Virus record (IMG/VR): IMGVR_UViG_3300030004_000009 | Coordinates: 32,001-96,000 of that record | Source of the DNA: a virus | Strand: one strand, 5' to 3' | Length of the DNA stretch: 64,000 nt | Shown here: in pieces, positions 1 through 64,000 of the stretch | Layout of the letters: every line of letters starts with the position of its first letter | Position numbering within the stretch: position 1 is the stretch's first letter | The notes under the pieces: model-generated | Databases searched by the model: none | What the model was told of the DNA's origin: nothing | The model's input: only the letters and a program-made list of their open reading frames with translations | Made by a program: the position numbers and the translations under genes

Positions 1-2
1 AG

Positions 3-3000
3 ATGTGGGAGCGTTACCTTTCAACTGAAGGCTTACAACGGTTTATTAATATAAATCATTTACAGAAAACTATTGGTCGTGATTTAACAGAAGGTGAGAG
101 AGATAATCTCTTTACTACCTTTAATACTAATAATATTTATACTCGTCTTCTAACTGAAGGAAAATATAATCTAGGAAATTCAGACCTCAATCTACATACA
201 ATTAATAGTATAGATGATACAAATCTACGTAGTGCTATTGATACAGTAAGAAATTTTAATCAAACTCGTATACCTTCACCATTACGTGGAGACAATGATC
301 ATCCTGAATCTTCTAAATCTATATTGCGTGATGTTTATAAAACTTTAAATTCAGAAATAGAAAATCTTGATACTGTTGGTACATCTAATTATCTTAATGC
401 GGATGATAGCTTTACTGAAATGTTAGATACTCAAATTAACGCTATTAAAAGAATTGGTGCTTTACTTAATGCAGCTAATACATCAAATCCTATTATAAAT
501 GATTTTCGTGCTAACCATAGAGGTTTATTATCTGATGATCTAAGAGATAAAGTTCTTACAATTCTTGATAATGATGACCTTGGTACATTAGGTAATGAGT
601 TAAATAGAGTTTATCGTCAAGTTAATTATCTTAAAGATCTTAATGAGTTTAATAAAAATAATACGATTGCTAGACTTTTACGTGAAGATGGTTTTGAATT
701 ATCAGCTAAAGTACAATCATTAAATGATTTAGCTCAAGATCCTGATATTTTAAAATTAATTCCATCATTAGGCGCTTTACAGGCAGATCAGGATATTAAT
801 AACTTTGTTAGTTCCTATAAAAGTGCTTCTGATGATTCTAAGTTAACAGCTCTTTCTAAATTCGCTAAAATTGAAGAGAATATCTATCAAGATGTTCAAA
901 ACCTAACTGATGATGATAAGAAAGTATTAGTAAATAAGAGTTTTAGACCAATAAATTCATCTGCAAAAGATTTCTATGATAATATAAGTGGTGATGAACC
1001 ACTAAATGATAGTCATAGAACTATATATCTTGCTACTATTTTTGGTTCATCAACTATTAACTTTTATGCTAATTATGCAGGTAAATATGATAGTGATGCA
1101 GAGGCTTTTACAAATTTAAATAAAACCCCTTATATACCATTTGCTAAACAAGAAAGTGCGGTACGTGTTGCTAATTTAGTTATTAATGGTGATCCAACTA
1201 TTATTAGAATGTTCTTAAATGCTTATAGTTATGATGGAAGTACTGATATAGTTAGTGATTTTAGTAGTCCAAAGGATGGTAATACTTCTTTTGATAGTAG
1301 TAATCTAGTAGCAATCTTAGGTTCATCTGGTACAGGTAAGACTACAGCAGTTCTATATAGTATTATGAATATGATACCTGATGAAGATAGTAATGTTATG
1401 CTCTTAACACCAAAGAATAGACAATTTAATACATTAAGAGGCACACTTATTAATGGTGGTTATGAAAAACGTTTAGATGATCGTAGTAGCACAGTTAGAG
1501 AATTTATTAACAATCTTAACCTTAAATATAAGGATGGTAGTAAGTATGATGTTACTAAGAATGATGAAATACTTAATGGTGTAGATATAGATAAAAAAGA
1601 AACTGGTAATGCAAAGATTGATTTCTATACTAAGTTTGATACACAAGTATTTGATAAACTTGACCTTTATGATAATAAAAAGTTAAAATCTGAAATAGCA
1701 AATTTATTTTCAAAAACAAGATTGTTTGCAACTGATGAGTTTACACACTTAAATCCTATTGATTTATGTTTAATTACTAACTTAATTAATGATTACAATA
1801 AGACTGATATAGTTTTACAAGACCCTTCTAAACGTAGTTCTATAGTAGTACTTGGTGATGCAAATCAAATGGGTTTTTTAAAGGATGATGGCACTAGACG
1901 TGATTACACTAATGTAGCTACAACTATAATATCACAACCTCTTTTAACTTCATTACGTTCAGGATGGGATTTAATCAATAACACACTTGTTGATTTACAA
2001 CGTAGGACTATGGAGGTTAAAGAAATATCAGGAGTTGACCCAGCTGCTCTTACAACATCTGAAATAATACAAAAATATCGTGACCAACATCTTCAGTTAT
2101 TTAATTATCAAGGTGTTGACGGAAATATTGGTATGAAAAGTATTAAAGTTGATGGTAATCTTAAAGCATCTGATCTTAGCTTTATAACTGATAATAAAAG
2201 CAAAACATTTAAGGATAAAGATGGTAATGATATACCAGTTAAAGGAAAAGATATTGTCTATATTATAAATTCAGATATAGATATACCTAGAGCTCAAGCT
2301 TTATTACGTGAAGCATTAGGTGCTAATTGGGAAGGTCTTGCTGATATTGAGATTTATAAGCCAGAAGAAGTTCAAGGTGGAGAATATAAGTATACTATTA
2401 TAGACGCTAAGCCTAGACTTACACCAAATGATCCTAAAAGTAACGATTATGATTATAGTTTAGTTCGTGTACATGAATTTTTAAATACAATGTTATCACG
2501 TGCTACAGAAGCTACACTACTTATTGAAGATCCTTCTATAACTAACTATATAGGTTTAGATAATGTAGCTAAAGGAAAAGCTACTAATCAAAAGAAAATA
2601 ACTGATCAAGTTATAGCACAAGTTAAGAAGAATAAACAAATAGTTCTTGCAGCTATTCTTGGTGAAGATTATGTTCCACAAGGAGCTAAACCTGGTTCTA
2701 AAATTGATACAAGTGCTGTTCCACCTCCTAAACCTATAGCTGATCTTTATAGTAATTCTTTTCCTATAGAACTAACTCAAGACCCTCTTAATCCTAAAAG
2801 TCCTGCTGCTAAAATAAATACTGGTATAGATTTAGAGAACAAAATTAATAAAGCGAAAGTTAAGGATATAGTGGCTTATACTACATATTCTACTAAAGCA
2901 GACTTTGACCTTATAAGTAGTATACCAAGTGTTGCCGACGATATAGATACTTTAAAAACAGAAGATATGAAAAAGAGTCATATAGAAAATATAATACAGT

Positions 3001-6000
3001 CACTTAAATATTATATAGTTAAAGGCCCTATAATAAGTGAGAATAACGTTGCGCTTAAAGCTAATTTTGAACAGTATTTAAAGCAATATGACTATAATAG
3101 TCCTATATTTTATATAGAAGCTGCTAAAAAGGAAGGTACTAATGTTCAGTATGGTAGAAGTGAAGACTATTGGCAAGATCCTAAGCCAGATCAATTCTTA
3201 TTTTCTTTACGTGTTAAACTACCATCTAAAACTGGTGAACAACCACTTGACATAACTCTAGGTTTACTTAATAGTTTTACAAATCTTGAAAATAAGTTTA
3301 AAGCAGCTCAAAATAATGAATCTAAAGTACCACTTACTAAAGATGACACAGATGTTAACACATTTATAAAACACGTTCGTACTTGGTTAATAAGTGGTGA
3401 TAGAAATAGTAGCAAACAAGGTGTATGGGAAGAGGGGAAGTGGAGATCACGTGATCTATCTGCTAGAGAATGGCGTAGTATATCTGAAACTTGGGATGGC
3501 CGTTATAATGTTAATGATCCCAAAACACCTCCTGTATATCCAACTCTAAAAGATTTAAAAGCTAAATACCCAGATTATCACATAAGTGAACCACAAGTTA
3601 TAGTTTCTTTATTTAAAGACGAGAATGGTAAACTAATAGTTGATGATGCTGGTGATCCTATACAAGACTTTCGTGGTAAGAGTGTAGTATTCATGTCAGA
3701 ATATAAAGAACTTCAAAAGGTTAAGAATGATGATCTTTTAAATATCTATTTAAAACAACTTAAACTTTTTGGTACTAAAGACTTCTTATCACTTGATAAA
3801 GATGGTAAAGAAGCCTATATAAAAAGTAAACCTGATAGAATACAAGTAGATGGACAGTTTACACTTCCATATAAACCAAATATGGTACAAATGATACGTC
3901 TTGATACACCACGTGACTCTTTCTTAGGGTTTAGACAAAAGTTTCTTGCGGCTATTCATGATCAAGAATCAGGTGGTAATGTGTTTGATTTATTTGAGAA
4001 ATTTGACATGAGCCCTTACGTTAAAGATAGATTGGCTAAATCTCTCTTAACTATTAAACAATTTATAGAATCAACACCTGATAATAAACAATGGTTTAAA
4101 GAGGAAGTTTTAGATGAAGTTAATAAGACTTTAGACACAAAAATTGAAGAACTAAGAACTCATGTTTTAAATACTTATGGTGAAACTGGAGATGCTTTTC
4201 AAGATAATGATTCCTTTAAAACTTTAATGCTCGATCCTCTTAAACCTTTTAAAAGAGGTGTAGATGAGTTCTCAGAGTATTTAAATGATCTTCTTGATCT
4301 TAACGATCCTCATACTATATTTAGACGTAAGTTTGATACTGATATTAATAAAATAAATAGTGCTCACGTACCTGATAAGAAGAATAGTAATCCAGTACAA
4401 GCTAGTGATTTACAAATAACCTTAACTCCAGATAAACGTGTAGATTTTAACCAGTCTATACTAGATTTAAATTTATTAAATTTGTTTAATAAGACAAAAA
4501 ACCTTAACTTTGCAGCAGCGATTGATAAAGCTCTAATAGAATTTACAAAATTTCCACAAGGAGAGACAAGATTTGATAACTATCGTTTAGATAAGGTTCT
4601 TAAGGATGGACAGTTAGAAAATCTTGTTATAGCATCACGTGCAGCACTTAAAGGTTATCAAATATCTAATATGTTAGCAGATGTTAAGTCTACAGGACAT
4701 GAGTTTATAGTTCCATTTAGGGGTATTCAACAAGCAGCTTATAATATAGATTTTGCTAAACTCCTATCTCTACATGACTCTGAGAATTTACCTATTACAG
4801 AATCTGAAGTTAGTGCACTACATATTAATACAAATCAAAGGTTACAATTATTTGATGAATTAGGAGATAAATGGTTAACAAGTAAATTTGGTGATTTTAA
4901 CAATGATTTAAGAAAATTAACTAATACTAATGATCAATATAACTTCTTACAAGGCATAAATGATAAAATTGATAGTTTAAATGAAATAGAAAGAGTTGTA
5001 CCATCTAATGAAATATTATCTCCAGGTACAAAAACAACTTATCAAGTATCACCTAATGGCATAGTAGCTATCGATACAGTTGAAAGTGAAGTAAAGAGAG
5101 GTTTAATAGAACAACAAGATGAATTTAGTAAGTTAACTCACGATCAAATTACACTTGAAAATGTAAGTTTTAATAAAAATAAAGCTGTATTTAAAGCTAA
5201 AGTTGGTGATAGTGAATTTAAAGTAACTTATGATGCTAAAACTGGTAATATTGATCCTCAACGTTTAGATACTGAAACATGGCAAGAGAAACTACAAAGA
5301 TTCTTTCCTGATTTAAAAACTTCAGCAGAAATTAATCAGGCAACTACAGATATTTTAAGTAAAGTAGTTAAAGACACATCTGAACAGGTGAATCCTTCCA
5401 AGTTACTTACAATAGATAGTATGAAAGACGAATTAGGTCATAGGTTATACAATTTATTAACTCCTGAACAAACACAAGTTTTATTACCTGATACTAAAAC
5501 TACTGATAAAGACTATTACTCTAATTTAATGGACTCTTATGTAGATAATTTTGTAAAAGACGGTAAAAATTGGTATACAAAGGTAAGTGATATGGCTAAG
5601 ACAGTTATGGATAATAATCGTGATAGTGCTTTAGGTCTTGATACAGAAGAACCAGATCCTATAGAAGCTGAAGTTAAAGAAGAATCTAAAGTTGATAAAC
5701 TTAATTTGTTAAAGAAAGATGTTAATAGTGCTGATAATAAAGCTATAGAAGAGTTCAAATTAGAAGCTGGAAAACTATTTAACAATATCCCTAAGGAACA
5801 ACAGACAACACTTAGAGATTGGATTAAGAACTATCAATTGCGTCATAGATTAGCTATAGCTAATAAAATAGTAACTGGTCGTGAATTTTCATTAGAGCAG
5901 TTAGATTTAAAGAAAGATTTTACTAAATTTACTGATAAACAGCTATCTGATGAATTTCAAGATAAGATAGAACAAGATCCTGATTTATATGAGCAATATA

Positions 6001-6059
6001 GAGTTGCTTTTAATAAATTAACTAAATATAGAGTGGAAAAATCATCAAATAATTGTTAA
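3..6059 (+). CDS. Giant virion/ejection protein with SF1 (RecD/UvrD-like) helicase domain; probably 5'-truncated by the window edge
   Basis: Walker A GSSGTGKT (~1320-1343), Walker B FATDEFTH, LGDANQ (motif III), SLRSG (IV), EVQGGEY (V), TMLSRA (VI); directly upstream of the RNAP gene as in crAss-like phages. Confidence 0.75.
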   Translation: MWERYLSTEGLQRFININHLQKTIGRDLTEGERDNLFTTFNTNNIYTRLLTEGKYNLGNSDLNLHTINSIDDTNLRSAIDTVRNFNQTRIPSPLRGDNDHPESSKSILRDVYKTLNSEIENLDTVGTSNYLNADDSFTEMLDTQINAIKRIGALLNAANTSNPIINDFRANHRGLLSDDLRDKVLTILDNDDLGTLGNELNRVYRQVNYLKDLNEFNKNNTIARLLREDGFELSAKVQSLNDLAQDPDILKLIPSLGALQADQDINNFVSSYKSASDDSKLTALSKFAKIEENIYQDVQNLTDDDKKVLVNKSFRPINSSAKDFYDNISGDEPLNDSHRTIYLATIFGSSTINFYANYAGKYDSDAEAFTNLNKTPYIPFAKQESAVRVANLVINGDPTIIRMFLNAYSYDGSTDIVSDFSSPKDGNTSFDSSNLVAILGSSGTGKTTAVLYSIMNMIPDEDSNVMLLTPKNRQFNTLRGTLINGGYEKRLDDRSSTVREFINNLNLKYKDGSKYDVTKNDEILNGVDIDKKETGNAKIDFYTKFDTQVFDKLDLYDNKKLKSEIANLFSKTRLFATDEFTHLNPIDLCLITNLINDYNKTDIVLQDPSKRSSIVVLGDANQMGFLKDDGTRRDYTNVATTIISQPLLTSLRSGWDLINNTLVDLQRRTMEVKEISGVDPAALTTSEIIQKYRDQHLQLFNYQGVDGNIGMKSIKVDGNLKASDLSFITDNKSKTFKDKDGNDIPVKGKDIVYIINSDIDIPRAQALLREALGANWEGLADIEIYKPEEVQGGEYKYTIIDAKPRLTPNDPKSNDYDYSLVRVHEFLNTMLSRATEATLLIEDPSITNYIGLDNVAKGKATNQKKITDQVIAQVKKNKQIVLAAILGEDYVPQGAKPGSKIDTSAVPPPKPIADLYSNSFPIELTQDPLNPKSPAAKINTGIDLENKINKAKVKDIVAYTTYSTKADFDLISSIPSVADDIDTLKTEDMKKSHIENIIQSLKYYIVKGPIISENNVALKANFEQYLKQYDYNSPIFYIEAAKKEGTNVQYGRSEDYWQDPKPDQFLFSLRVKLPSKTGEQPLDITLGLLNSFTNLENKFKAAQNNESKVPLTKDDTDVNTFIKHVRTWLISGDRNSSKQGVWEEGKWRSRDLSAREWRSISETWDGRYNVNDPKTPPVYPTLKDLKAKYPDYHISEPQVIVSLFKDENGKLIVDDAGDPIQDFRGKSVVFMSEYKELQKVKNDDLLNIYLKQLKLFGTKDFLSLDKDGKEAYIKSKPDRIQVDGQFTLPYKPNMVQMIRLDTPRDSFLGFRQKFLAAIHDQESGGNVFDLFEKFDMSPYVKDRLAKSLLTIKQFIESTPDNKQWFKEEVLDEVNKTLDTKIEELRTHVLNTYGETGDAFQDNDSFKTLMLDPLKPFKRGVDEFSEYLNDLLDLNDPHTIFRRKFDTDINKINSAHVPDKKNSNPVQASDLQITLTPDKRVDFNQSILDLNLLNLFNKTKNLNFAAAIDKALIEFTKFPQGETRFDNYRLDKVLKDGQLENLVIASRAALKGYQISNMLADVKSTGHEFIVPFRGIQQAAYNIDFAKLLSLHDSENLPITESEVSALHINTNQRLQLFDELGDKWLTSKFGDFNNDLRKLTNTNDQYNFLQGINDKIDSLNEIERVVPSNEILSPGTKTTYQVSPNGIVAIDTVESEVKRGLIEQQDEFSKLTHDQITLENVSFNKNKAVFKAKVGDSEFKVTYDAKTGNIDPQRLDTETWQEKLQRFFPDLKTSAEINQATTDILSKVVKDTSEQVNPSKLLTIDSMKDELGHRLYNLLTPEQTQVLLPDTKTTDKDYYSNLMDSYVDNFVKDGKNWYTKVSDMAKTVMDNNRDSALGLDTEEPDPIEAEVKEESKVDKLNLLKKDVNSADNKAIEEFKLEAGKLFNNIPKEQQTTLRDWIKNYQLRHRLAIANKIVTGREFSLEQLDLKKDFTKFTDKQLSDEFQDKIEQDPDLYEQYRVAFNKLTKYRVEKSSNNC

Positions 6060-9000
6060 ATGGCTAGATGTCTAACTAATTTAAACGAAGAAACAAACCA
6101 AGGAGTACTTAATGATTTACTACGTGGTAGTGACTTTGCGAGTAATTTAAGAAATTATTATAGAGGTAATCTAGATCAATTACCGACTATAGACTCTTTA
6201 GTTAAAGAACTTAATGAAGATATATTACCTGCAATTATAGAAGGTAAACTTAACAAAGATTATGATTATAGTGACATAAAAGAAACTATAAATAATGAGT
6301 TAAACAGTGAAGCGATAAATCTAGCAATTGCACAATTAAAAGGTAATATGCGTAAATTTAACCTTACTGTTAGACCTATACTTCCTAAATTTGATATAGT
6401 AAGTTTACTTTTAGCAGATATAGATAAAAAAGAACAAGGTGATGTTGCTTCTACTACTCAAAAAGTAGTAGAAGCTTCTAAACTTAATGATGCAACTCCT
6501 TTAGATATAGCTACTGACACAAGTCTTAGTGAATATATACATGAGAATAATTATCAAAACTTAAAAGCTTATCGTTTAGATAGGTTTAAGGGTTCTTCAA
6601 GTATGGAGAAGATAACAGTTTCTAAGTTTATTACTAAAGGATTAATTGAAACAGCCTTTATAGATGTTAATAATAGAGTATTAGTAAATCAACTACAAGG
6701 TCCAGCTAAAGAAGGATATACAAATGATGTAGATACAAATATAAAAAACTATCGTATTAGTTTATTTAAAGACCTTATAGGTAGACTTGGTATTGAGGAA
6801 ACTGTTAAAGGTGAAACAGTCCCTCTTATTTATCGTGATGATCTTCTTAAGAAAGCTAACTTTGATAAAACTCTTAAAGATATAGCTAATAGAGCCACTA
6901 TTATAAAATATAATGGAGAACAACGATCACTCACTGAACCTAACCTACTATCTGAAATAACAGAGAAATTTAAAGATACATTAGATTCAAATCTTAAAGA
7001 AATTATTGATAACTTTAGTGATTATGTAATACTTAGTGATTTTAATAAACTCTTTAATTATTATGGAGAAGGTACTATTTCAGTTAATAAATTTAATCCT
7101 GACTTTGATCCTATCTTACGTAAGTATGAAACTAAAGACGCATTATCTGTTGATGCGTTTAATGTCTCGTGGGATGAAAAGATTCAGAATGGAGTAGAGC
7201 TATCTTCACCTTTTTATAAAACTGTAATTAATAACACAGCTATCTTAAATTATAACACAGGTGATGAAACTGGTAAATATCTTTACCCTACACTTGTAAC
7301 TTCTATCATGGCTCCTTATTTCAATCAAATTGATAGAAATGATGTAACTAATTCACTTAGACAGTTAATAATGGATAGGATTGGAGCACAAGGTATAGGT
7401 TATACTGAAAAAAATACATTATATACATTATATAAAAAGTTTTTTGAACGTGAAGGAGATGTACTTAATACTCCAGCTAAGAATGATAATACCACTGTCG
7501 CTTCATTTTACGAGACTATAAAAGACAATAGAGATCAAACTCTAATGCAACTTATAACTAAACCTATAAGTGAAATGTCTCCAAATAGAATAGCTGAAGC
7601 AGTTGAAGCTCCTAATGGTGATATAAGATTAAAAACAGCTGAGGCAAATAATAAAAGCAGTGTAGGTTTTACTAGTACTCGTTTCATTAATGATCATATT
7701 AATATGAGCAATGAAGATTTACAAAACTTCTTAAAGAAGTGGAATATATCTTTTATAAATGAAAAGGGTAAACCATCTACAGTTAACTACACAGGACAAA
7801 ATGGTATAGATTACGTATTAAAGAATACTAATAATCAAATAGTAGATATTGATACTATTCAACAACTATCTCAAGACTTATTTGGTTTTGATTATAAGAA
7901 TGACAAACGTCATGCTGAATTTTGGCAGGAAGTTCAATCTCTTAGTAGAAATGATGAACCTGTAGCATCTCCTTTTCTAACTTATATTAAAGATGCTTTA
8001 GATATAGTACAAGCTAAATCTAAATTAAATGATCCTGAATTTCAAACCTTTCTTCGTACTGAACAAGAAAAACAACGTAAAAAAGGTGGTGACATAGAGA
8101 CAAACTATAAACCAATTAATGATGCTATAAAAAAGGAAGGTGCTAAGTTCCCATTTAGTGATCCTTCAAACTATAAATTTGAACTTAATAATATCAATGC
8201 TACAGATATAGGTAAATTAATAGTTACAGCAGAAAATAATGCAACAGGTAACCAACGTAAATCAGTTGTTTCTACAGTTGATGGTACTTCATCTGCTGCA
8301 TTTACTAATTATACATATGCTGCTGCATTACAACAAAATTTTACTGCTCATAGAAGAACATTAAACTCTGCAATACGACCTGACATTGATAAATCACCAT
8401 TACATAATAATATTATTCTTAATGATGCTAACTTCTTAAAAGGTTTTCCTCTTAGAGGAGCAACTAAAGTAGGTGCTACTGTAAAGCCAGTAGGAAGTCA
8501 AACTCCACTTGAAACTTTACATTATGATATAAACTTAGGTTATTTAAGCATGTTACAACAAGGTATAGATGGTGGTCATATTCGTCCAACTTTTAATTTA
8601 TTCGTACCTGCTGATAAGAGTAATCAACCACTAGCTGAATTTGGCAATGAAGTTTTAATACCTTCACAAGGTAGAGTTAAACTTTTTGTTGATGATAATA
8701 ATCGTGCTCCATCATATGAACAGTCAATGGACTTATTATATAAGACTAATGGACAGTATTATAGAGCACAAGGACAAAGTATCCTTGATACTTGGGAACA
8801 AGTTTATCGTGTTTCAGGTCATGGTTCTGTATTTGAAAGTAATATAAAATCAAAAGGTAGTATTAGTAAACAACTTATCGCTCTTAATGACTTTCATAAA
8901 GATGGTTTTTGGAAAACAGGAACCTTTGAACATGGGCTTAAAGATCTAAATGCAGCTAGATTTTATGCTAATAAAGCAGGAGTTGTACTCACCAACTGGG

Positions 9001-12000
9001 TTCATTATATAAATGACACAAAGAGTTTTGGCCCTAAAACTAGACTTGAAATTAAAGGTGAATTAATAGATAACATCTCTCACTATGAAGGTAATCCTAA
9101 TAAAACATCTGAAAGTTTTAAAGTAAAATATAATAAACAGTTAGTTAACTTTGCGAATGACTTACGTGAGATTGGATTTACTTTTGATCCATTAGCTAGA
9201 GAAACAATTACTAGACTTTATCATAAATTAGGTGGTGAGTTTGGTAATAAAGCTAATATGTTTATTACTAGCAGTAACATAGAAGCCAAGAAGTTTAGTG
9301 ATATTCACCCAGCTATTATAAAGTATTTTTGGGATCATAACCTTCTCGAACAGAATTTAATGCACGCAAGTGTAGGAGATTCATCATTCTATAAAGGTAA
9401 TAATGAAAATACATCATGGTTAACTAATATTAAACGTAATGTTTGTTTTACAGCTACTATACGTCCTTTTTCATTAGGTCTTGAAACTGGAGTTGAAGAC
9501 CATACTCGTACAGCATTTGTTGATGATATGACTTCCATGTTTAAAGGTATACTTGGTGATAGTTCTCAAGTAGTTGATTGGGATGGTGCTTCACTTAAGA
9601 CCATGACTCAATGTCTTAAGACATGGAATTCTCTTAATGGTAAATTTAATGGTAATGGTGGTACAACTCATAAACCATTCATATCTCATTATGATCCTAC
9701 AACAGCACATTTTGGTATAACTAAATTTGCTGACTTTACCATGACTAATGACTTAATACGTCAAACTATAGGTTCAAATGTAGACTTAATGGAACTTCAT
9801 AAACAACTTTATGCTACTGATATATCAAATGTCGATATAACTAAATCTTGGAAAGATGGTGTTAATTTAAGTACACACAATGATGTTTATTATTACAAAC
9901 GTGGTATAGACTTTGAGACAGGTTTATATGGCACACTTCATAAGTTAGATTCTATTACATTCTTAGCTAAAGATATTGATGGTAAGTCTAAGTATATAGT
10001 TACGACACGTAATATGTCAATTGCACCTGATAAACCAGTATCTAAGCCAATGCAAATTAATACAATGTTTGACTTATGGCACATCTTAGGTGGTATTGAT
10101 TCAGTAGAACATACAGATTTAGAAACTCAATTTCATTATAGAGATGGTGATACTAAACTTTATCTTACTGGAAATTATAAATCAGCTGAAAAGTTACTTG
10201 AATATGAAAGTTATATCGGTAATAAAGGTGAAACTATAATACCAGAAAGTTATGTCAGTGGTAATGATAATGTAAAACGTGGCTATCAAGCTTATAAACA
10301 ACTGTTTAATGATAACGGATTAGTTAGTTCACATATTAATCTTATTGATAAATATACTAAACAACCTATTAACGAGAGTCAATTAGCTTTAGAAATAGGA
10401 CAACACGATATAAAGACTAAAGACCCTAAAGAGTTTATAACCATATTAAATCAATATAAAGATAATCTTCAAGACTTAGTAGAGTATGCTAATAAAGGAG
10501 AAAGTCAACTTTCACGACCTTATCAGAGGTTTAAAGGTAAGAACATCGATCGCATTACATTTGCAGGAGCTCAAAAGGTTGGACAGTTTAATATGAATAA
10601 TATTGAAACAGTTCACTTGAAAAAGCGTTCTGACTTCTTACAGGGTAAAGAAGATCCAGGAATACCAGGAGTTACTCGTTTAATAACTCATCAAGTTTCT
10701 AACTTTAATGCAGGTATACAGCTATCAGCTTTTCACGAAACTGATAATACAGTTGTAACTACACCAACTCAAATGCTTAATGGTCTTATATTTAACGCTA
10801 AGAGTCTTGGGAAAGTACAGCAAATGTATAGAGCTATTGGAAATATAGTTGATCAAGAGCTTACTTATATACTAAACCAAGAACAACATAATATTCCTGA
10901 ACTTGTAAGAGCTCTTAATACTCAACCTCCAGATGGTAGTAAAGACTCTAATGGTAACAAGTTAACACCTGGTAAGTGGTATGAACAGAATAGAGATAAA
11001 CTACTTGATATTTTTCATAATATAATGCAGAATAAAGTAGCAAAGGATGATAAAGATGAGTTTACTCTTGAAGGTTTGATTGTTAATATGTTTAATAGTA
11101 AAGACATGCCTTTTGACGATCCTCAAATCTTTCATTCAGCTATTGCAGAATTAACTAACTATCTTACTAAAACAGGTATTCGTACTAAGTTTGATGGTTT
11201 ATTTGCAGTTCTACATCCAGCTTCCGAATTTATGCAAGTTAGAGAAGTACAAGGTGGTTATATGCCAGTTAAGACTGATGAAGGTGGTTACACTACTATT
11301 AAGTTAGAACCAGGAGAGACAAGAGTTCTTCAACCTGCTGAATTTGCTGATTATAAAGCTCTTAATGAGCATTTGATAGAACATCATAATATAGATCCTA
11401 CTAACACACCAGAGTTTAAAGAATGGTTTAATGGTTCTAAAGTAGTTGATAAGGAAGGCAAACCTTTACTTGTATATCATGGATCACCTAATAAATTTGA
11501 TAAGTTTAATGACCTCCCTACATGGTTTACTTCTTCAAGAGAATCTGCACAAGCTTATTCTGCTGGAGAACATCCTGATTTAACTAAGAGTCAATACATA
11601 CAACTAATACATGAGTATGAAGAGAAATTAAAAACTAATCTATCTCCTCAAGAGAAACAAAGTACTGAAAAGGCATTAAAAGAGCTTACAGATCTACGAG
11701 ATAGTGGTGATGTACATGAAGCTTATCTTAATATACAAGATCCTACTAAAATAACTGCAGGTTATACTCCAGGTGAAACACATTATGTAGTAGATCACCC
11801 TAATCAAATTAAATCTCTTAATGACGATAGAAATGCTCTAGATAATGCAGAAAAAATAAGGAAACATGCTCAAACACATCAATACACTGAACCTCGTAAT
11901 CTTAAAGGACAACAAGTAACATTAAATTATGCTGATGGTACTAAACAAGCTCTTAGTTATGACGATGATAGTGAACAACAGTTAATACCTGAAGCTAGAG

Positions 12001-13724
12001 CATTAGACCTTATAAGAAGTAAGGTTGATGAATATAAAAAGCAACTTGATGATAGTTCTTACATTCAATTAAGTGATAAGGATAAAATTGCTGAACTTCA
12101 AACTAAACATAAACAGTTTTCTAATGATCTTGAGGAATTACGTACTATAAGGGAGAGTGATAATGAGTTATCTGGTTGGTCTCAACGTAGTGATAATAAT
12201 TATGAAGTATCTTCTAAAGGTGATGCAAGATTTAGTGCTTTAACTGCTAAGTTTAAACCTAAAACAATAATAGATGGTAAAGATGTAGGTGGTAGAACTA
12301 TAGAAAGTGTATATCAAACTGATATTAAAAGATCAGGTAAAGGTAGACCTCCTTCTAAAGATTCTATAGTTTATAATCCTTCATTAAAAACTTCACAGGA
12401 ACAGGAAGATTATTCATATTCTAAAGGTTATAAACCTTTATGGGATGAATGGGCTAAACAAAACCCTACTCTAATCAAAGAGTTACGTGATAAATCTAAA
12501 GGTAAAACTTTAACTGATCAGTTTGCTAATACAAGAGTTTCTCAAGCTAGAGCACTTAGTGACATATTAAACGAATCTAATAAACTAAAGCATCCTGAGA
12601 TTGCACATGTACTTGATAATTATGTTAAAGAGTTACAAGGGATATTAAAAACAAGTATTAAACGTGATGATAAAGAGCAAAGTATAGATGATATAAAACC
12701 TCAACAATCACCAGTAGGAGATCCTTATAAATTCTCTTATGAAAACTTTAGTCAAAGTAAGAAGTATCGTGATGGTAAAATAAAGCGATTAGAACGTGAT
12801 AAAACAGCAGAAGGAGTTAAACAGTTATTAATAGCTAAAGAACACGAATATCTTGATAAACTGAATAATGTAGGTTTACTTTATACTGGTAGATTACAGA
12901 AATTCTTAGATGAAGCTAGTAATGGTTATATTGGACCTAATGGTCAAGTATCTTATATACCACAATCTCTTCAGAATCCTGATCTATTTGAAAATGCTCA
13001 TAAGACACAAAATGCTAAAGTAGAAGTATCAAGGGCTGAATGTATTGCTCCAATAGTAGCAAGACAAAACTTCTTACTTCAAGAAGGTGATACTGTAGGT
13101 TCAATAACTAAAGACTTAATTAAGAAACGACTACTTAAAACACTTGATTATTTTAAAACTGATGCTGATGGCGTTATAATATCACAAAGTGGTAGAAAGA
13201 TATTCTTACATACTGGCTCAGAAGGTCCTAATAGTATTAGTATAGAAGAACATCCAAATGTAGGTGTTTATTTCACTAATGGTAAAAGCACTAAGTGGTT
13301 TACTAACGATTCAGGTGATAGATTGTTTCAAGTACCTACAGGAATGACTGTAAGTAATACTAATAATGAACTTCATATCTTCTTAAATAATAAATATCAA
13401 ATACAAGATAATCCTTTAATTCAAAATTTAAATAATGGTTTAGGTCGTCAATTACTTAGTACAGATAGTGGTAATATTAAAGATACTTATAATATTTTAA
13501 TCTTTGATAAGGATAGACAAGCTGCATATAATAAAGCAGTAATTGGTTTAGAAGATAGAGCACAGAAAATGTTTACTTCGTGGCAAGTTTATCTTGATAA
13601 ATTGATAGGCACACGTGTTCCAGGACAGCACTTTCAATCCTTTCAAGGTATGAAGATTGTAGGTTTTGCAGAAGGAAATCATATGCATGTACCAAACTCA
13701 GTTATAAAACTGAGTGGAGCGGAT
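6060..13724 (+). CDS. Virion RNA polymerase (single-chain two-barrel, crAss/phi14:2 gp66-like), exon 1
   Basis: Ends with RVPGQHFQSF...SGAD, the beta'-like barrel region up to the first Asp of the catalytic loop; spliced product reads GADFDID; about 3596 aa with exon 2. Confidence 0.88.
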
Positions 13725-14042
13725 TAACTAAGAAGTCAAAGTCCGCTTAAAACCTTGTGATATGCTGGAAACCCATGAAGGTGTAGAAACTACAAAGTAA
13801 CTAGTAATAGTAAGCTTGAATGTTTGAAAATTCTACATTATATGGCAATCAGCAGGCAGATTATCCTGAAAGACGGATTTTCGCCTCAGAGACTATCGAA
13901 ACAGCGTTAAGGCTAACGTAATGGAGTAGAGTAGGTGTCAAGTGACATCGAAGTGCAAGGCATTCGTAAGAATGATGATATAGTCCGGCCTCATATGAAA
14001 GTATGAGAGTTGTAATGGAAACGATTACAACGCAACAATTCG
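13725..14042 (+). mobile_element. Group I self-splicing intron (318 nt, no ORF) in the RNAP catalytic motif
   Basis: P1: exon GCGGAU pairs with intron GUCCGC (U-G at 5' splice site); P10: intron GUCAAA pairs with 3' exon UUUGAC; P (AUGCUGGAAA), Q (AAUCAGCAGG), R (UCAGAGACUA), S (GAUAUAGUCC); terminal G 14042; removal restores the frame. Confidence 0.93.
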
Positions 14043-17000
14043 TTTGACATCGACAAACAGAACGTTATATATCACTCAATTGATAATAATGGCATTCTAA
14101 CAGGTTGGCATCCAGCATTTGATTATAGTAGTAAAGAATCTTTACTAGAGAGCTTAAAATTACCAATTCCTTCTAAAAGGACTATAAGTGACTTTACGGC
14201 TGAAACTACTCCAACTGGTGATATTGTAGATCCATCTAAGTTAATTAAGTTTGGTGGAGATGAGTCTGGATCACATTTAGATCTTAATAATCCTTACGTA
14301 TTAAACGGTATATACTCCCTACTTGATAAAGATTATAGATTAGATGGAGAGAAACATCAAGCAATAGTACAGAAGTTATTAGAATATGAACAAGCTCCAA
14401 CAGCTTTAAATGGTGTTAAGAATTTTGCAGTATCAACTACGAATCAAGTTATTGAGAATCCTTCTAACTTCTTATATTTAGCTAATGGTGTTAGTACTGA
14501 TACTATAAAACAATTTTCAAGTAGAACTAATAAAGCAGAAATTGCTAATAACGATCGTAAAGAAAATCCAGCTGCAATTGCAAGAGCAAGGTATAATAAT
14601 ATGGTTGGTAAGACTGGTATTAGTGTAATGGCTTCTCAAATGAAGAACTTATCTGCTATTCAATACTCAACTAATAGTGCTCTTCGAGAAGTGAGTAATT
14701 TATTTGATAAACAGAAAGCTTATGAAGGTAAGTTAGAGAACTATAACTATCATCTTAACGCTATTCATAGTGTTGATGATCTTTACATAGGTCCGCATAA
14801 GAAAGAGCAATTAGAAACTGCTATTCAAATATTACGACAAAGGATTGAAGATATAAAACATGAGATTAATGTTAAAATAAATAATATAGGTGGTCCTTAT
14901 ATAACTTTACCTAATGTAAATTATCATATCTTTAGTGAAAAGTTTGAGAATGAAGATAGTCCTATTGTTACTTTACATTATAATTACGATACAGATAAGT
15001 TTGAGGCAGATAAGAGACTTAGTCATGCTAAGATAGCATCATCTTTTGATGTTGACTCTGCTGATTTTTATTCTCAACTTTTATCTTCTGCAACAGATAA
15101 TGCTAAAGAACTTGATTTAGGTAAATTAAACGCTACACCAGCAGTTATGACTATTTATCCTTCAAGAGCTCTTTTAAGTAAGTCATTTGAAGAGTCAGTT
15201 GATAATATGGTATCACCACTTACTGATATGTTAATTCGTAATGCAAGTAGTAACATCTATGATAAAAATACAACTGAAAATAGGATAAGTGATCTTCTTA
15301 ATAAAGTTGAACAAGCAATGTATGATGGTAAATCAGAAGCTTTATTAAGATTAAAACCTATTGCTATAAACGCTCTTGAAACTAATTATAAATTACGTTT
15401 AAATAGAGGTTTTATTACAGATTTAAATACAGGTAACATCTATGATATTGAGGAAATTAATAGATTTAAAGAATTATTCTTTAAACCTGCACAAACTGCT
15501 ACACTACTTGCTGGTTATCTAAGTATCAATCAAGGTATAAAAACTAATAGTTGGGACTTATATAACTTCGCTAATCGTTTACAAGATAAAATTAATGGTA
15601 TGTATATTACTAATAAGTATCAACCTACCTTTAACTTTAAGGACTTTTTAGACAGTTTAGCTAATAATGGTTCATATCATCAAAATCATATTAATCAGAC
15701 GTCACCTTTATTTAGAGCTTTAGGTCTTAACTTTAATCCTTTAAATATTTTAGCAACTAATGAACATTACGCTAAACAATTAAGTGCATTTAACTCTGCT
15801 AATACTATATTACGTGAATCTTCGTATAGAATTGATAGTATGTATCATTTTGTTGATAAGTTACGTGATATGGGTTATATAGGGCCTACAAGTAATATTA
15901 AAGAACAGGATTTTAATGAAGTTGAGAAATTTGTTGAAGCTAATATTATACATACTTTTCTCAAATCAGAAGATAATAACTCAAGTAATAATGATGAAAA
16001 ACCTATCTTCTATATAAAAGGTCGTGATGTTACTTTAACTACTAAAGAAGGTCGTAAAGAGTTTATAAACTGGATGCAAACTGACTTCTTACGTAATATA
16101 CAGGAGAATTCAATACTTAAGGGTAATCCTTTTACACAAGACTTACGACTTGATAATAAACAAGATTCTTTATTATTTAATAAAGTTGATTTTATGAAAC
16201 TTCAAATGGATACTACAAATGTGAAAACAAATGTAGAACAAGGTCCTTTTCGTGATGCTTATGTATCAGGTCTTAAAGAAGTATATGATAATAAATATAC
16301 AGATTTAAATGGTAATAATATCTTTAACGCTCTCTTTTGGTATAATCTAATACTTAATAAGAATAATATAACTAAAAATAGTTATGCGAAGTTACTAGGT
16401 GATGTTATGTGGGCTGATAATAAAGATCCAAATGTCTATTCTCGTTTATTTGAACTTAAAGGTAAAATAGGAAAGTCTAGTGATGTAGAACTTAATTTAG
16501 GTACTCCACAAAAGTTTTTCGTTAATGAAGCTGATACAGTAGGTACAGAAAGTGAAAACTTTTATAAATTAAGTATTGCAGGTATCCCATTCGATTTACG
16601 GAATCTTGCTTATTATTTTGAAGTTGGAACTACTCATAGATTACCTTTAGCAAGACGTGATGATTTTGATGACTTTTATAATGAACAACCTGAAGACTAT
16701 AGTAATGAAGAAACAGGTAATGTAGATGGTGGTGTTAATTTAGATAATCATTCATATGATTATAACGATAATAATGGTGACGACAATAACGATGATAATA
16801 CTGAAGAAGCTGCTAAGATACCACGTAACTATATGTATATTGATAGGTGGAAACAACTAGAAGTTCCTGGTACAAGAGTTGTAATTAGAGTTAATGGACA
16901 ATCTCAAGAGGAAAATATAAATGAATCTACGACTACTATGCCATTAAAAGATGGAAATTTTGAATTATCTAATAGTCTTAATTATAATCCATTTGTTAAA

Positions 17001-17168
17001 AAATCAGTTGAATTAAGACCTGATCAAAATGAAGCATTTAACTATTGGAAACTCGCTACTGATAATATACACAATTTCTTGTCACGACTTAGTGATACTA
17101 CAGATATACAAATAACACATAATGGTGTCACTGAAAAGTTTGATAAAGACAAAAATTATGACTGCTAA
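14043..17168 (+). CDS. Virion RNA polymerase, exon 2 (the 14601 ORF is an internal part)
   Basis: Begins FDIDKQNVIY in frame with ORF 14601..17168; contains VGKTGISVMA and LLSSATDNAKEL motifs. Confidence 0.88.
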   Translation, partial: FDIDKQNVIYHSIDNNGILTGWHPAFDYSSKESLLESLKLPIPSKRTISDFTAETTPTGDIVDPSKLIKFGGDESGSHLDLNNPYVLNGIYSLLDKDYRLDGEKHQAIVQKLLEYEQAPTALNGVKNFAVSTTNQVIENPSNFLYLANGVSTDTIKQFSSRTNKAEIANNDRKENPAAIARARYNNMVGKTGISVMASQMKNLSAIQYSTNSALREVSNLFDKQKAYEGKLENYNYHLNAIHSVDDLYIGPHKKEQLETAIQILRQRIEDIKHEINVKINNIGGPYITLPNVNYHIFSEKFENEDSPIVTLHYNYDTDKFEADKRLSHAKIASSFDVDSADFYSQLLSSATDNAKELDLGKLNATPAVMTIYPSRALLSKSFEESVDNMVSPLTDMLIRNASSNIYDKNTTENRISDLLNKVEQAMYDGKSEALLRLKPIAINALETNYKLRLNRGFITDLNTGNIYDIEEINRFKELFFKPAQTATLLAGYLSINQGIKTNSWDLYNFANRLQDKINGMYITNKYQPTFNFKDFLDSLANNGSYHQNHINQTSPLFRALGLNFNPLNILATNEHYAKQLSAFNSANTILRESSYRIDSMYHFVDKLRDMGYIGPTSNIKEQDFNEVEKFVEANIIHTFLKSEDNNSSNNDEKPIFYIKGRDVTLTTKEGRKEFINWMQTDFLRNIQENSILKGNPFTQDLRLDNKQDSLLFNKVDFMKLQMDTTNVKTNVEQGPFRDAYVSGLKEVYDNKYTDLNGNNIFNALFWYNLILNKNNITKNSYAKLLGDVMWADNKDPNVYSRLFELKGKIGKSSDVELNLGTPQKFFVNEADTVGTESENFYKLSIAGIPFDLRNLAYYFEVGTTHRLPLARRDDFDDFYNEQPEDYSNEETGNVDGGVNLDNHSYDYNDNNGDDNNDDNTEEAAKIPRNYMYIDRWKQLEVPGTRVVIRVNGQSQEENINESTTTMPLKDGNFELSNSLNYNPFVKKSVELRPDQNEAFNYWKLATDNIHNFLSRLSDTTDIQITHNGVTEKFDKDKNYDC

Positions 17169-17172
17169 CAAT

Positions 17173-17196
17173 AGGAGAGAGTTTAAACTCTCTCCT
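17173..17196. terminator. Perfect 24-bp palindrome/hairpin after the RNAP gene
   Basis: AGGAGAGAGTTTAAACTCTCTCCT followed by a short TTAT. Confidence 0.55.
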
Positions 17197-17209
17197 TTAT
17201 ACGAAAATT

Positions 17210-20200
17210 ATGAAAAGTAACTGTATAATTACTATTAAAATTGGTGATAAAGAAATACAATTAGATCCAGGAGCTAATATTAGTCAAGAAGATTTCAATG
17301 TACTTGCTAAAACAATGCCAGCTGATAAGTTAAGAGAGTTATATAGTGATCTTAAGAGTAATATTACTCTTGATGATATTTTAAAAAGTAATGATGCTAA
17401 TCTTATTAATGCTGGTAAAGAGTATTATCAAAGTTTAATTAATGACACAAAAGATAAGTTTTTAACTATTCTTAAAGCTATTCAACTTGAGAAAGATCCC
17501 GAAAGATTAAAAGAACTAATAACTTATGCTTCCTCTTTAGATCCTAAAGAGAAACTTACACATGGTAATTTTATGATTGATCCACAAGATAGTTATAAAA
17601 GTTCTCCATATAGTCCTGATCAAATAAAAAACCTAGTATTTAGTAAAGTTGGTGATAAAGTACAATTATTTAATGATTTATTAAAACTTCCAGGAATGGA
17701 GTCAGTTAAAATGTCTATAGCTTATGCATCTGAATGGAATAATGATCCTAAATTTACTAAAGTTGGTGGTGCTTATATAAGTCCTGATAACATAGTACAA
17801 ATTGTATTACCTCCTATACCTACACATATAATTAAAGGAGTTCCTAGTAAAGTTTTAACTATTAACCAAGAAAATATAACAAAGACTGCTAAAGCACAAG
17901 TACAAGATGTACTTATTCATGAGTTATTACATGCTGTATATTCAGAACTTTACCGTTCTAATTCTATTTTTAAAAAACAGATTGATAATATTTATGATAA
18001 GGCAATACAAGAGAAACCAGAATTAACTAAGAAATATGGTGAGAAAAAGAATGATGAAGGTAAACATGAGTTTATAGCATCTATATTTAACGATGGTACT
18101 TTACAAAACTTATTAACAGATATTCCAAGTGAAGATGGTAATGTGTCTCTATTTGATTCTTTTACTAATCTACTAAACAAAGATAAAAATGGTGTAGTTC
18201 CAGGCATTACGAAGCCAACACTATTACGTGATTTCATAAATATTATTAGTGCTAAGATACCTATAATAGGCTCTAAAGAACTATTAGATACTGTAGCTGC
18301 TAATGAAGCTATACAAGACGATCGTAATATCTTCTATATAGGTGGTTCAACCCCAATCGATGACGAAGAAAATATGTCACCTAATGATCAAACTGATACT
18401 AAGTATGGTAATAATAGAAAAGCTTTCTATGCAAATCAACGATTTAATGAGAAATGGGGCGATAACTCTTTTAAACGAGATAGTTACTTTAAAGGAACAG
18501 AAAGTGATCCTAAACCAGCTCGTCTAGATATTTTACGTCCTGATGATGTTATTATTATTCCTTGGGTTAATTATGTTAAAGCCACTCAAGTAAATGGAGT
18601 TAAAATACCAGGTTACTATCAAGAAGTAGGTGGTGTTATGAAAGAAATAGTTGGGAAAGATGGTAAACCAAAATTAGTACCTGTAATGAAAGGTGATAAA
18701 CTTGCCCCACCAGTTCCAATTATACGTGATGAAAATGGTAAAATACAAAAGACAAAAGAGGGTTATATTGTAGAAGAGCGAACACAAGCCTTTCCTGTTA
18801 TATATCCTAATATTAATAGTCAACATATTACTGTAGCTAAAACTACTCTAAAAATAAATGATGAATTTAGACCTATACCTATTAAAGGTAAATCAGATTC
18901 TAGTAGTGGATATAACACAATTTCATTTCCATACTCACTTATTAAAGGGGTACGAGAGTTAGATCGCTCATATTTTGATCATAATACTGATTATACAAAA
19001 CAACTTAATGATACTAAAGCTGAACTTACAAAAGTAGAAAAGTTAATAGCTAAATTAGATCCAAAGAATACTATTAATAATGAGAAGTTATTTGATGACC
19101 AACAATTCTTAACAAATAGAGTTAAGAAATTACCTGAATTAGTTCAGAAAGCTGCCGATATAAAAGCTCAAATTAAAGACTTATACAAGACTTATATTTT
19201 TGAACATAATGAAGGTGGTAAAACTTATATGAATGTCGCAAAACATGAATATATAGGTTATAGACCAAATGTAGATGTAACTAATCATGAATTTAGAGAT
19301 TCACCTGCTTTTAAATTATGGAAACATCCAACTCTAAAAACAATAGATGGTAAACCTCAATGGTATGTAGCTCCTAATACAAATATTTTTGATGTTTTTT
19401 GGGACGGTGATGTAGCAAAAGACTATGCTAGACACTCTGAACAGTTATCAAATGCTATATCGGCAGGTGACCTTGTAAGAAGTAAGGGTGATGCAGAATT
19501 TCCTATTGCAGGTACAGATATAATGCAAAAAGTTAAACTTAATCGATGGTACACTGTAGTTAAACGAGTTGCTAATGGAATACAAGTAGCAACTCAAGAA
19601 GGTCAAGGTATGATTATTCCATTTAATATGGTTAATGCATATGCTAAAAATAAACGTACTAACGATTATCAATCTATGTTAAGTGACTATAAACAACAAG
19701 TTATAGACTTTAACGATGATGCATTCATTAATATTAACGGTAAGACTACATACTCATCTGAAATAAAAGGTAAAAAGCTTATTAATCCACCAATTCAAAG
19801 GACTAATAGTGATGGACAACCTATAGAAACAGAAGAAGAATCAAGTGTACGTTTTGATAATAACCTAGACCTTATAAAAAGTAGAATACAGCCAGGAGAA
19901 TCTTTTGTACGTATTTCTAAACGTTATACTAATGACTCAGGTAAAACAGTTACTTATCCACTTAATGGTTTAGTTCTTGCTAAAACTGATGATGCTCTCA
20001 TAGTGTTTACAGCAGAAGACTTAAGATCTAGTACACACGATCCAGTTACTATAATACAAACAATAAAATATGATTCTAGATTAACACCTGAAAGTGGTTT
20101 AGAAATCACGCATGTAATGGAGAATACTGCTCATGCCAGACGTGCATATGAAGAGTTTGCAGCTGAACGGGGTAAATATGAAACTAATAAGCAAACTGCT

Positions 20201-22087
20201 AATTTTGAAGCAAAAGAAGGTGGTGGTTATACAATGCTTAATGATCCTAGGGATAATCCACATAACATAAGGCAACAATATGATTTTTATGAAGCTACTA
20301 CTGATGATGGTAGAATAGATGGTAAGATGTTAAAAAGACTTGGTGAAAGTGGAGGTATTATTGATATTAAAGATCCTAGATTTAACATGATAGGTAACAA
20401 TGGCACTAGAATACCTATATATAGGAAAGTAATGAGAGTGCTTGATGATGGAACAGTTGTTATAGCATCACGAGCTAATAAAGATATACAAGTTAATGAT
20501 AACTTTACACGTAAAGCTGGTGATTATTTTGCAAGTTATGTACGTCCTGAAAATATAGCAAGAATAGGTCTTAATATAGGAAAACTATCAAAAGATCCTA
20601 AAACACAAGAAATTCATTCAGATATGAATGAAGAACTTCTAAATAGACGTAAATGGTTATTTGAACGTACTAAAGCTGATCGTGATTTTAATAATTTCAC
20701 TTTTGCTAAAACTATGCAAGATGTTAAAGGACTTAATAGTAAACCTATAAATTTAGAACAAAATTATTGGCGCTTTATTCCTTTAACTAACATAATATTA
20801 GATCCTCTTACAAAAGAACAAATGAATGAGAATGAAAAGGAAGGTAGAGACCGTAATTACGATCCACGTCCTACTAAGTTCTTAGATAAAAACTTTAATG
20901 AGGTAGAACCTGATAAAGCTGCTTACGTTAAAGCTACAATGCATAAGAATAGTGAAGATTTGTATTATGTACATCGTGGTGTAATGACTAAGTCTACATT
21001 TATAAATCCTAGACTTGCAATAGTAGATACACAATTTGGAAAGAGATTTAGACCTGAACTTATAAAGGCATTAAAACCTGGCGATTGGGTTCAATATCGT
21101 ACTTCAAGTGGAGCCCCATTTGATGCAGTAATAGAGCGTACTGAAGGTGGTAATATCTATACTTTAAATACAGATATGACGACAAGTCAAGTAACTCCTA
21201 GTAAGGTTACTGCAATTAGAATGTCATATCGTAATGATATACCAAGTGGATTTAAACGTAGTAGAGATCTTGAAACACTTTTAAAACAGAAAGCTCAAAT
21301 TGATGATGCAAACTCTTCTATTAAACAATCAAGAGATAACAATGGAACACAAAGTAAAGATACACCTTTCTCACTTGATGCACAATACAAATCACCTAAA
21401 TCTTCAATTCGCGCATTACGAACAATTGGAAATAGGCTTCAAGAGTTAAATCCAGAAGTACAACTTAATTATGTTGATAATCAAGACCTACAAGAACTTC
21501 AAAAAACAACTAATTATGACTACTCTAACTCTCGTGCTTTCGTCTTAAAAGGTCAAGTGTATATAAATACTGATAAAGCTTCAATAAGTGATCAGATACA
21601 TGAATATGCTCATTTGTTCCTTAATTCATTAAAATATGAAAATCCTAAATTATATAGCGCTATAGTGGGCGTAACTAAGAATCACTCTTTATTTGATAAT
21701 ATAGCTATCGACTATTCACATCTTGAAGGTGACGATCTCAATGAAGAAGCTTTTGTAACAATATTAGGTGAATATTTACATGGTAAACTTCTATCTAAAG
21801 ACCAGCAAAATATGGATAGTAATCAAGACTTATTGTTAGGTTTTGCTCAATATACAAAAGACAAACTTACTCAAGCACTTAATAAAGAAGTGACATCAAT
21901 ATATGATATAGACGCTAAAGAAATCTTAACACTACCTTGGGAAGATGTAATTAATCTTGTAGGTGATCATGTAATGAATAATAAAATAACTGATGTTTAT
22001 GATCAGTATCCTATATCAGATACTAAAGATGTTAACCTTTTAAAGAATGAGTTACGAGACAAAGGTTATTTAACTCAACAATGTTAA
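17210..22087 (+). CDS. Giant virion protein with two zincin-like metalloprotease (HExxH) domains
   Basis: VLIHELLHA...HEFIA near the N-terminus and QIHEYAHLF...NEEAFV near the C-terminus; MPTase-PolyVal-like context. Confidence 0.7.
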   Translation: MKSNCIITIKIGDKEIQLDPGANISQEDFNVLAKTMPADKLRELYSDLKSNITLDDILKSNDANLINAGKEYYQSLINDTKDKFLTILKAIQLEKDPERLKELITYASSLDPKEKLTHGNFMIDPQDSYKSSPYSPDQIKNLVFSKVGDKVQLFNDLLKLPGMESVKMSIAYASEWNNDPKFTKVGGAYISPDNIVQIVLPPIPTHIIKGVPSKVLTINQENITKTAKAQVQDVLIHELLHAVYSELYRSNSIFKKQIDNIYDKAIQEKPELTKKYGEKKNDEGKHEFIASIFNDGTLQNLLTDIPSEDGNVSLFDSFTNLLNKDKNGVVPGITKPTLLRDFINIISAKIPIIGSKELLDTVAANEAIQDDRNIFYIGGSTPIDDEENMSPNDQTDTKYGNNRKAFYANQRFNEKWGDNSFKRDSYFKGTESDPKPARLDILRPDDVIIIPWVNYVKATQVNGVKIPGYYQEVGGVMKEIVGKDGKPKLVPVMKGDKLAPPVPIIRDENGKIQKTKEGYIVEERTQAFPVIYPNINSQHITVAKTTLKINDEFRPIPIKGKSDSSSGYNTISFPYSLIKGVRELDRSYFDHNTDYTKQLNDTKAELTKVEKLIAKLDPKNTINNEKLFDDQQFLTNRVKKLPELVQKAADIKAQIKDLYKTYIFEHNEGGKTYMNVAKHEYIGYRPNVDVTNHEFRDSPAFKLWKHPTLKTIDGKPQWYVAPNTNIFDVFWDGDVAKDYARHSEQLSNAISAGDLVRSKGDAEFPIAGTDIMQKVKLNRWYTVVKRVANGIQVATQEGQGMIIPFNMVNAYAKNKRTNDYQSMLSDYKQQVIDFNDDAFININGKTTYSSEIKGKKLINPPIQRTNSDGQPIETEEESSVRFDNNLDLIKSRIQPGESFVRISKRYTNDSGKTVTYPLNGLVLAKTDDALIVFTAEDLRSSTHDPVTIIQTIKYDSRLTPESGLEITHVMENTAHARRAYEEFAAERGKYETNKQTANFEAKEGGGYTMLNDPRDNPHNIRQQYDFYEATTDDGRIDGKMLKRLGESGGIIDIKDPRFNMIGNNGTRIPIYRKVMRVLDDGTVVIASRANKDIQVNDNFTRKAGDYFASYVRPENIARIGLNIGKLSKDPKTQEIHSDMNEELLNRRKWLFERTKADRDFNNFTFAKTMQDVKGLNSKPINLEQNYWRFIPLTNIILDPLTKEQMNENEKEGRDRNYDPRPTKFLDKNFNEVEPDKAAYVKATMHKNSEDLYYVHRGVMTKSTFINPRLAIVDTQFGKRFRPELIKALKPGDWVQYRTSSGAPFDAVIERTEGGNIYTLNTDMTTSQVTPSKVTAIRMSYRNDIPSGFKRSRDLETLLKQKAQIDDANSSIKQSRDNNGTQSKDTPFSLDAQYKSPKSSIRALRTIGNRLQELNPEVQLNYVDNQDLQELQKTTNYDYSNSRAFVLKGQVYINTDKASISDQIHEYAHLFLNSLKYENPKLYSAIVGVTKNHSLFDNIAIDYSHLEGDDLNEEAFVTILGEYLHGKLLSKDQQNMDSNQDLLLGFAQYTKDKLTQALNKEVTSIYDIDAKEILTLPWEDVINLVGDHVMNNKITDVYDQYPISDTKDVNLLKNELRDKGYLTQQC

Positions 22088-22089
22088 TT

Positions 22090-25000
22090 ATGGATTGCGC
22101 ATTTAGAATAAAATTAAACGGACAGTTACATGAATTTAACTCTGAAGAGGAGTTAAATTCATTTTTACGTGAAAATAGAAGAACACTTAGTTCTCAATTA
22201 TTATCAGATAAAGTGTTATTTAGTAACGATAGAAGTTATCAACAACAGATATATCAAGAACTAAGAGAACGTTCTAATCTTGTTAACTATAAAGACGAAG
22301 ATCATAGTTATAGTGTAATTGATAGAGAAACGGGAAAGGTAGTATCACTAACACCTGTAACTAAAATCTTAAGTAAAGAAGAGAGTGAAAAACGTTTTGG
22401 AATGGAGATAATAAGGCCATTTAACTTAGAGAATTGGCAAGCTAAAGCATATGCAGATATGATGAAAGCAGTTAACCCTGATGGTACTCCTAGGTATACT
22501 CAACAACAAGCTTTAGATATTCTACAGAAACAAATAAAATCTTGGCAAACTCAAACATTACTTGGTACTTCTTGGCATACAATAGCTCAACAGTTCTTTA
22601 ATGGTAACATCACAGAAAGTAGGGATATTATACAATTATTCCCTGAATTAACAGGTTTAACTAGTCACGTACTTAATAAATACATTGATGAACTTAAGAA
22701 GTTTAAAGCTAGTTTAGATCTAAAATATCCTAATGCTTTATATGCAACTGAAATTAGAACATTTGATATAAAAGCTAAAATAGCAGGAACTATGGATCTA
22801 GTTGTAGTTGATGAATTAGGTAAACAACATATCTATGATTACAAGACTTCAATAAAGAATGAGAATGAATGGGGTAAAGATAAAATAAAGAGTAACAATT
22901 ATCAACTTATGTTTTATCGTCAGATACAACGACGTGCAGGTTATGATGTACAAAGTACTCATATACTTCCAGTTCTTCTTAAAGATATTGATTACAATAC
23001 AAATACTATTTATGACTTTGATATAGGACAAGACTCCAATCGTCAATTTAGGGAAACTGATCCTGAAATGCAGAATGTTAAGAAGATAATGCCTTATACA
23101 GTTGACACAAGAGGTATAGTTGATAATGCGAATGTCCATAAGTTTATGAAAGAGACATTTAACTTTGAACAGAAAAAAACAGTACAGGGTAGTAAGTCAG
23201 TGGATGACGAATATGATAATATGCTTGCACATAGTAAGTCCCCAACTGCTAAATTATGGTATTATCATCCATACAATGCTAATAATACTAGTTACCCAAT
23301 TAGTAAGGAACTACCTGTTAATGAAATTAAAGCTGAGATAGCAAGAGTTCTTAAAGATTGGGAAAATGAAAACTCTACACTCCCAGAAAGGATGGGAACA
23401 TTCATTAATGACGCTAAAAAGGTAATACAGGATGGTGGTGGTTATGAAGATGTAAAATGGAGTAATTTTACAACTAAAAATACTAAAGCTGATAACGATA
23501 CAATACTTAAAGCAAAATCTTTACTTCATAAATATATAAATGATCCATTATGGCAAGTGGTAAAAAGTGATCCAGCAGCAGATCTTAATATCTTACAAAT
23601 AGAACACACAGGAACAAATGAAGTTGATTTTATAGCTCTTAGTAGTTCTGATCTTAATGCAGCACCAGAACTTGTTGTTAAAGGTGCTACTACAGTACTT
23701 GGTAATTTTCTATCTGACACTAAAGCTAAATCTATAGTTGGTATTCATAAAGTAACAAATGGTGATGTTGAGCTTTTAAAAGTCTATAGTTTCATTAAAG
23801 ACAATAAAAGTAGTTTTATTGATAAAAATATAGGTTCAATTAAAGCCATTAATATTATGGAAGGTAACCTTATAGGTAATGAGAAGATGCAAATGTTAGG
23901 ACAGCTTGAAACATGGTATAATGCACTTAGAAAGCAAATTGATCCAAACTTAGGTTTACCTAAGAATGACTGGCTTCCTAAACAACTTGATCCAACTCGT
24001 GCTCTTATTACTCGTATGTCAGAACTTTTAACTGATAAGAGGTGGACTAGTATAACAAGTAATATTACAAAGACTAAAGGTATACTTGATAGATTAGGTA
24101 ATCTTACATATGCAGACATTAATGAACGAAGAAAACTACTTGGTGAAATGTCTGAAATGCTACGTGGTTATGTTGGTAACAATACTAAAGTATTAGGAGC
24201 TGTAGAGTATAGAGATATTGAAAGGTGTTTAGAGTTAGCTGGTCAATCTCTTATTGAATTAGAAAGATTGGATATATGGCATGAACGTGATGTAGCTGTG
24301 TTAGGTAATATTATAGGATCTAACAACACTCTTATGGGAACACCTAATTTAGCACAACATCCTTTGCAAACAGCTACAGTTCAAGTTGTTAATAGAGCAA
24401 TGAGTGATGCTCGTTCTGCATTTTTGGAGTTTCTTAATAAATCTGGTGGATGGCGTGATACTTTAGATAAGTTTTATACTAAAAGTTCTACTACTTTTCA
24501 AATTAAAGCTGTAGGCTATAACTATCCAGCTTGGGAAAAGCTTATAGATACAGATAACATGAGATTTAAAGATGTTAATGATCCTAAATCAAATTTAGCT
24601 GATTTCCAAAAACAAACTATAACTACTATTCTTAATCAAATTAATACTATACGTACTAATAAAATGTTAGAAAGTGGTAGAAATCAAGATTATGTTGATA
24701 ATTTTTTATTATCAGAGGAATCTCGTAATATACCTCTTTTAAACGCTTCTTTACTTTCTTCATTTAAAGGTAGAAATCTAAGTCAATTTATAGATGGTGT
24801 GTATCGTGATATACTTAATCCTAATAATTTTCTTAAGAATGATACAAAGTCAAAAGATGCAATGCGTACTCAAAATGAAATGTTTAATGGATTTAATATT
24901 AGTGATTTAGATCTTGATACAAGACAACAAAAAGTAGACGAAGCAAAAAAAGGTGATTTTGAAACTGATATAGAACTAGTATTTTCTACTTATATGATGG

Positions 25001-26541
25001 CACATCATAGAGAAGAACAATATAATAAATATTTACCGGTACTTAATGCTCTTAAAGATGTAGGTATGATTAGTACAGTACTCGGTTATAACGATACTAC
25101 AAATGTCACTAAATGGCAAAACGACTTTATTCAAACAACACTTTTTGGTGCTAGTCTTATAGCAGGTGAATCAGAAACATTAGCAGCTGTTACTAATACA
25201 ATAAGAAATATATCTTCTAATGCTACTATGCTTCTTAATTGGGGTGCAGGAGCAACAGAAATGTCAACTGGCTTCTTTGCTAATATTGTTACATTAATGG
25301 CAAATAAATATTCAGAGTTTAATTTTGGATTAAAAGATTATTTACAAGCTCATGCTATAGTAGGTGGTACAATGAATCAAAACAAAATGACATATGTCTC
25401 TCCTGGTTTTAGTGATGCTCTTAATGAAATTTATGGTCTAGCACATATGGATGTAAGTCAAATGGTACATCAAACACAACAGGGTGTTGGTGGAGGTATT
25501 CACTTTATATCTAGAATAGGTAGGTGGTTTACAACATTTCCGGGATGGTATAATAGGATGCTTATATTTAACTCGCAAGCTATTAAGGATGGTACTATCA
25601 CACTTGATAGTACAGGTCAGATAAGTAAAGACTCAGCTCATCAAATGATAAATGATCGTTTAGTTTATAATGAAAAGCTTGATAAAAGATTTAGTCTCTA
25701 TACGAACAATAAAGCTATGCCTGATTCACGTAAAACTGAAGAGTATAAAAAGCAAGAAGCGTTATATAAAGTAATAAGACAAGAATTAGAAAGTGAACCT
25801 GGAGGTATTAAGGAAGGTGATGGTACTTTAGCTCGTGCTTACACAAGTCGTCAGGCTACAGCTATGCGAACTTTTGCTAATGATATACACGGTAATTATG
25901 ATGCAGTTGATAGAAGTACTTTTGATAAAACCGCTTTTGGTAGGATATTTTTACAATTTAAAGGTTGGTTAACAGTTAAGAAGAATCGTTGGTTTACAGA
26001 AACTGATACTAACAATCAGACTAGAGGGCATTTTCAAGAAGTTCTTGATGATGAAGGGAAAGTTAAGATAGGTGAAGATGGTCTTCCTATTATGGAATGG
26101 AAAGGTAAGTATATGGAAGGTATAGCACAGACAATATTTGCTATGTATCATGAACTAGAGACTAATAAGTTTAATGTAGTTAAATCGTGGAATAACATGA
26201 ATGCAACTCAAAAAGCTAATTTTGCTTATCTACTTGGTGATACACTTGTACTTGGAGTTATAATGTCTATAATAGCTGCATTTAGTGAACCTAATATGGC
26301 TAAGGATAATCCACTTGGATATAGAGCAGTAAGTGCTCTTCGTAACTCATCACGAGATTTCTTTATTTGTTCTACAGTTACGGCAGTCTCAGGGCCTGAT
26401 AACCCTCTTTCGTCTATAGCATGGAGTCAAAAAGTTCTAACTGATACTTGGCAAGTTGCTAGTGGTTCTAAAAGTCCTGATGCTATTTTAAAGAATTTAA
26501 GTATCTATAGGACTATTAATGGTTTAAGTACAATTCATTAA
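22090..26541 (+). CDS. Giant virion protein with N-terminal PD-(D/E)xK nuclease and C-terminal hydrophobic helix
   Basis: GTSWH...E...IAGTMDLV...IYDYKTS...YQLMFY (AddB/Cas4-like); TM-like LLGDTLVLGVIMSIIAAF; start ATG 22090 preferred over 22081. Confidence 0.72.
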   Translation: MDCAFRIKLNGQLHEFNSEEELNSFLRENRRTLSSQLLSDKVLFSNDRSYQQQIYQELRERSNLVNYKDEDHSYSVIDRETGKVVSLTPVTKILSKEESEKRFGMEIIRPFNLENWQAKAYADMMKAVNPDGTPRYTQQQALDILQKQIKSWQTQTLLGTSWHTIAQQFFNGNITESRDIIQLFPELTGLTSHVLNKYIDELKKFKASLDLKYPNALYATEIRTFDIKAKIAGTMDLVVVDELGKQHIYDYKTSIKNENEWGKDKIKSNNYQLMFYRQIQRRAGYDVQSTHILPVLLKDIDYNTNTIYDFDIGQDSNRQFRETDPEMQNVKKIMPYTVDTRGIVDNANVHKFMKETFNFEQKKTVQGSKSVDDEYDNMLAHSKSPTAKLWYYHPYNANNTSYPISKELPVNEIKAEIARVLKDWENENSTLPERMGTFINDAKKVIQDGGGYEDVKWSNFTTKNTKADNDTILKAKSLLHKYINDPLWQVVKSDPAADLNILQIEHTGTNEVDFIALSSSDLNAAPELVVKGATTVLGNFLSDTKAKSIVGIHKVTNGDVELLKVYSFIKDNKSSFIDKNIGSIKAINIMEGNLIGNEKMQMLGQLETWYNALRKQIDPNLGLPKNDWLPKQLDPTRALITRMSELLTDKRWTSITSNITKTKGILDRLGNLTYADINERRKLLGEMSEMLRGYVGNNTKVLGAVEYRDIERCLELAGQSLIELERLDIWHERDVAVLGNIIGSNNTLMGTPNLAQHPLQTATVQVVNRAMSDARSAFLEFLNKSGGWRDTLDKFYTKSSTTFQIKAVGYNYPAWEKLIDTDNMRFKDVNDPKSNLADFQKQTITTILNQINTIRTNKMLESGRNQDYVDNFLLSEESRNIPLLNASLLSSFKGRNLSQFIDGVYRDILNPNNFLKNDTKSKDAMRTQNEMFNGFNISDLDLDTRQQKVDEAKKGDFETDIELVFSTYMMAHHREEQYNKYLPVLNALKDVGMISTVLGYNDTTNVTKWQNDFIQTTLFGASLIAGESETLAAVTNTIRNISSNATMLLNWGAGATEMSTGFFANIVTLMANKYSEFNFGLKDYLQAHAIVGGTMNQNKMTYVSPGFSDALNEIYGLAHMDVSQMVHQTQQGVGGGIHFISRIGRWFTTFPGWYNRMLIFNSQAIKDGTITLDSTGQISKDSAHQMINDRLVYNEKLDKRFSLYTNNKAMPDSRKTEEYKKQEALYKVIRQELESEPGGIKEGDGTLARAYTSRQATAMRTFANDIHGNYDAVDRSTFDKTAFGRIFLQFKGWLTVKKNRWFTETDTNNQTRGHFQEVLDDEGKVKIGEDGLPIMEWKGKYMEGIAQTIFAMYHELETNKFNVVKSWNNMNATQKANFAYLLGDTLVLGVIMSIIAAFSEPNMAKDNPLGYRAVSALRNSSRDFFICSTVTAVSGPDNPLSSIAWSQKVLTDTWQVASGSKSPDAILKNLSIYRTINGLSTIH

Positions 26542-26586
26542 AAAAAATAAGCCATACAATCCAATTAAGGACTGTATGGCTTTCTC
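26541..26586. terminator. Bidirectional intrinsic terminator between the convergent gene blocks
   Basis: A-tract, AGCCATACA...TGTATGGCT stem, then TTT. Confidence 0.75.
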
Positions 26587-27043
26587 ATTTTGTATTATAT
26601 AGTTTTATTTCTTTTAATCTACGTTCTTTTAAACCTTCATCTGCAACCAATTGACCATCTTTATGTATCTTATCCCACATTAAAAATGCAGTTGATACAT
26701 CTTGTTTAGCATTCACTTTCTTTAATAAAGTAGAACCTTTTAAATGACCAACGTTATAGTCAAAGTCTACTAAAGCATTAAATTCATTCTGAGTTAGATC
26801 ATCACGTGTAACTGAAGAAACTGCATATTCATAAGGCTTTATAAGTAGTTTTAACATACTCTGTGCTTGTAACTCTGTAATATTAGGATCTCCATGTTGT
26901 ACCTTCTTACCAGTTGCAGGATAGTATGTGAAGCCATAACCAATTGTTGGTACACCTGCATCATCGCCATATACTCTAGACACAAAACCTTCATTACTAG
27001 CTATAAAGTCTAAGCCTGTCTGATTTATTGTCGTTATTCTCAT
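26585..27043 (-). CDS. GH24 lysozyme (endolysin)
   Basis: FIASNEG...YGDDAGVPTIGYG (E-D-T triad), QNEFNALVDFDYNVG, GLKERRLKE. Confidence 0.9.
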   Translation of the reverse strand: MRITTINQTGLDFIASNEGFVSRVYGDDAGVPTIGYGFTYYPATGKKVQHGDPNITELQAQSMLKLLIKPYEYAVSSVTRDDLTQNEFNALVDFDYNVGHLKGSTLLKKVNAKQDVSTAFLMWDKIHKDGQLVADEGLKERRLKEIKLYNTK

Positions 27044-27756
27044 ATTTTAGAGTTGTAAAGTGAATTTGCTATTCCTATTCTAATATCATATCTTGCAACT
27101 TTAGGATCAGAACTAGGACCTTCAAAGTATTTACCAAAATTTAAAGCTGCTTCTTCTGGTGTTTTAGAGGTTAAAGTTCTTCTAATAGCACTCTCTTGCC
27201 CTGGTTCTTGTAAAATATAATCAAGTTGTGTAGGTAAATCTAATATATCTCTACTTCTCTTTTGAGACCAATCTTGAAATGCCTTCCATCTATCTCCCAC
27301 ACCCCACTGAGCAATACCTCTTCCAGGTCCTCCATTATTTTGTTGTCGTGTTGGATCAACTCCACTTTCTTGAAATAGATTTCCTACAATTCCTGCTGCT
27401 GCTTCTTTAGATATATTTTTATTATTTACTAAATATTTATAAGCACTTAATGCTGCTTGATTAGGATTTACTGAAGTTTCTTGTTTTACAACATTAACTT
27501 TTGGAGTGATTGTAGGTGTTATTACAGGATCTATCTTAGGAGGATCTATAGGTTTACTTACTGGTTGATATAAAGGTGCTATAAGAGCATTATCTAATAA
27601 ATTAGAACTATAATCTATATTTGGTATATCTACTTTTGCTGGTGTATTAGCTTTATAGTTTAAAAAACCTAAATCTGAATCATCAAGGTTATTAAAGTCT
27701 TTATACTTCGCTACTTTTTCTTCTGGTGAAAGGTTATTAAATGTTAAGGAATCCAT
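27040..27756 (-). CDS. Phage tail-type lysozyme domain protein with Pro-rich linker
   Basis: AAAGIVGNLFQESG, GRGIAQW, QLDYI, AALNFGKYFE; start at ATG 27756, just downstream of a promoter. Confidence 0.8.
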   Translation of the reverse strand: MDSLTFNNLSPEEKVAKYKDFNNLDDSDLGFLNYKANTPAKVDIPNIDYSSNLLDNALIAPLYQPVSKPIDPPKIDPVITPTITPKVNVVKQETSVNPNQAALSAYKYLVNNKNISKEAAAGIVGNLFQESGVDPTRQQNNGGPGRGIAQWGVGDRWKAFQDWSQKRSRDILDLPTQLDYILQEPGQESAIRRTLTSKTPEEAALNFGKYFEGPSSDPKVARYDIRIGIANSLYNSKI

Positions 27757-27764
27757 AATTTTTG

Positions 27765-27796
27765 CAAATATAACACTTTTATTTGATATAATCAAA
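27765..27796 (-). promoter_or_regulatory. Bacteroidota primary-sigma promoter for the lysozyme pair
   Basis: TTTG-N20-TATATTTG matches the -33/-7 consensus TTTG / TAnnTTTG. Confidence 0.7.
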
Positions 27797-27803
27797 TCAA
27801 ATT

Positions 27804-27848
27804 AAAAAAATAGGGAGATACAACAGCATAAGCCGTCATATCTCCCTA
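27804..27848 (-). terminator. Intrinsic terminator
   Basis: TAGGGAGATA...TATCTCCCTA stem followed by U7 on the minus strand. Confidence 0.75.
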
Positions 27849-27857
27849 AGATTTAAT

Positions 27858-28667
27858 TTATGTATTTTGATAAAGGATGTGCTCTTCATCATTTGTTATG
27901 TCAATAAGACTTAACTTACCACCAAAAACACATCCGGTATCAAGATTAACTAATTGTCCTAAGTACATAGGTTTAGTGTTTAATGCCCCACTAGGTAACC
28001 AATTAGAATCAAGTTTATTATCCTGTGTCTTTTTCTTAAAAGTTATAGTTGGTGTATGACCTATAAACACACGTTTAAAACAATTAACATCTGGATAATT
28101 ACTCACTGGTCTATTATCTTCCCAAAATGATCCAAGGTGTTGAACTAAATCTCTATCCCATATTATAAAGTTAGGTGATTGTTCTTCTATTTTCATCATA
28201 GGATCATAACCACCATGTACAAATAATCTATTCTGACCATCTATATAATAAGGTAGTTGATTAAGAAAGAAATCACGATGTGTTTTAGGCATGTGCCTAG
28301 GTTCAAAATTAGTACTTATATGCTTCTTCCACTTTAAAGTCCAATACACACCTTCTGCCTCTAATTCTAAACTATTAATATAAGATTCAATTGTCTTACA
28401 ACTCTTATGTTCCCAAGGATGATAACCAGTCTCTATGAAATATTTCATATGGTAATCGTGGTTACCTTGTATTGCTATTAAGTTTGGTATACTTAAGAGT
28501 GTTTCAATAACACCATAAGAATCTGGTCCACGATCAGTGCAATCTCCAATATGAATAAGAGTGTCCACTCCACGCTTGAATTCACTAAGTTCCAGAACTT
28601 CACAAAGTTCCTTATTACAGCCGTGACTATCTGTTGTAACAAATATTCTAGGTTCTCTTTCATTCAT
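27858..28667 (-). CDS. Ser/Thr protein phosphatase-type metallophosphoesterase (lambda NinI-like)
   Basis: DSHG, GDCTDRG, GNHD, HGG, GHTP, DTG motifs. Confidence 0.88.
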   Translation of the reverse strand: MNEREPRIFVTTDSHGCNKELCEVLELSEFKRGVDTLIHIGDCTDRGPDSYGVIETLLSIPNLIAIQGNHDYHMKYFIETGYHPWEHKSCKTIESYINSLELEAEGVYWTLKWKKHISTNFEPRHMPKTHRDFFLNQLPYYIDGQNRLFVHGGYDPMMKIEEQSPNFIIWDRDLVQHLGSFWEDNRPVSNYPDVNCFKRVFIGHTPTITFKKKTQDNKLDSNWLPSGALNTKPMYLGQLVNLDTGCVFGGKLSLIDITNDEEHILYQNT

Positions 28668-28986
28668 TTTTAAATATATCTTCTAAACTAACACCTACTA
28701 ATGCAGCCACTTGTTTAAGTAATTTTACTTTATCTTCCATTTCACAATGAGGCTCATTATTCTTCTTGTCGTATTCTAAAGCTCTTTCAAGCAATTTCTT
28801 CATCTCCAAAACCTCTGATTTAAGTTTATCAAACTCAACTTGACTTACACCTTGAGGCCAAGTGATATTAGTATTAGGACTTATTACTGGTTGAATAGGT
28901 CTTGTTGTTGGATATGGCCAACTCTGTGGTTGCCAATCTTTCCATTTATCATTATAGTGGTCTCCGACCATCGAAACTACACACAT
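28660..28986 (-). CDS. Hypothetical protein
   Basis: 108-aa ORF coupled to both neighbours. Confidence 0.6.
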   Translation of the reverse strand: MCVVSMVGDHYNDKWKDWQPQSWPYPTTRPIQPVISPNTNITWPQGVSQVEFDKLKSEVLEMKKLLERALEYDKKNNEPHCEMEDKVKLLKQVAALVGVSLEDIFKNE

Positions 28987-29414
28987 TATGTTACTATTTT
29001 ACTTACTAATCCACTTACTGTTTTACCATCTGTCATCCCACCTGATGCTTTTACTACTTCCTTAACTATAGCTCCCATATTCTTCTTAATTGGAGTTAAG
29101 CCTGTTTCTTTAATAACTACTGTAATTAAAGCACTAACTTGTTCTGTAGTCATTTGTTGAGGTATATACTGTTCAATTATAGCTGCTTCTGCTAAGTCAG
29201 TAACTGCCATCTGTGGATATTGTGCTGCATTCTCTTTACGAGCCTTTACCATTTTCTGTAAGGTTGACATATAGTCACTTTCAGTTGGTGTCTTTCCTGC
29301 TTTTTCTAAAGTTAAGAATGCAGCTTTAACTAACTTTAATGTATCTCTTGTGTTGTTATCTTTTGTTTTAACTGATGCAGTATAAGCATCATTAATCGTC
29401 TTTACTATGCTCAT
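28986..29414 (-). CDS. GatB/YqeY domain protein
   Basis: KMVKARKE..QY, EAAIIEQYIPQQM, KKNMGAIV, DGKTV. Confidence 0.85.
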   Translation of the reverse strand: MSIVKTINDAYTASVKTKDNNTRDTLKLVKAAFLTLEKAGKTPTESDYMSTLQKMVKARKENAAQYPQMAVTDLAEAAIIEQYIPQQMTTEQVSALITVVIKETGLTPIKKNMGAIVKEVVKASGGMTDGKTVSGLVSKIVT

Positions 29415-29769
29415 TTAATTTCTCAGCTAGTGTATATTCTGCTAATGCAGCATCAATTTCCTTGATTCTTACATACTCTCGAAATGCTTCTTCACATGCT
29501 CTATCTACACTTGTGTTTGGTTTAGTAACATAGTAAAAGTATTCTCCAGTTTTCATATCTCTTGTGACTAACTCCATAGTCTGTTCTACTTGATTAATAA
29601 TATTTGTATTACTAATAAAGTCTGTTAGGTTATACATTATTTAATTCAATTAAAGCTCTTTCTGCTATTTTACAAGCAGAATAAAATTGTGTTAAACTAT
29701 CACCTTGCCCTTTTAACTGTGATAAGTAACCATCTATGATTTTTAAGGCTCGTTGTATTTCTTGCTTTG

Positions 29770-30846
29770 TCATAAGTACCTTATTTCTAATAATAATTGA
29801 TTACAAAACTCTTGTGATACTTCATCTGGTAGGTTACAATTCTCATACACTACATCAAGTTTTTTAATATCTAACTCTGCTTGAGTAAGTATAGCTTCAA
29901 GATCAACTTTACCTTTACGAATATTTATTAACTCTTCTCTATTAGGACGTCGTACATTAATCGTACCCTCTGTTGCAATTTCAATCGCCACGTCAAGTAG
30001 ACGTCTACAATGAAGCATATTTTTACCATCTATCTTCTGTCCATGACCTTCAATATCAATATAACGTTGTGTATTTCTTTCTTTAAGCCACGTTTCATAT
30101 TCCTTATGAGATTTACAGTGCTGAGAATAAGCGTCCTTATTATAATAGACTATACCTAATGAATCAAAACCTTTAGGGATATTAGAAATTCTTATTGAAT
30201 TGCTATCATCTAGTTGTATACCTTTAAGTCCAATAGGTTGACTATCTCCATTATGATAGTCAAAGTCATACCATAAAGTATAACAATCCCTAAAATGTTC
30301 AATATTAGTGAGTCCACATAACTCTTGATTTAGTTTTTTACCTTTTAAGAAGTTAAGTAAGTTTTCAGCAACACTTTGTCCTCGATAGATATAGTAGAAA
30401 TCAATAGGTGTTTTCCGTACTATTTTCTCTTTCTCCCAGTTCATTTTCTTATTAAGACCTCTAGCTTTCTGTATTTGTTGTACAGCATAACCACCAAATG
30501 AATTATGACATTTCTTTGTTAAGAACATATCACGTTGACTTCTTATAAGGCCAAAATCATCAGAACATATAAGAATACAATCATTAGGTGAATATAACAT
30601 TTCAAGTACTGTAGGATTAGCTGTTTGAAGTAGCTCAATAAATCTACGAACCTCATAATAGACTTCATCTTTACTAATCTCTATTTGAGGTTTATAGTCA
30701 AATCCTAATATATCTTGTTTATTTTGAATATATACACCTTTAATGTCTAAATCGCTACCTTCTACATTTTTGGAATAGGCAGTTGAACCCATAATAGCCT
30801 TAAATATGAGTTTTCCCGGGATTCTTGCTTGTTCTTCCATTACCAA
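29770..30846 (-). CDS. Pol-beta superfamily nucleotidyltransferase (YcgL-like)
   Basis: GSTAY...SDLDIKGVY, NPTVLEML, KNMLHCRRLL, IRKG. Confidence 0.82.
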   Translation of the reverse strand: MVMEEQARIPGKLIFKAIMGSTAYSKNVEGSDLDIKGVYIQNKQDILGFDYKPQIEISKDEVYYEVRRFIELLQTANPTVLEMLYSPNDCILICSDDFGLIRSQRDMFLTKKCHNSFGGYAVQQIQKARGLNKKMNWEKEKIVRKTPIDFYYIYRGQSVAENLLNFLKGKKLNQELCGLTNIEHFRDCYTLWYDFDYHNGDSQPIGLKGIQLDDSNSIRISNIPKGFDSLGIVYYNKDAYSQHCKSHKEYETWLKERNTQRYIDIEGHGQKIDGKNMLHCRRLLDVAIEIATEGTINVRRPNREELINIRKGKVDLEAILTQAELDIKKLDVVYENCNLPDEVSQEFCNQLLLEIRYL

Positions 30847-31921
30847 TCTATATTAATTATATAATCTCCTGCTTCAATTAGACCTTTGTTATATAAGTCA
30901 TTAGCTACAGTATTAATATCTGGATAAAAGTTTCTTTTCCAAAATAAATTGAGTGCTCCACTATAACTTTGGTTTATTAGAGGTTGTTTAGGATCTCTAG
31001 CTAACCAAACTTTAAACTTCACTCCCATTCGATCTCCATTAACAACTTCAGATATAGAATCGTGCATATATTCATCTTCAGAATCCTCTGAAGGTATTTC
31101 TAAATTAAAGATGCCTCTTGATTGACAACCATCTTGTTGCTGAAAACTATAGGGTCTTCCATAAGACTTTTTAACCAAATCATCCCAATCGCTAACATCT
31201 ACAAATCTTACTATTCGATATTTTAACTTTGTTTGTTCTTCCATGCTTTTAAATCGATAAGTGCATTAGTGATTCCAACCTCTAAACACGCTTCATAATT
31301 TGAGAAATATTCTCTATCATCACTTACTTGTTCGTCTGTATAATAAGGCCAAAAGCTATCATAGTAGTAACGAATATCTTCTATACAAACAATAACCTCA
31401 AAGTTTTCTTCATCTCTTAGATATGTTTGTACTGCACTTAAAGTAGCATTACTGATGTAAATATAGCTTGTATTCAGTTGATTTAATAACTTAATTATAG
31501 TGCTATTAGCGTATTTATCATTTATACTAAAGTTCATCATTCATTTCTCCTAGGTTATCAATTATAATTCTTTTTACTTCTTCAATAAAGACTGTGTCTG
31601 TACCTTCATATTCTACACTATATTGATGTAGAAACTCCATAAATATACCTAATTGCATTGCAACTGGTAGTTCATGATATTTAGGTGTAAAAATTTCTAT
31701 TTTATTATCCCCACCAGGATAGTGACTTTTAATAAAAGTCGTATGTGCATTAAATAACTGATACCAATCATTATCTACTTTGTATTTATCTATAAATCTC
31801 AGAAATAGTTCTGCTGCTTTTGGATTAGCGTTTAACACTTCATTCCAAAAGCTCTGTTTATTTAGTTTCATTTAATATTTTATCAACTCCTCTAATTACT
31901 TAATTTGTTCAGTTGTAAGTC

Positions 31922-32284
31922 TCATCCTTTATCATTACTTATCATCATTTTAATACTAACGTTATAAGTATAACTAAAGACAGTAGCAGCTCGAGTTAAA
32001 AATGAGTCTAAACTTTGTTTCCATAAATCAACTTCAATGTAATTATCAGATTCTAGATCTTCATACATTCTAATCTTCAAGCCTCCATGATTATTAAATT
32101 CAGGATCGTAACGACTTACATGTCTGTAAATTGCACTATAGTTCTCAGGAGAGACTATGATATCATAGTCTCTCGGTACTTTCTTATCTAAGATATCTCC
32201 AATTGAAGATCCTACTAACCATCCTTTAGAGATCATTAAAATATCTGTTATTTCTTTTGGTAATTCTCTATAAAACTTTCTCAT
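31922..32284 (-). CDS. Minimal nucleotidyltransferase (CCA/poly(A) polymerase head-like)
   Basis: WLVGSSIGDIL...PRDYDIIV, EVDLW. Confidence 0.55.
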   Translation of the reverse strand: MRKFYRELPKEITDILMISKGWLVGSSIGDILDKKVPRDYDIIVSPENYSAIYRHVSRYDPEFNNHGGLKIRMYEDLESDNYIEVDLWKQSLDSFLTRAATVFSYTYNVSIKMMISNDKG

Positions 32285-32756
32285 TTAAATGTCTTCAAAC
32301 CTCTTCATAATTTTACCACCACTCTCTTCGATAGCATGAACTAACATTAAATTCCTACAGTGATCAAAGTCTTCAACTTCAGGATAAATACTATAAAATT
32401 GACTATATAGAAGTTAATTGCTTTAATGTTGTTTTATTAAAGAATGTATAACCATAAATAATCTTACCTTTAGCTCCTGCAAATCCTATCTCAAAAGCTG
32501 TACCATCATCAACATTAGGCCCTCTAAACGGATTTAAGTTAGCTATAACTATATCACATTCATTAAGTAATTGTATATTACCACTAAATATAGCATTAGA
32601 CATTGAACTCTGATTAGTTGCTGTTGGCTCTATTTCATTATCAAGAGGTGATAATCCTATAAAGCCATATTGACTACATAAGTCTTTTAGACCTTGTAAA
32701 TAGTCGGTTGCATCCTTTCTGAACACATCAGGTCCAGCTAGGTAAATTGTTCTCAT
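32285..32756 (-). pseudogene. Nucleoside 2-deoxyribosyltransferase with a +1 frameshift near 32405-32413
   Basis: IYLAGPDVF, DDGTAFEIG in frame 0; family C-terminal VEDF...NLML in the +1 frame, ending TAA at 32285 next to the following ATG. Confidence 0.75.
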
Positions 32757-33548
32757 TTTTTATATATTTTATAATCACCATCGAATAACGATCCACTTAT
32801 TGTATATTCATTACCTTTATAACTTAAGTCTTGCCAGAAGTCTACTTGCCATCCATTACTCCTATAATCATCATGATCTAGCTCACAACCGTATTGTTTA
32901 CAAGTATCAAATAACAAACATAAGGGAACAACTGGTAAACTGTTAGTAGTTAACTCACCTTCTAATACACGACTAATACTTCCTATTATTTCATCCTCCA
33001 TTATAATGTTCGTCTATTTGAATTAATATTTGATTAACACGTTCCTTTGCAGCACCTGTTAGATTTAAGAACTCAGCGAAGTCTGTGTAGAATACATTAA
33101 GCTCATTGTCTTCTCCCTCTGCATCAAACACTTCATACATCATACTTTGAACTGATGGCCAACTATCATTAATACATCTTAGTATCTCTAAATTCTTTTC
33201 TGGATACCTTGCTAATAACCAACCACCATATACTTTATAGTCTACTATACTTTCATGTTGATCCACGAAATCTTCACCAACTGTACACATGTAATCATTA
33301 AATCTATCAAGTGTAATATCTCTTGTAGCTTCTTCCTCGGTCAATTCCCTTAGTGGAATGTTATAACCATTAACTGTCTTTTCTTCTTCCATTATGCGAA
33401 ACAATTATTAATAACACGTGCTGTTCTATCTAACTCTTCATCAATATATGCAATACCACCTCTACATCTAATCTTGGAGTTAATTCGTCTCTCCATGTGC
33501 TATTTGCACATGTACCACCTAAAAATACTTTATTTGTCATTCTTCATT

Positions 33549-33839
33549 CTACTCGTCGTATGCTGCTTCACTATAGCAGTCATCGCAATATCGTTGTCCT
33601 TCAAAATCATTATCTTCTGAAGTTCCACACCACCAACCACAAGATTCACATACAAAGATCCAATTATCCAACTCCATGTAATCATCTTCTGTTAGATCAT
33701 CTTCATCCATATCAGGATATTTTGGTGTATAATCATCATTAAGTATACCATCTTCTCCAAAACAACTTGATATTGGGTGTCCACATGTACCTTGAAGATT
33801 CTGTATTACATCTTCTATATCAAAATTCTCTGCTCTCAT
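33549..33839 (-). CDS. Acidic Zn-finger protein
   Basis: CESCGWWC...YCDDC. Confidence 0.55.
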   Translation of the reverse strand: MRAENFDIEDVIQNLQGTCGHPISSCFGEDGILNDDYTPKYPDMDEDDLTEDDYMELDNWIFVCESCGWWCGTSEDNDFEGQRYCDDCYSEAAYDE

Positions 33840-34595
33840 TTAATTAAATTTATTTTCTAATGCTATTAATAGCTTTTGTATATCTACTTTATAAAAACCA
33901 CTACTATTTATACAATTGATTTCTACAATCTTCCAACCATCTGGAGTTTGACAAACATCCATAACAAATGCTGGAGCAACTTTGTATAAATCAACCATTT
34001 GTTGACCAAACTCTAAAGCTTCTGGTTCTACTCCATCTAACCATACAACATTACTATGAAAGAAGTAATAGGAAGAAGTAACAATCTTATCTCCAACTAT
34101 CCATAATCTAACTTCCTTGTAAATAGCTTTTGGAGAAGCTATTTGGATTAATGAATCGTCTGGTATATTTAGACCACTCTGTAGTTTCATATCTTCCCAT
34201 TTAACTTTAGTAAATAGTTTACCATTAAATAACTTACTATCCTTGCACGGCCTAATAAATTTTACTTCATTAAGTTGCCAATCTAAATAGTCTGTATATT
34301 TAATTATTTTACTGTCATAATTTAACATATTATCACCATAATACTTACTATGTATACTAAAATCATGATTACCACCATAAAAAGATCCAGGATAGAAATT
34401 ATATTTTTTAGCTAATCTAGCAAGTTTAACAGAACCAAATACAAATATATCTTTTCTATCTATGTTAAATTCAACTTCTTCAATAAATGGTTTACAATCA
34501 ATAACTTCATAAGCAAGATTAAGACGTTCAAGAGTTTCTATCAGTTTATGATAGTTTTCATACTGAAATGTATTCTTCTGTATTAAATAAAACAT
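33840..34595 (-). CDS. ATP-grasp protein (R2K/DUF4343-like)
   Basis: FIRPCKDSKLFNG, EVRLWIV, FVMDV, KIVEINCINSSGFY. Confidence 0.8.
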   Translation of the reverse strand: MFYLIQKNTFQYENYHKLIETLERLNLAYEVIDCKPFIEEVEFNIDRKDIFVFGSVKLARLAKKYNFYPGSFYGGNHDFSIHSKYYGDNMLNYDSKIIKYTDYLDWQLNEVKFIRPCKDSKLFNGKLFTKVKWEDMKLQSGLNIPDDSLIQIASPKAIYKEVRLWIVGDKIVTSSYYFFHSNVVWLDGVEPEALEFGQQMVDLYKVAPAFVMDVCQTPDGWKIVEINCINSSGFYKVDIQKLLIALENKFN

Positions 34596-34598
34596 AAC

Positions 34599-35249
34599 TT
34601 ATATAAAGTCCTTATAATTTATCATAACTGGATCTCTCACCAGATAATATTGTTCATCTACTAAAGCTACGTTAAGTACTGTTGTCTTATCAGATAAGCT
34701 ATAACAGCCGGCTCCACAATGAATATGCCCACAGATTACTAGTTTAGGATTTACTTCATAAATTCTAGCTAATAACTCTTTATCACCTACTCTTTCAAAG
34801 CTACCTTCTAACTGATCTCCATAACCATATGGTGGACCATGACTGATTAACACATCCGTATCTAATGGCACTTTAGACCATATTTCTTGTAATTCCTGTC
34901 TTGTACTATTAAAAGCCCAACCACAGAAAGCAGGAGTCCATGGAGAACCATAAAACTTAACACCGTCTATGATAACCTCTTCATCTTGAAGATAGATAAT
35001 TGATGGATGCTGTATTAGGGCTTGTCTTATCTTATTCATTCTTATAGGGTCTTCAAAACTTCGTTCGTGGTTTCCTGCACAAAAGATCTTCCAGGTTGCT
35101 GGTTGATTAGCAAACCAGTTTATAAAATCATAGACAACATTAAGTTCACCATTACCTGAAATATCACCTGCATGTATAAGGACATCACATTTTTCAGTTA
35201 TGACTTTACGATGTTGACCATGACTGTCAGCTATTAATTGGAGGAGCAT
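34599..35249 (-). CDS. Metallophosphoesterase (MPPED/239FB-like)
   Basis: DSHG, HAGD, GNHE, YGSPW, SHGPP, GHIH. Confidence 0.88.
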   Translation of the reverse strand: MLLQLIADSHGQHRKVITEKCDVLIHAGDISGNGELNVVYDFINWFANQPATWKIFCAGNHERSFEDPIRMNKIRQALIQHPSIIYLQDEEVIIDGVKFYGSPWTPAFCGWAFNSTRQELQEIWSKVPLDTDVLISHGPPYGYGDQLEGSFERVGDKELLARIYEVNPKLVICGHIHCGAGCYSLSDKTTVLNVALVDEQYYLVRDPVMINYKDFI

Positions 35250-35432
35250 TGTGTGGCTAGTTTATGTATTAACTCTTCAGCTTCTACCAGTAAATTATAC
35301 ATTCTATCTTGTTCTTCTTCACTACTATCATGTAGATCTGCTAATTCATCATCGTAGTCTAATATAGACATATGGTCTAGAAATCCAGCAGCATAGTGTA
35401 TAAATTTAGCTTTTATTTGATTATCAGTCATT

Positions 35433-35981
35433 TTAACTTCTACCATACTGTTCATATTTTCCTCGTATCTCATTTAGTTCTTTATATCTCAACTTAAACT
35501 TACTTCTTAAAAGGCTATATAGTATAGGATTTACTAATCCATCTAAAGGTTGTTCTTTAATTAAAGCTTCACGTACTTGTGTAGCACTTACCAATGGAGT
35601 AGAACCATCATATCTATTAGTAATAGTACAAGTATAACCAGCATCAATTAGTTTTATCACATCTTGTTCATAACCTGAAAAGAATTCAACCTCATGTTTT
35701 CTACAACCCATTAAGGTTATTAAATCCTCTAACATTAGTAACCATTCCTCATCACTATTATGATCTGCTAAACCAATTATATCGAGAATAGGATAAATTT
35801 CTTTAATAAAGCTATGACGATCACTATAGCTAAATAGATTTCTATAATCAAGTGGGCTATTACAACTTCCCAATATCAATTGAGAGTTATGATAATCATA
35901 TTTCTCAAGCATTTGATCAATTATGAACTCATGACCAAGATGTAGTGGGCTAAATCTACCCATATAAATTCCAATTTTCAT
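35433..35981 (-). CDS. NMN adenylyltransferase / cytidylyltransferase-like (NadM/NadR type)
   Basis: GRFSPLHLGH (HxGH), LGS, FSYSDR, VSATQVR. Confidence 0.78.
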   Translation of the reverse strand: MKIGIYMGRFSPLHLGHEFIIDQMLEKYDYHNSQLILGSCNSPLDYRNLFSYSDRHSFIKEIYPILDIIGLADHNSDEEWLLMLEDLITLMGCRKHEVEFFSGYEQDVIKLIDAGYTCTITNRYDGSTPLVSATQVREALIKEQPLDGLVNPILYSLLRSKFKLRYKELNEIRGKYEQYGRS

Positions 35982-36725
35982 AATAGTCCTTTATAAATTA
36001 TTTGTGATGCTACAATCTCATTATCCTGTAGATAATATTTAGTATTAGCTGGTATAATGAATTTACCAACTACATTCTTAAAACCTGTTTGTTTATACAT
36101 TTGTTTACTATACTGTGCAACATACTCATTTAAAGATATAAATGCATGATAACCTTCTTCTATAAAATATAAAGGAGAAGCATTAGTATCTATCTCTTTA
36201 ACTATCAGTTCGACTTTAGGTTGTAACACATTAGCTACATAAATGAAGTCCATTCTACAGATAGGAATAAAGGTTTTATCATCCTTACCTATATCTAGTC
36301 TACCTATTGAGAATAATGTCTTAGGATAACCTAACTTATAAACAGTAATATCAACAGGCTTCACTTTTACAGTACTATCTTTTTTAACTGTTAAACACAT
36401 GCTTTTATAATATAAAGTTCACTAATTGTTGCTTTCTTTTGTATATATCTTGCTAAGGAACGAGCAGGAATTTGAGCTTCAAGAGCTGTAATACCTATGT
36501 CTTCTGAAAGATAATATGTTGGTATATTAAAAGGATCACCAGGTCCGTCGTCTAATAAATCAATAGCGAACTCATAGGTATCATCTTTAAGTGTAAATCT
36601 ATAGAATAATTGTCCTGCTTTATATCTATTTAGATAAGCAATAGTTTGATCTTTATAAAGATCTTTTATTAATTCATTTATACTTGTTTTATATGCTATC
36701 ATATTAATTTGTTTTCCATCTTATT

Positions 36726-37415
36726 TCATATTAACATTAACCTATCTACACCTATTGCCCAACCGAAGCCATTCTCATAGGCACCTCCTCCACATATTTG
36801 TTTCTGAGTACCTAAAGCATTCCAACTTATCTCAAAATCTTTACCCTCTTTATAATAATCTAAACCTCTTGTGGCTAACTTATTTACTATAAGGTTATTA
36901 TCAATTAACGCACCATAAATATTATCATGATGTTTATAGTCTTCATATATTACACTTCTTATACCAGCTTCTGCAACACCCATATACCAATCGTACCAAG
37001 AGGTTTCATTATAGTCAGGTTCAGGATTTAAGATTTCTACTCCAAATTGAGTAAATTCTCTATAACGTCCAGCCTGGGGCTTCTCAGCTCTAAAGCACTG
37101 TTGAGTGTAGAATAATTTAACATTCTTTTCATATTTAAAGGTTGTAGTTGCAAGTTTCTGTATTACTGTTGTATATTCAGGGGCAAGACATAAATCTCTA
37201 TCACCTAAATCCTTAAAGTTATACATCATATGATTATTCTCTTTACTAAGCTTACCTAAGTATGTCTTCTGGAACTGTAATACTGGTAATATTATTCGTT
37301 TGAACTCGTGTCTCTTAATATGTTCCTCGAGGATCCTTATGATTTCCTGCTTCTTCTCAGCTTCTTCACCAATTAGTATCCTTGTACCTTTTGTAGTTAA
37401 GTTTTCTATAGTCAT
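36726..37415 (-). CDS. Histidyl-tRNA synthetase-like catalytic core with no anticodon-binding domain
   Basis: LAPEYT, motif 2 FRAEKPQAGRYREFTQFGVE, RGLDYY, GGGAY, motif 3 GWAIGVDRL; start ATG 37415 (TAATG overlap), 229 aa. Confidence 0.85.
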   Translation of the reverse strand: MTIENLTTKGTRILIGEEAEKKQEIIRILEEHIKRHEFKRIILPVLQFQKTYLGKLSKENNHMMYNFKDLGDRDLCLAPEYTTVIQKLATTTFKYEKNVKLFYTQQCFRAEKPQAGRYREFTQFGVEILNPEPDYNETSWYDWYMGVAEAGIRSVIYEDYKHHDNIYGALIDNNLIVNKLATRGLDYYKEGKDFEISWNALGTQKQICGGGAYENGFGWAIGVDRLMLI

Positions 37416-37771
37416 TAATTTGTATATTGTATATAAATTACATTTGGATAGTGACCTAGGACTAATAAAGTTACTGGACATAACCACAGATCAAACGACT
37501 CTGGTCTTTCTGTCTCAAAATCTGCTCTATACCATGATCCAACCATCTCAAACTCTTCTTGCTCAAAAGGTAACCATCTATGTAATATAACTATTGTATA
37601 AGGTGTTAGTGTATCTGTTAGACTAACTTCAAGAGTACTCTTATTATGTGATAAGACATCACACAAAGAGTCAGCTCCTGATACCATTTCTAGATCGTTT
37701 TTATCTCCTTGATAATCATCAAGAAAAATAAACCATCTATTATCATCTTCTTTTTTAAATATTAGATTCAT
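37415..37771 (-). CDS. Conserved hypothetical protein (DUF6717-like)
   Basis: LEMVSGADSLCD and LWLCPVTL..G.YP motifs. Confidence 0.55.
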   Translation of the reverse strand: MNLIFKKEDDNRWFIFLDDYQGDKNDLEMVSGADSLCDVLSHNKSTLEVSLTDTLTPYTIVILHRWLPFEQEEFEMVGSWYRADFETERPESFDLWLCPVTLLVLGHYPNVIYIQYTN

Positions 37772-38049
37772 CCTACTTAATTTATAAATAACCTGTTACT
37801 TCGTGTGTATAAGGAAAAACTTCAATAGCCTCTTGATCCCATTCTTCATTATCATCTAAACAGCTATGTAGACTAAATCTAAAGTACTTATTATCAGATA
37901 GCCGTTTAATTATATATTGTATAATTACATAACCTATATAAATATCATAATCTATTACACTCTCCTCTATCATTTCAAAATCTTCAAAACAACCTTCATC
38001 TTCGAGATCGTTAATTAATTCTCTTGTTATTTCAAATGTCTCTCTTGCT

Positions 38050-38661
38050 TCAACTACCATGTTTATCAATAATTTTAGGTGTTTTCTTCTCCATTATCTT
38101 CTTCACTTGTTCAAATGAAAGTGGTGTATAGTTATAATCCTTACCGTTAATTCCTACATCAAATGAAAGGGAATTAGGATCATCAGGTAGAGAGTGATGT
38201 GAATGTCCATATAGATGCCAAGTCGATTTGTGTGACTTTCGCCAAGTCCTCATAGCGTAATGACAGAGTACTATATTCTGTTTCTCTACTACTATCTCAG
38301 CTAAGTTACCTAAATAAGTACCATACTTCTTAAAAGATCTAATAGTTTGCTCACTATCATGATTACCATCTATAAAGAACTTATTACCATTTAATCTTTG
38401 TAACCATTCTTCTGTTCTTTTACCATCAAAGGAGAAATCACCTAAGAAATACCAGTCGTCATCATCACTTATAACTGAATTATGATTCTCAATTATAGCA
38501 TTATTCATTTCCTCAACAGAATTGAAAGGTCGATTATCATACTTGATTATGTTAAAATGGGAGAAATGTAAATCTGAAGAAAAGAATGACTGTTTAGTCA
38601 CTCCTTTCTCAGTATTCTTTTTATTTGATGAATTGCTCATTATCGTCATTAAAGTTTTCAA
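38050..38661 (-). CDS. Calcineurin-like phosphoesterase (phage type)
   Basis: SDLHFSH, LGDF, GNHD, CHY, LYGHSH, DVG. Confidence 0.88.
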   Translation of the reverse strand: MKTLMTIMSNSSNKKNTEKGVTKQSFFSSDLHFSHFNIIKYDNRPFNSVEEMNNAIIENHNSVISDDDDWYFLGDFSFDGKRTEEWLQRLNGNKFFIDGNHDSEQTIRSFKKYGTYLGNLAEIVVEKQNIVLCHYAMRTWRKSHKSTWHLYGHSHHSLPDDPNSLSFDVGINGKDYNYTPLSFEQVKKIMEKKTPKIIDKHGS

Positions 38662-39180
38662 AAATAAACTTCATCTCTTCTTCAGTTGTTATTACACTTT
38701 CTAAAGGAGGATTCTCACTGAAGAACTCATCAAAAGCTAATTCCATTGCTAAATTATCTAACTCTTCAATAGCTTTCATAAGTTTTCTAATGACATGTTG
38801 TTCTCTTATATGTCTAGGTTTATCAATTTCATAAAGTAAGAATTTAAAAACTTCTTTATTTAGTTCCTGTTGTTCCATTTAATAATAACTACTTCGTGTA
38901 TTTTCATTTAACTCTTGTGGCTCTAAATCATCAAATAAGTTTAATAACTCATCATAGTTATCAATTGCCTTTTGATAAGCGTCTTGTAGGAAATTAGGAA
39001 TTTCTATCCAAGTATATTGAGGTTCTGAACCTATATAAGAATCCTGCCAAGCTCCGGATATCTGAAAGTCTTTATTAGACTGTTCAAGTTCTTTAATATC
39101 ATCAGTTATAAAAAGAGCAGTTTGTCCATTAATGTCTTCTTTTGCAGAAGACACAATTTCAGTTCGTTTTACTAAATACA

Positions 39181-39696
39181 TTACTTTATAGGTTGAGCTA
39201 ATTGATAATTACTAAACTCAGGATATGATGTTACATCTGCAAGTATATACTTATCAAAGAACTCTGGTAACTCAAAGTAAGTATCCACTTCTAACAAGTC
39301 TTGATATTTATCCTGAAATTCAATTTCCATTAATAATATATCAACACGTGGACTAACAAACCTTAAATGATCAATTTCATAAGTAAAACCGTCTGCTACA
39401 TTAAGATAAGTCCTACGAACTTTAGTTAACTCTTTATAAGCTGATTTGTGAAGTTTTAGATACTCTTTTTCAGTTATAGTCTTTGATTCCTCAATAGATT
39501 GTCCTTCACCTATCTTATTCTTAATTTGATGAAAATACTCTTTAATCTTTGCTCCTGGTTTACTTATTATACGGAGACGTTCGTCTTTAGATAGATAACT
39601 CTGTACTATCTTCTCTGCTTTGATAAATTCAAAGTTGTGATTTGTTAAATCCGGTATTTCTTTCAACACCCATTTTTTTTCTAGTTCTATTGCCAT
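39181..39696 (-). CDS. CYTH / triphosphate tunnel metalloenzyme
   Basis: IELEKKW (ExExK), QSYL, RLR, KVRR, YEID, EIEF, FSNYQLA. Confidence 0.8.
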   Translation of the reverse strand: MAIELEKKWVLKEIPDLTNHNFEFIKAEKIVQSYLSKDERLRIISKPGAKIKEYFHQIKNKIGEGQSIEESKTITEKEYLKLHKSAYKELTKVRRTYLNVADGFTYEIDHLRFVSPRVDILLMEIEFQDKYQDLLEVDTYFELPEFFDKYILADVTSYPEFSNYQLAQPIK

Positions 39697-40599
39697 TTTT
39701 CTTATTTAAATATCCATATCAATTAGGAAATCCTTTCCTATAAGTTCTGGATAGTTTTCTATTATCCAACTATCTAACTTATCATACACATAATCCTCAT
39801 GCATATCTAAAGTCCATTTTACATAACAATCATTTGGAAATTGTTCAATTTCCAAATGATCTTCTACTAACTCTTGTGGTATTGCATGATAACTTAATAC
39901 CTTTGTGTTTAATTCTATTATTGCTTTCATACTTACTCGTCTTCACCTAATAGGTTATAAAGATCAATATTTAAATCCTCATATTCATCTTCATCTAAAT
40001 CAAGTTCAAACAAAGCAATATCAACAAACTCCGCAGCTTGTTCAATAATATCCATTAACCTTCGATCAAGAGGTACTATCATTAAATTTGTAAAACCCAA
40101 ACCTTCATAGTCCTCTATAAGAGATCTAGCTTGATCTAAGTCGTCACAAATTAATAAAGAATCATCATACGGATCAGGCATGATCCCTGGTTTGTCTTCT
40201 GTGTTTAATAGTATATATTTCATAATCTTATTTATTTAAATTTAATAATGTTTGTTGTTGATTCCATTCTTCATATTCTTCATCACCATTTGAGTTAGTT
40301 CTTGAATATGAGAACGCTGCCATTTTATCAAAGAATGGCTTTAAGTCACGATATGTCCATGTAGCAGTATGAAAACTAACCAGAAAGTTAGTTAAGATAT
40401 TGACTTGTTCTTTAAATGGTAAGTCTATTAGTTTAAACCTTAAGTCTTCTTCCTCACTTTGCTCTTCCATTACTCTCTCCTTCATAAAACATACGACCTT
40501 TATCTTGTAATATCCATCGTTTATAGATTAATATACCATTTGCATAGATAAATAATTGATTATCTACTATTTCTTTTGTTAATTTTACATGAGTCATAA

Positions 40600-40707
40600 T
40601 TACCAACCAAATGCTTCTTCCATCCCTTTTCTATTTAAATATGATATAATAATAAGAGTACCAATCACTCCTCCTAATATACCAACTATTAATCCTGTCC
40701 AAAACAT
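40600..40707 (-). CDS. 35-aa single-TM micropeptide (not in ORF track)
   Basis: MFWTGLIVGILGGVIGTLIIISYLNRKGMEEAFGW, GxxxG motifs. Confidence 0.55.
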   Translation of the reverse strand: MFWTGLIVGILGGVIGTLIIISYLNRKGMEEAFGW

Positions 40708-40730
40708 ATTATTTCATTATAAAGTGTAAT

Positions 40731-40817
40731 TTAATTATCTAAAGGTTTATAATTTCTATTAATCCATAGAAATTCGTAGATTAAGCCTATTATTATAAAT
40801 AATATTACTATTCCCAT
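40731..40817 (-). CDS. 28-aa single-TM micropeptide (not in ORF track)
   Basis: MGIVILFIIIGLIYEFLWINRNYKPLDN. Confidence 0.5.
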   Translation of the reverse strand: MGIVILFIIIGLIYEFLWINRNYKPLDN

Positions 40818-40891
40818 TTGCTTATTATTTTATTAAACCAATCCTTACTTTTACCTATTATAAAGCCTATCGCTATTCCTATAAGTATCAT
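40808..40891 (-). CDS. 27-aa hydrophobic micropeptide (not in ORF track)
   Basis: MILIGIAIGFIIGKSKDWFNKIISKWE; ATGA overlap with the upstream ORF. Confidence 0.5.
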   Translation of the reverse strand: MILIGIAIGFIIGKSKDWFNKIISKWE

Positions 40892-41098
40892 TCGTGATAA
40901 TTTTGTAATATTGGTAATATAAAGTCTGCTATTTTATCTCCTTCTTTCTTTTTACCTGCTGGTATTAGAAATGTCTGTTTAAGTTCTTGTTCTTTACCTT
41001 TATCGTTAAGAACAACATTAACTTTTACAATTACATTAGAAGAATATTTACGTTCTTCTAATTCATAATAAGTTCTTAATATCTCCATATTTTGACTA

Positions 41099-41476
41099 TT
41101 ACACTAACCTACATGGTATTGTTAAATCCTCAGATAGATAATAGATACTACACAATCTGTGATAACCATCCGCAATAATTAACTTCTTTCCATATCTTAA
41201 TAAAAGGATAGGTGATAACTTCTTACCACTTTTGACTTTCTTTAAATTTTCTTTAACATGTACATTAGTCTTAGATAATAATGGAAGTCCACTAGCTCGT
41301 AGTATATCTTTAGCCTTTTTAAGAACTGTATCGGTATCTTCTAACTGTTCAATTAAACTTTCTGCAAATGGCCTATTCATTAGCAGTTCTAAATAGTCTA
41401 ATGCAGCAGGAAAGTCATGTTTTAAAGGTTCATCTAACCATATGTCTTTATAATTCTTTTTCCTATTTTTACTCAT
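41099..41476 (-). CDS. ParB/Srx-like domain protein
   Basis: LSPILL...LIIADGYHR. Confidence 0.6.
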   Translation of the reverse strand: MSKNRKKNYKDIWLDEPLKHDFPAALDYLELLMNRPFAESLIEQLEDTDTVLKKAKDILRASGLPLLSKTNVHVKENLKKVKSGKKLSPILLLRYGKKLIIADGYHRLCSIYYLSEDLTIPCRLV

Positions 41477-41619
41477 ATTAAACTTAACTCTTGACTATCG
41501 TTTATCTTTAATGAAGGATTGTTAGATGGTTTAGTGAATAAACCACTATTATTATCATCATTATCTCTTAATAATTCTATTACAATAAGAAATAGAATTA
41601 TTCCTATAACTATTCCCAT
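41473..41619 (-). CDS. 48-aa single-TM micropeptide (not in ORF track)
   Basis: MGIVIGIILFLIVIELLRDNDD...; ATGA overlap with the downstream ORF. Confidence 0.5.
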   Translation of the reverse strand: MGIVIGIILFLIVIELLRDNDDNNSGLFTKPSNNPSLKINDSQELSLI

Positions 41620-42394
41620 ATTAATTGATTAAACGTTCTATGATCCTTCTCTTGTAGCTGTTCATCCTTTTCTTTTATACTACCTCTTAATTTGTCTAAC
41701 TCATTTATAGTTAGACTTACATTACCATTTACATCCATTGTTCTTTTGGTATTAAAATTGTCTTATTTGTTTTAAGTTTTCTTCTTGTAAATTCGTAGTT
41801 CCATAACTCTTGATTAGCTTTGACTATTTTTTGTCTCAACTCATCCTCTTTATAAAGATACCATTCGTTAAGAGTCATTATAGCTTCTAAATCAATCCAA
41901 TATAATTGTTTATCAAAATCTATTGTCATATTGGAACTCCATTAACGGTAGAAGGTGAGTTTGGAAAACTAAAAGTTAATTTAACTTCTAGCTCATGACC
42001 ATTATCTGCATAATCTTTACTTACTTCTTCATAAGTATTAAAATTCTTAGTACATTTAATAAGCGCTCTACCATATTCATCTGCTATAAACCACTCCCAT
42101 TTATTGTCTTCTTGTCTATGAAAATAACAGACATTTTGTTTTTTCTTTGCCATTATAAATTGATTAATCCAATTTCTCGTTCATAAATAACCTTATAATA
42201 AGTTACGATAGCTTTAGCAATTTCTATACTAGATTGAGCATTAGGTTCTATTATTGTAAATCTATGTGGTTCATTAGTATCTATGTAGAATTGAGGTTTA
42301 ATATTTTCAAAACTTCTAACTAATGCTTCATTCAATAATTTTAATCTCTCATCACTCTTTAAAAGTTCTAAAAACTTCTTTATTTCTTCTATCA

Positions 42395-42994
42395 TTAATG
42401 TGAATTTCTAAGACTTAATGTGTCTGAACTTAACTTGCTATATGTTGCTGTAACACTAGCTCTATCAGCTGTATAACTAGTAAAATTACTAATACCCATT
42501 TGCATACTCTCCCGTTGTGCATCTACATTAGCTCCAAGATAGATGAATTTCCAGTTATACATAGATTCTTGTTGAGTTATTCTAGTTTTAACATCACTTT
42601 TATATTTATGACTCATATTATCTTCACCATCTGTTAAGATAATGAATAGGACATGTTCTGGCCTATCATTTTCATGAAGAACTGCTAACTCTTTACCAGT
42701 TTGATCAATAACCTCACAGATGGCATCATTAAGTGCAGTCATTCCTCTAGGATTAAAATGCTCCATATCAAGATCTCTGATATTTTGAATATCTACAAAT
42801 CTAGTACCATATACATTCTCATTAGGATAACTAACCTCATTAGCAAACTTAGCAAATGTAAATGTACATTTACCTGGTGCTTCTTTCTGATCTTTTAAAA
42901 ATTTATTAAAACTCTCTATTGTCTCTCCTGCTATCTTTGTCATTGATGTAGAGGAATCTAATAGAAATGTTATGTGTGAATAGTTTTGAAGCAT
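42395..42994 (-). CDS. von Willebrand factor A domain protein
   Basis: MIDAS LDSSTSM, GMTALNDAI, ILTDGEDN, FIYLGAN. Confidence 0.85.
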   Translation of the reverse strand: MLQNYSHITFLLDSSTSMTKIAGETIESFNKFLKDQKEAPGKCTFTFAKFANEVSYPNENVYGTRFVDIQNIRDLDMEHFNPRGMTALNDAICEVIDQTGKELAVLHENDRPEHVLFIILTDGEDNMSHKYKSDVKTRITQQESMYNWKFIYLGANVDAQRESMQMGISNFTSYTADRASVTATYSKLSSDTLSLRNSH

Positions 42995-43974
42995 TATATT
43001 TTTGATTTAGCTATGTCTAATAGTTTAAGTAATATAGCGCCTACAACTGTAGAGTTAGTTCTAACTGATAATACATCATTAACTGATAAAACTGGTTTGT
43101 GATTAGATATATAATAGGTAGTATCTTCATAAGTTAGAAAATATTTAGCAGTTTTACTAAATTCTTGACTACTAATTAACTCTGCTTTAAAAGGTCCATT
43201 ACTTACATAACGATTTGGGGCACCAGTACACTTATTAGTAAATACTACAAAGTAAGTATCTCCTTCATAAATAGGAGTTCCATCTATAGTAGTTATAAGT
43301 GGTTCTTTAGCTGGTTCCCAAAACTCAGGGTATCGTGAATGATCATCTATTGATTCATAACCTAGTTCTGGCGAGCCGGGATAGCTTTTTATAAGTTTAT
43401 ATTTCATTAATTATGGATTTATTATATTAAATGTGTTTATAAAGTCAATGATAGCATCAAAGACTTTAGATCTTTCAAATGAGAGGACTGCATCTCTTGT
43501 ATGTTGACGTAAATCAACAAGTAATCTACGTTCATGAGTTGTAATCTTATCACCAAAGTTATTAAGTTTAGTGCATATAATTTTAGCTACATACATCAAG
43601 TCAACCCAGTTTTTTTCGTAATTGGAATTACTTCTTTTTTCTCCAATGAAGTCTTCAATTATCTTTTTCTTATCGTTGTTCATCTTTCTCTTTAATAAAT
43701 TTTAATACAAGTTCATACATAGCATCAAGTCTAGTTTTATCACTTATTATAGGAATATTATCAAATGGTGGATTAATACCATTAAAACCAACCACATGTC
43801 TACGACCTTTACTATTATTTGTAGTAATCAAAGTAAAAGTATAACCTAAGTCTTGAATTTTAGTTATAATTCTATCTACTTCATCATAATTATTATAAGG
43901 ACGGCTAAATGGATTTACATCTCCAGTAAACTTCATTATAGCTCTAGTTTCGTTAGTTAGTTTCTCAGCCTTTG

Positions 43975-44421
43975 TCATTTTAAGAATGTTATCTTATAAA
44001 TAGTCTGATCAAGTGTACTTATAAAATTATCAATCTCGTTATGTACATTAGTTAGTTCACGAGGTACTATATCATAACGATTATTACAAATAGCACTCTT
44101 CAGCTCTGATAAATAATCAAGACACCTACCATGATAATCTATACCAAATATTAAAGTTACCGTGTCATATTGAACTATCTCTTTAGTACAGCCTTGATAT
44201 ACCTCTATTATTTTATCTGCATTCTTTTGTTGTCCTTTATAAAACTCATCAAGTGCTATATGTTCTGCAAATTCATCACATTGTAAATGTAATATATGTC
44301 CAGTTAACTTAGCACCAAGAATTAGTGAAAAGAATGCTTTTTTATCAATCTTAGTTACATTACCTTCATCAGTAGGTATTTGTTCTTGTTTCTTTTTAGG
44401 TACTATCCTACGCTCTTCCAT
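43975..44421 (-). CDS. Ferritin/Dps-like four-helix protein (DUF5856-like)
   Basis: HILHLQ...FAEHIALDEFY...DKIIEVYQG...YKITFL. Confidence 0.7.
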   Translation of the reverse strand: MEERRIVPKKKQEQIPTDEGNVTKIDKKAFFSLILGAKLTGHILHLQCDEFAEHIALDEFYKGQQKNADKIIEVYQGCTKEIVQYDTVTLIFGIDYHGRCLDYLSELKSAICNNRYDIVPRELTNVHNEIDNFISTLDQTIYKITFLK

Positions 44422-44858
44422 TTAATATTTTCTTTTTGTGTAAGATAAAATATGATGTCACGCCAAGTCTCAAATGGTGCTTTACCAAACTGTATTTGTT
44501 CACCTTTAAATTTAGGCCATAAAGTATCATCAATTAAATAATCTGCATCACTTCTATGTTTATGGCAGGTAAAGTGTAAGTTATTAAGCATATCCTCACC
44601 AAAGTGTTGCTTAACCCATGCTGCTTTCTCTGTATAACATAATAAGTTCTTTATAGAAGGTCTTGTTACTATATGAACATCAAAGTGTCGCTGTAATAAA
44701 CTGATATAAAATAGAGCTCCTTCAATAGGTTTAAGCCCACTAAAGAAGCCATATTGTGATTGAGGATACTTTATACCTGGATTTACACTTAACGCTTGAT
44801 TATAAGCACTTTTAAAGTCACACAGGACATCATCCATGTCAATATCAACTATCTTCAT
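44403..44858 (-). CDS. 5'(3')-deoxyribonucleotidase (HAD, NT5C-like)
   Basis: DMDDVLCDF, EKAAWV, DYLIDD. Confidence 0.85.
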   Translation of the reverse strand: MKIVDIDMDDVLCDFKSAYNQALSVNPGIKYPQSQYGFFSGLKPIEGALFYISLLQRHFDVHIVTRPSIKNLLCYTEKAAWVKQHFGEDMLNNLHFTCHKHRSDADYLIDDTLWPKFKGEQIQFGKAPFETWRDIIFYLTQKENIKWKSVG

Positions 44859-45749
44859 CTGTTAGCTTCCTATAATGTTCATCAACTGCTATATTATACT
44901 TATCATTAATTTCACTAATGATTTCACTTTCGTTAAAGTTATTAGTATAACATATAAAAAGGTTAATTATTTCTTGCTTATCCATTATGTTTAATTATAG
45001 TATCGTTTAAGTACATAACTACACTTGTTTCAAGTTTTTCATCATAATCGCTTTGTAGTTTTGCAACATAACGACGCCACTTATCTACATTCTCACGATT
45101 AGTATGACTTTTATCCATATCACGTAGATAAATTATAGCTTGATTTAATAACGATTTTAATTCTTCTAACTCTTTCATTTCTTTACCCTTAATCTAAATT
45201 TCTTATTTATGTTAGTTGTGCCTGTCCATTGACCATTATCAGGTCTTTCTGGATGAAATACTGGGATTATATACTGAACCTCACTTAAATAAACTATATG
45301 AGGATGACTACAAAAGTTAGGACTTAATGATGGATATTCAAAATATTTACCATTAAATGTAACTTGTCTTACTTCATTACCAAAGGCTATCCAATATTCA
45401 TCATTATTATATAACTTTATATCTTCAAGTAGTTGCCACTTTTGTGGTGATTTATCATATCTCATATCATTTTGCGAGTCGCCTCAGTAATTGGTTACTA
45501 AATTTATTTTGTGGTTTTAATTTGCGCTTTAACTTACGTGGAGCTTTATTAAAGAGTTCTGTTATATTTTGCTCCATTTCTTCTCTTTTCTCTTCACCAT
45601 ATTCAGTTCCAAGAGTTCTAACAAGATCTTGCATTTGTGGTGGAAGCGCTTCAAATTCAGCATCTAACTGTTTATCAGATTTAGCTAGTTCTTCAAATGA
45701 TTGTGGAGATTTCCACTTATCATCTAATGGTATTTTAAAATTGTCTTCA

Positions 45750-46511
45750 CTATTCATACGACCTTATACATTTCATTGTATTAATAAAGGGAATGCCCTC
45801 AGGAGTTAAATTAAAGAACTTGACTGTTGCCATCTTACCTATAATATTTTTTTCATCCTTTATGTATCTAAACTTTTGTTCTCTTGTACCTATAGGTTTA
45901 GAATCAAATTCTTTACCATCTTTAGTTATACACTTAAATGTCATATCTTCAGGGCGGACATTATCATTATTAAGACCTATGATTTCAAACTCTTCTTCCT
46001 GGAATTCTTTAACTTTAACCATCCTATCATCACGTGTTCCGTATCCATATAACCTAGAAGCATCACGACAAATAGCGCCTTCAAACCCATCTCTAACCCA
46101 TAGATCATGTATTGTTTTAATTGTTTCATAGCTTGATAGCTTAATTTGCGCATTAATTTTTATATTGTCTTCTTTATCAAAATGACCGTCTAATGAGTTA
46201 AGCAAGATTGCACGTTCTTCTGCATTTCGAGAGTTATCGGCAAAGTCAAATATCCAAAATTCTAAGTCTCCATGTCTTTCTTCTTCGTATTCGTGTTTCT
46301 GAGATAAGCCAGATAATACTTGTAACGGCACACCATGTATATAGAGCTCCCCATCCACCATAATATTATCACCATTTTCATTCTGTAGTTTTTTAAAGAA
46401 ACTCTTCCACTTTTTACTTTTAAAGATCTTTTCGAAGGCTGGATCTAAACTTTTTCCCCTTCTACTAATAGAAGTTAATTTACTTTCTTGGTAGTAAATA
46501 CCTGCTCTTAT
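45750..46511 (-). CDS. lig: ATP-dependent DNA ligase, exon 2
   Basis: Begins IRA (completing KLDGIRA); DGELY, FWIFD, GFEGAICR, KVKEF, OB domain. Confidence 0.9.
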   Translation of the reverse strand: MRAGIYYQESKLTSISRRGKSLDPAFEKIFKSKKWKSFFKKLQNENGDNIMVDGELYIHGVPLQVLSGLSQKHEYEEERHGDLEFWIFDFADNSRNAEERAILLNSLDGHFDKEDNIKINAQIKLSSYETIKTIHDLWVRDGFEGAICRDASRLYGYGTRDDRMVKVKEFQEEEFEIIGLNNDNVRPEDMTFKCITKDGKEFDSKPIGTREQKFRYIKDEKNIIGKMATVKFFNLTPEGIPFINTMKCIRSYE

Positions 46512-46548
46512 CAATTTTATTATCTTATAGGCTCTTTATCCTATAACT

Positions 46549-47208
46549 CTATAGATTATCATTCTCTATAGTTTGGACTATATCTTTATTATTTACATAA
46601 GTTAAAATGTTCTTAGCAAAAGTTTTAAGTTCTTCTGGAGAAGCGTCAGATTTCATTGTATTAGCCATTCTAGATATTACACGAACATTACCTTTTACAT
46701 ACCCTAGTTCAGGAATGATTTTATCTAAAGTCATAGAGTTGAATTCAGATCTACCTTCGTTTTGAATCATTTCTATACCTAATATAGGACAGTATTTAGT
46801 AATTATAATATCTTCAAGATCAAGATTGAAAGGAATATTTTTTTCTGAAGCTCTAACTCTAGCTCCAGCCCACATAAAATATCCAGGATGTCTAGTTCTT
46901 AAAATTTCAAGACCTTCTTTGGTACGTTCTTTATATTGTATAAAGCGTTCACCATTTTCTTCTTTCATTTTATCGTAATACCTTTTACTACGAATGGCAA
47001 CTTTCTCTTGCCATTCTGGATCATTAGCTCGCCTCCACTGTTCATGTTCTCGTCTCTCTTCTTTATGTTCTTGACGATACTCTTGATTCTTGGCCATTGT
47101 GCAAGTTTTACATCTTGCTTGCTTTCCGTCCTTTTTAACTCTTTTATCATTAAAATACTGATCTAATGGTTTTTCGATTTTACACTTTGTGCAGATTTTA
47201 CTTGTCAT
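46549..47208 (-). CDS. Intron-encoded HNH (His-Me finger) homing endonuclease
   Basis: N-terminal CTKC...CKTC; CPILG...TLDKIIPELGYVKGNVRVISRMANTMKS. Confidence 0.85.
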   Translation of the reverse strand: MTSKICTKCKIEKPLDQYFNDKRVKKDGKQARCKTCTMAKNQEYRQEHKEERREHEQWRRANDPEWQEKVAIRSKRYYDKMKEENGERFIQYKERTKEGLEILRTRHPGYFMWAGARVRASEKNIPFNLDLEDIIITKYCPILGIEMIQNEGRSEFNSMTLDKIIPELGYVKGNVRVISRMANTMKSDASPEELKTFAKNILTYVNNKDIVQTIENDNL

Positions 47209-47228
47209 ACTTTCTCTTTGTTTTTACA

Positions 47229-47260
47229 CAAAGATACGAAATATTTCTGAAACCATCAAG
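47229..47260 (-). promoter_or_regulatory. Bacteroidota-type promoter inside the intron driving the HNH gene
   Basis: CTTG-N20-TATCTTTG upstream of ATG 47208. Confidence 0.7.
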
Positions 47261-47439
47261 TTTTTTAACAAATTTATTTTCAACTTATATAAATAACACT
47301 CTGCTTTCGTGGAGGATTATTATCCGTTCTGGATTCACCTCTAGTCTCTACACACACTCTAGTATCCCTACTAGGCTTGGCTCGGTATTCTCATTTCAGA
47401 GTTCACCGAATTAACAGAGTTTAATGACGGCAAAGATTC

Positions 47440-47883
47440 ACCGTCCAACTTCCTAGAAACCCACCACTCTTTATTCCAATCAAAGCCCTTTTTAGACTTG
47501 ACAGTTTTTGGATCTTTAGCTAACATTAATTGACGACTACCATCAGCGTATTCCTTACCTTTTGGTAACATTGAATCTATAAAGTCATAGTCATTAAGAT
47601 TAGCTTCCCATCCTTCAACTGCTGTTACTTCAGGGCATAACTCTTGTAATGTTTTATAACCTTTATCTTTTTGTTTATTTATTAATGATCTAAACTCTAA
47701 TTGTGCTTGTTGTTCTAAAGTCCTTTTAACCTTGCCCTTACTTATTATAAGGTCCGGTTGCTTAGTTAACTTACCGTTTAGAACACCAGTTTCTTTAGTA
47801 ATCTTATAATAATTACTAAACTTAATAACCTTCACAATCATAGTTCGTATCTTACCTGAGCTATCACGATTATATAACTGCAA
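47440..47883 (-). CDS. lig: ATP-dependent DNA ligase, exon 1
   Basis: MLAK...WWVSRKLDG adenylation motif; about 401 aa after splicing. Confidence 0.9.
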
Positions 47884-47888
47884 TTGAT

Positions 47889-48143
47889 TTAAAACTTTAT
47901 TTCATAACAGGTTTCATTATAACCTGACATTTGACGTTTAACTGAATATCCTAACGATTCAAGATATTTTTGTACTATCTCTGGTAAACTGTCGTAATAA
48001 TAAAACACATGTTCACCTTTACTTATAACTATGTCAATACTTTTCTGTATTCCAGGTAAGTACTTTAACATAGCTTCGTTATTTAAGTCAAGATGTGTTT
48101 TATCTGCTTTTTCAGCAGCCTCTTTCGCTGTCATCATTACCAA
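47889..48143 (-). CDS. Hypothetical protein, paralog of 48137-48385
   Basis: Shared AKE...DSL...L.YxV...Y.I.(F/W) pattern. Confidence 0.55.
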   Translation of the reverse strand: MVMMTAKEAAEKADKTHLDLNNEAMLKYLPGIQKSIDIVISKGEHVFYYYDSLPEIVQKYLESLGYSVKRQMSGYNETCYEIKF

Positions 48144-48385
48144 CTAATTATATAACCACTCTGATATTCACCTTGTCTTTGATCGAATACCATATTTGAA
48201 TTAACTTTATACTCTAATGCTTTAAGTTTAATTTTTGCTAAATCACTAAGTGAATCTAATGTAACACTTGCTTTATTTTTAGTAATAGCATTTGCCATTG
48301 CTAACTCTATCTTTCTCATTTCTTCATCTATAGCTACATTTTGTTTAGAGGACAGTAGTGCCCTCATCTCTTTTGCATTTATCAT
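48137..48385 (-). CDS. Hypothetical protein, paralog of 47889-48143
   Basis: Shared AKE...DSL...L.YxV...Y.I.(F/W) pattern. Confidence 0.55.
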   Translation of the reverse strand: MINAKEMRALLSSKQNVAIDEEMRKIELAMANAITKNKASVTLDSLSDLAKIKLKALEYKVNSNMVFDQRQGEYQSGYIISW

Positions 48386-49266
48386 GGTAATTTTAATAGT
48401 TTAGTGTACTCTTTATTATAATTATTTAAAACTGTGAAGTAGTTATCTATACTGAATTGTCTAAAAAACCCTGACGTAAGTGTAGTACACACGCGCATAA
48501 GAGCCCATTTAAAAGCTTCATGTGCAGGAAATCTTGCTCTATCACCTTTAATAGTTGGTATTATATGACGTTCTAATGCTATCGTATAACACTCTTCCAT
48601 CACACAATGAATTTTATCTTCATAGCTAAATGCATCCCATAAATCTTTATGACATTCTACTTTAGTATGATCACGTTGCATATACCAATACATAGGATGT
48701 TCTTTATGAGCAACCATGTAATGAATATCGTCATGGATTAAATACTTCTTCACGTTATCATCAAAGAACTGCTCTTTACTAACACCTTTAAGTTTAGGTA
48801 ATCTTTGTTTACCTATACGTTCTTCTGTACACTTTCTATGAAGTTTGATTCGTTCTTGAGTTTCTTCAGGAAAGCCTTCATAAGTCCAAAGTACACTAGA
48901 TTCCACTAGTTTCTTTAAGAAATGATAGTCGCCAATGTGCTTTCCCCATTGCCTATGTGGAAAGGTTATATGACCTGCTTTGATAATGAAAAGTTCTATA
49001 GGATCAGCAATTACACTATCCCATTTCTCACGAAGTTCGCCTTTTAATAAGTAAGCTAAACTCTCTTGTTTATCAGCTAAAAGACATTCTATTTTTCTAC
49101 CTTGATACATAAAAGAGCAAACATAATCATCACCATTTGTAATTTCTACTTCAATGTCTTCTTTATAACAGATAATATCAATATCCTTAGCAGGTCTTAT
49201 ACCTAAAGCATAACTTCCAATTATTAAGTACCTACTCACAGGCAGGTTTAGTAGATTTGTGTTCAT
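48382..49266 (-). CDS. Conserved phage protein with N-terminal nucleotidyltransferase-like motif
   Basis: IIGSYAL...KDIDII; C-terminal HDDIH, ALER, CTTLTSGFFR. Confidence 0.55.
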   Translation of the reverse strand: MNTNLLNLPVSRYLIIGSYALGIRPAKDIDIICYKEDIEVEITNGDDYVCSFMYQGRKIECLLADKQESLAYLLKGELREKWDSVIADPIELFIIKAGHITFPHRQWGKHIGDYHFLKKLVESSVLWTYEGFPEETQERIKLHRKCTEERIGKQRLPKLKGVSKEQFFDDNVKKYLIHDDIHYMVAHKEHPMYWYMQRDHTKVECHKDLWDAFSYEDKIHCVMEECYTIALERHIIPTIKGDRARFPAHEAFKWALMRVCTTLTSGFFRQFSIDNYFTVLNNYNKEYTKLLKLP

Positions 49267-49960
49267 CTTTATTCATAAACTATTATTGTCTTTTCTCTTG
49301 GTGTAACAATTCTCCAGTCACTTAAGTCAGTAACTCCCTCATATGAGTAATATTTACCATCTGATCGTACATACTTGTCAAAGTCTTTAAAGTATAACAC
49401 TAAATGATAACTCTCACCATTTCCTTCACTACCGCCTTCTTCTTCAACTACTTCAAATTCACCAGCAGATTTTAAGATAGACTTTATTAATTCTTCTTCT
49501 AATTTACAGATTTCGTTATTTATAGCATTGACTTCTGGAGAAATTTTGTAATGATTATAACTAGGAACACTCTTTATGATGTCTTTCTGATCTTTAAGTT
49601 CTTCTATCCTAATTTTTATTTGTTCTGCAATTCCATTGAGATTATAGTCATCTTCAAGATAATAATCTATATCATACTGTTCATCAACATAGAATGTAGG
49701 AGTAAATCCTACATTCTTCAATAATTCTAAAAATTCTTTGTCTTCCATAATTAATAAAATACTTCTCTATATGAGTCTTCATAACTGTCTTCGTATGAGT
49801 TATAATCTGATTCATAACTTACTTTAGCTTTATATTGATCTATAACTTCATAACTAGGTTCTCTATCAAAAGTTCTCCTAAAAAGTTCTTCAAATGCACC
49901 TACATTATCTCTATTATTTGTTAAACCAAATAATTCAATTAGAAATAAATCTAACTCCCC

Positions 49961-50002
49961 TTTCATAATTATCCTTTCATAATTATCCTTTCATAATTAT
50001 CC
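49961..50002 (-). repeat. 3 x 14-bp perfect tandem repeat spanning the start of ORF 49751-49966
   Basis: (GGATAATTATGAAA)x3 on the minus strand. Confidence 0.9.
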
Positions 50003-50314
50003 ATTAATTTTATATATGCTTATCAAATGTATTAATTAATTTCTGATTCTCAGTATTTAAGAAAGCAAAAATATCTACTAACTTATCTAACTTATTTAAA
50101 TGACCACTGGGATCTGGTGGAGTTTCTTTCACACTAGGTGTAGGTTTAGGAATTGGCATTAATTTATCTATAACTTTCTCATAATCATATGTAATCGTAG
50201 AATATCTATCTAATTGATAAAGTAAACTATCTATTATACTCTCTAATGTAGTACTTTGTTTTTCTGATAGATCACTACCATATCCTACTGATTCTTTTAT
50301 TTGTGGTATTCCCA

Positions 50315-50920
50315 TTATTTCTTTATTACTCTATTATCACTCTTATTCTCACCTTCTATCTCTTTAACTTCGTGATATCTCCATTTAAATCCGAAAGCAC
50401 TTTTTCTCTTTCCTTTACAACATGAACCAATAGTACTAGTAAAGCTTGCATCTTTTCCTACAGATTTACACGCATCACTAATTGATATAAATGTATCGAC
50501 TAATTCTAAAGTGTTATAGTCTAATTTGTCTACAGGTAATCTCTTAGATTCATAAGTACAAGCTGGAGGTCTAATATTATGTTCTTTCGCATAAGCTCTA
50601 AGTTTATCTTTGGTTTCTTCACTCATTACTTTACCAACTTGTGAGTAAGCTTTAGGACAAATGTTATATTTTGGAGTTAAACTATCTAAATAATGATTCT
50701 CTCTATCACATAAATCTTCTCTTTCACATTCTTCTATCACATTAAAGGTAAAAGAATCTTTACCATATTTATCATATGCTCTCTGTAATATGATAGAATG
50801 ATGTCTATTGCCTTTTAAATCTTTTTTATGCCTTTTAAATCTTTCCTGGATATTGACTGATGAACCAATGTAACAGTCTCCGTTTGTCTCGTTTAGTATT
50901 TTATATACACCTGAACTCAT
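50315..50920 (-). CDS. Free-standing GIY-YIG homing endonuclease with NUMOD-type DNA-binding modules
   Basis: GVYKI...CYIGSS...R...H...E...YN; C-terminal IGSCCKGKRKSAFGFKWRY. Confidence 0.9.
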   Translation of the reverse strand: MSSGVYKILNETNGDCYIGSSVNIQERFKRHKKDLKGNRHHSIILQRAYDKYGKDSFTFNVIEECEREDLCDRENHYLDSLTPKYNICPKAYSQVGKVMSEETKDKLRAYAKEHNIRPPACTYESKRLPVDKLDYNTLELVDTFISISDACKSVGKDASFTSTIGSCCKGKRKSAFGFKWRYHEVKEIEGENKSDNRVIKK

Positions 50921-50927
50921 AATAGTT

Positions 50928-50959
50928 CAAAGGTAGTAAAAATACTCCATTAAAACAAA
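50928..50959 (-). promoter_or_regulatory. Bacteroidota-type promoter for GIY-YIG 50315-50920
   Basis: TTTG-N20-TACCTTTG directly upstream of the ATG. Confidence 0.72.
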
Positions 50960-50960
50960 T

Positions 50961-51305
50961 TTATTTTAAAATAACTCTTGGATCACGCAGATTCTCTTCA
51001 GGTATAGTTTTACGGTGCTGTAGAAATCCTTTAAAGTTTCCTGACCAAATACTACTTGAAAGCGCTTGTGCAACATGTTCAAATGGACTGAGATGCTTAG
51101 AAGTTAAAAGAGTATTATACAATTTTATATCTGCTTCATAGTCGTCTTTACCTTCAAAGTTAAGATAACTCACGCGGGCGCAGTGAGCTACACGTATCAT
51201 TAAAGCTATCTGTTCTAATGATTTGAATTCACTATTTCCAAATTTAGCTATAGCTAATGGTGTTAATCTATTTATATCTAATCCTGCGATACTATGTATT
51301 TCCAT
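50961..51305 (-). CDS. thyX: Flavin-dependent thymidylate synthase, C-terminal fragment
   Basis: AHCARVSY, HLSPFEH, SGNFKGFLQHRK. Confidence 0.8.
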   Translation of the reverse strand: MEIHSIAGLDINRLTPLAIAKFGNSEFKSLEQIALMIRVAHCARVSYLNFEGKDDYEADIKLYNTLLTSKHLSPFEHVAQALSSSIWSGNFKGFLQHRKTIPEENLRDPRVILK

Positions 51306-52087
51306 TTCTTATGTTTATCATTCCCTTTTAATCTATGTATCGTAGTAGTATGAATACCAGCTAATATAGATAGTTGTTCTATACTATCAGCTTCTATTAA
51401 TTCATTAGTTATTTTATTTAATAACTTACAAGCTACTCTATTATGAGGAACTCTACCACTAACATTAAAATTATCTCCACGTCTACTAGTATAAGGTTCA
51501 ATTTTTAAAAGAGGTACCTCGGTGAATTTTTGAAACATGAAGTTATTTCTACTCCATTTCTTTTTATGACAACGATGAATATCGTTGTCAGGTATTCCAG
51601 TTTGACGGGATGCTTCCATCACTGACTCAAACTCTTCAATGAAGTTACCTTCTAGGTCATATTTAGCAACTTTTACTTTCTTTGATCCAGCGATGCGATT
51701 AAGTGTATTTTCAGGAGTAGCCTTACCTCTTCCACCACCTTCAGTTAAATTATATCCGACTCCATTAGTACTAGATTTAAATAAATCTATATAATAGACC
51801 TCTTTCTCATTTAACTCCTTCTCATCAGTTACTTCATCTAGTATTTCAATAGTAAAGTTTTCCGCTCCATACTTAAGTATAGCTTTATGAATATAACATA
51901 TACTTTTAGTTCTATTGGTTGTACAATCAGTATGTTCCTTAACTCTAACACGAAATCTTGTAGTTATACCTATATAGATCTTATGATTTACTAAATTGGT
52001 AATCTTATAAATTATATTTTTTCCTGTGTAACAATCTAATTGCTTTCTTGCTTTTAATGGTTTTAATTCTTCTAATGTGGCTTTCAT
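51278..52087 (-). CDS. GIY-YIG homing endonuclease inserted in thyX
   Basis: IIYKITN...IYIGIT...R..EH...E...GYN; NUMOD1-like KYDLEGNFIEEFESVMEASR. Confidence 0.9.
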   Translation of the reverse strand: MKATLEELKPLKARKQLDCYTGKNIIYKITNLVNHKIYIGITTRFRVRVKEHTDCTTNRTKSICYIHKAILKYGAENFTIEILDEVTDEKELNEKEVYYIDLFKSSTNGVGYNLTEGGGRGKATPENTLNRIAGSKKVKVAKYDLEGNFIEEFESVMEASRQTGIPDNDIHRCHKKKWSRNNFMFQKFTEVPLLKIEPYTSRRGDNFNVSGRVPHNRVACKLLNKITNELIEADSIEQLSILAGIHTTTIHRLKGNDKHKKWKYIVSQD

Positions 52088-52106
52088 TTTTCTCTTTGTT
52101 TTTACA

Positions 52107-52138
52107 TAAAGATACGAAACTATTTCCAGATATGCAAG
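52107..52138 (-). promoter_or_regulatory. Near-consensus Bacteroidota promoter for GIY-YIG 51278-52087 (and possibly the thyX C-terminal fragment)
   Basis: CTTG-N20-TATCTTTA; leader 30/31 identical to the HNH leader. Confidence 0.6.
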
Positions 52139-52151
52139 TATTTAATCATAT

Positions 52152-52715
52152 TTATTTTAATTTAGAGAAATCAGGTATATGATACTCTCCACCTTTTAAC
52201 AACTTTGGTTCACTCTCATTATAAGCTATTAACATCTTTTCTGCTAAATCTGCTATATGAATCTCAGCTTGAGGATGAGCACGTAATGCAAAGAAATTCT
52301 CATATTCACTGGCAGTACAAATGACTGTATGATACAGGAAAGGTTCTAATAGACGATTACATAATTGTTTAGTTACTCCTAGATTCGACAACTCTTCTGC
52401 CATCAAAGCTGCTGCTTTTGCAGATTGTATCCACCACTCTTGTCTCTTTAATAACTCCTCACCTTCAAAGTATTCAGTACCCTGCATTCCCTTATGCTCA
52501 CGAAGAAATTTTATAGGCACAAACGGTTCCTCTTGTACTTTCTTCAACATAGTTTTAAAAGGAATTGCTCTAGAACTTGCACTATTGCGTGAAAGCATTC
52601 TGTGTGTATTTAGCTCAGCTAAAACAATTCTAGGAAATACAAGTACAAATGTTGTCAATCTATCTCCAAACTCATTTAAGCTATCCGCTATTATTTTAGC
52701 ACTAATTCTATTCAT
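52152..52715 (-). CDS. thyX: Flavin-dependent thymidylate synthase, N-terminal fragment
   Basis: PRIVLAELNTHRMLSRNSASSRAIP, KQLCNRLLEPF, NFFALR, AEI. Confidence 0.85.
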   Translation of the reverse strand: MNRISAKIIADSLNEFGDRLTTFVLVFPRIVLAELNTHRMLSRNSASSRAIPFKTMLKKVQEEPFVPIKFLREHKGMQGTEYFEGEELLKRQEWWIQSAKAAALMAEELSNLGVTKQLCNRLLEPFLYHTVICTASEYENFFALRAHPQAEIHIADLAEKMLIAYNESEPKLLKGGEYHIPDFSKLK

Positions 52716-53392
52716 TATTTCTTTAAGAATTTAGTGGCTGCTTCACCCACCTCAATTGCAGTCTTTAAATCTATAAGTTGACAACCTACTTTAACACCAT
52801 ATTCTGAAATGAAAGCTTTATAATCACCAACACCTTTTATTAGTTCAAACTTAAAGTCATCAGTTTTTTCAATAACAAAGAAAGGTACAAAATAAGTATC
52901 AACAATATCGATATCATCTGAGTCTAATATGTCATTTACAAATTTAAGTTCATAACCATAAGTATTACCAACACTTTCAACAATAGCTATTTCTTCATTC
53001 TCCCATTTATGTTCTAAATCATAATCCCATTTACCATTCCATCCAAATTGTTCATCTGTTGCATAAGCGATTAACTTTACTGTATCGCCAACTTTAATAT
53101 CGACTTGATTTTGTAGTTTAGTATATAATTCTCGTGGAGTTAATTTCTCCTTTTCAACTTCTTTTGTCATAATTTCTTCAACTATTAAGTGTAATGCATC
53201 GGTGGGATAATACCACCATGTACTTGATCCATCTATTGTCACTGCTGTCGCTATTGCACCATAAGGATAAATGATTTCCTCTACAGTCCCTTCTTTATCA
53301 ACATGATCGTACATACAATTATTCCAACTACAATAATCTTCTTCTCGTTTTGATCGTATTAATTTAACACGATCACCTTTTTTAAAATTCAT
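52715..53392 (-). CDS. Hypothetical protein with two KOW/SH3-like repeats
   Basis: FKKGDRVKLI and IKVGDTVKLI units. Confidence 0.5.
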   Translation of the reverse strand: MNFKKGDRVKLIRSKREEDYCSWNNCMYDHVDKEGTVEEIIYPYGAIATAVTIDGSSTWWYYPTDALHLIVEEIMTKEVEKEKLTPRELYTKLQNQVDIKVGDTVKLIAYATDEQFGWNGKWDYDLEHKWENEEIAIVESVGNTYGYELKFVNDILDSDDIDIVDTYFVPFFVIEKTDDFKFELIKGVGDYKAFISEYGVKVGCQLIDLKTAIEVGEAATKFLKK

Positions 53393-53393
53393 A

Positions 53394-53852
53394 TTACCAT
53401 CCTAAGAACTTTACTGTGTTATTAAATATATTTGTTAATTGATCACTTAATTTAAATCGATCTCTATTTGCAGTTATTGAATGACAAATATTGCCATTAC
53501 TATGACGCTCTGATGCAGCTTTCCAGTCAAAAAACATCTCAACTATATCAAAGAGATTCATACCATCTATTCCATCTGGATAATGTTGAGGATGATGTGA
53601 GTTCTTTGCATAATGATGTTCAAGAGCTGGTTCTAATTGTTTTAGAAATTGCTTATATTCATCTGAATTATATGTGCATGCTGATAAACCACCTGTAGTT
53701 ATATCAAACAAACTCTTTTCAGGTTCTTTTAATTTAGAATCATCATGAATTTGAGCTCTTTTTATTAATTCCACACATGCAGCAGTTAATAACTGATTTA
53801 CCCTTTTAATGTGTAAGAGGGTATCTGATGTGCTATCGTATTTACTTTCCAT
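53394..53852 (-). CDS. HD-like protein (DUF5662-like)
   Basis: HDDSK, HHYAKNSHHPQH, EMFFDWKAA. Confidence 0.7.
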   Translation of the reverse strand: MESKYDSTSDTLLHIKRVNQLLTAACVELIKRAQIHDDSKLKEPEKSLFDITTGGLSACTYNSDEYKQFLKQLEPALEHHYAKNSHHPQHYPDGIDGMNLFDIVEMFFDWKAASERHSNGNICHSITANRDRFKLSDQLTNIFNNTVKFLGW

Positions 53853-53860
53853 TATTCTTA

Positions 53861-54802
53861 TTAAAAATCACCATAAGCAACTTGTGCTACTTTTAATCCT
53901 AACTCTTCTCTATACATCTGTACAACACAATTTCTATCGTCAAATAGCATCTCGATATAGTAGTTAGGTCGTATAAACTCATTAAAAATACGTTTCTTAA
54001 TTACTGTATCCTTTTCAAAATTACCAGCTGGACGCATATATAAGTGTTCGTAAATAATACCTACATGTTTTATTAACCATTGTCTTGTCAACTCTCTACA
54101 TGATTCATCACGACCACTTACAAAAATAATTTTATATTCTTTAGATAAACATTGTATTATACTGATAACTTCTTCAATTGGTTTATCAAGATAAACACTT
54201 TTCCAATCATAAGGGCTCCTTAGACCTTCGTGGTCACAAATTGTACCATCTAGATCTACAATTATAGCTTTAGGAAGTGTCTTATCTTGTTTTTTAATAT
54301 CCCAACTTTCTATTTGTAAATGACTATTAATTAAATCATGAATCTTAGATTGTTCACTTTCTAATTGTCTAAACTGTTTATACATTTTAGATAAGACACT
54401 TTCAGGAACTTTCTTTTCACGTTTATTATTACGTTCAATTAAATCAAGTAAAGATAACTCTTGTCCTATGAATTTAACTTTGATTTCAGCTTTACCTTTA
54501 AATTTGGTGAAGAGCTCTTTGATATATTCAAATTTACAATGTGTATTATCAATTACTACATTAAACTTAGATAAAGCTAATTCTACTTGTGAATTCTGTA
54601 TCTTAGTGATTAAATCTTCAACTTCTTTAGACGTTGTATAACTACCTGTTAATTGCATTCGTAAATCATCACGATTTATTCTAACCCATGTAGGATTCTC
54701 TTTAATCAGATTTAAAGCAAATGTTGTCTTACCTGATCCTGGTGAACCTATTAAACATAGTATCTGTCTATTTTGCATTCTCTTCTTGTTCCTCCATATC
54801 AA
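53861..54802 (-). CDS. pnk: Polynucleotide 5'-kinase / 3'-phosphatase (T4 PseT-like)
   Basis: GSPGSGKT, RDDLR, DNT; HAD DLDGT, SGR, FDDR. Confidence 0.9.
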   Translation of the reverse strand: MIWRNKKRMQNRQILCLIGSPGSGKTTFALNLIKENPTWVRINRDDLRMQLTGSYTTSKEVEDLITKIQNSQVELALSKFNVVIDNTHCKFEYIKELFTKFKGKAEIKVKFIGQELSLLDLIERNNKREKKVPESVLSKMYKQFRQLESEQSKIHDLINSHLQIESWDIKKQDKTLPKAIIVDLDGTICDHEGLRSPYDWKSVYLDKPIEEVISIIQCLSKEYKIIFVSGRDESCRELTRQWLIKHVGIIYEHLYMRPAGNFEKDTVIKKRIFNEFIRPNYYIEMLFDDRNCVVQMYREELGLKVAQVAYGDF

Positions 54803-56117
54803 CTATACCTTCATCTTTAGCTTTACTTTCATGTAGTTTATAACCATCATTAATCATTTTTAATGCAAATGCAGACAATCCTTCTACTCGAACCACTATA
54901 CCTTCTTCAATAACTTTGTTACGACAAAAGATCGATTGTTGATTTTTGACATATGTAGTTTTAAGAAAGTGATAAAAAGTCTCTTGCCATCTAATAATCC
55001 AATTATCACCGTCTACATTAGTTATATTAACTAAATCTTTAGCTTTACCATAATAGATTAAGGGTACTGGTTGAATATTTAACTCTTTACATCTTTGTTG
55101 CATTAAACGATAAGGAAGATCAATAGTATTACCATCTTCACCTGTATAAGTTATACGATATACAAATGCCTTGTGTTCTTCTGGTAGACATCCATAATCA
55201 TATTTTGCTTGAATTGCACCTCCAGATGGGGTGAAACCCACAATTTCTCCATATATGGACTCTCCTGCAAATAATTTGTCCTTAAGGGTTTCATTAACCA
55301 TCCCATAAATATCCTCTTTATAATATCCACCTCTTTCCTTCTCTGATGTCTCATTCTTTATTACAGTCCTGCTGCTATAAAGGTTAGCTTGTTCTTTCTC
55401 TATAATAGCTACTCCGAATCGTTTAAGTAGTTTTTCAAACCAGTTAAGTCTTCGTTTACAAAGTACTTTAGAGGATATGAAACTAGTACCGTGGAGTTTC
55501 CACGTAATAGAGATAAGGTCTTCCGGTTCCAGTCTATGGAGATTCTTATCGAGATGGGCCGTGCTTGAATGGAATTTGAATTGTTTCTCAATGATTCTAC
55601 TTTCATACTTTTTATAGTGTTTGTCTCTACTGTTAGGAATTCCTACTTTATTCTGACTCACTTGACTAGGAGCTATATACTTAGAAAGTAATATAAAATC
55701 TCCTATCTGATCAAACTCTTCATTAATATGATATTTTAATTTTAAATACTTATCACCTATTATAGGCTCTAGAGTTTCAATTGGTGCAACGTAGCCGTCA
55801 CTCATATTACCCTTAAACTTAACAGGCTTTACACGTGCTGATTGTTCAAAGAACCCACCTTTAGCTAATCTATCTTCGTTAAGTTGAAGATCAGCTCTAA
55901 ACTCATTGTTTTTTGAAAGATAAAGTGGATTAAGTTTTGAACCTGATGGGAAGTATATTGCTATACTTCCTGGTACTGTATTTCTTGACGTAAGTATAGG
56001 ACGTCTATCTATTGTTATCTCGACTAAATTATCTAAACCTTTTATTTCTCTTGGCTCTGGAACCACTATGACCTTACAGAGATAGTTTTCATTATGTCCT
56101 TCTGATTTCTTTAACAC
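54768..56117 (-). CDS. RNA ligase (Rnl2/DRB0094-type) with N-terminal OB-like domain
   Basis: WKLHGT, YGEIVG, FVYRI, EEGIVVR, LK. Confidence 0.82.
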   Translation of the reverse strand: MLKKSEGHNENYLCKVIVVPEPREIKGLDNLVEITIDRRPILTSRNTVPGSIAIYFPSGSKLNPLYLSKNNEFRADLQLNEDRLAKGGFFEQSARVKPVKFKGNMSDGYVAPIETLEPIIGDKYLKLKYHINEEFDQIGDFILLSKYIAPSQVSQNKVGIPNSRDKHYKKYESRIIEKQFKFHSSTAHLDKNLHRLEPEDLISITWKLHGTSFISSKVLCKRRLNWFEKLLKRFGVAIIEKEQANLYSSRTVIKNETSEKERGGYYKEDIYGMVNETLKDKLFAGESIYGEIVGFTPSGGAIQAKYDYGCLPEEHKAFVYRITYTGEDGNTIDLPYRLMQQRCKELNIQPVPLIYYGKAKDLVNITNVDGDNWIIRWQETFYHFLKTTYVKNQQSIFCRNKVIEEGIVVRVEGLSAFALKMINDGYKLHESKAKDEGIVDMEEQEENAK

Positions 56118-56366
56118 TTAATTATAAGTACCATTATTCGTTTGACTTTTATATTTATCTGTTTGTATAAATAAGTTCCCTACATATTCGTCTGACTCAT
56201 CATAACTATATTGTTTCTTACAGTATGGGCATTCAAATATACCTGTTTCCTTATCTATCATGACTTCAACTAATAGATCTTCTGGAGTTATAGATTCTCC
56301 ATTATTTCTTCGTGCTGTGCAACTCACACAACTACATAATACTGATTTTCCGCAATGTGGACACAT
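56118..56366 (-). CDS. Small Cys-rich Zn-finger protein
   Basis: CPHC...CSCVSC...CPYC. Confidence 0.55.
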   Translation of the reverse strand: MCPHCGKSVLCSCVSCTARRNNGESITPEDLLVEVMIDKETGIFECPYCKKQYSYDESDEYVGNLFIQTDKYKSQTNNGTYN

Positions 56367-57700
56367 ATTATTTCTTTACTACTTTACAGTTAAACTTATT
56401 AAGACTACTTAACATTCGTAAATACCTATATTTACTTAATTCAAGTGAATCTATAATCTGATCTAAAGTTTCTTCTTGAGTATAATCTAAGATATACTTT
56501 CTCCCTGTAGTTAGTTCTATTTGACTAATGTATGATACTTGCTCTAACTTCTTAAAAGGCCAACTTCCTACTTTCACTTTTTGATCTTTTTCAGTATAAC
56601 CTTTTAATGAGTAAACTGAGCCATCACTATCTAGTAATAACAGACCTTTTAAGTCATTAAGTCTTTTTATTATTTCTATATATTTCTCTTTCATCTACAT
56701 ATTTCTAAATGATGTTTTTAAATCAAATCCTGCTGCTACTATCTTTTCTTTATTCTCTCTATTATCAACATACTCTTCTTTAGGTGCTAACCATGCAGAT
56801 AACATTAAAAAGATTTCTTGAGGTGGTAATATAGAGTTTATATTTAACTCTTTTAAACATGGATAATATATAAACTTTGTCTGATCGTAATTAGTAGGTA
56901 TCATTATAGGACATTGTTCTCGTGTATTAGGTTTTCTATCATGAACGTAACCCTTTAGAAGAAATGAAGTATAGTGAGTTCCTCTTTGCTTATCACCTTT
57001 CTCAGTTTTAATAGATACACTAATATAGTTCTTTTGCTCTTCTAATTCTTCTGGATTTAAAAGTTGAAGTAAATCTTTACCCCAATAATATTTACCATTA
57101 GTATAATAGCCTTCATAAACTATATCACAAATAAAGACTTGTACTTTACTTCCAAAATAGTTAGAAGAAATATAAGGTTTAAATGTTCCAGAACTTCTCC
57201 TATCAAGTACTGTATTATCATCTATCCCGTAAATACCAACGAGATAGTCATAGTAATCTTTATACTTTGATAATATCCTCATATTATTAAATTTAAAGCT
57301 TCTTTTAGTGCTTCTTCTAAAGTACATTCATAAGTATCAGATGATAAATCTTCTATACGTAGTATTTCATTTTCATGAACCTTACAATAGTAGTAATCAT
57401 TTATTAGTGGATTAAAATCTCTATTTGTATTAGGATAGAACGCTATACATACGTTAATTTTATGAGTTTCTCTTAACCATCGTTGTAATAAACTTTGACT
57501 TGGTGCTGTACAAACTACATTTTCAATACTAAAGTAAGCATTAGCTATCTCTGAGTTTTTAACCTCACCTCCAGATTCATAATAAGCTAATTCGTCTAGA
57601 TAATCACAACCACTTGTGTGTGAAAACACATGATTACACTCTTCATCAAATCCTTTTTTCTTAGCTAATAAAGCTGTCTGATATTTTATAAGTTCTTCTT

Positions 57701-57883
57701 TCATCCTTCTAAGATATATTCATGAGTAGTTATTGATTGTAAAGCTTCTATTAGATCATTAAGTTCTATGATAGCTGAATACCATCTCTTAGATTCTATA
57801 AGAGATTTAACTTTATCTAAGTGTTGTGGTAATAATGCTATTGATGAATCTAATGACTCTTGTACTTCTTGTTCTGTTAACAT
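57701..57883 (-). CDS. Small helical protein, paralog of 57883-58068
   Basis: 60 aa; LIES..W.SA...EYILE. Confidence 0.5.
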   Translation of the reverse strand: MLTEQEVQESLDSSIALLPQHLDKVKSLIESKRWYSAIIELNDLIEALQSITTHEYILEG

Positions 57884-58068
57884 TATTCTTTCTCTAATAT
57901 AAAGTCAATAATAGGTATAAGGCTTATATTTGCAAGTAGTTTTGCTGCTTTTTCTGATGCCGCATCAAATTTATCATTTTCTATGAGTGCTACTATTTTA
58001 GTAGCTATTTCAAGCAATTGTGGTTTGACATCAATTGCTAATTGCTTTAATTCTTCTTGTGTTTTCAT
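57883..58068 (-). CDS. Small helical protein, paralog of 57701-57883
   Basis: 61 aa; LIEN..F.AA...DFILE. Confidence 0.5.
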   Translation of the reverse strand: MKTQEELKQLAIDVKPQLLEIATKIVALIENDKFDAASEKAAKLLANISLIPIIDFILEKE

Positions 58069-58082
58069 AATTTTGACTAATG

Positions 58083-58112
58083 AAAAAGGAGACCGTTTCT
58101 GATCTCCTTTTA
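58083..58112. terminator. Intrinsic terminator downstream of phoH
   Basis: AAAAGGAGA...TCTCCTTTT hairpin with flanking A/T tracts. Confidence 0.7.
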
Positions 58113-58116
58113 GTTT

Positions 58117-58842
58117 TTATTTTTCTTTAAGTTGTTCATCTATTATGTCCATGATTTCTAAGGCCAATTTCGACCTAAAGTTCTCTGTAAGTTCAAATGA
58201 ACCTACTCCTTCTAACTTCATAATAGATTGGAAGAAATAACCTGCACTCTGATGTTTATCAACTAAATCAATTTGAGCTATATCAGATGTAAACAACATA
58301 TATGCATCTTTACATATACGGGTTGTAAGAGCTTTAAGCTCATGAGCAGTTAAATTTTCCGCTTCATCAATAATTACAACGCAGTCTTCAAAGTTTAAAC
58401 CACGTACAAATTGAATAGGTACTATAGTTATTTTCTCTTCTTTGATCCAAGTATCAATACTTACCTTATCCTTTAATCTATAAAGTGCTTGAATAATAGG
58501 AGCCATGTATGGTTGCATTTTACCTTCAGTAAAACTCATCGCAACTCCTGGAAGGAAACCCATAGTCTTACCAACGTCAACCATTGGTCTAGTTACTACA
58601 ATTTTACTTACTGCTCCTGTTTGAAGTAAGTGACATGCAATATTACACGCTAGCAATGTTTTAGATGTACCAGCACGTCCTGTAAAGATAGTAACTTGAT
58701 TTTCTAAGGCAATTGCCTTAGCTCTCTTTTGTTCTTCTGTTAACTTAACATGAAATGTTGGAACTGTCTTAAGAATTTTTTTAGTCTTCTGCTTTGGTTC
58801 CTTCTCACGAGAAGAGTCTTCAATCTTGTTTAGTTCTATCAT
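58117..58842 (-). CDS. phoH: PhoH-like ATPase
   Basis: GRAGTSKT, TRP, MGFLPG, RGLNF, IIDEAEN, TR, D..Q. Confidence 0.9.
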   Translation of the reverse strand: MIELNKIEDSSREKEPKQKTKKILKTVPTFHVKLTEEQKRAKAIALENQVTIFTGRAGTSKTLLACNIACHLLQTGAVSKIVVTRPMVDVGKTMGFLPGVAMSFTEGKMQPYMAPIIQALYRLKDKVSIDTWIKEEKITIVPIQFVRGLNFEDCVVIIDEAENLTAHELKALTTRICKDAYMLFTSDIAQIDLVDKHQSAGYFFQSIMKLEGVGSFELTENFRSKLALEIMDIIDEQLKEK

Positions 58843-58851
58843 TTAGCTCTA

Positions 58852-59433
58852 TTAGTTAACTCCTGTACTACCAAATCCGCCTTGACCTCTATCGGTATCG
58901 CTTAATTTATCTACTGGAATCCATTTAATCTGGGCGTATTCTGATAATACAAATTGTGCTATACGATCACCATTATTAATTTCAAAAGCTTTATCACCAT
59001 GATTAATAAGTAAAACTTTAATTTCGTTCCTATAGTCAGAATCCACCAAACCTGGTGAGTTAGCAACAGTTATCCCATGTTTAAAAGCAAGACCACTCCT
59101 TGGATAGATTTCTAGCTTGTATCCTTTTGGTATAGCTGCAAATATACCTGTAGGTATTAATTTACGTTGACCTGGTTCTAAAATTATTGGATAATCTAAT
59201 AATGCTCTTATATCCGCACCTGCAGAACCACTAGTCTCGTATTGTGGTAACTTGCTAACAGGACACTTGTTAGGATCTGAATTAAGAACTTCAACATTTC
59301 TTTCACCCATATTTATAACTTGTGAATAACCACTAGTAAAGGTAAAATTTCCACCTTCAAATCCTTTAACTGTATAATCTTCTAACCATTCTCTTGTGAT
59401 TGCTGTATCTTTAACACTGTGTATTTGAGTCAT
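58852..59433 (-). CDS. dut: Trimeric dUTPase
   Basis: GSAGADI, PRSGLA, GLVDSDYRNE, GDRIAQ, RGQGGFGSTG. Confidence 0.95.
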   Translation of the reverse strand: MTQIHSVKDTAITREWLEDYTVKGFEGGNFTFTSGYSQVINMGERNVEVLNSDPNKCPVSKLPQYETSGSAGADIRALLDYPIILEPGQRKLIPTGIFAAIPKGYKLEIYPRSGLAFKHGITVANSPGLVDSDYRNEIKVLLINHGDKAFEINNGDRIAQFVLSEYAQIKWIPVDKLSDTDRGQGGFGSTGVN

Positions 59434-59720
59434 AACTTTGCATTTATTCTATCAACTGTGATAGGTCCTTCTTCAGAATATACTGCTGCATATTCTTGCT
59501 TATCTTCAGGTAAACTATCATCTATTAAAAGTACAAATGGTAACTTAGTAACTGCATATTTATGCATAACTGTAGTTGCATCGCGTCGAGTTGTAAAATC
59601 TTTACAGTCAACACTAAGAAGCTCAAAGAACAATTGTTCTTTAAACTTCTTTGAATGCATCATTAATCTATCAACATATGGCCTTACCTCTTTATTTGAT
59701 ATAAATTTTATGATTTTCAT
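59430..59720 (-). CDS. Thioredoxin-fold-like protein lacking CxxC
   Basis: KYAVTKLPFVLL cis-Pro-like region, YSE; next to the RNR gene. Confidence 0.4.
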   Translation of the reverse strand: MKIIKFISNKEVRPYVDRLMMHSKKFKEQLFFELLSVDCKDFTTRRDATTVMHKYAVTKLPFVLLIDDSLPEDKQEYAAVYSEEGPITVDRINAKL

Positions 59721-62700
59721 ATGACACAACCATCTTGACCTGAACACGCTAGTGCTCCCATACTATCTGCATTACGTAGATCTTCATTAAGCTCTACTTT
59801 GCTCCAGTCTACAGTTTGCCAATTACGACAAATCTTTATCCATTTATGATAGTTCTGCACATCTTTTAAGCAATAAGTCATCTTCTCTAAATCTCCATTA
59901 AAATTATTAGCTGCAAATTGCTTTGCTCTCCTAATCCAATCAACTTTAGCTGAGAATTTAAATACTGTGCTTCTTAAATCATTTGATAAAAACTCTCTAT
60001 ATGCTTTCCTAGGTGGTTTAACACCCAAACCTTTCATATTCTTCGCGTATTCTTCATCAGCTTTGAGTTGTAACCACATAGTACCAATATCCATAGTACC
60101 CATTACCTTCTCAACTTCTTCATCAGTATAAACTAGCTTTTCGCCTCTATCAAGTACTGTATCACATGCTGTCCATAAAGTATCGAATACCTCAAGAGCA
60201 TCGACAATTAATCCAGAAGCAAATATTGCGGCAGAACCGTACATTTCGACCATCTCCTGTGGCGTATATACTGCAGTATTTGGTGCTTGGTTATAGTTCC
60301 TATCACCTCCTCTTGCCATAGTTGATATACCAGCAAACCATTGACGATTCTCATATACATACTTAGTAAATACATCCCAATCATCAATATCAACAGTATT
60401 TGACACATTATGTCTTAAATAAGGTTTTGTGCATAAATCAATATTTGTACCTTCTTCAATCCAGTTTTGTTGAATTGATTTGATAATCTCAAGATGTTTT
60501 ACATTAAATATATCACTCTTATAAAGTTCAGTACCTTTAGTTACTATTGGAAAAGCTAAACAATAATCAGTACCACTAGAAGACCATACAGACTGTTCTA
60601 CTGCGTTTGGATTTAAATCCTTAAATACTTGAGCACCTAACTCTTGTCTATTAGCTTGTACATGTCGTATATACATATGTGAATGTTCAGGTGATACACC
60701 AGAAGTTGTTTCAAGTAGAATTGCGGTATTACCTGCTGGTTTAGAACATGTAGTTCGAGCAGATTGATTAATACCAATCATTTCAGCAACTATCTTATTC
60801 CAATATTTTACAATTCTAGCACCTTCTCGTTGTACTTCTTCGTTTAAAAGAACATCAGGTTGAGTTAGCCACCCAGTCACAGATACACCAAGTAGAGCTT
60901 CATGTTCAAATATCTTCTTAGTGGCCTCAGTTACATACTTAAAGTTAGTAAACCCAGCCTGAAGAGTTCCCATGATTGCACCAGCTTTACAAGCTTGATA
61001 AAAGGTTTCAGGAGTATTACAACGAACTCCAGCAATTTCAACAAGATTACAACCTTGCCAGCCTGATTCTCCAGTTATTGTTTGTGGATGCATGGAGATT
61101 TCAACACAGTTTCCAGTTAGAATGCCATTAAACATACCCATATGCCTTAAAGGTTCATTAAAGCAATAAGTATCATCATATCGATTTTCATCGATTATTT
61201 CTAATACTTTTGTAAATTGACCTGCATCACGCTCTGGTTTCTTAGCTTCATAAACTAATCTATGAGTTATTAAACCTAGTTGAGATAACTTATGAAGATT
61301 AACTGAAGATATTAATATCCTATAACACTTCTTAGTATCGTAGTCTTTATACTCACCTGTACCATCATTTTTTGGTAAACTAGATTTACCAGCTTCTCTT
61401 GCAGTTTTTACTTTACTTCTAATACCTAATGTTTGTAACATTAATTGTACTTCCTTTAGAAAATCTAAATGAATAGAAGATATTTGTAAGCCTTCATTAC
61501 CATCTCTTTTGTCTCTTGCAACACAACCATCAGAATCTAATAGACCTGCAAACCATTGAAGCCTACTTTCTATAGTATATCGTGCATCTGGTACAAAAAA
61601 CTTAGCTTGTAAACCTTTAACATTACCAAATGTAATCCTTTCATTATTTTCACTTCTAAAAGAATTTCCTGATTCTATGAAAGGTTCTAATAGTTTCTTT
61701 TCAGAGTATAGATATATTATAGCATTATTTTCAAAGAAGCAACCATCACCAGAGTAGAACCCATTAGTATAAGCTTTACTTAATTGTTGATCCCCTTCTA
61801 TAATAGGTAGATCATACTTTATTAATTTATCACCAATCTCTAATCCACTAGTTTCAATCTTTTTATATTGTGGTTTACCTTTATGAATTCCATCATATAT
61901 ATACCACTTATGATAAGGTGTACATTCAAGTAGAGTGCCATCATCTAAAATCACTTTTAATATTTTCTGGTTTTCACCTGTTTTCTTAATTGTAACTTCA
62001 GACCATTGTTCTCCATTCCATATCTTAGTAATTTGATCTTCTAGAGTTGAAATTTGTTGATATCCAATTTCAGTTAGCACATTCGTCTCTGGAGTGACGC
62101 AGGGATTGAAAACTGTGTCTTCATCATCAACAAAGATAAAACCAGGTTCTCCAAAGATTTTAGCATTATTAACTAAGGCTTCAAATTCACTTAATGTGAC
62201 CTTACTTCTCATAAGGGCACACGAATTGTTGCTACGTCCCCTTTGTGCCTGATCAATGAACCAATTGCCAGTTTTAGCTTGTGCCATCTTAGTATCAGTA
62301 GGTGAAAATAGAAATATAGTTGCACTACGACGTACACCACCACTAAGAACTGCATCAGCAATATGCATTACTATATCATAAGAGTCAATAGTCTCTAATT
62401 TACCACTTTGTTGATTAACAACTCGATTAAGTAAATCTTCAATTTTCTCTAATGACTTCTTAAGACCGTTTGGTCCAGGAGCTTTAAAGCCACCAGATAT
62501 AAGAGCTCCTTCTTCACGAATTAAAGAATAATCCATATGAACTATCTTTCCAGAGTATTCAGGAAATGTACCATGTTCTTTAGAAAGGAATGAGGATATT
62601 AAGACACCTACACTATCAGCCCAACCTTCTATACTATCAGGAATTTGATAAGTTTTTGTAGCTTTTCCCCTTTTAATAAGTAAGGGAAGTTTGTCATGAT

Positions 62701-63097
62701 GTTTATACTGAACACTAGTTCCAGTACCGCATCCGCATAAAAGTAAATACATACACTCTTGAAAGTACCTAGGTCTATCACAATACGACGATAAGCAATT
62801 GTAAACTTTCATCTCATGTTTAAGAACTTGAGGTCCTCCAAACTGCAATATACGTTGAGATGCTAAAACTAACCTATCTTTATAAGCTTCTCTTGCAAAC
62901 TCAATAAGTTCACGTAACTCTGCATTCTTAACTACTATATCTTTATATTTAGTAATATAAGTTTGATTAAAGACTCTATCTACTGCCTCATCCCATGTCT
63001 CTTTACGATTCTGTCCTTCAACTTTACGTAAATAAGCACTAAAGAGTTTATATTCTGCTAGTTCATGTCTTGTATTTAATTCTTCGTTATAGGCCAT
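59717..63097 (-). CDS. nrdJ: Class II (B12-dependent) ribonucleotide reductase with intein
   Basis: ETWDE, YNC, GVRRSA, GEPG, NP/CVE after intein removal, CNLVE, KPAGN, C-terminal CSGQDGC. Confidence 0.9.
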   Translation of the reverse strand: MAYNEELNTRHELAEYKLFSAYLRKVEGQNRKETWDEAVDRVFNQTYITKYKDIVVKNAELRELIEFAREAYKDRLVLASQRILQFGGPQVLKHEMKVYNCLSSYCDRPRYFQECMYLLLCGCGTGTSVQYKHHDKLPLLIKRGKATKTYQIPDSIEGWADSVGVLISSFLSKEHGTFPEYSGKIVHMDYSLIREEGALISGGFKAPGPNGLKKSLEKIEDLLNRVVNQQSGKLETIDSYDIVMHIADAVLSGGVRRSATIFLFSPTDTKMAQAKTGNWFIDQAQRGRSNNSCALMRSKVTLSEFEALVNNAKIFGEPGFIFVDDEDTVFNPCVTPETNVLTEIGYQQISTLEDQITKIWNGEQWSEVTIKKTGENQKILKVILDDGTLLECTPYHKWYIYDGIHKGKPQYKKIETSGLEIGDKLIKYDLPIIEGDQQLSKAYTNGFYSGDGCFFENNAIIYLYSEKKLLEPFIESGNSFRSENNERITFGNVKGLQAKFFVPDARYTIESRLQWFAGLLDSDGCVARDKRDGNEGLQISSIHLDFLKEVQLMLQTLGIRSKVKTAREAGKSSLPKNDGTGEYKDYDTKKCYRILISSVNLHKLSQLGLITHRLVYEAKKPERDAGQFTKVLEIIDENRYDDTYCFNEPLRHMGMFNGILTGNCVEISMHPQTITGESGWQGCNLVEIAGVRCNTPETFYQACKAGAIMGTLQAGFTNFKYVTEATKKIFEHEALLGVSVTGWLTQPDVLLNEEVQREGARIVKYWNKIVAEMIGINQSARTTCSKPAGNTAILLETTSGVSPEHSHMYIRHVQANRQELGAQVFKDLNPNAVEQSVWSSSGTDYCLAFPIVTKGTELYKSDIFNVKHLEIIKSIQQNWIEEGTNIDLCTKPYLRHNVSNTVDIDDWDVFTKYVYENRQWFAGISTMARGGDRNYNQAPNTAVYTPQEMVEMYGSAAIFASGLIVDALEVFDTLWTACDTVLDRGEKLVYTDEEVEKVMGTMDIGTMWLQLKADEEYAKNMKGLGVKPPRKAYREFLSNDLRSTVFKFSAKVDWIRRAKQFAANNFNGDLEKMTYCLKDVQNYHKWIKICRNWQTVDWSKVELNEDLRNADSMGALACSGQDGCVI
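61109..62101 (-). mobile_element. Intein (331 aa) with LAGLIDADG endonuclease in the RNR active-site motif
   Basis: N-terminal CVTPET, block B CTPYHKW, GFYSGDG and AGLLDSDG, C-terminal TYCFNEP...GILTGN followed by Cys+1. Confidence 0.93.
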
Positions 63098-64000
63098 TAA
63101 TTATTTGATCAAATGTGCATAAGCCGTATCGATCTCCAAATATCTCTATAAAACTTGTATATTCACTATCTGTTAATTCTATTACTTCTATACCTTCCAT
63201 AATATCACTATAGGATTCAAATGAAAGAAACTCATTATCAATACTTACTTCAATATAGAACTCATCATCTACGAAAGCTTGTTCTAACTCGTCGAGGGCT
63301 ATCTCATAGTCCTCTTTTGTCATTATAACAAAACCATCATAATGACAATGAAAATCATAACTTGTTTTTATTAATAAATTACTCATAACGTCTCCTTAAT
63401 ATAGCTTGAATGTTTGGTTCAAGCTGTTTCTTAACTAATAATTCATCTCTTATTATAGCAGTCTCTTTTTCAGTTATGACAAAGTTACCAGTTGCACTAA
63501 TATCTATTCTACCACCTTCTTTAAGAACTACTAATATGTATTCTTCCATTTTATAAATAGTTTAAAGGATTAAAACCGGTTTCAAGTTTAAAGTAATCAA
63601 ATACTTTAATAGCACTTTCATTACTAGTTATAGGTTGAAAATCTTTAGCACCTAATTTTACAATAAGTCCAGCATATTTAGGTAAATATTTACTTAAAGG
63701 AACTGTTTTACCCATTACTTTTTTAAGTTCTTCATTGTCAGCTATAAATAAACCTTCAAGTCTTATCTTATCTTCATAAGACCATTTATATCTATAGATA
63801 CTTCTCATCGATCAGATACAATTGGTGTATTGTAAATATAACCTTCACCTCTATAAAGCTCATAGGCTACTTGTGTATCATTAGCTACTTTAGCATCATT
63901 TTCACTTACCTTTGACTCCTTACTTAAAGCAAACTTAACTTCTTGAGTTTCACTATCACGCCATATAACTAATTGTTCTTCATTAAGACAAGCTATAATA

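Follow-up and report, generated by a model that had tools for sequence, protein, structure and literature searches.

The cysteines that stand at the facing ends of four giant proteins, encoded one behind the other in a crAss-like phage genome, suggest an undescribed end-to-end tether between consecutive cargo proteins, probably a disulfide. The proteins (P1 to P4) lie in a window of 64,000 nucleotides, positions 32,001 to 96,000 of IMG/VR virus record IMGVR_UViG_3300030004_000009. An original prediction, made from this window, had linked each C-terminal cysteine to the N-terminal cysteine of the next protein and held such a system to be undescribed; we found no description of it in the literature searched. 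No viruses of the human gut outnumber the crAss-like phages, and the structural study of crAss001 (PMC10172136) raised the question of how they pack and inject megadaltons of protein, the phage's own RNA polymerase included. If it exists, the tether would be a new viral means of setting the stoichiometry and the order of injected proteins.

The cargo module and its terminal cysteines

Judged by sequence, the P1-P4 block is the RNA-polymerase cargo module of a crAss-like phage, with the module order X (P1), virion RNA polymerase or R (P2), Z (P3) and Y (P4) (Table 1). It has the features of a Crassvirales-type module: a giant protein with the D-F-D-x-D motif, a gp49-like partner encoded after the polymerase (P4 against crAss001 gp49, E 4e-8), and a muzzle-protein gene upstream in the same block (Pfam crAss_MUZ, 125 bits against a cut-off of 27; genome positions 12500-16789). 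By homology, P1-P4 would be packed in the virion and injected. P1 begins outside the window, 3,699 nt further upstream, and has a weak match to the helicase-like AAA_19. The tblastn searches of phage records with P3 and P4 gave very distant matches only, with P4 matches in genes annotated 'putative RNA-polymerase subunit' in cr128_1 and cr85_1; HMMER collected 499 relatives of P4, and a locus search of viral contigs with P3 alone returned none.

P2 fits the notion of a polyvalent protein in the sense of Iyer et al. 2017, that is, a giant, virion-associated protein with several unrelated enzymatic domains; its ART-PolyVal domain spans residues 1797-1923 (43.5 bits, cut-off 31.2). The gene is interrupted within the catalytic D-F-D-x-D motif by a group I intron (covariance-model match to RF00028, 66 bits against a cut-off of 50, E 5e-16). 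Exon 1 ends in Gly-Ala-Asp and its end matches crAss001 gp50 residues 1437-1483 by BLAST; exon 2 starts with Phe-Asp-Ile-Asp-Lys, and splicing brings back both D-F-D-I-D and the reading frame. The first intron codon, TAA, closes the exon 1 frame. As read from the sequence, a U precedes the 5' splice site and a G the 3' site. A second intron occurs at the same site in MT835470.

Table 1. Features of the cargo block, in window coordinates
Feature	Position	Strand	Remarks
P1 (X protein)	1..6059 (frame 3..6059)	+	C-terminal 2018 codons of a 3252-aa gene
P2 exon 1 (virion RNA polymerase R, N-terminal 2555 aa)	6060..13724	+	contains the ART-PolyVal domain
Group I intron in the P2 gene	13725..14042	+	Rfam RF00028
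P2 exon 2 (1041 aa)	14043..17168	+	spliced P2 ~3596 aa
P3 (Z protein, 1625 aa)	17210..22087	+	two H-E-x-x-H motifs, 237-241 and 1464-1468
P4 (Y protein, gp49-like, 1483 aa)	22090..26541	+	N-terminal PD-(D/E)XK-type nuclease region

Every terminal residue quoted in the original prediction is present in the sequence. P1, with 2 cysteines in total, has one as its last residue (codon 6054-6056), and P2 carries Cys 4 (6069-6071) and a last-residue cysteine (17163-17165). Cysteines had been described as very rare in these proteins, and in P3 Cys 5 (17222-17224) and Cys 1625 (22082-22084) are indeed the only two. P4 has Cys 3 (22096-22098) and a C-terminus free of cysteine; its start is most likely 22090, reading Met-Asp-Cys, with an alternative in-frame ATG at 22081. 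The hairpin-like pattern noticed earlier after the N-terminal cysteines of P3 and P4 is also there, and in the P4 family the cysteine is followed by an alternation of aromatic and aliphatic residues and then Asn-Gly.

The cysteine content of the cargo block is 0.115%, against 1.11% in the 145 other ORFs of the genome, two of which end in cysteine and four of which have one in residues 1-6. Two junctions upstream of P1 that are equally tight have no cysteine on either side and serve as an internal negative control. Chance is excluded as the source of the terminal-cysteine pattern.

Conservation and joint loss at gene junctions

In 26 crAss-like genomes, crAss001 and phi14:2 among them, both facing cysteines are present at 48/48 junctions. 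A locus search with an alignment of the polymerase catalytic region recovered close crAss001 relatives only and serves counts, not diversity; the genome record BK010471 was also used in the comparison. Among P3 homologues at 44-64% identity, all have a cysteine at position 3-5 and another as last residue. The four-protein pattern recurs at three syntenic loci (L004, L006 and L007), and the polymerases of L004 (3257 aa) and L006 (3296 aa) have the two terminal cysteines and no others. At 25% identity, MT835470 keeps all three junction pairs.

The pattern extends to the two cultured model phages. In crAss001, gp47 has one cysteine, 3 residues from its end, gp50 has Cys 5 and a cysteine 9 residues from the end, and gp49 has a single cysteine at position 5. 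The proteins gp65, gp66 and gp67 of phi14:2, of which gp66 is the solved virion RNA polymerase, carry the GenBank tags gp078, gp077 and gp076. Tag gp078 has one cysteine, its last residue; the polymerase gp077 (2180 aa) has Cys 3 and Cys 2179 only; gp076 has Cys 3 only. The phages cr128_1, cr85_1 and DAC15 follow the same arrangement, and so do eight distant contexts (L104-L111), which include additional four-protein chains in L104, with a 459-aa middle protein, and in L108. The middle protein of L106 was considered as an extra Z protein and rejected, being assigned by HMMER to a compact polymerase.

The outer ends of the chain are as regular as its junctions. Among 122 full-length representatives of P4/Y, clustered at 50% identity, 115 have a cysteine within the first 8 residues and 3 more at position 9-10; in the four that lack one, the start was called too late or the assembly has a gap, and their true N-termini carry the cysteine. 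A cysteine within the last 10 residues occurs in only one of these 122 proteins, and the N-terminus of the first protein, X, was free of cysteine in all 12 genomes examined. Some latitude exists in placement: between the C-side cysteine and the end there can be a distance of as much as 13 residues, and in one Y protein the cysteine is residue 10. Some further small cargo proteins of p-crAssphage and crAss002 have a lone cysteine near the C-terminus and no obvious N-terminal partner, so that some terminal cysteines do not fit the chain.

Gene fusions bear on the pairing. Where R and Y are fused (p-crAssphage, crAss002 and cr8_1), only the C-terminal cysteine of X and the N-terminal cysteine of R remain, and no cysteine is found near the p-crAssphage fusion point. 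Where X and R are fused (Fpv1, cr109_1, cr7_1, cr50_1 and cr118_1), only the C-terminal cysteine of R and the N-terminal cysteine of Y remain, so that Fpv1 gp33 has one cysteine in 4401 residues, at position 4400. Junction partners are thus kept together or lost together, both being present at separate junctions and neither at fused ones. This joint loss and the cysteine-free outer ends support head-to-tail pairing across junctions, and with the pair found at every junction examined they strongly support the earlier claim that each C-terminal cysteine acts together with the N-terminal cysteine of the next protein. The same rule explains why the module has passed so easily between fused and split forms in evolution. 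A word-based homologue search, which is weak evidence, found no longer, fused relatives of P4.

The order of the chain belongs to the proteins. A chain running in gene order had been predicted, and the comparison supports a fixed head-to-tail order; that order is not, however, a property of the operon, because X is encoded on the opposite strand in crAss001, cr128_1, cr85_1 and DAC15.

How the ends may be joined

We think it somewhat probable, arguing from sequence comparison, that P1-P4 are joined head to tail into one thread by bonds between their terminal cysteines, most likely disulfides. Each C-terminal cysteine would bond with the cysteine at position 3-5 of the following protein, most likely inside the assembled particle, and the four linked proteins would make one linear thread of ~9,950 residues. 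Because the bonds would lie at the extreme ends, the thread would be unbranched, which would permit 1:1 co-packaging and passage as an unfolded chain via portal and tail. The few internal cysteines would leave little room for wrong, knot-forming links, and the reducing host cytoplasm would open the links and free the separate enzymes. It is possible, though we would stop short of calling it probable, that all crAss-like phages inject their polymerase module as one such disulfide-stitched thread (here ~9,950 residues, ~1.1 MDa), with the first protein leading, each pulling the next through the tail, and the host cytoplasm reducing the thread to active enzymes. The cargo of crAss001 is thought to exit partly unfolded, N to C, in an extrusion order likely set by interactions among the cargo proteins (PMC10172136).

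Structure prediction was too uncertain to place the cysteines: AlphaFold2 gave the C-terminal 246 residues of P3 a mean pLDDT of 59, with the last ~70 residues below 50, and the N-terminal 330 residues of P4 a mean of 57, with a hairpin at 5-16 followed by a helix. Co-folding of P3 1380-1625 with P4 1-330 on shallow alignments yielded a median score of 0.33, with one control at 0.17, which is under the required margin and speaks neither for nor against binding.

The moment at which a disulfide would form is hard to place, as the gut members infect strictly anaerobic hosts in a lumen that is itself strongly reducing. Searches of this genome, which is 86% complete, found no thioredoxin or glutaredoxin gene and no sulfhydryl oxidase of the Erv1/Alr type, the last of these searches being empty in control genomes as well and so carrying no weight. 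The crAss001 tail has disulfides in its hub-ring (PMC10172136), which shows that crassvirus particles can hold them; the virions in question were presumably handled in air.

A metal bridge would avoid the need for an oxidant in an anaerobic host. Zn, Fe or Cu, as an ion or in a small cluster, could be bound by the terminal cysteine pair where one subunit meets the next, and so keep the subunits together in the virion or in the active polymerase complex; the junction rule fits any two-partner link, and crAss001 and phi14:2, with exactly four terminal cysteines, could in principle form one tetrahedral site. We consider this unlikely. Each terminus offers one cysteine, with no conserved His, Cys, Asp or Glu adjoining, and two-ligand sites bind weakly. 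Since there are two cysteines in the fused lineages and six in this window, a single Cys4 site is no general solution; a zinc ribbon or Cys4 site was likewise rejected, as CxxC-type ligand pairs are absent where each terminus has a single cysteine.

Slightly less likely again is that the terminal cysteines are not bonded to one another at all, each being tied instead to a cysteine of the capsid, portal or scaffold, to a cofactor or to another copy of its own protein, or sensing the redox state for the injected enzymes. The lone near-C-terminal cysteines of other p-crAssphage and crAss002 cargo proteins would fit such separate roles, but three regularities would go unexplained: the cysteine-free N-terminus of the first protein, the cysteine-free C-terminus of the last (121/122 representatives), and the joint loss at a fused junction while the other pair stays. 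Rings, in which the middle proteins would close through their own N- and C-terminal cysteines and the first protein would pair with the last, are very improbable. The numbers of N- and C-terminal cysteines balance under this arrangement too, in three- and four-protein genomes; yet the cysteines left in the X|R-Y and X-R|Y lineages would be orphans and are nevertheless conserved, finding partners only head to tail, and the gene fusions follow the head-to-tail order.

That the pattern arose by chance or as a by-product of gene-boundary signals, such as stop/start overlaps or ribosome sites, has a negligible probability and is effectively refuted by the survey: the P1/P2 and P3/P4 genes do abut or nearly so, but a 41-nt spacer separates P2 from P3, the equally tight upstream junctions lack cysteines, TGT and TGC are both used and thus mark no nucleotide motif, translational coupling or a DNA motif cannot produce the pattern in crAss001-like phages, where X is on the other strand, and a background of 1-3% per terminus compares with 48/48 junctions.

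Other roles for the terminal cysteines were rejected. A split intein or trans-splicing would require the first protein to close with an N-intein domain that starts with Cys, and the second to open with a C-intein whose final Asn precedes Cys, Ser or Thr. A C-side cysteine at or next to the very end leaves no room for an intein half, the N-side cysteine follows only 1-3 residues (8 in one case), and no Hint or intein Pfam matches were found. A lipobox or an Ntn-hydrolase nucleophile fits no better, the three families with an N-terminal cysteine being unrelated in fold, with leaders of 1-3 residues and no fitting domains.

Relation to known systems

The modules of phi14:2 and of crAss001 (gp47, gp50 and gp49) resemble the one described here in having a giant two-barrel RNA polymerase with D-F-D-x-D that stands between a large partner upstream and a gp49-like one downstream. 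They share the terminal-cysteine rule, and mass spectrometry has detected their proteins in virions: crAss001 virions contain gp47, gp49 and gp50 (PMC10172136), and the phi14:2 trio is annotated as structural from MS/MS in its GenBank record. The literature examined on these modules makes no mention of terminal cysteines. Unlike both, the present module has a fourth protein, P3, between the polymerase and the gp49-like protein, with its two H-E-x-x-H motifs and a cysteine at both ends. Its polymerase, at ~3596 aa, is much larger, includes an ART-PolyVal domain and is encoded in two exons around a group I intron. What this window adds is a four-protein chain and a test of apparent exceptions to the terminal-cysteine rule.

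The module also exists in fused forms. Some phages fuse all three proteins (Drobysheva et al., bioRxiv 10.1101/2020.03.07.982082), and in p-crAssphage gp44 (R-Y) and in Suoliviridae and Flavobacterium phage Fpv1 (X-R) the same proteins are covalently joined in the same N-to-C order. There a peptide bond makes the join and no junction cysteines are present, whereas here the genes are separate and each boundary has its cysteine pair. A join through cysteines, if real, would be reversible, while a peptide-bond fusion needs a protease; the tether would then do reversibly what a polyprotein does, which would be a new principle in the ordered delivery of proteins by viruses.

Outside this group, diphtheria toxin and the clostridial neurotoxins consist of two chains held by one inter-chain disulfide, cross a membrane unfolded and are freed by reduction in the cytosol. 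They share the logic proposed here, in which a disulfide holds partners together through a narrow channel and opens in a reducing cytoplasm. The toxins, however, are unrelated to the cargo proteins; their two chains arise by nicking of a single precursor and are not bonded end to end, whereas here the bond would run tail to head between separate gene products. The ejection proteins of podoviruses (T7 gp14/15/16, P22 gp7/16/20, and the N4 virion RNA polymerase with gp51/gp52) are also large internal virion proteins that leave via portal and tail, either ahead of the DNA or together with it, and N4 also injects a giant RNA polymerase, but these are assembled by non-covalent stacking. We know of no terminal-cysteine tether among them, and none was described in the literature searched. 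Virion disulfides that form despite a reducing cytoplasm and are reduced on entry have precedents in polyomavirus VP1, vaccinia core proteins and the crAss001 tail; these stabilise shells or tails, and vaccinia needs its own oxidase pathway.

A rule as strict as this one, with cysteine-free giants and one cysteine per facing end, provides a concrete and cheap test in two cultured phages. It also predicts true start codons, by which the annotated start of crAss002 gp33 and several metagenomic gene calls were corrected.

The four giant cargo proteins and their cysteines

The source phage, whose 176.7-kb record (about 30% G+C) contributes bases 32001-96000 to the window, is crAss-like, and its gene at genome positions 12500-16789 matches the Pfam family of the crassvirus muzzle protein (crAss_MUZ, 125 bits). 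Downstream of the muzzle gene lie two genes encoding 1658-aa and 615-aa proteins, followed by those of the four giant cargo proteins P1 to P4, in a plus-strand block that extends upstream beyond the window start. P4 is homologous to gp49 of crAss001 (E 4e-8). The window can be read cleanly with the standard bacterial code. Late-block stop-codon recoding differs among related loci (L104, L109, L111, L100, L101), TGA encoding Trp in L104 and L111, and TAG encoding Gln in L109, cr109_1 and cr7_1.

Features of the cargo module, in window coordinates
Feature	Position	Strand	Description
P1	start 3,699 nt upstream of window, end 6059	+	3252 aa; weak helicase-type AAA_19 match
P2	6060-17168	+	about 3596 aa spliced; virion RNA polymerase
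ART-PolyVal domain in P2	11448-11828		ADP-ribosyltransferase; residues 1797-1923; 43.5 bits (cut-off 31.2)
Group I intron in P2 gene	13725-14042		Rfam RF00028, 66 bits; first intron codon an in-frame TAA
Hairpin in P2-P3 spacer	17174-17195		perfect, 8-10 bp, G+C-rich, then a T-run
P3	17210-22087	+	1625 aa; two H-E-x-x-H motifs
First H-E-x-x-H motif of P3	17918-17932		residues 237-241; invariant
Second H-E-x-x-H motif of P3	21599-21613		residues 1464-1468; invariant
P4	22090-26541	+	1483 aa; PD-(D/E)XK-type nuclease region at N-terminus

The original prediction, a daisy chain in which each C-terminal cysteine bonds to the N-terminal cysteine of the next protein, quoted the termini of P1 to P4 correctly throughout. 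P1 has two cysteines in total, one of them its last residue; spliced P2 has five, among them Cys 4 and the C-terminal residue; P3 has just two, at position 5 and at the very end; and P4 has three, including Cys 3, with none near its C-end. The claimed rarity of cysteine also holds, at 0.115% of the cargo block versus 1.11% in the 145 other ORFs of the genome, where the last residue is cysteine in 2 and a cysteine falls within residues 1-6 in 4. The two tight junctions upstream of P1 (1658-aa/615-aa and 615-aa/P1) have no cysteine on either side and provide an internal negative control. Since the terminal codons use both TGT and TGC, and a 41-nt spacer separates P2 from P3, a DNA motif is ruled out as the source of the terminal cysteines. 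The 1658-aa and 615-aa proteins (genome 21473-28296, between the tail genes and P1) lack cysteine entirely, so cysteine avoidance reaches beyond the chained module to presumed channel-forming cargo.

The intron, as we place it, lies exactly within the catalytic D-F-D-x-D motif of the polymerase, and its removal joins Gly-Ala-Asp to Phe-Asp-Ile-Asp-Lys, restoring that motif. In the relative MT835470 (25% identity) an intervening sequence of about 1 kb interrupts the same motif (L011 about 13573-14610); the polymerase genes of L004, L006 and L007, contigs encoding P3 homologues, have no intron. These three contigs carry, in the same spacer, hairpins of the same shape and different sequence (folding energy -12 to -16 kcal/mol). 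The hairpin in the P2-P3 spacer of the window may act as a terminator or as a site of processing. P3 itself matches no family in Pfam or PHROG, and may be a double zincin-type metalloprotease because both of its H-E-x-x-H motifs are invariant. Other crAss-like phages are reported to carry their zincin domain in the protein encoded upstream of the polymerase.

Conservation of the terminal cysteines

With the last 584 aa of P4 as query, a full HMMER search recovered 499 relatives, and 122 full-length representatives (clusters at 50% identity) were surveyed among the best 150. A cysteine lies inside the first 8 residues in 115 of the 122, mostly at position 3 or 4, and at position 9-10 in three more; just one has a cysteine inside its last 10 residues, and for 42 the protein contains a single cysteine. 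We inspected the contigs of all four representatives without any N-terminal cysteine. Two are late start calls in which an in-frame upstream ATG yields Met-x-x-Cys, two are broken by runs of N and have the cysteine in the true N-terminal fragment, and all four have an upstream protein with a C-terminal cysteine. These apparent exceptions are annotation artefacts.

The rule, a cysteine at or near the C-end of one cargo protein and another near the N-end of the next, was obeyed without exception at the 48 junctions tallied in 26 genomes of crAss-like phages. At these junctions the C-side cysteine is inside the last 13 residues (mostly the last 1-4), and the N-side cysteine is at position 3-5, with a single case at position 10. 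Both terminal cysteines are kept in 5/5 database homologues of P3 (44-64% identity), and their contigs (L004, L006 and L007) match the window in all four genes and in all six terminal cysteines; two of the intron-less polymerases from this set (3257 and 3296 aa) contain only the two terminal ones. The four-protein pattern is retained in MT835470 at only about 25% identity in P4. Four further, more distant contexts keep the rule, one being a different four-protein chain whose middle proteins, of 1170 and 1729 aa, each contain no cysteine but the two terminal ones. L104 encodes a 459-aa middle protein with a cysteine at both termini and no detectable similarity to P3 except a short C-terminal tail that looks alike by eye. 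The module in the window is a clean four-protein chain, in which the inserted zincin-motif protein follows the rule at both ends.

The pattern extends to model phages. In crAss001, the sole cysteine of gp47 (2341 aa) is 3 residues from the C-end, the polymerase gp50 carries a cysteine at position 5 and a further one 9 from the C-end, and gp49 has its sole cysteine at position 5. The trio of Cellulophaga phage phi14:2, all MS-verified structural proteins, comprises an upstream protein (1797 aa) whose sole cysteine is the last residue, a polymerase (2180 aa) with Cys 3 and Cys 2179 only, and a downstream protein (1421 aa) with Cys 3 only. The same terminal pattern is found in cr128_1, cr85_1 and DAC15. 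Among 80 crAss001-related IMG/VR loci, all complete gp49-like proteins have an N-terminal and lack a C-terminal cysteine (74/74), and all complete polymerases have cysteine at both termini (76/76). The three module genes are collinear in phi14:2; in the other Steigviridae examined (crAss001, cr128_1, cr85_1 and DAC15) the gene for the first protein lies on the strand opposite to that of its two partners, so the order belongs to the proteins rather than to gene adjacency or translational coupling.

Gene fusions and the proposed covalent link

Each gene fusion drops exactly one proposed cysteine pair while the other stays. In Intestiviridae the polymerase and the gp49-like protein are fused (p-crAssphage gp44, crAss002 gp33, cr8_1 gp93), and only two terminal cysteines survive, one at the upstream protein's C-end and one in the fusion at position 3-5; p-crAssphage gp44 has none around the fusion point. 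In Suoliviridae and Flavobacterium phage Fpv1 the upstream protein is instead fused to the polymerase, and again only two are left, one at the fusion's C-end and one in the gp49-like protein at position 3-4. Fpv1 gp33 has one cysteine among 4401 residues, at position 4400. The annotated start of crAss002 gp33 (L096, NC_055828, 17088-17186) is probably 32 codons too early, because an internal Met-Ser-Cys agrees with the p-crAssphage start and with the terminal-cysteine rule.

This pattern fits the head-to-tail pairing originally proposed, which stands as pairs conserved at each junction and lost singly on fusion; the disulfide we infer. On the favoured reading, each junction pair would be linked covalently, most likely by a disulfide. 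A metal bridge is possible, but only one ligand is conserved per terminus. Closure of each protein into a ring by its own terminal cysteines, a single shared four-cysteine site, and independent anchoring of each end do not fit, as fusion removes one head-to-tail pair and leaves the other. AlphaFold2 models of two domains were of low confidence.

Disulfide links would turn the cargo module into one unbranched thread, which would go unfolded through portal and tail; the placement of cysteines at the extreme ends and their purge from the interior make sense if it does so. The crAss001 structure paper proposes unfolded exit of cargo and reports disulfides in the tail (PMC10172136), so crassvirus particles are able to hold such bonds. 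Some phages fuse all three module proteins into one polyprotein (phi14:2 polymerase preprint, bioRxiv 10.1101/2020.03.07.982082), and for separate genes a reducible tether would do the equivalent job. Neither paper mentions these terminal cysteines, and our full-text literature searches found no description of them.

Several observations speak against a disulfide. Both the gut hosts and their habitat are anaerobic, and no sulfhydryl oxidase, thioredoxin or glutaredoxin was found in this genome (a positive control was lacking for the oxidase search). A few other Intestiviridae cargo proteins have an unpaired cysteine near the C-end. Gp47 and gp48 of p-crAssphage (L014) and gp30 of crAss002 (L096), smaller cargo or membrane proteins encoded upstream of the polymerase module, have a lone cysteine 2-8 residues from the C-terminus, in two of them within Arg-Cys-Gly-Gly. 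As these have no N-terminal partner in the block, they may represent a second kind of link.
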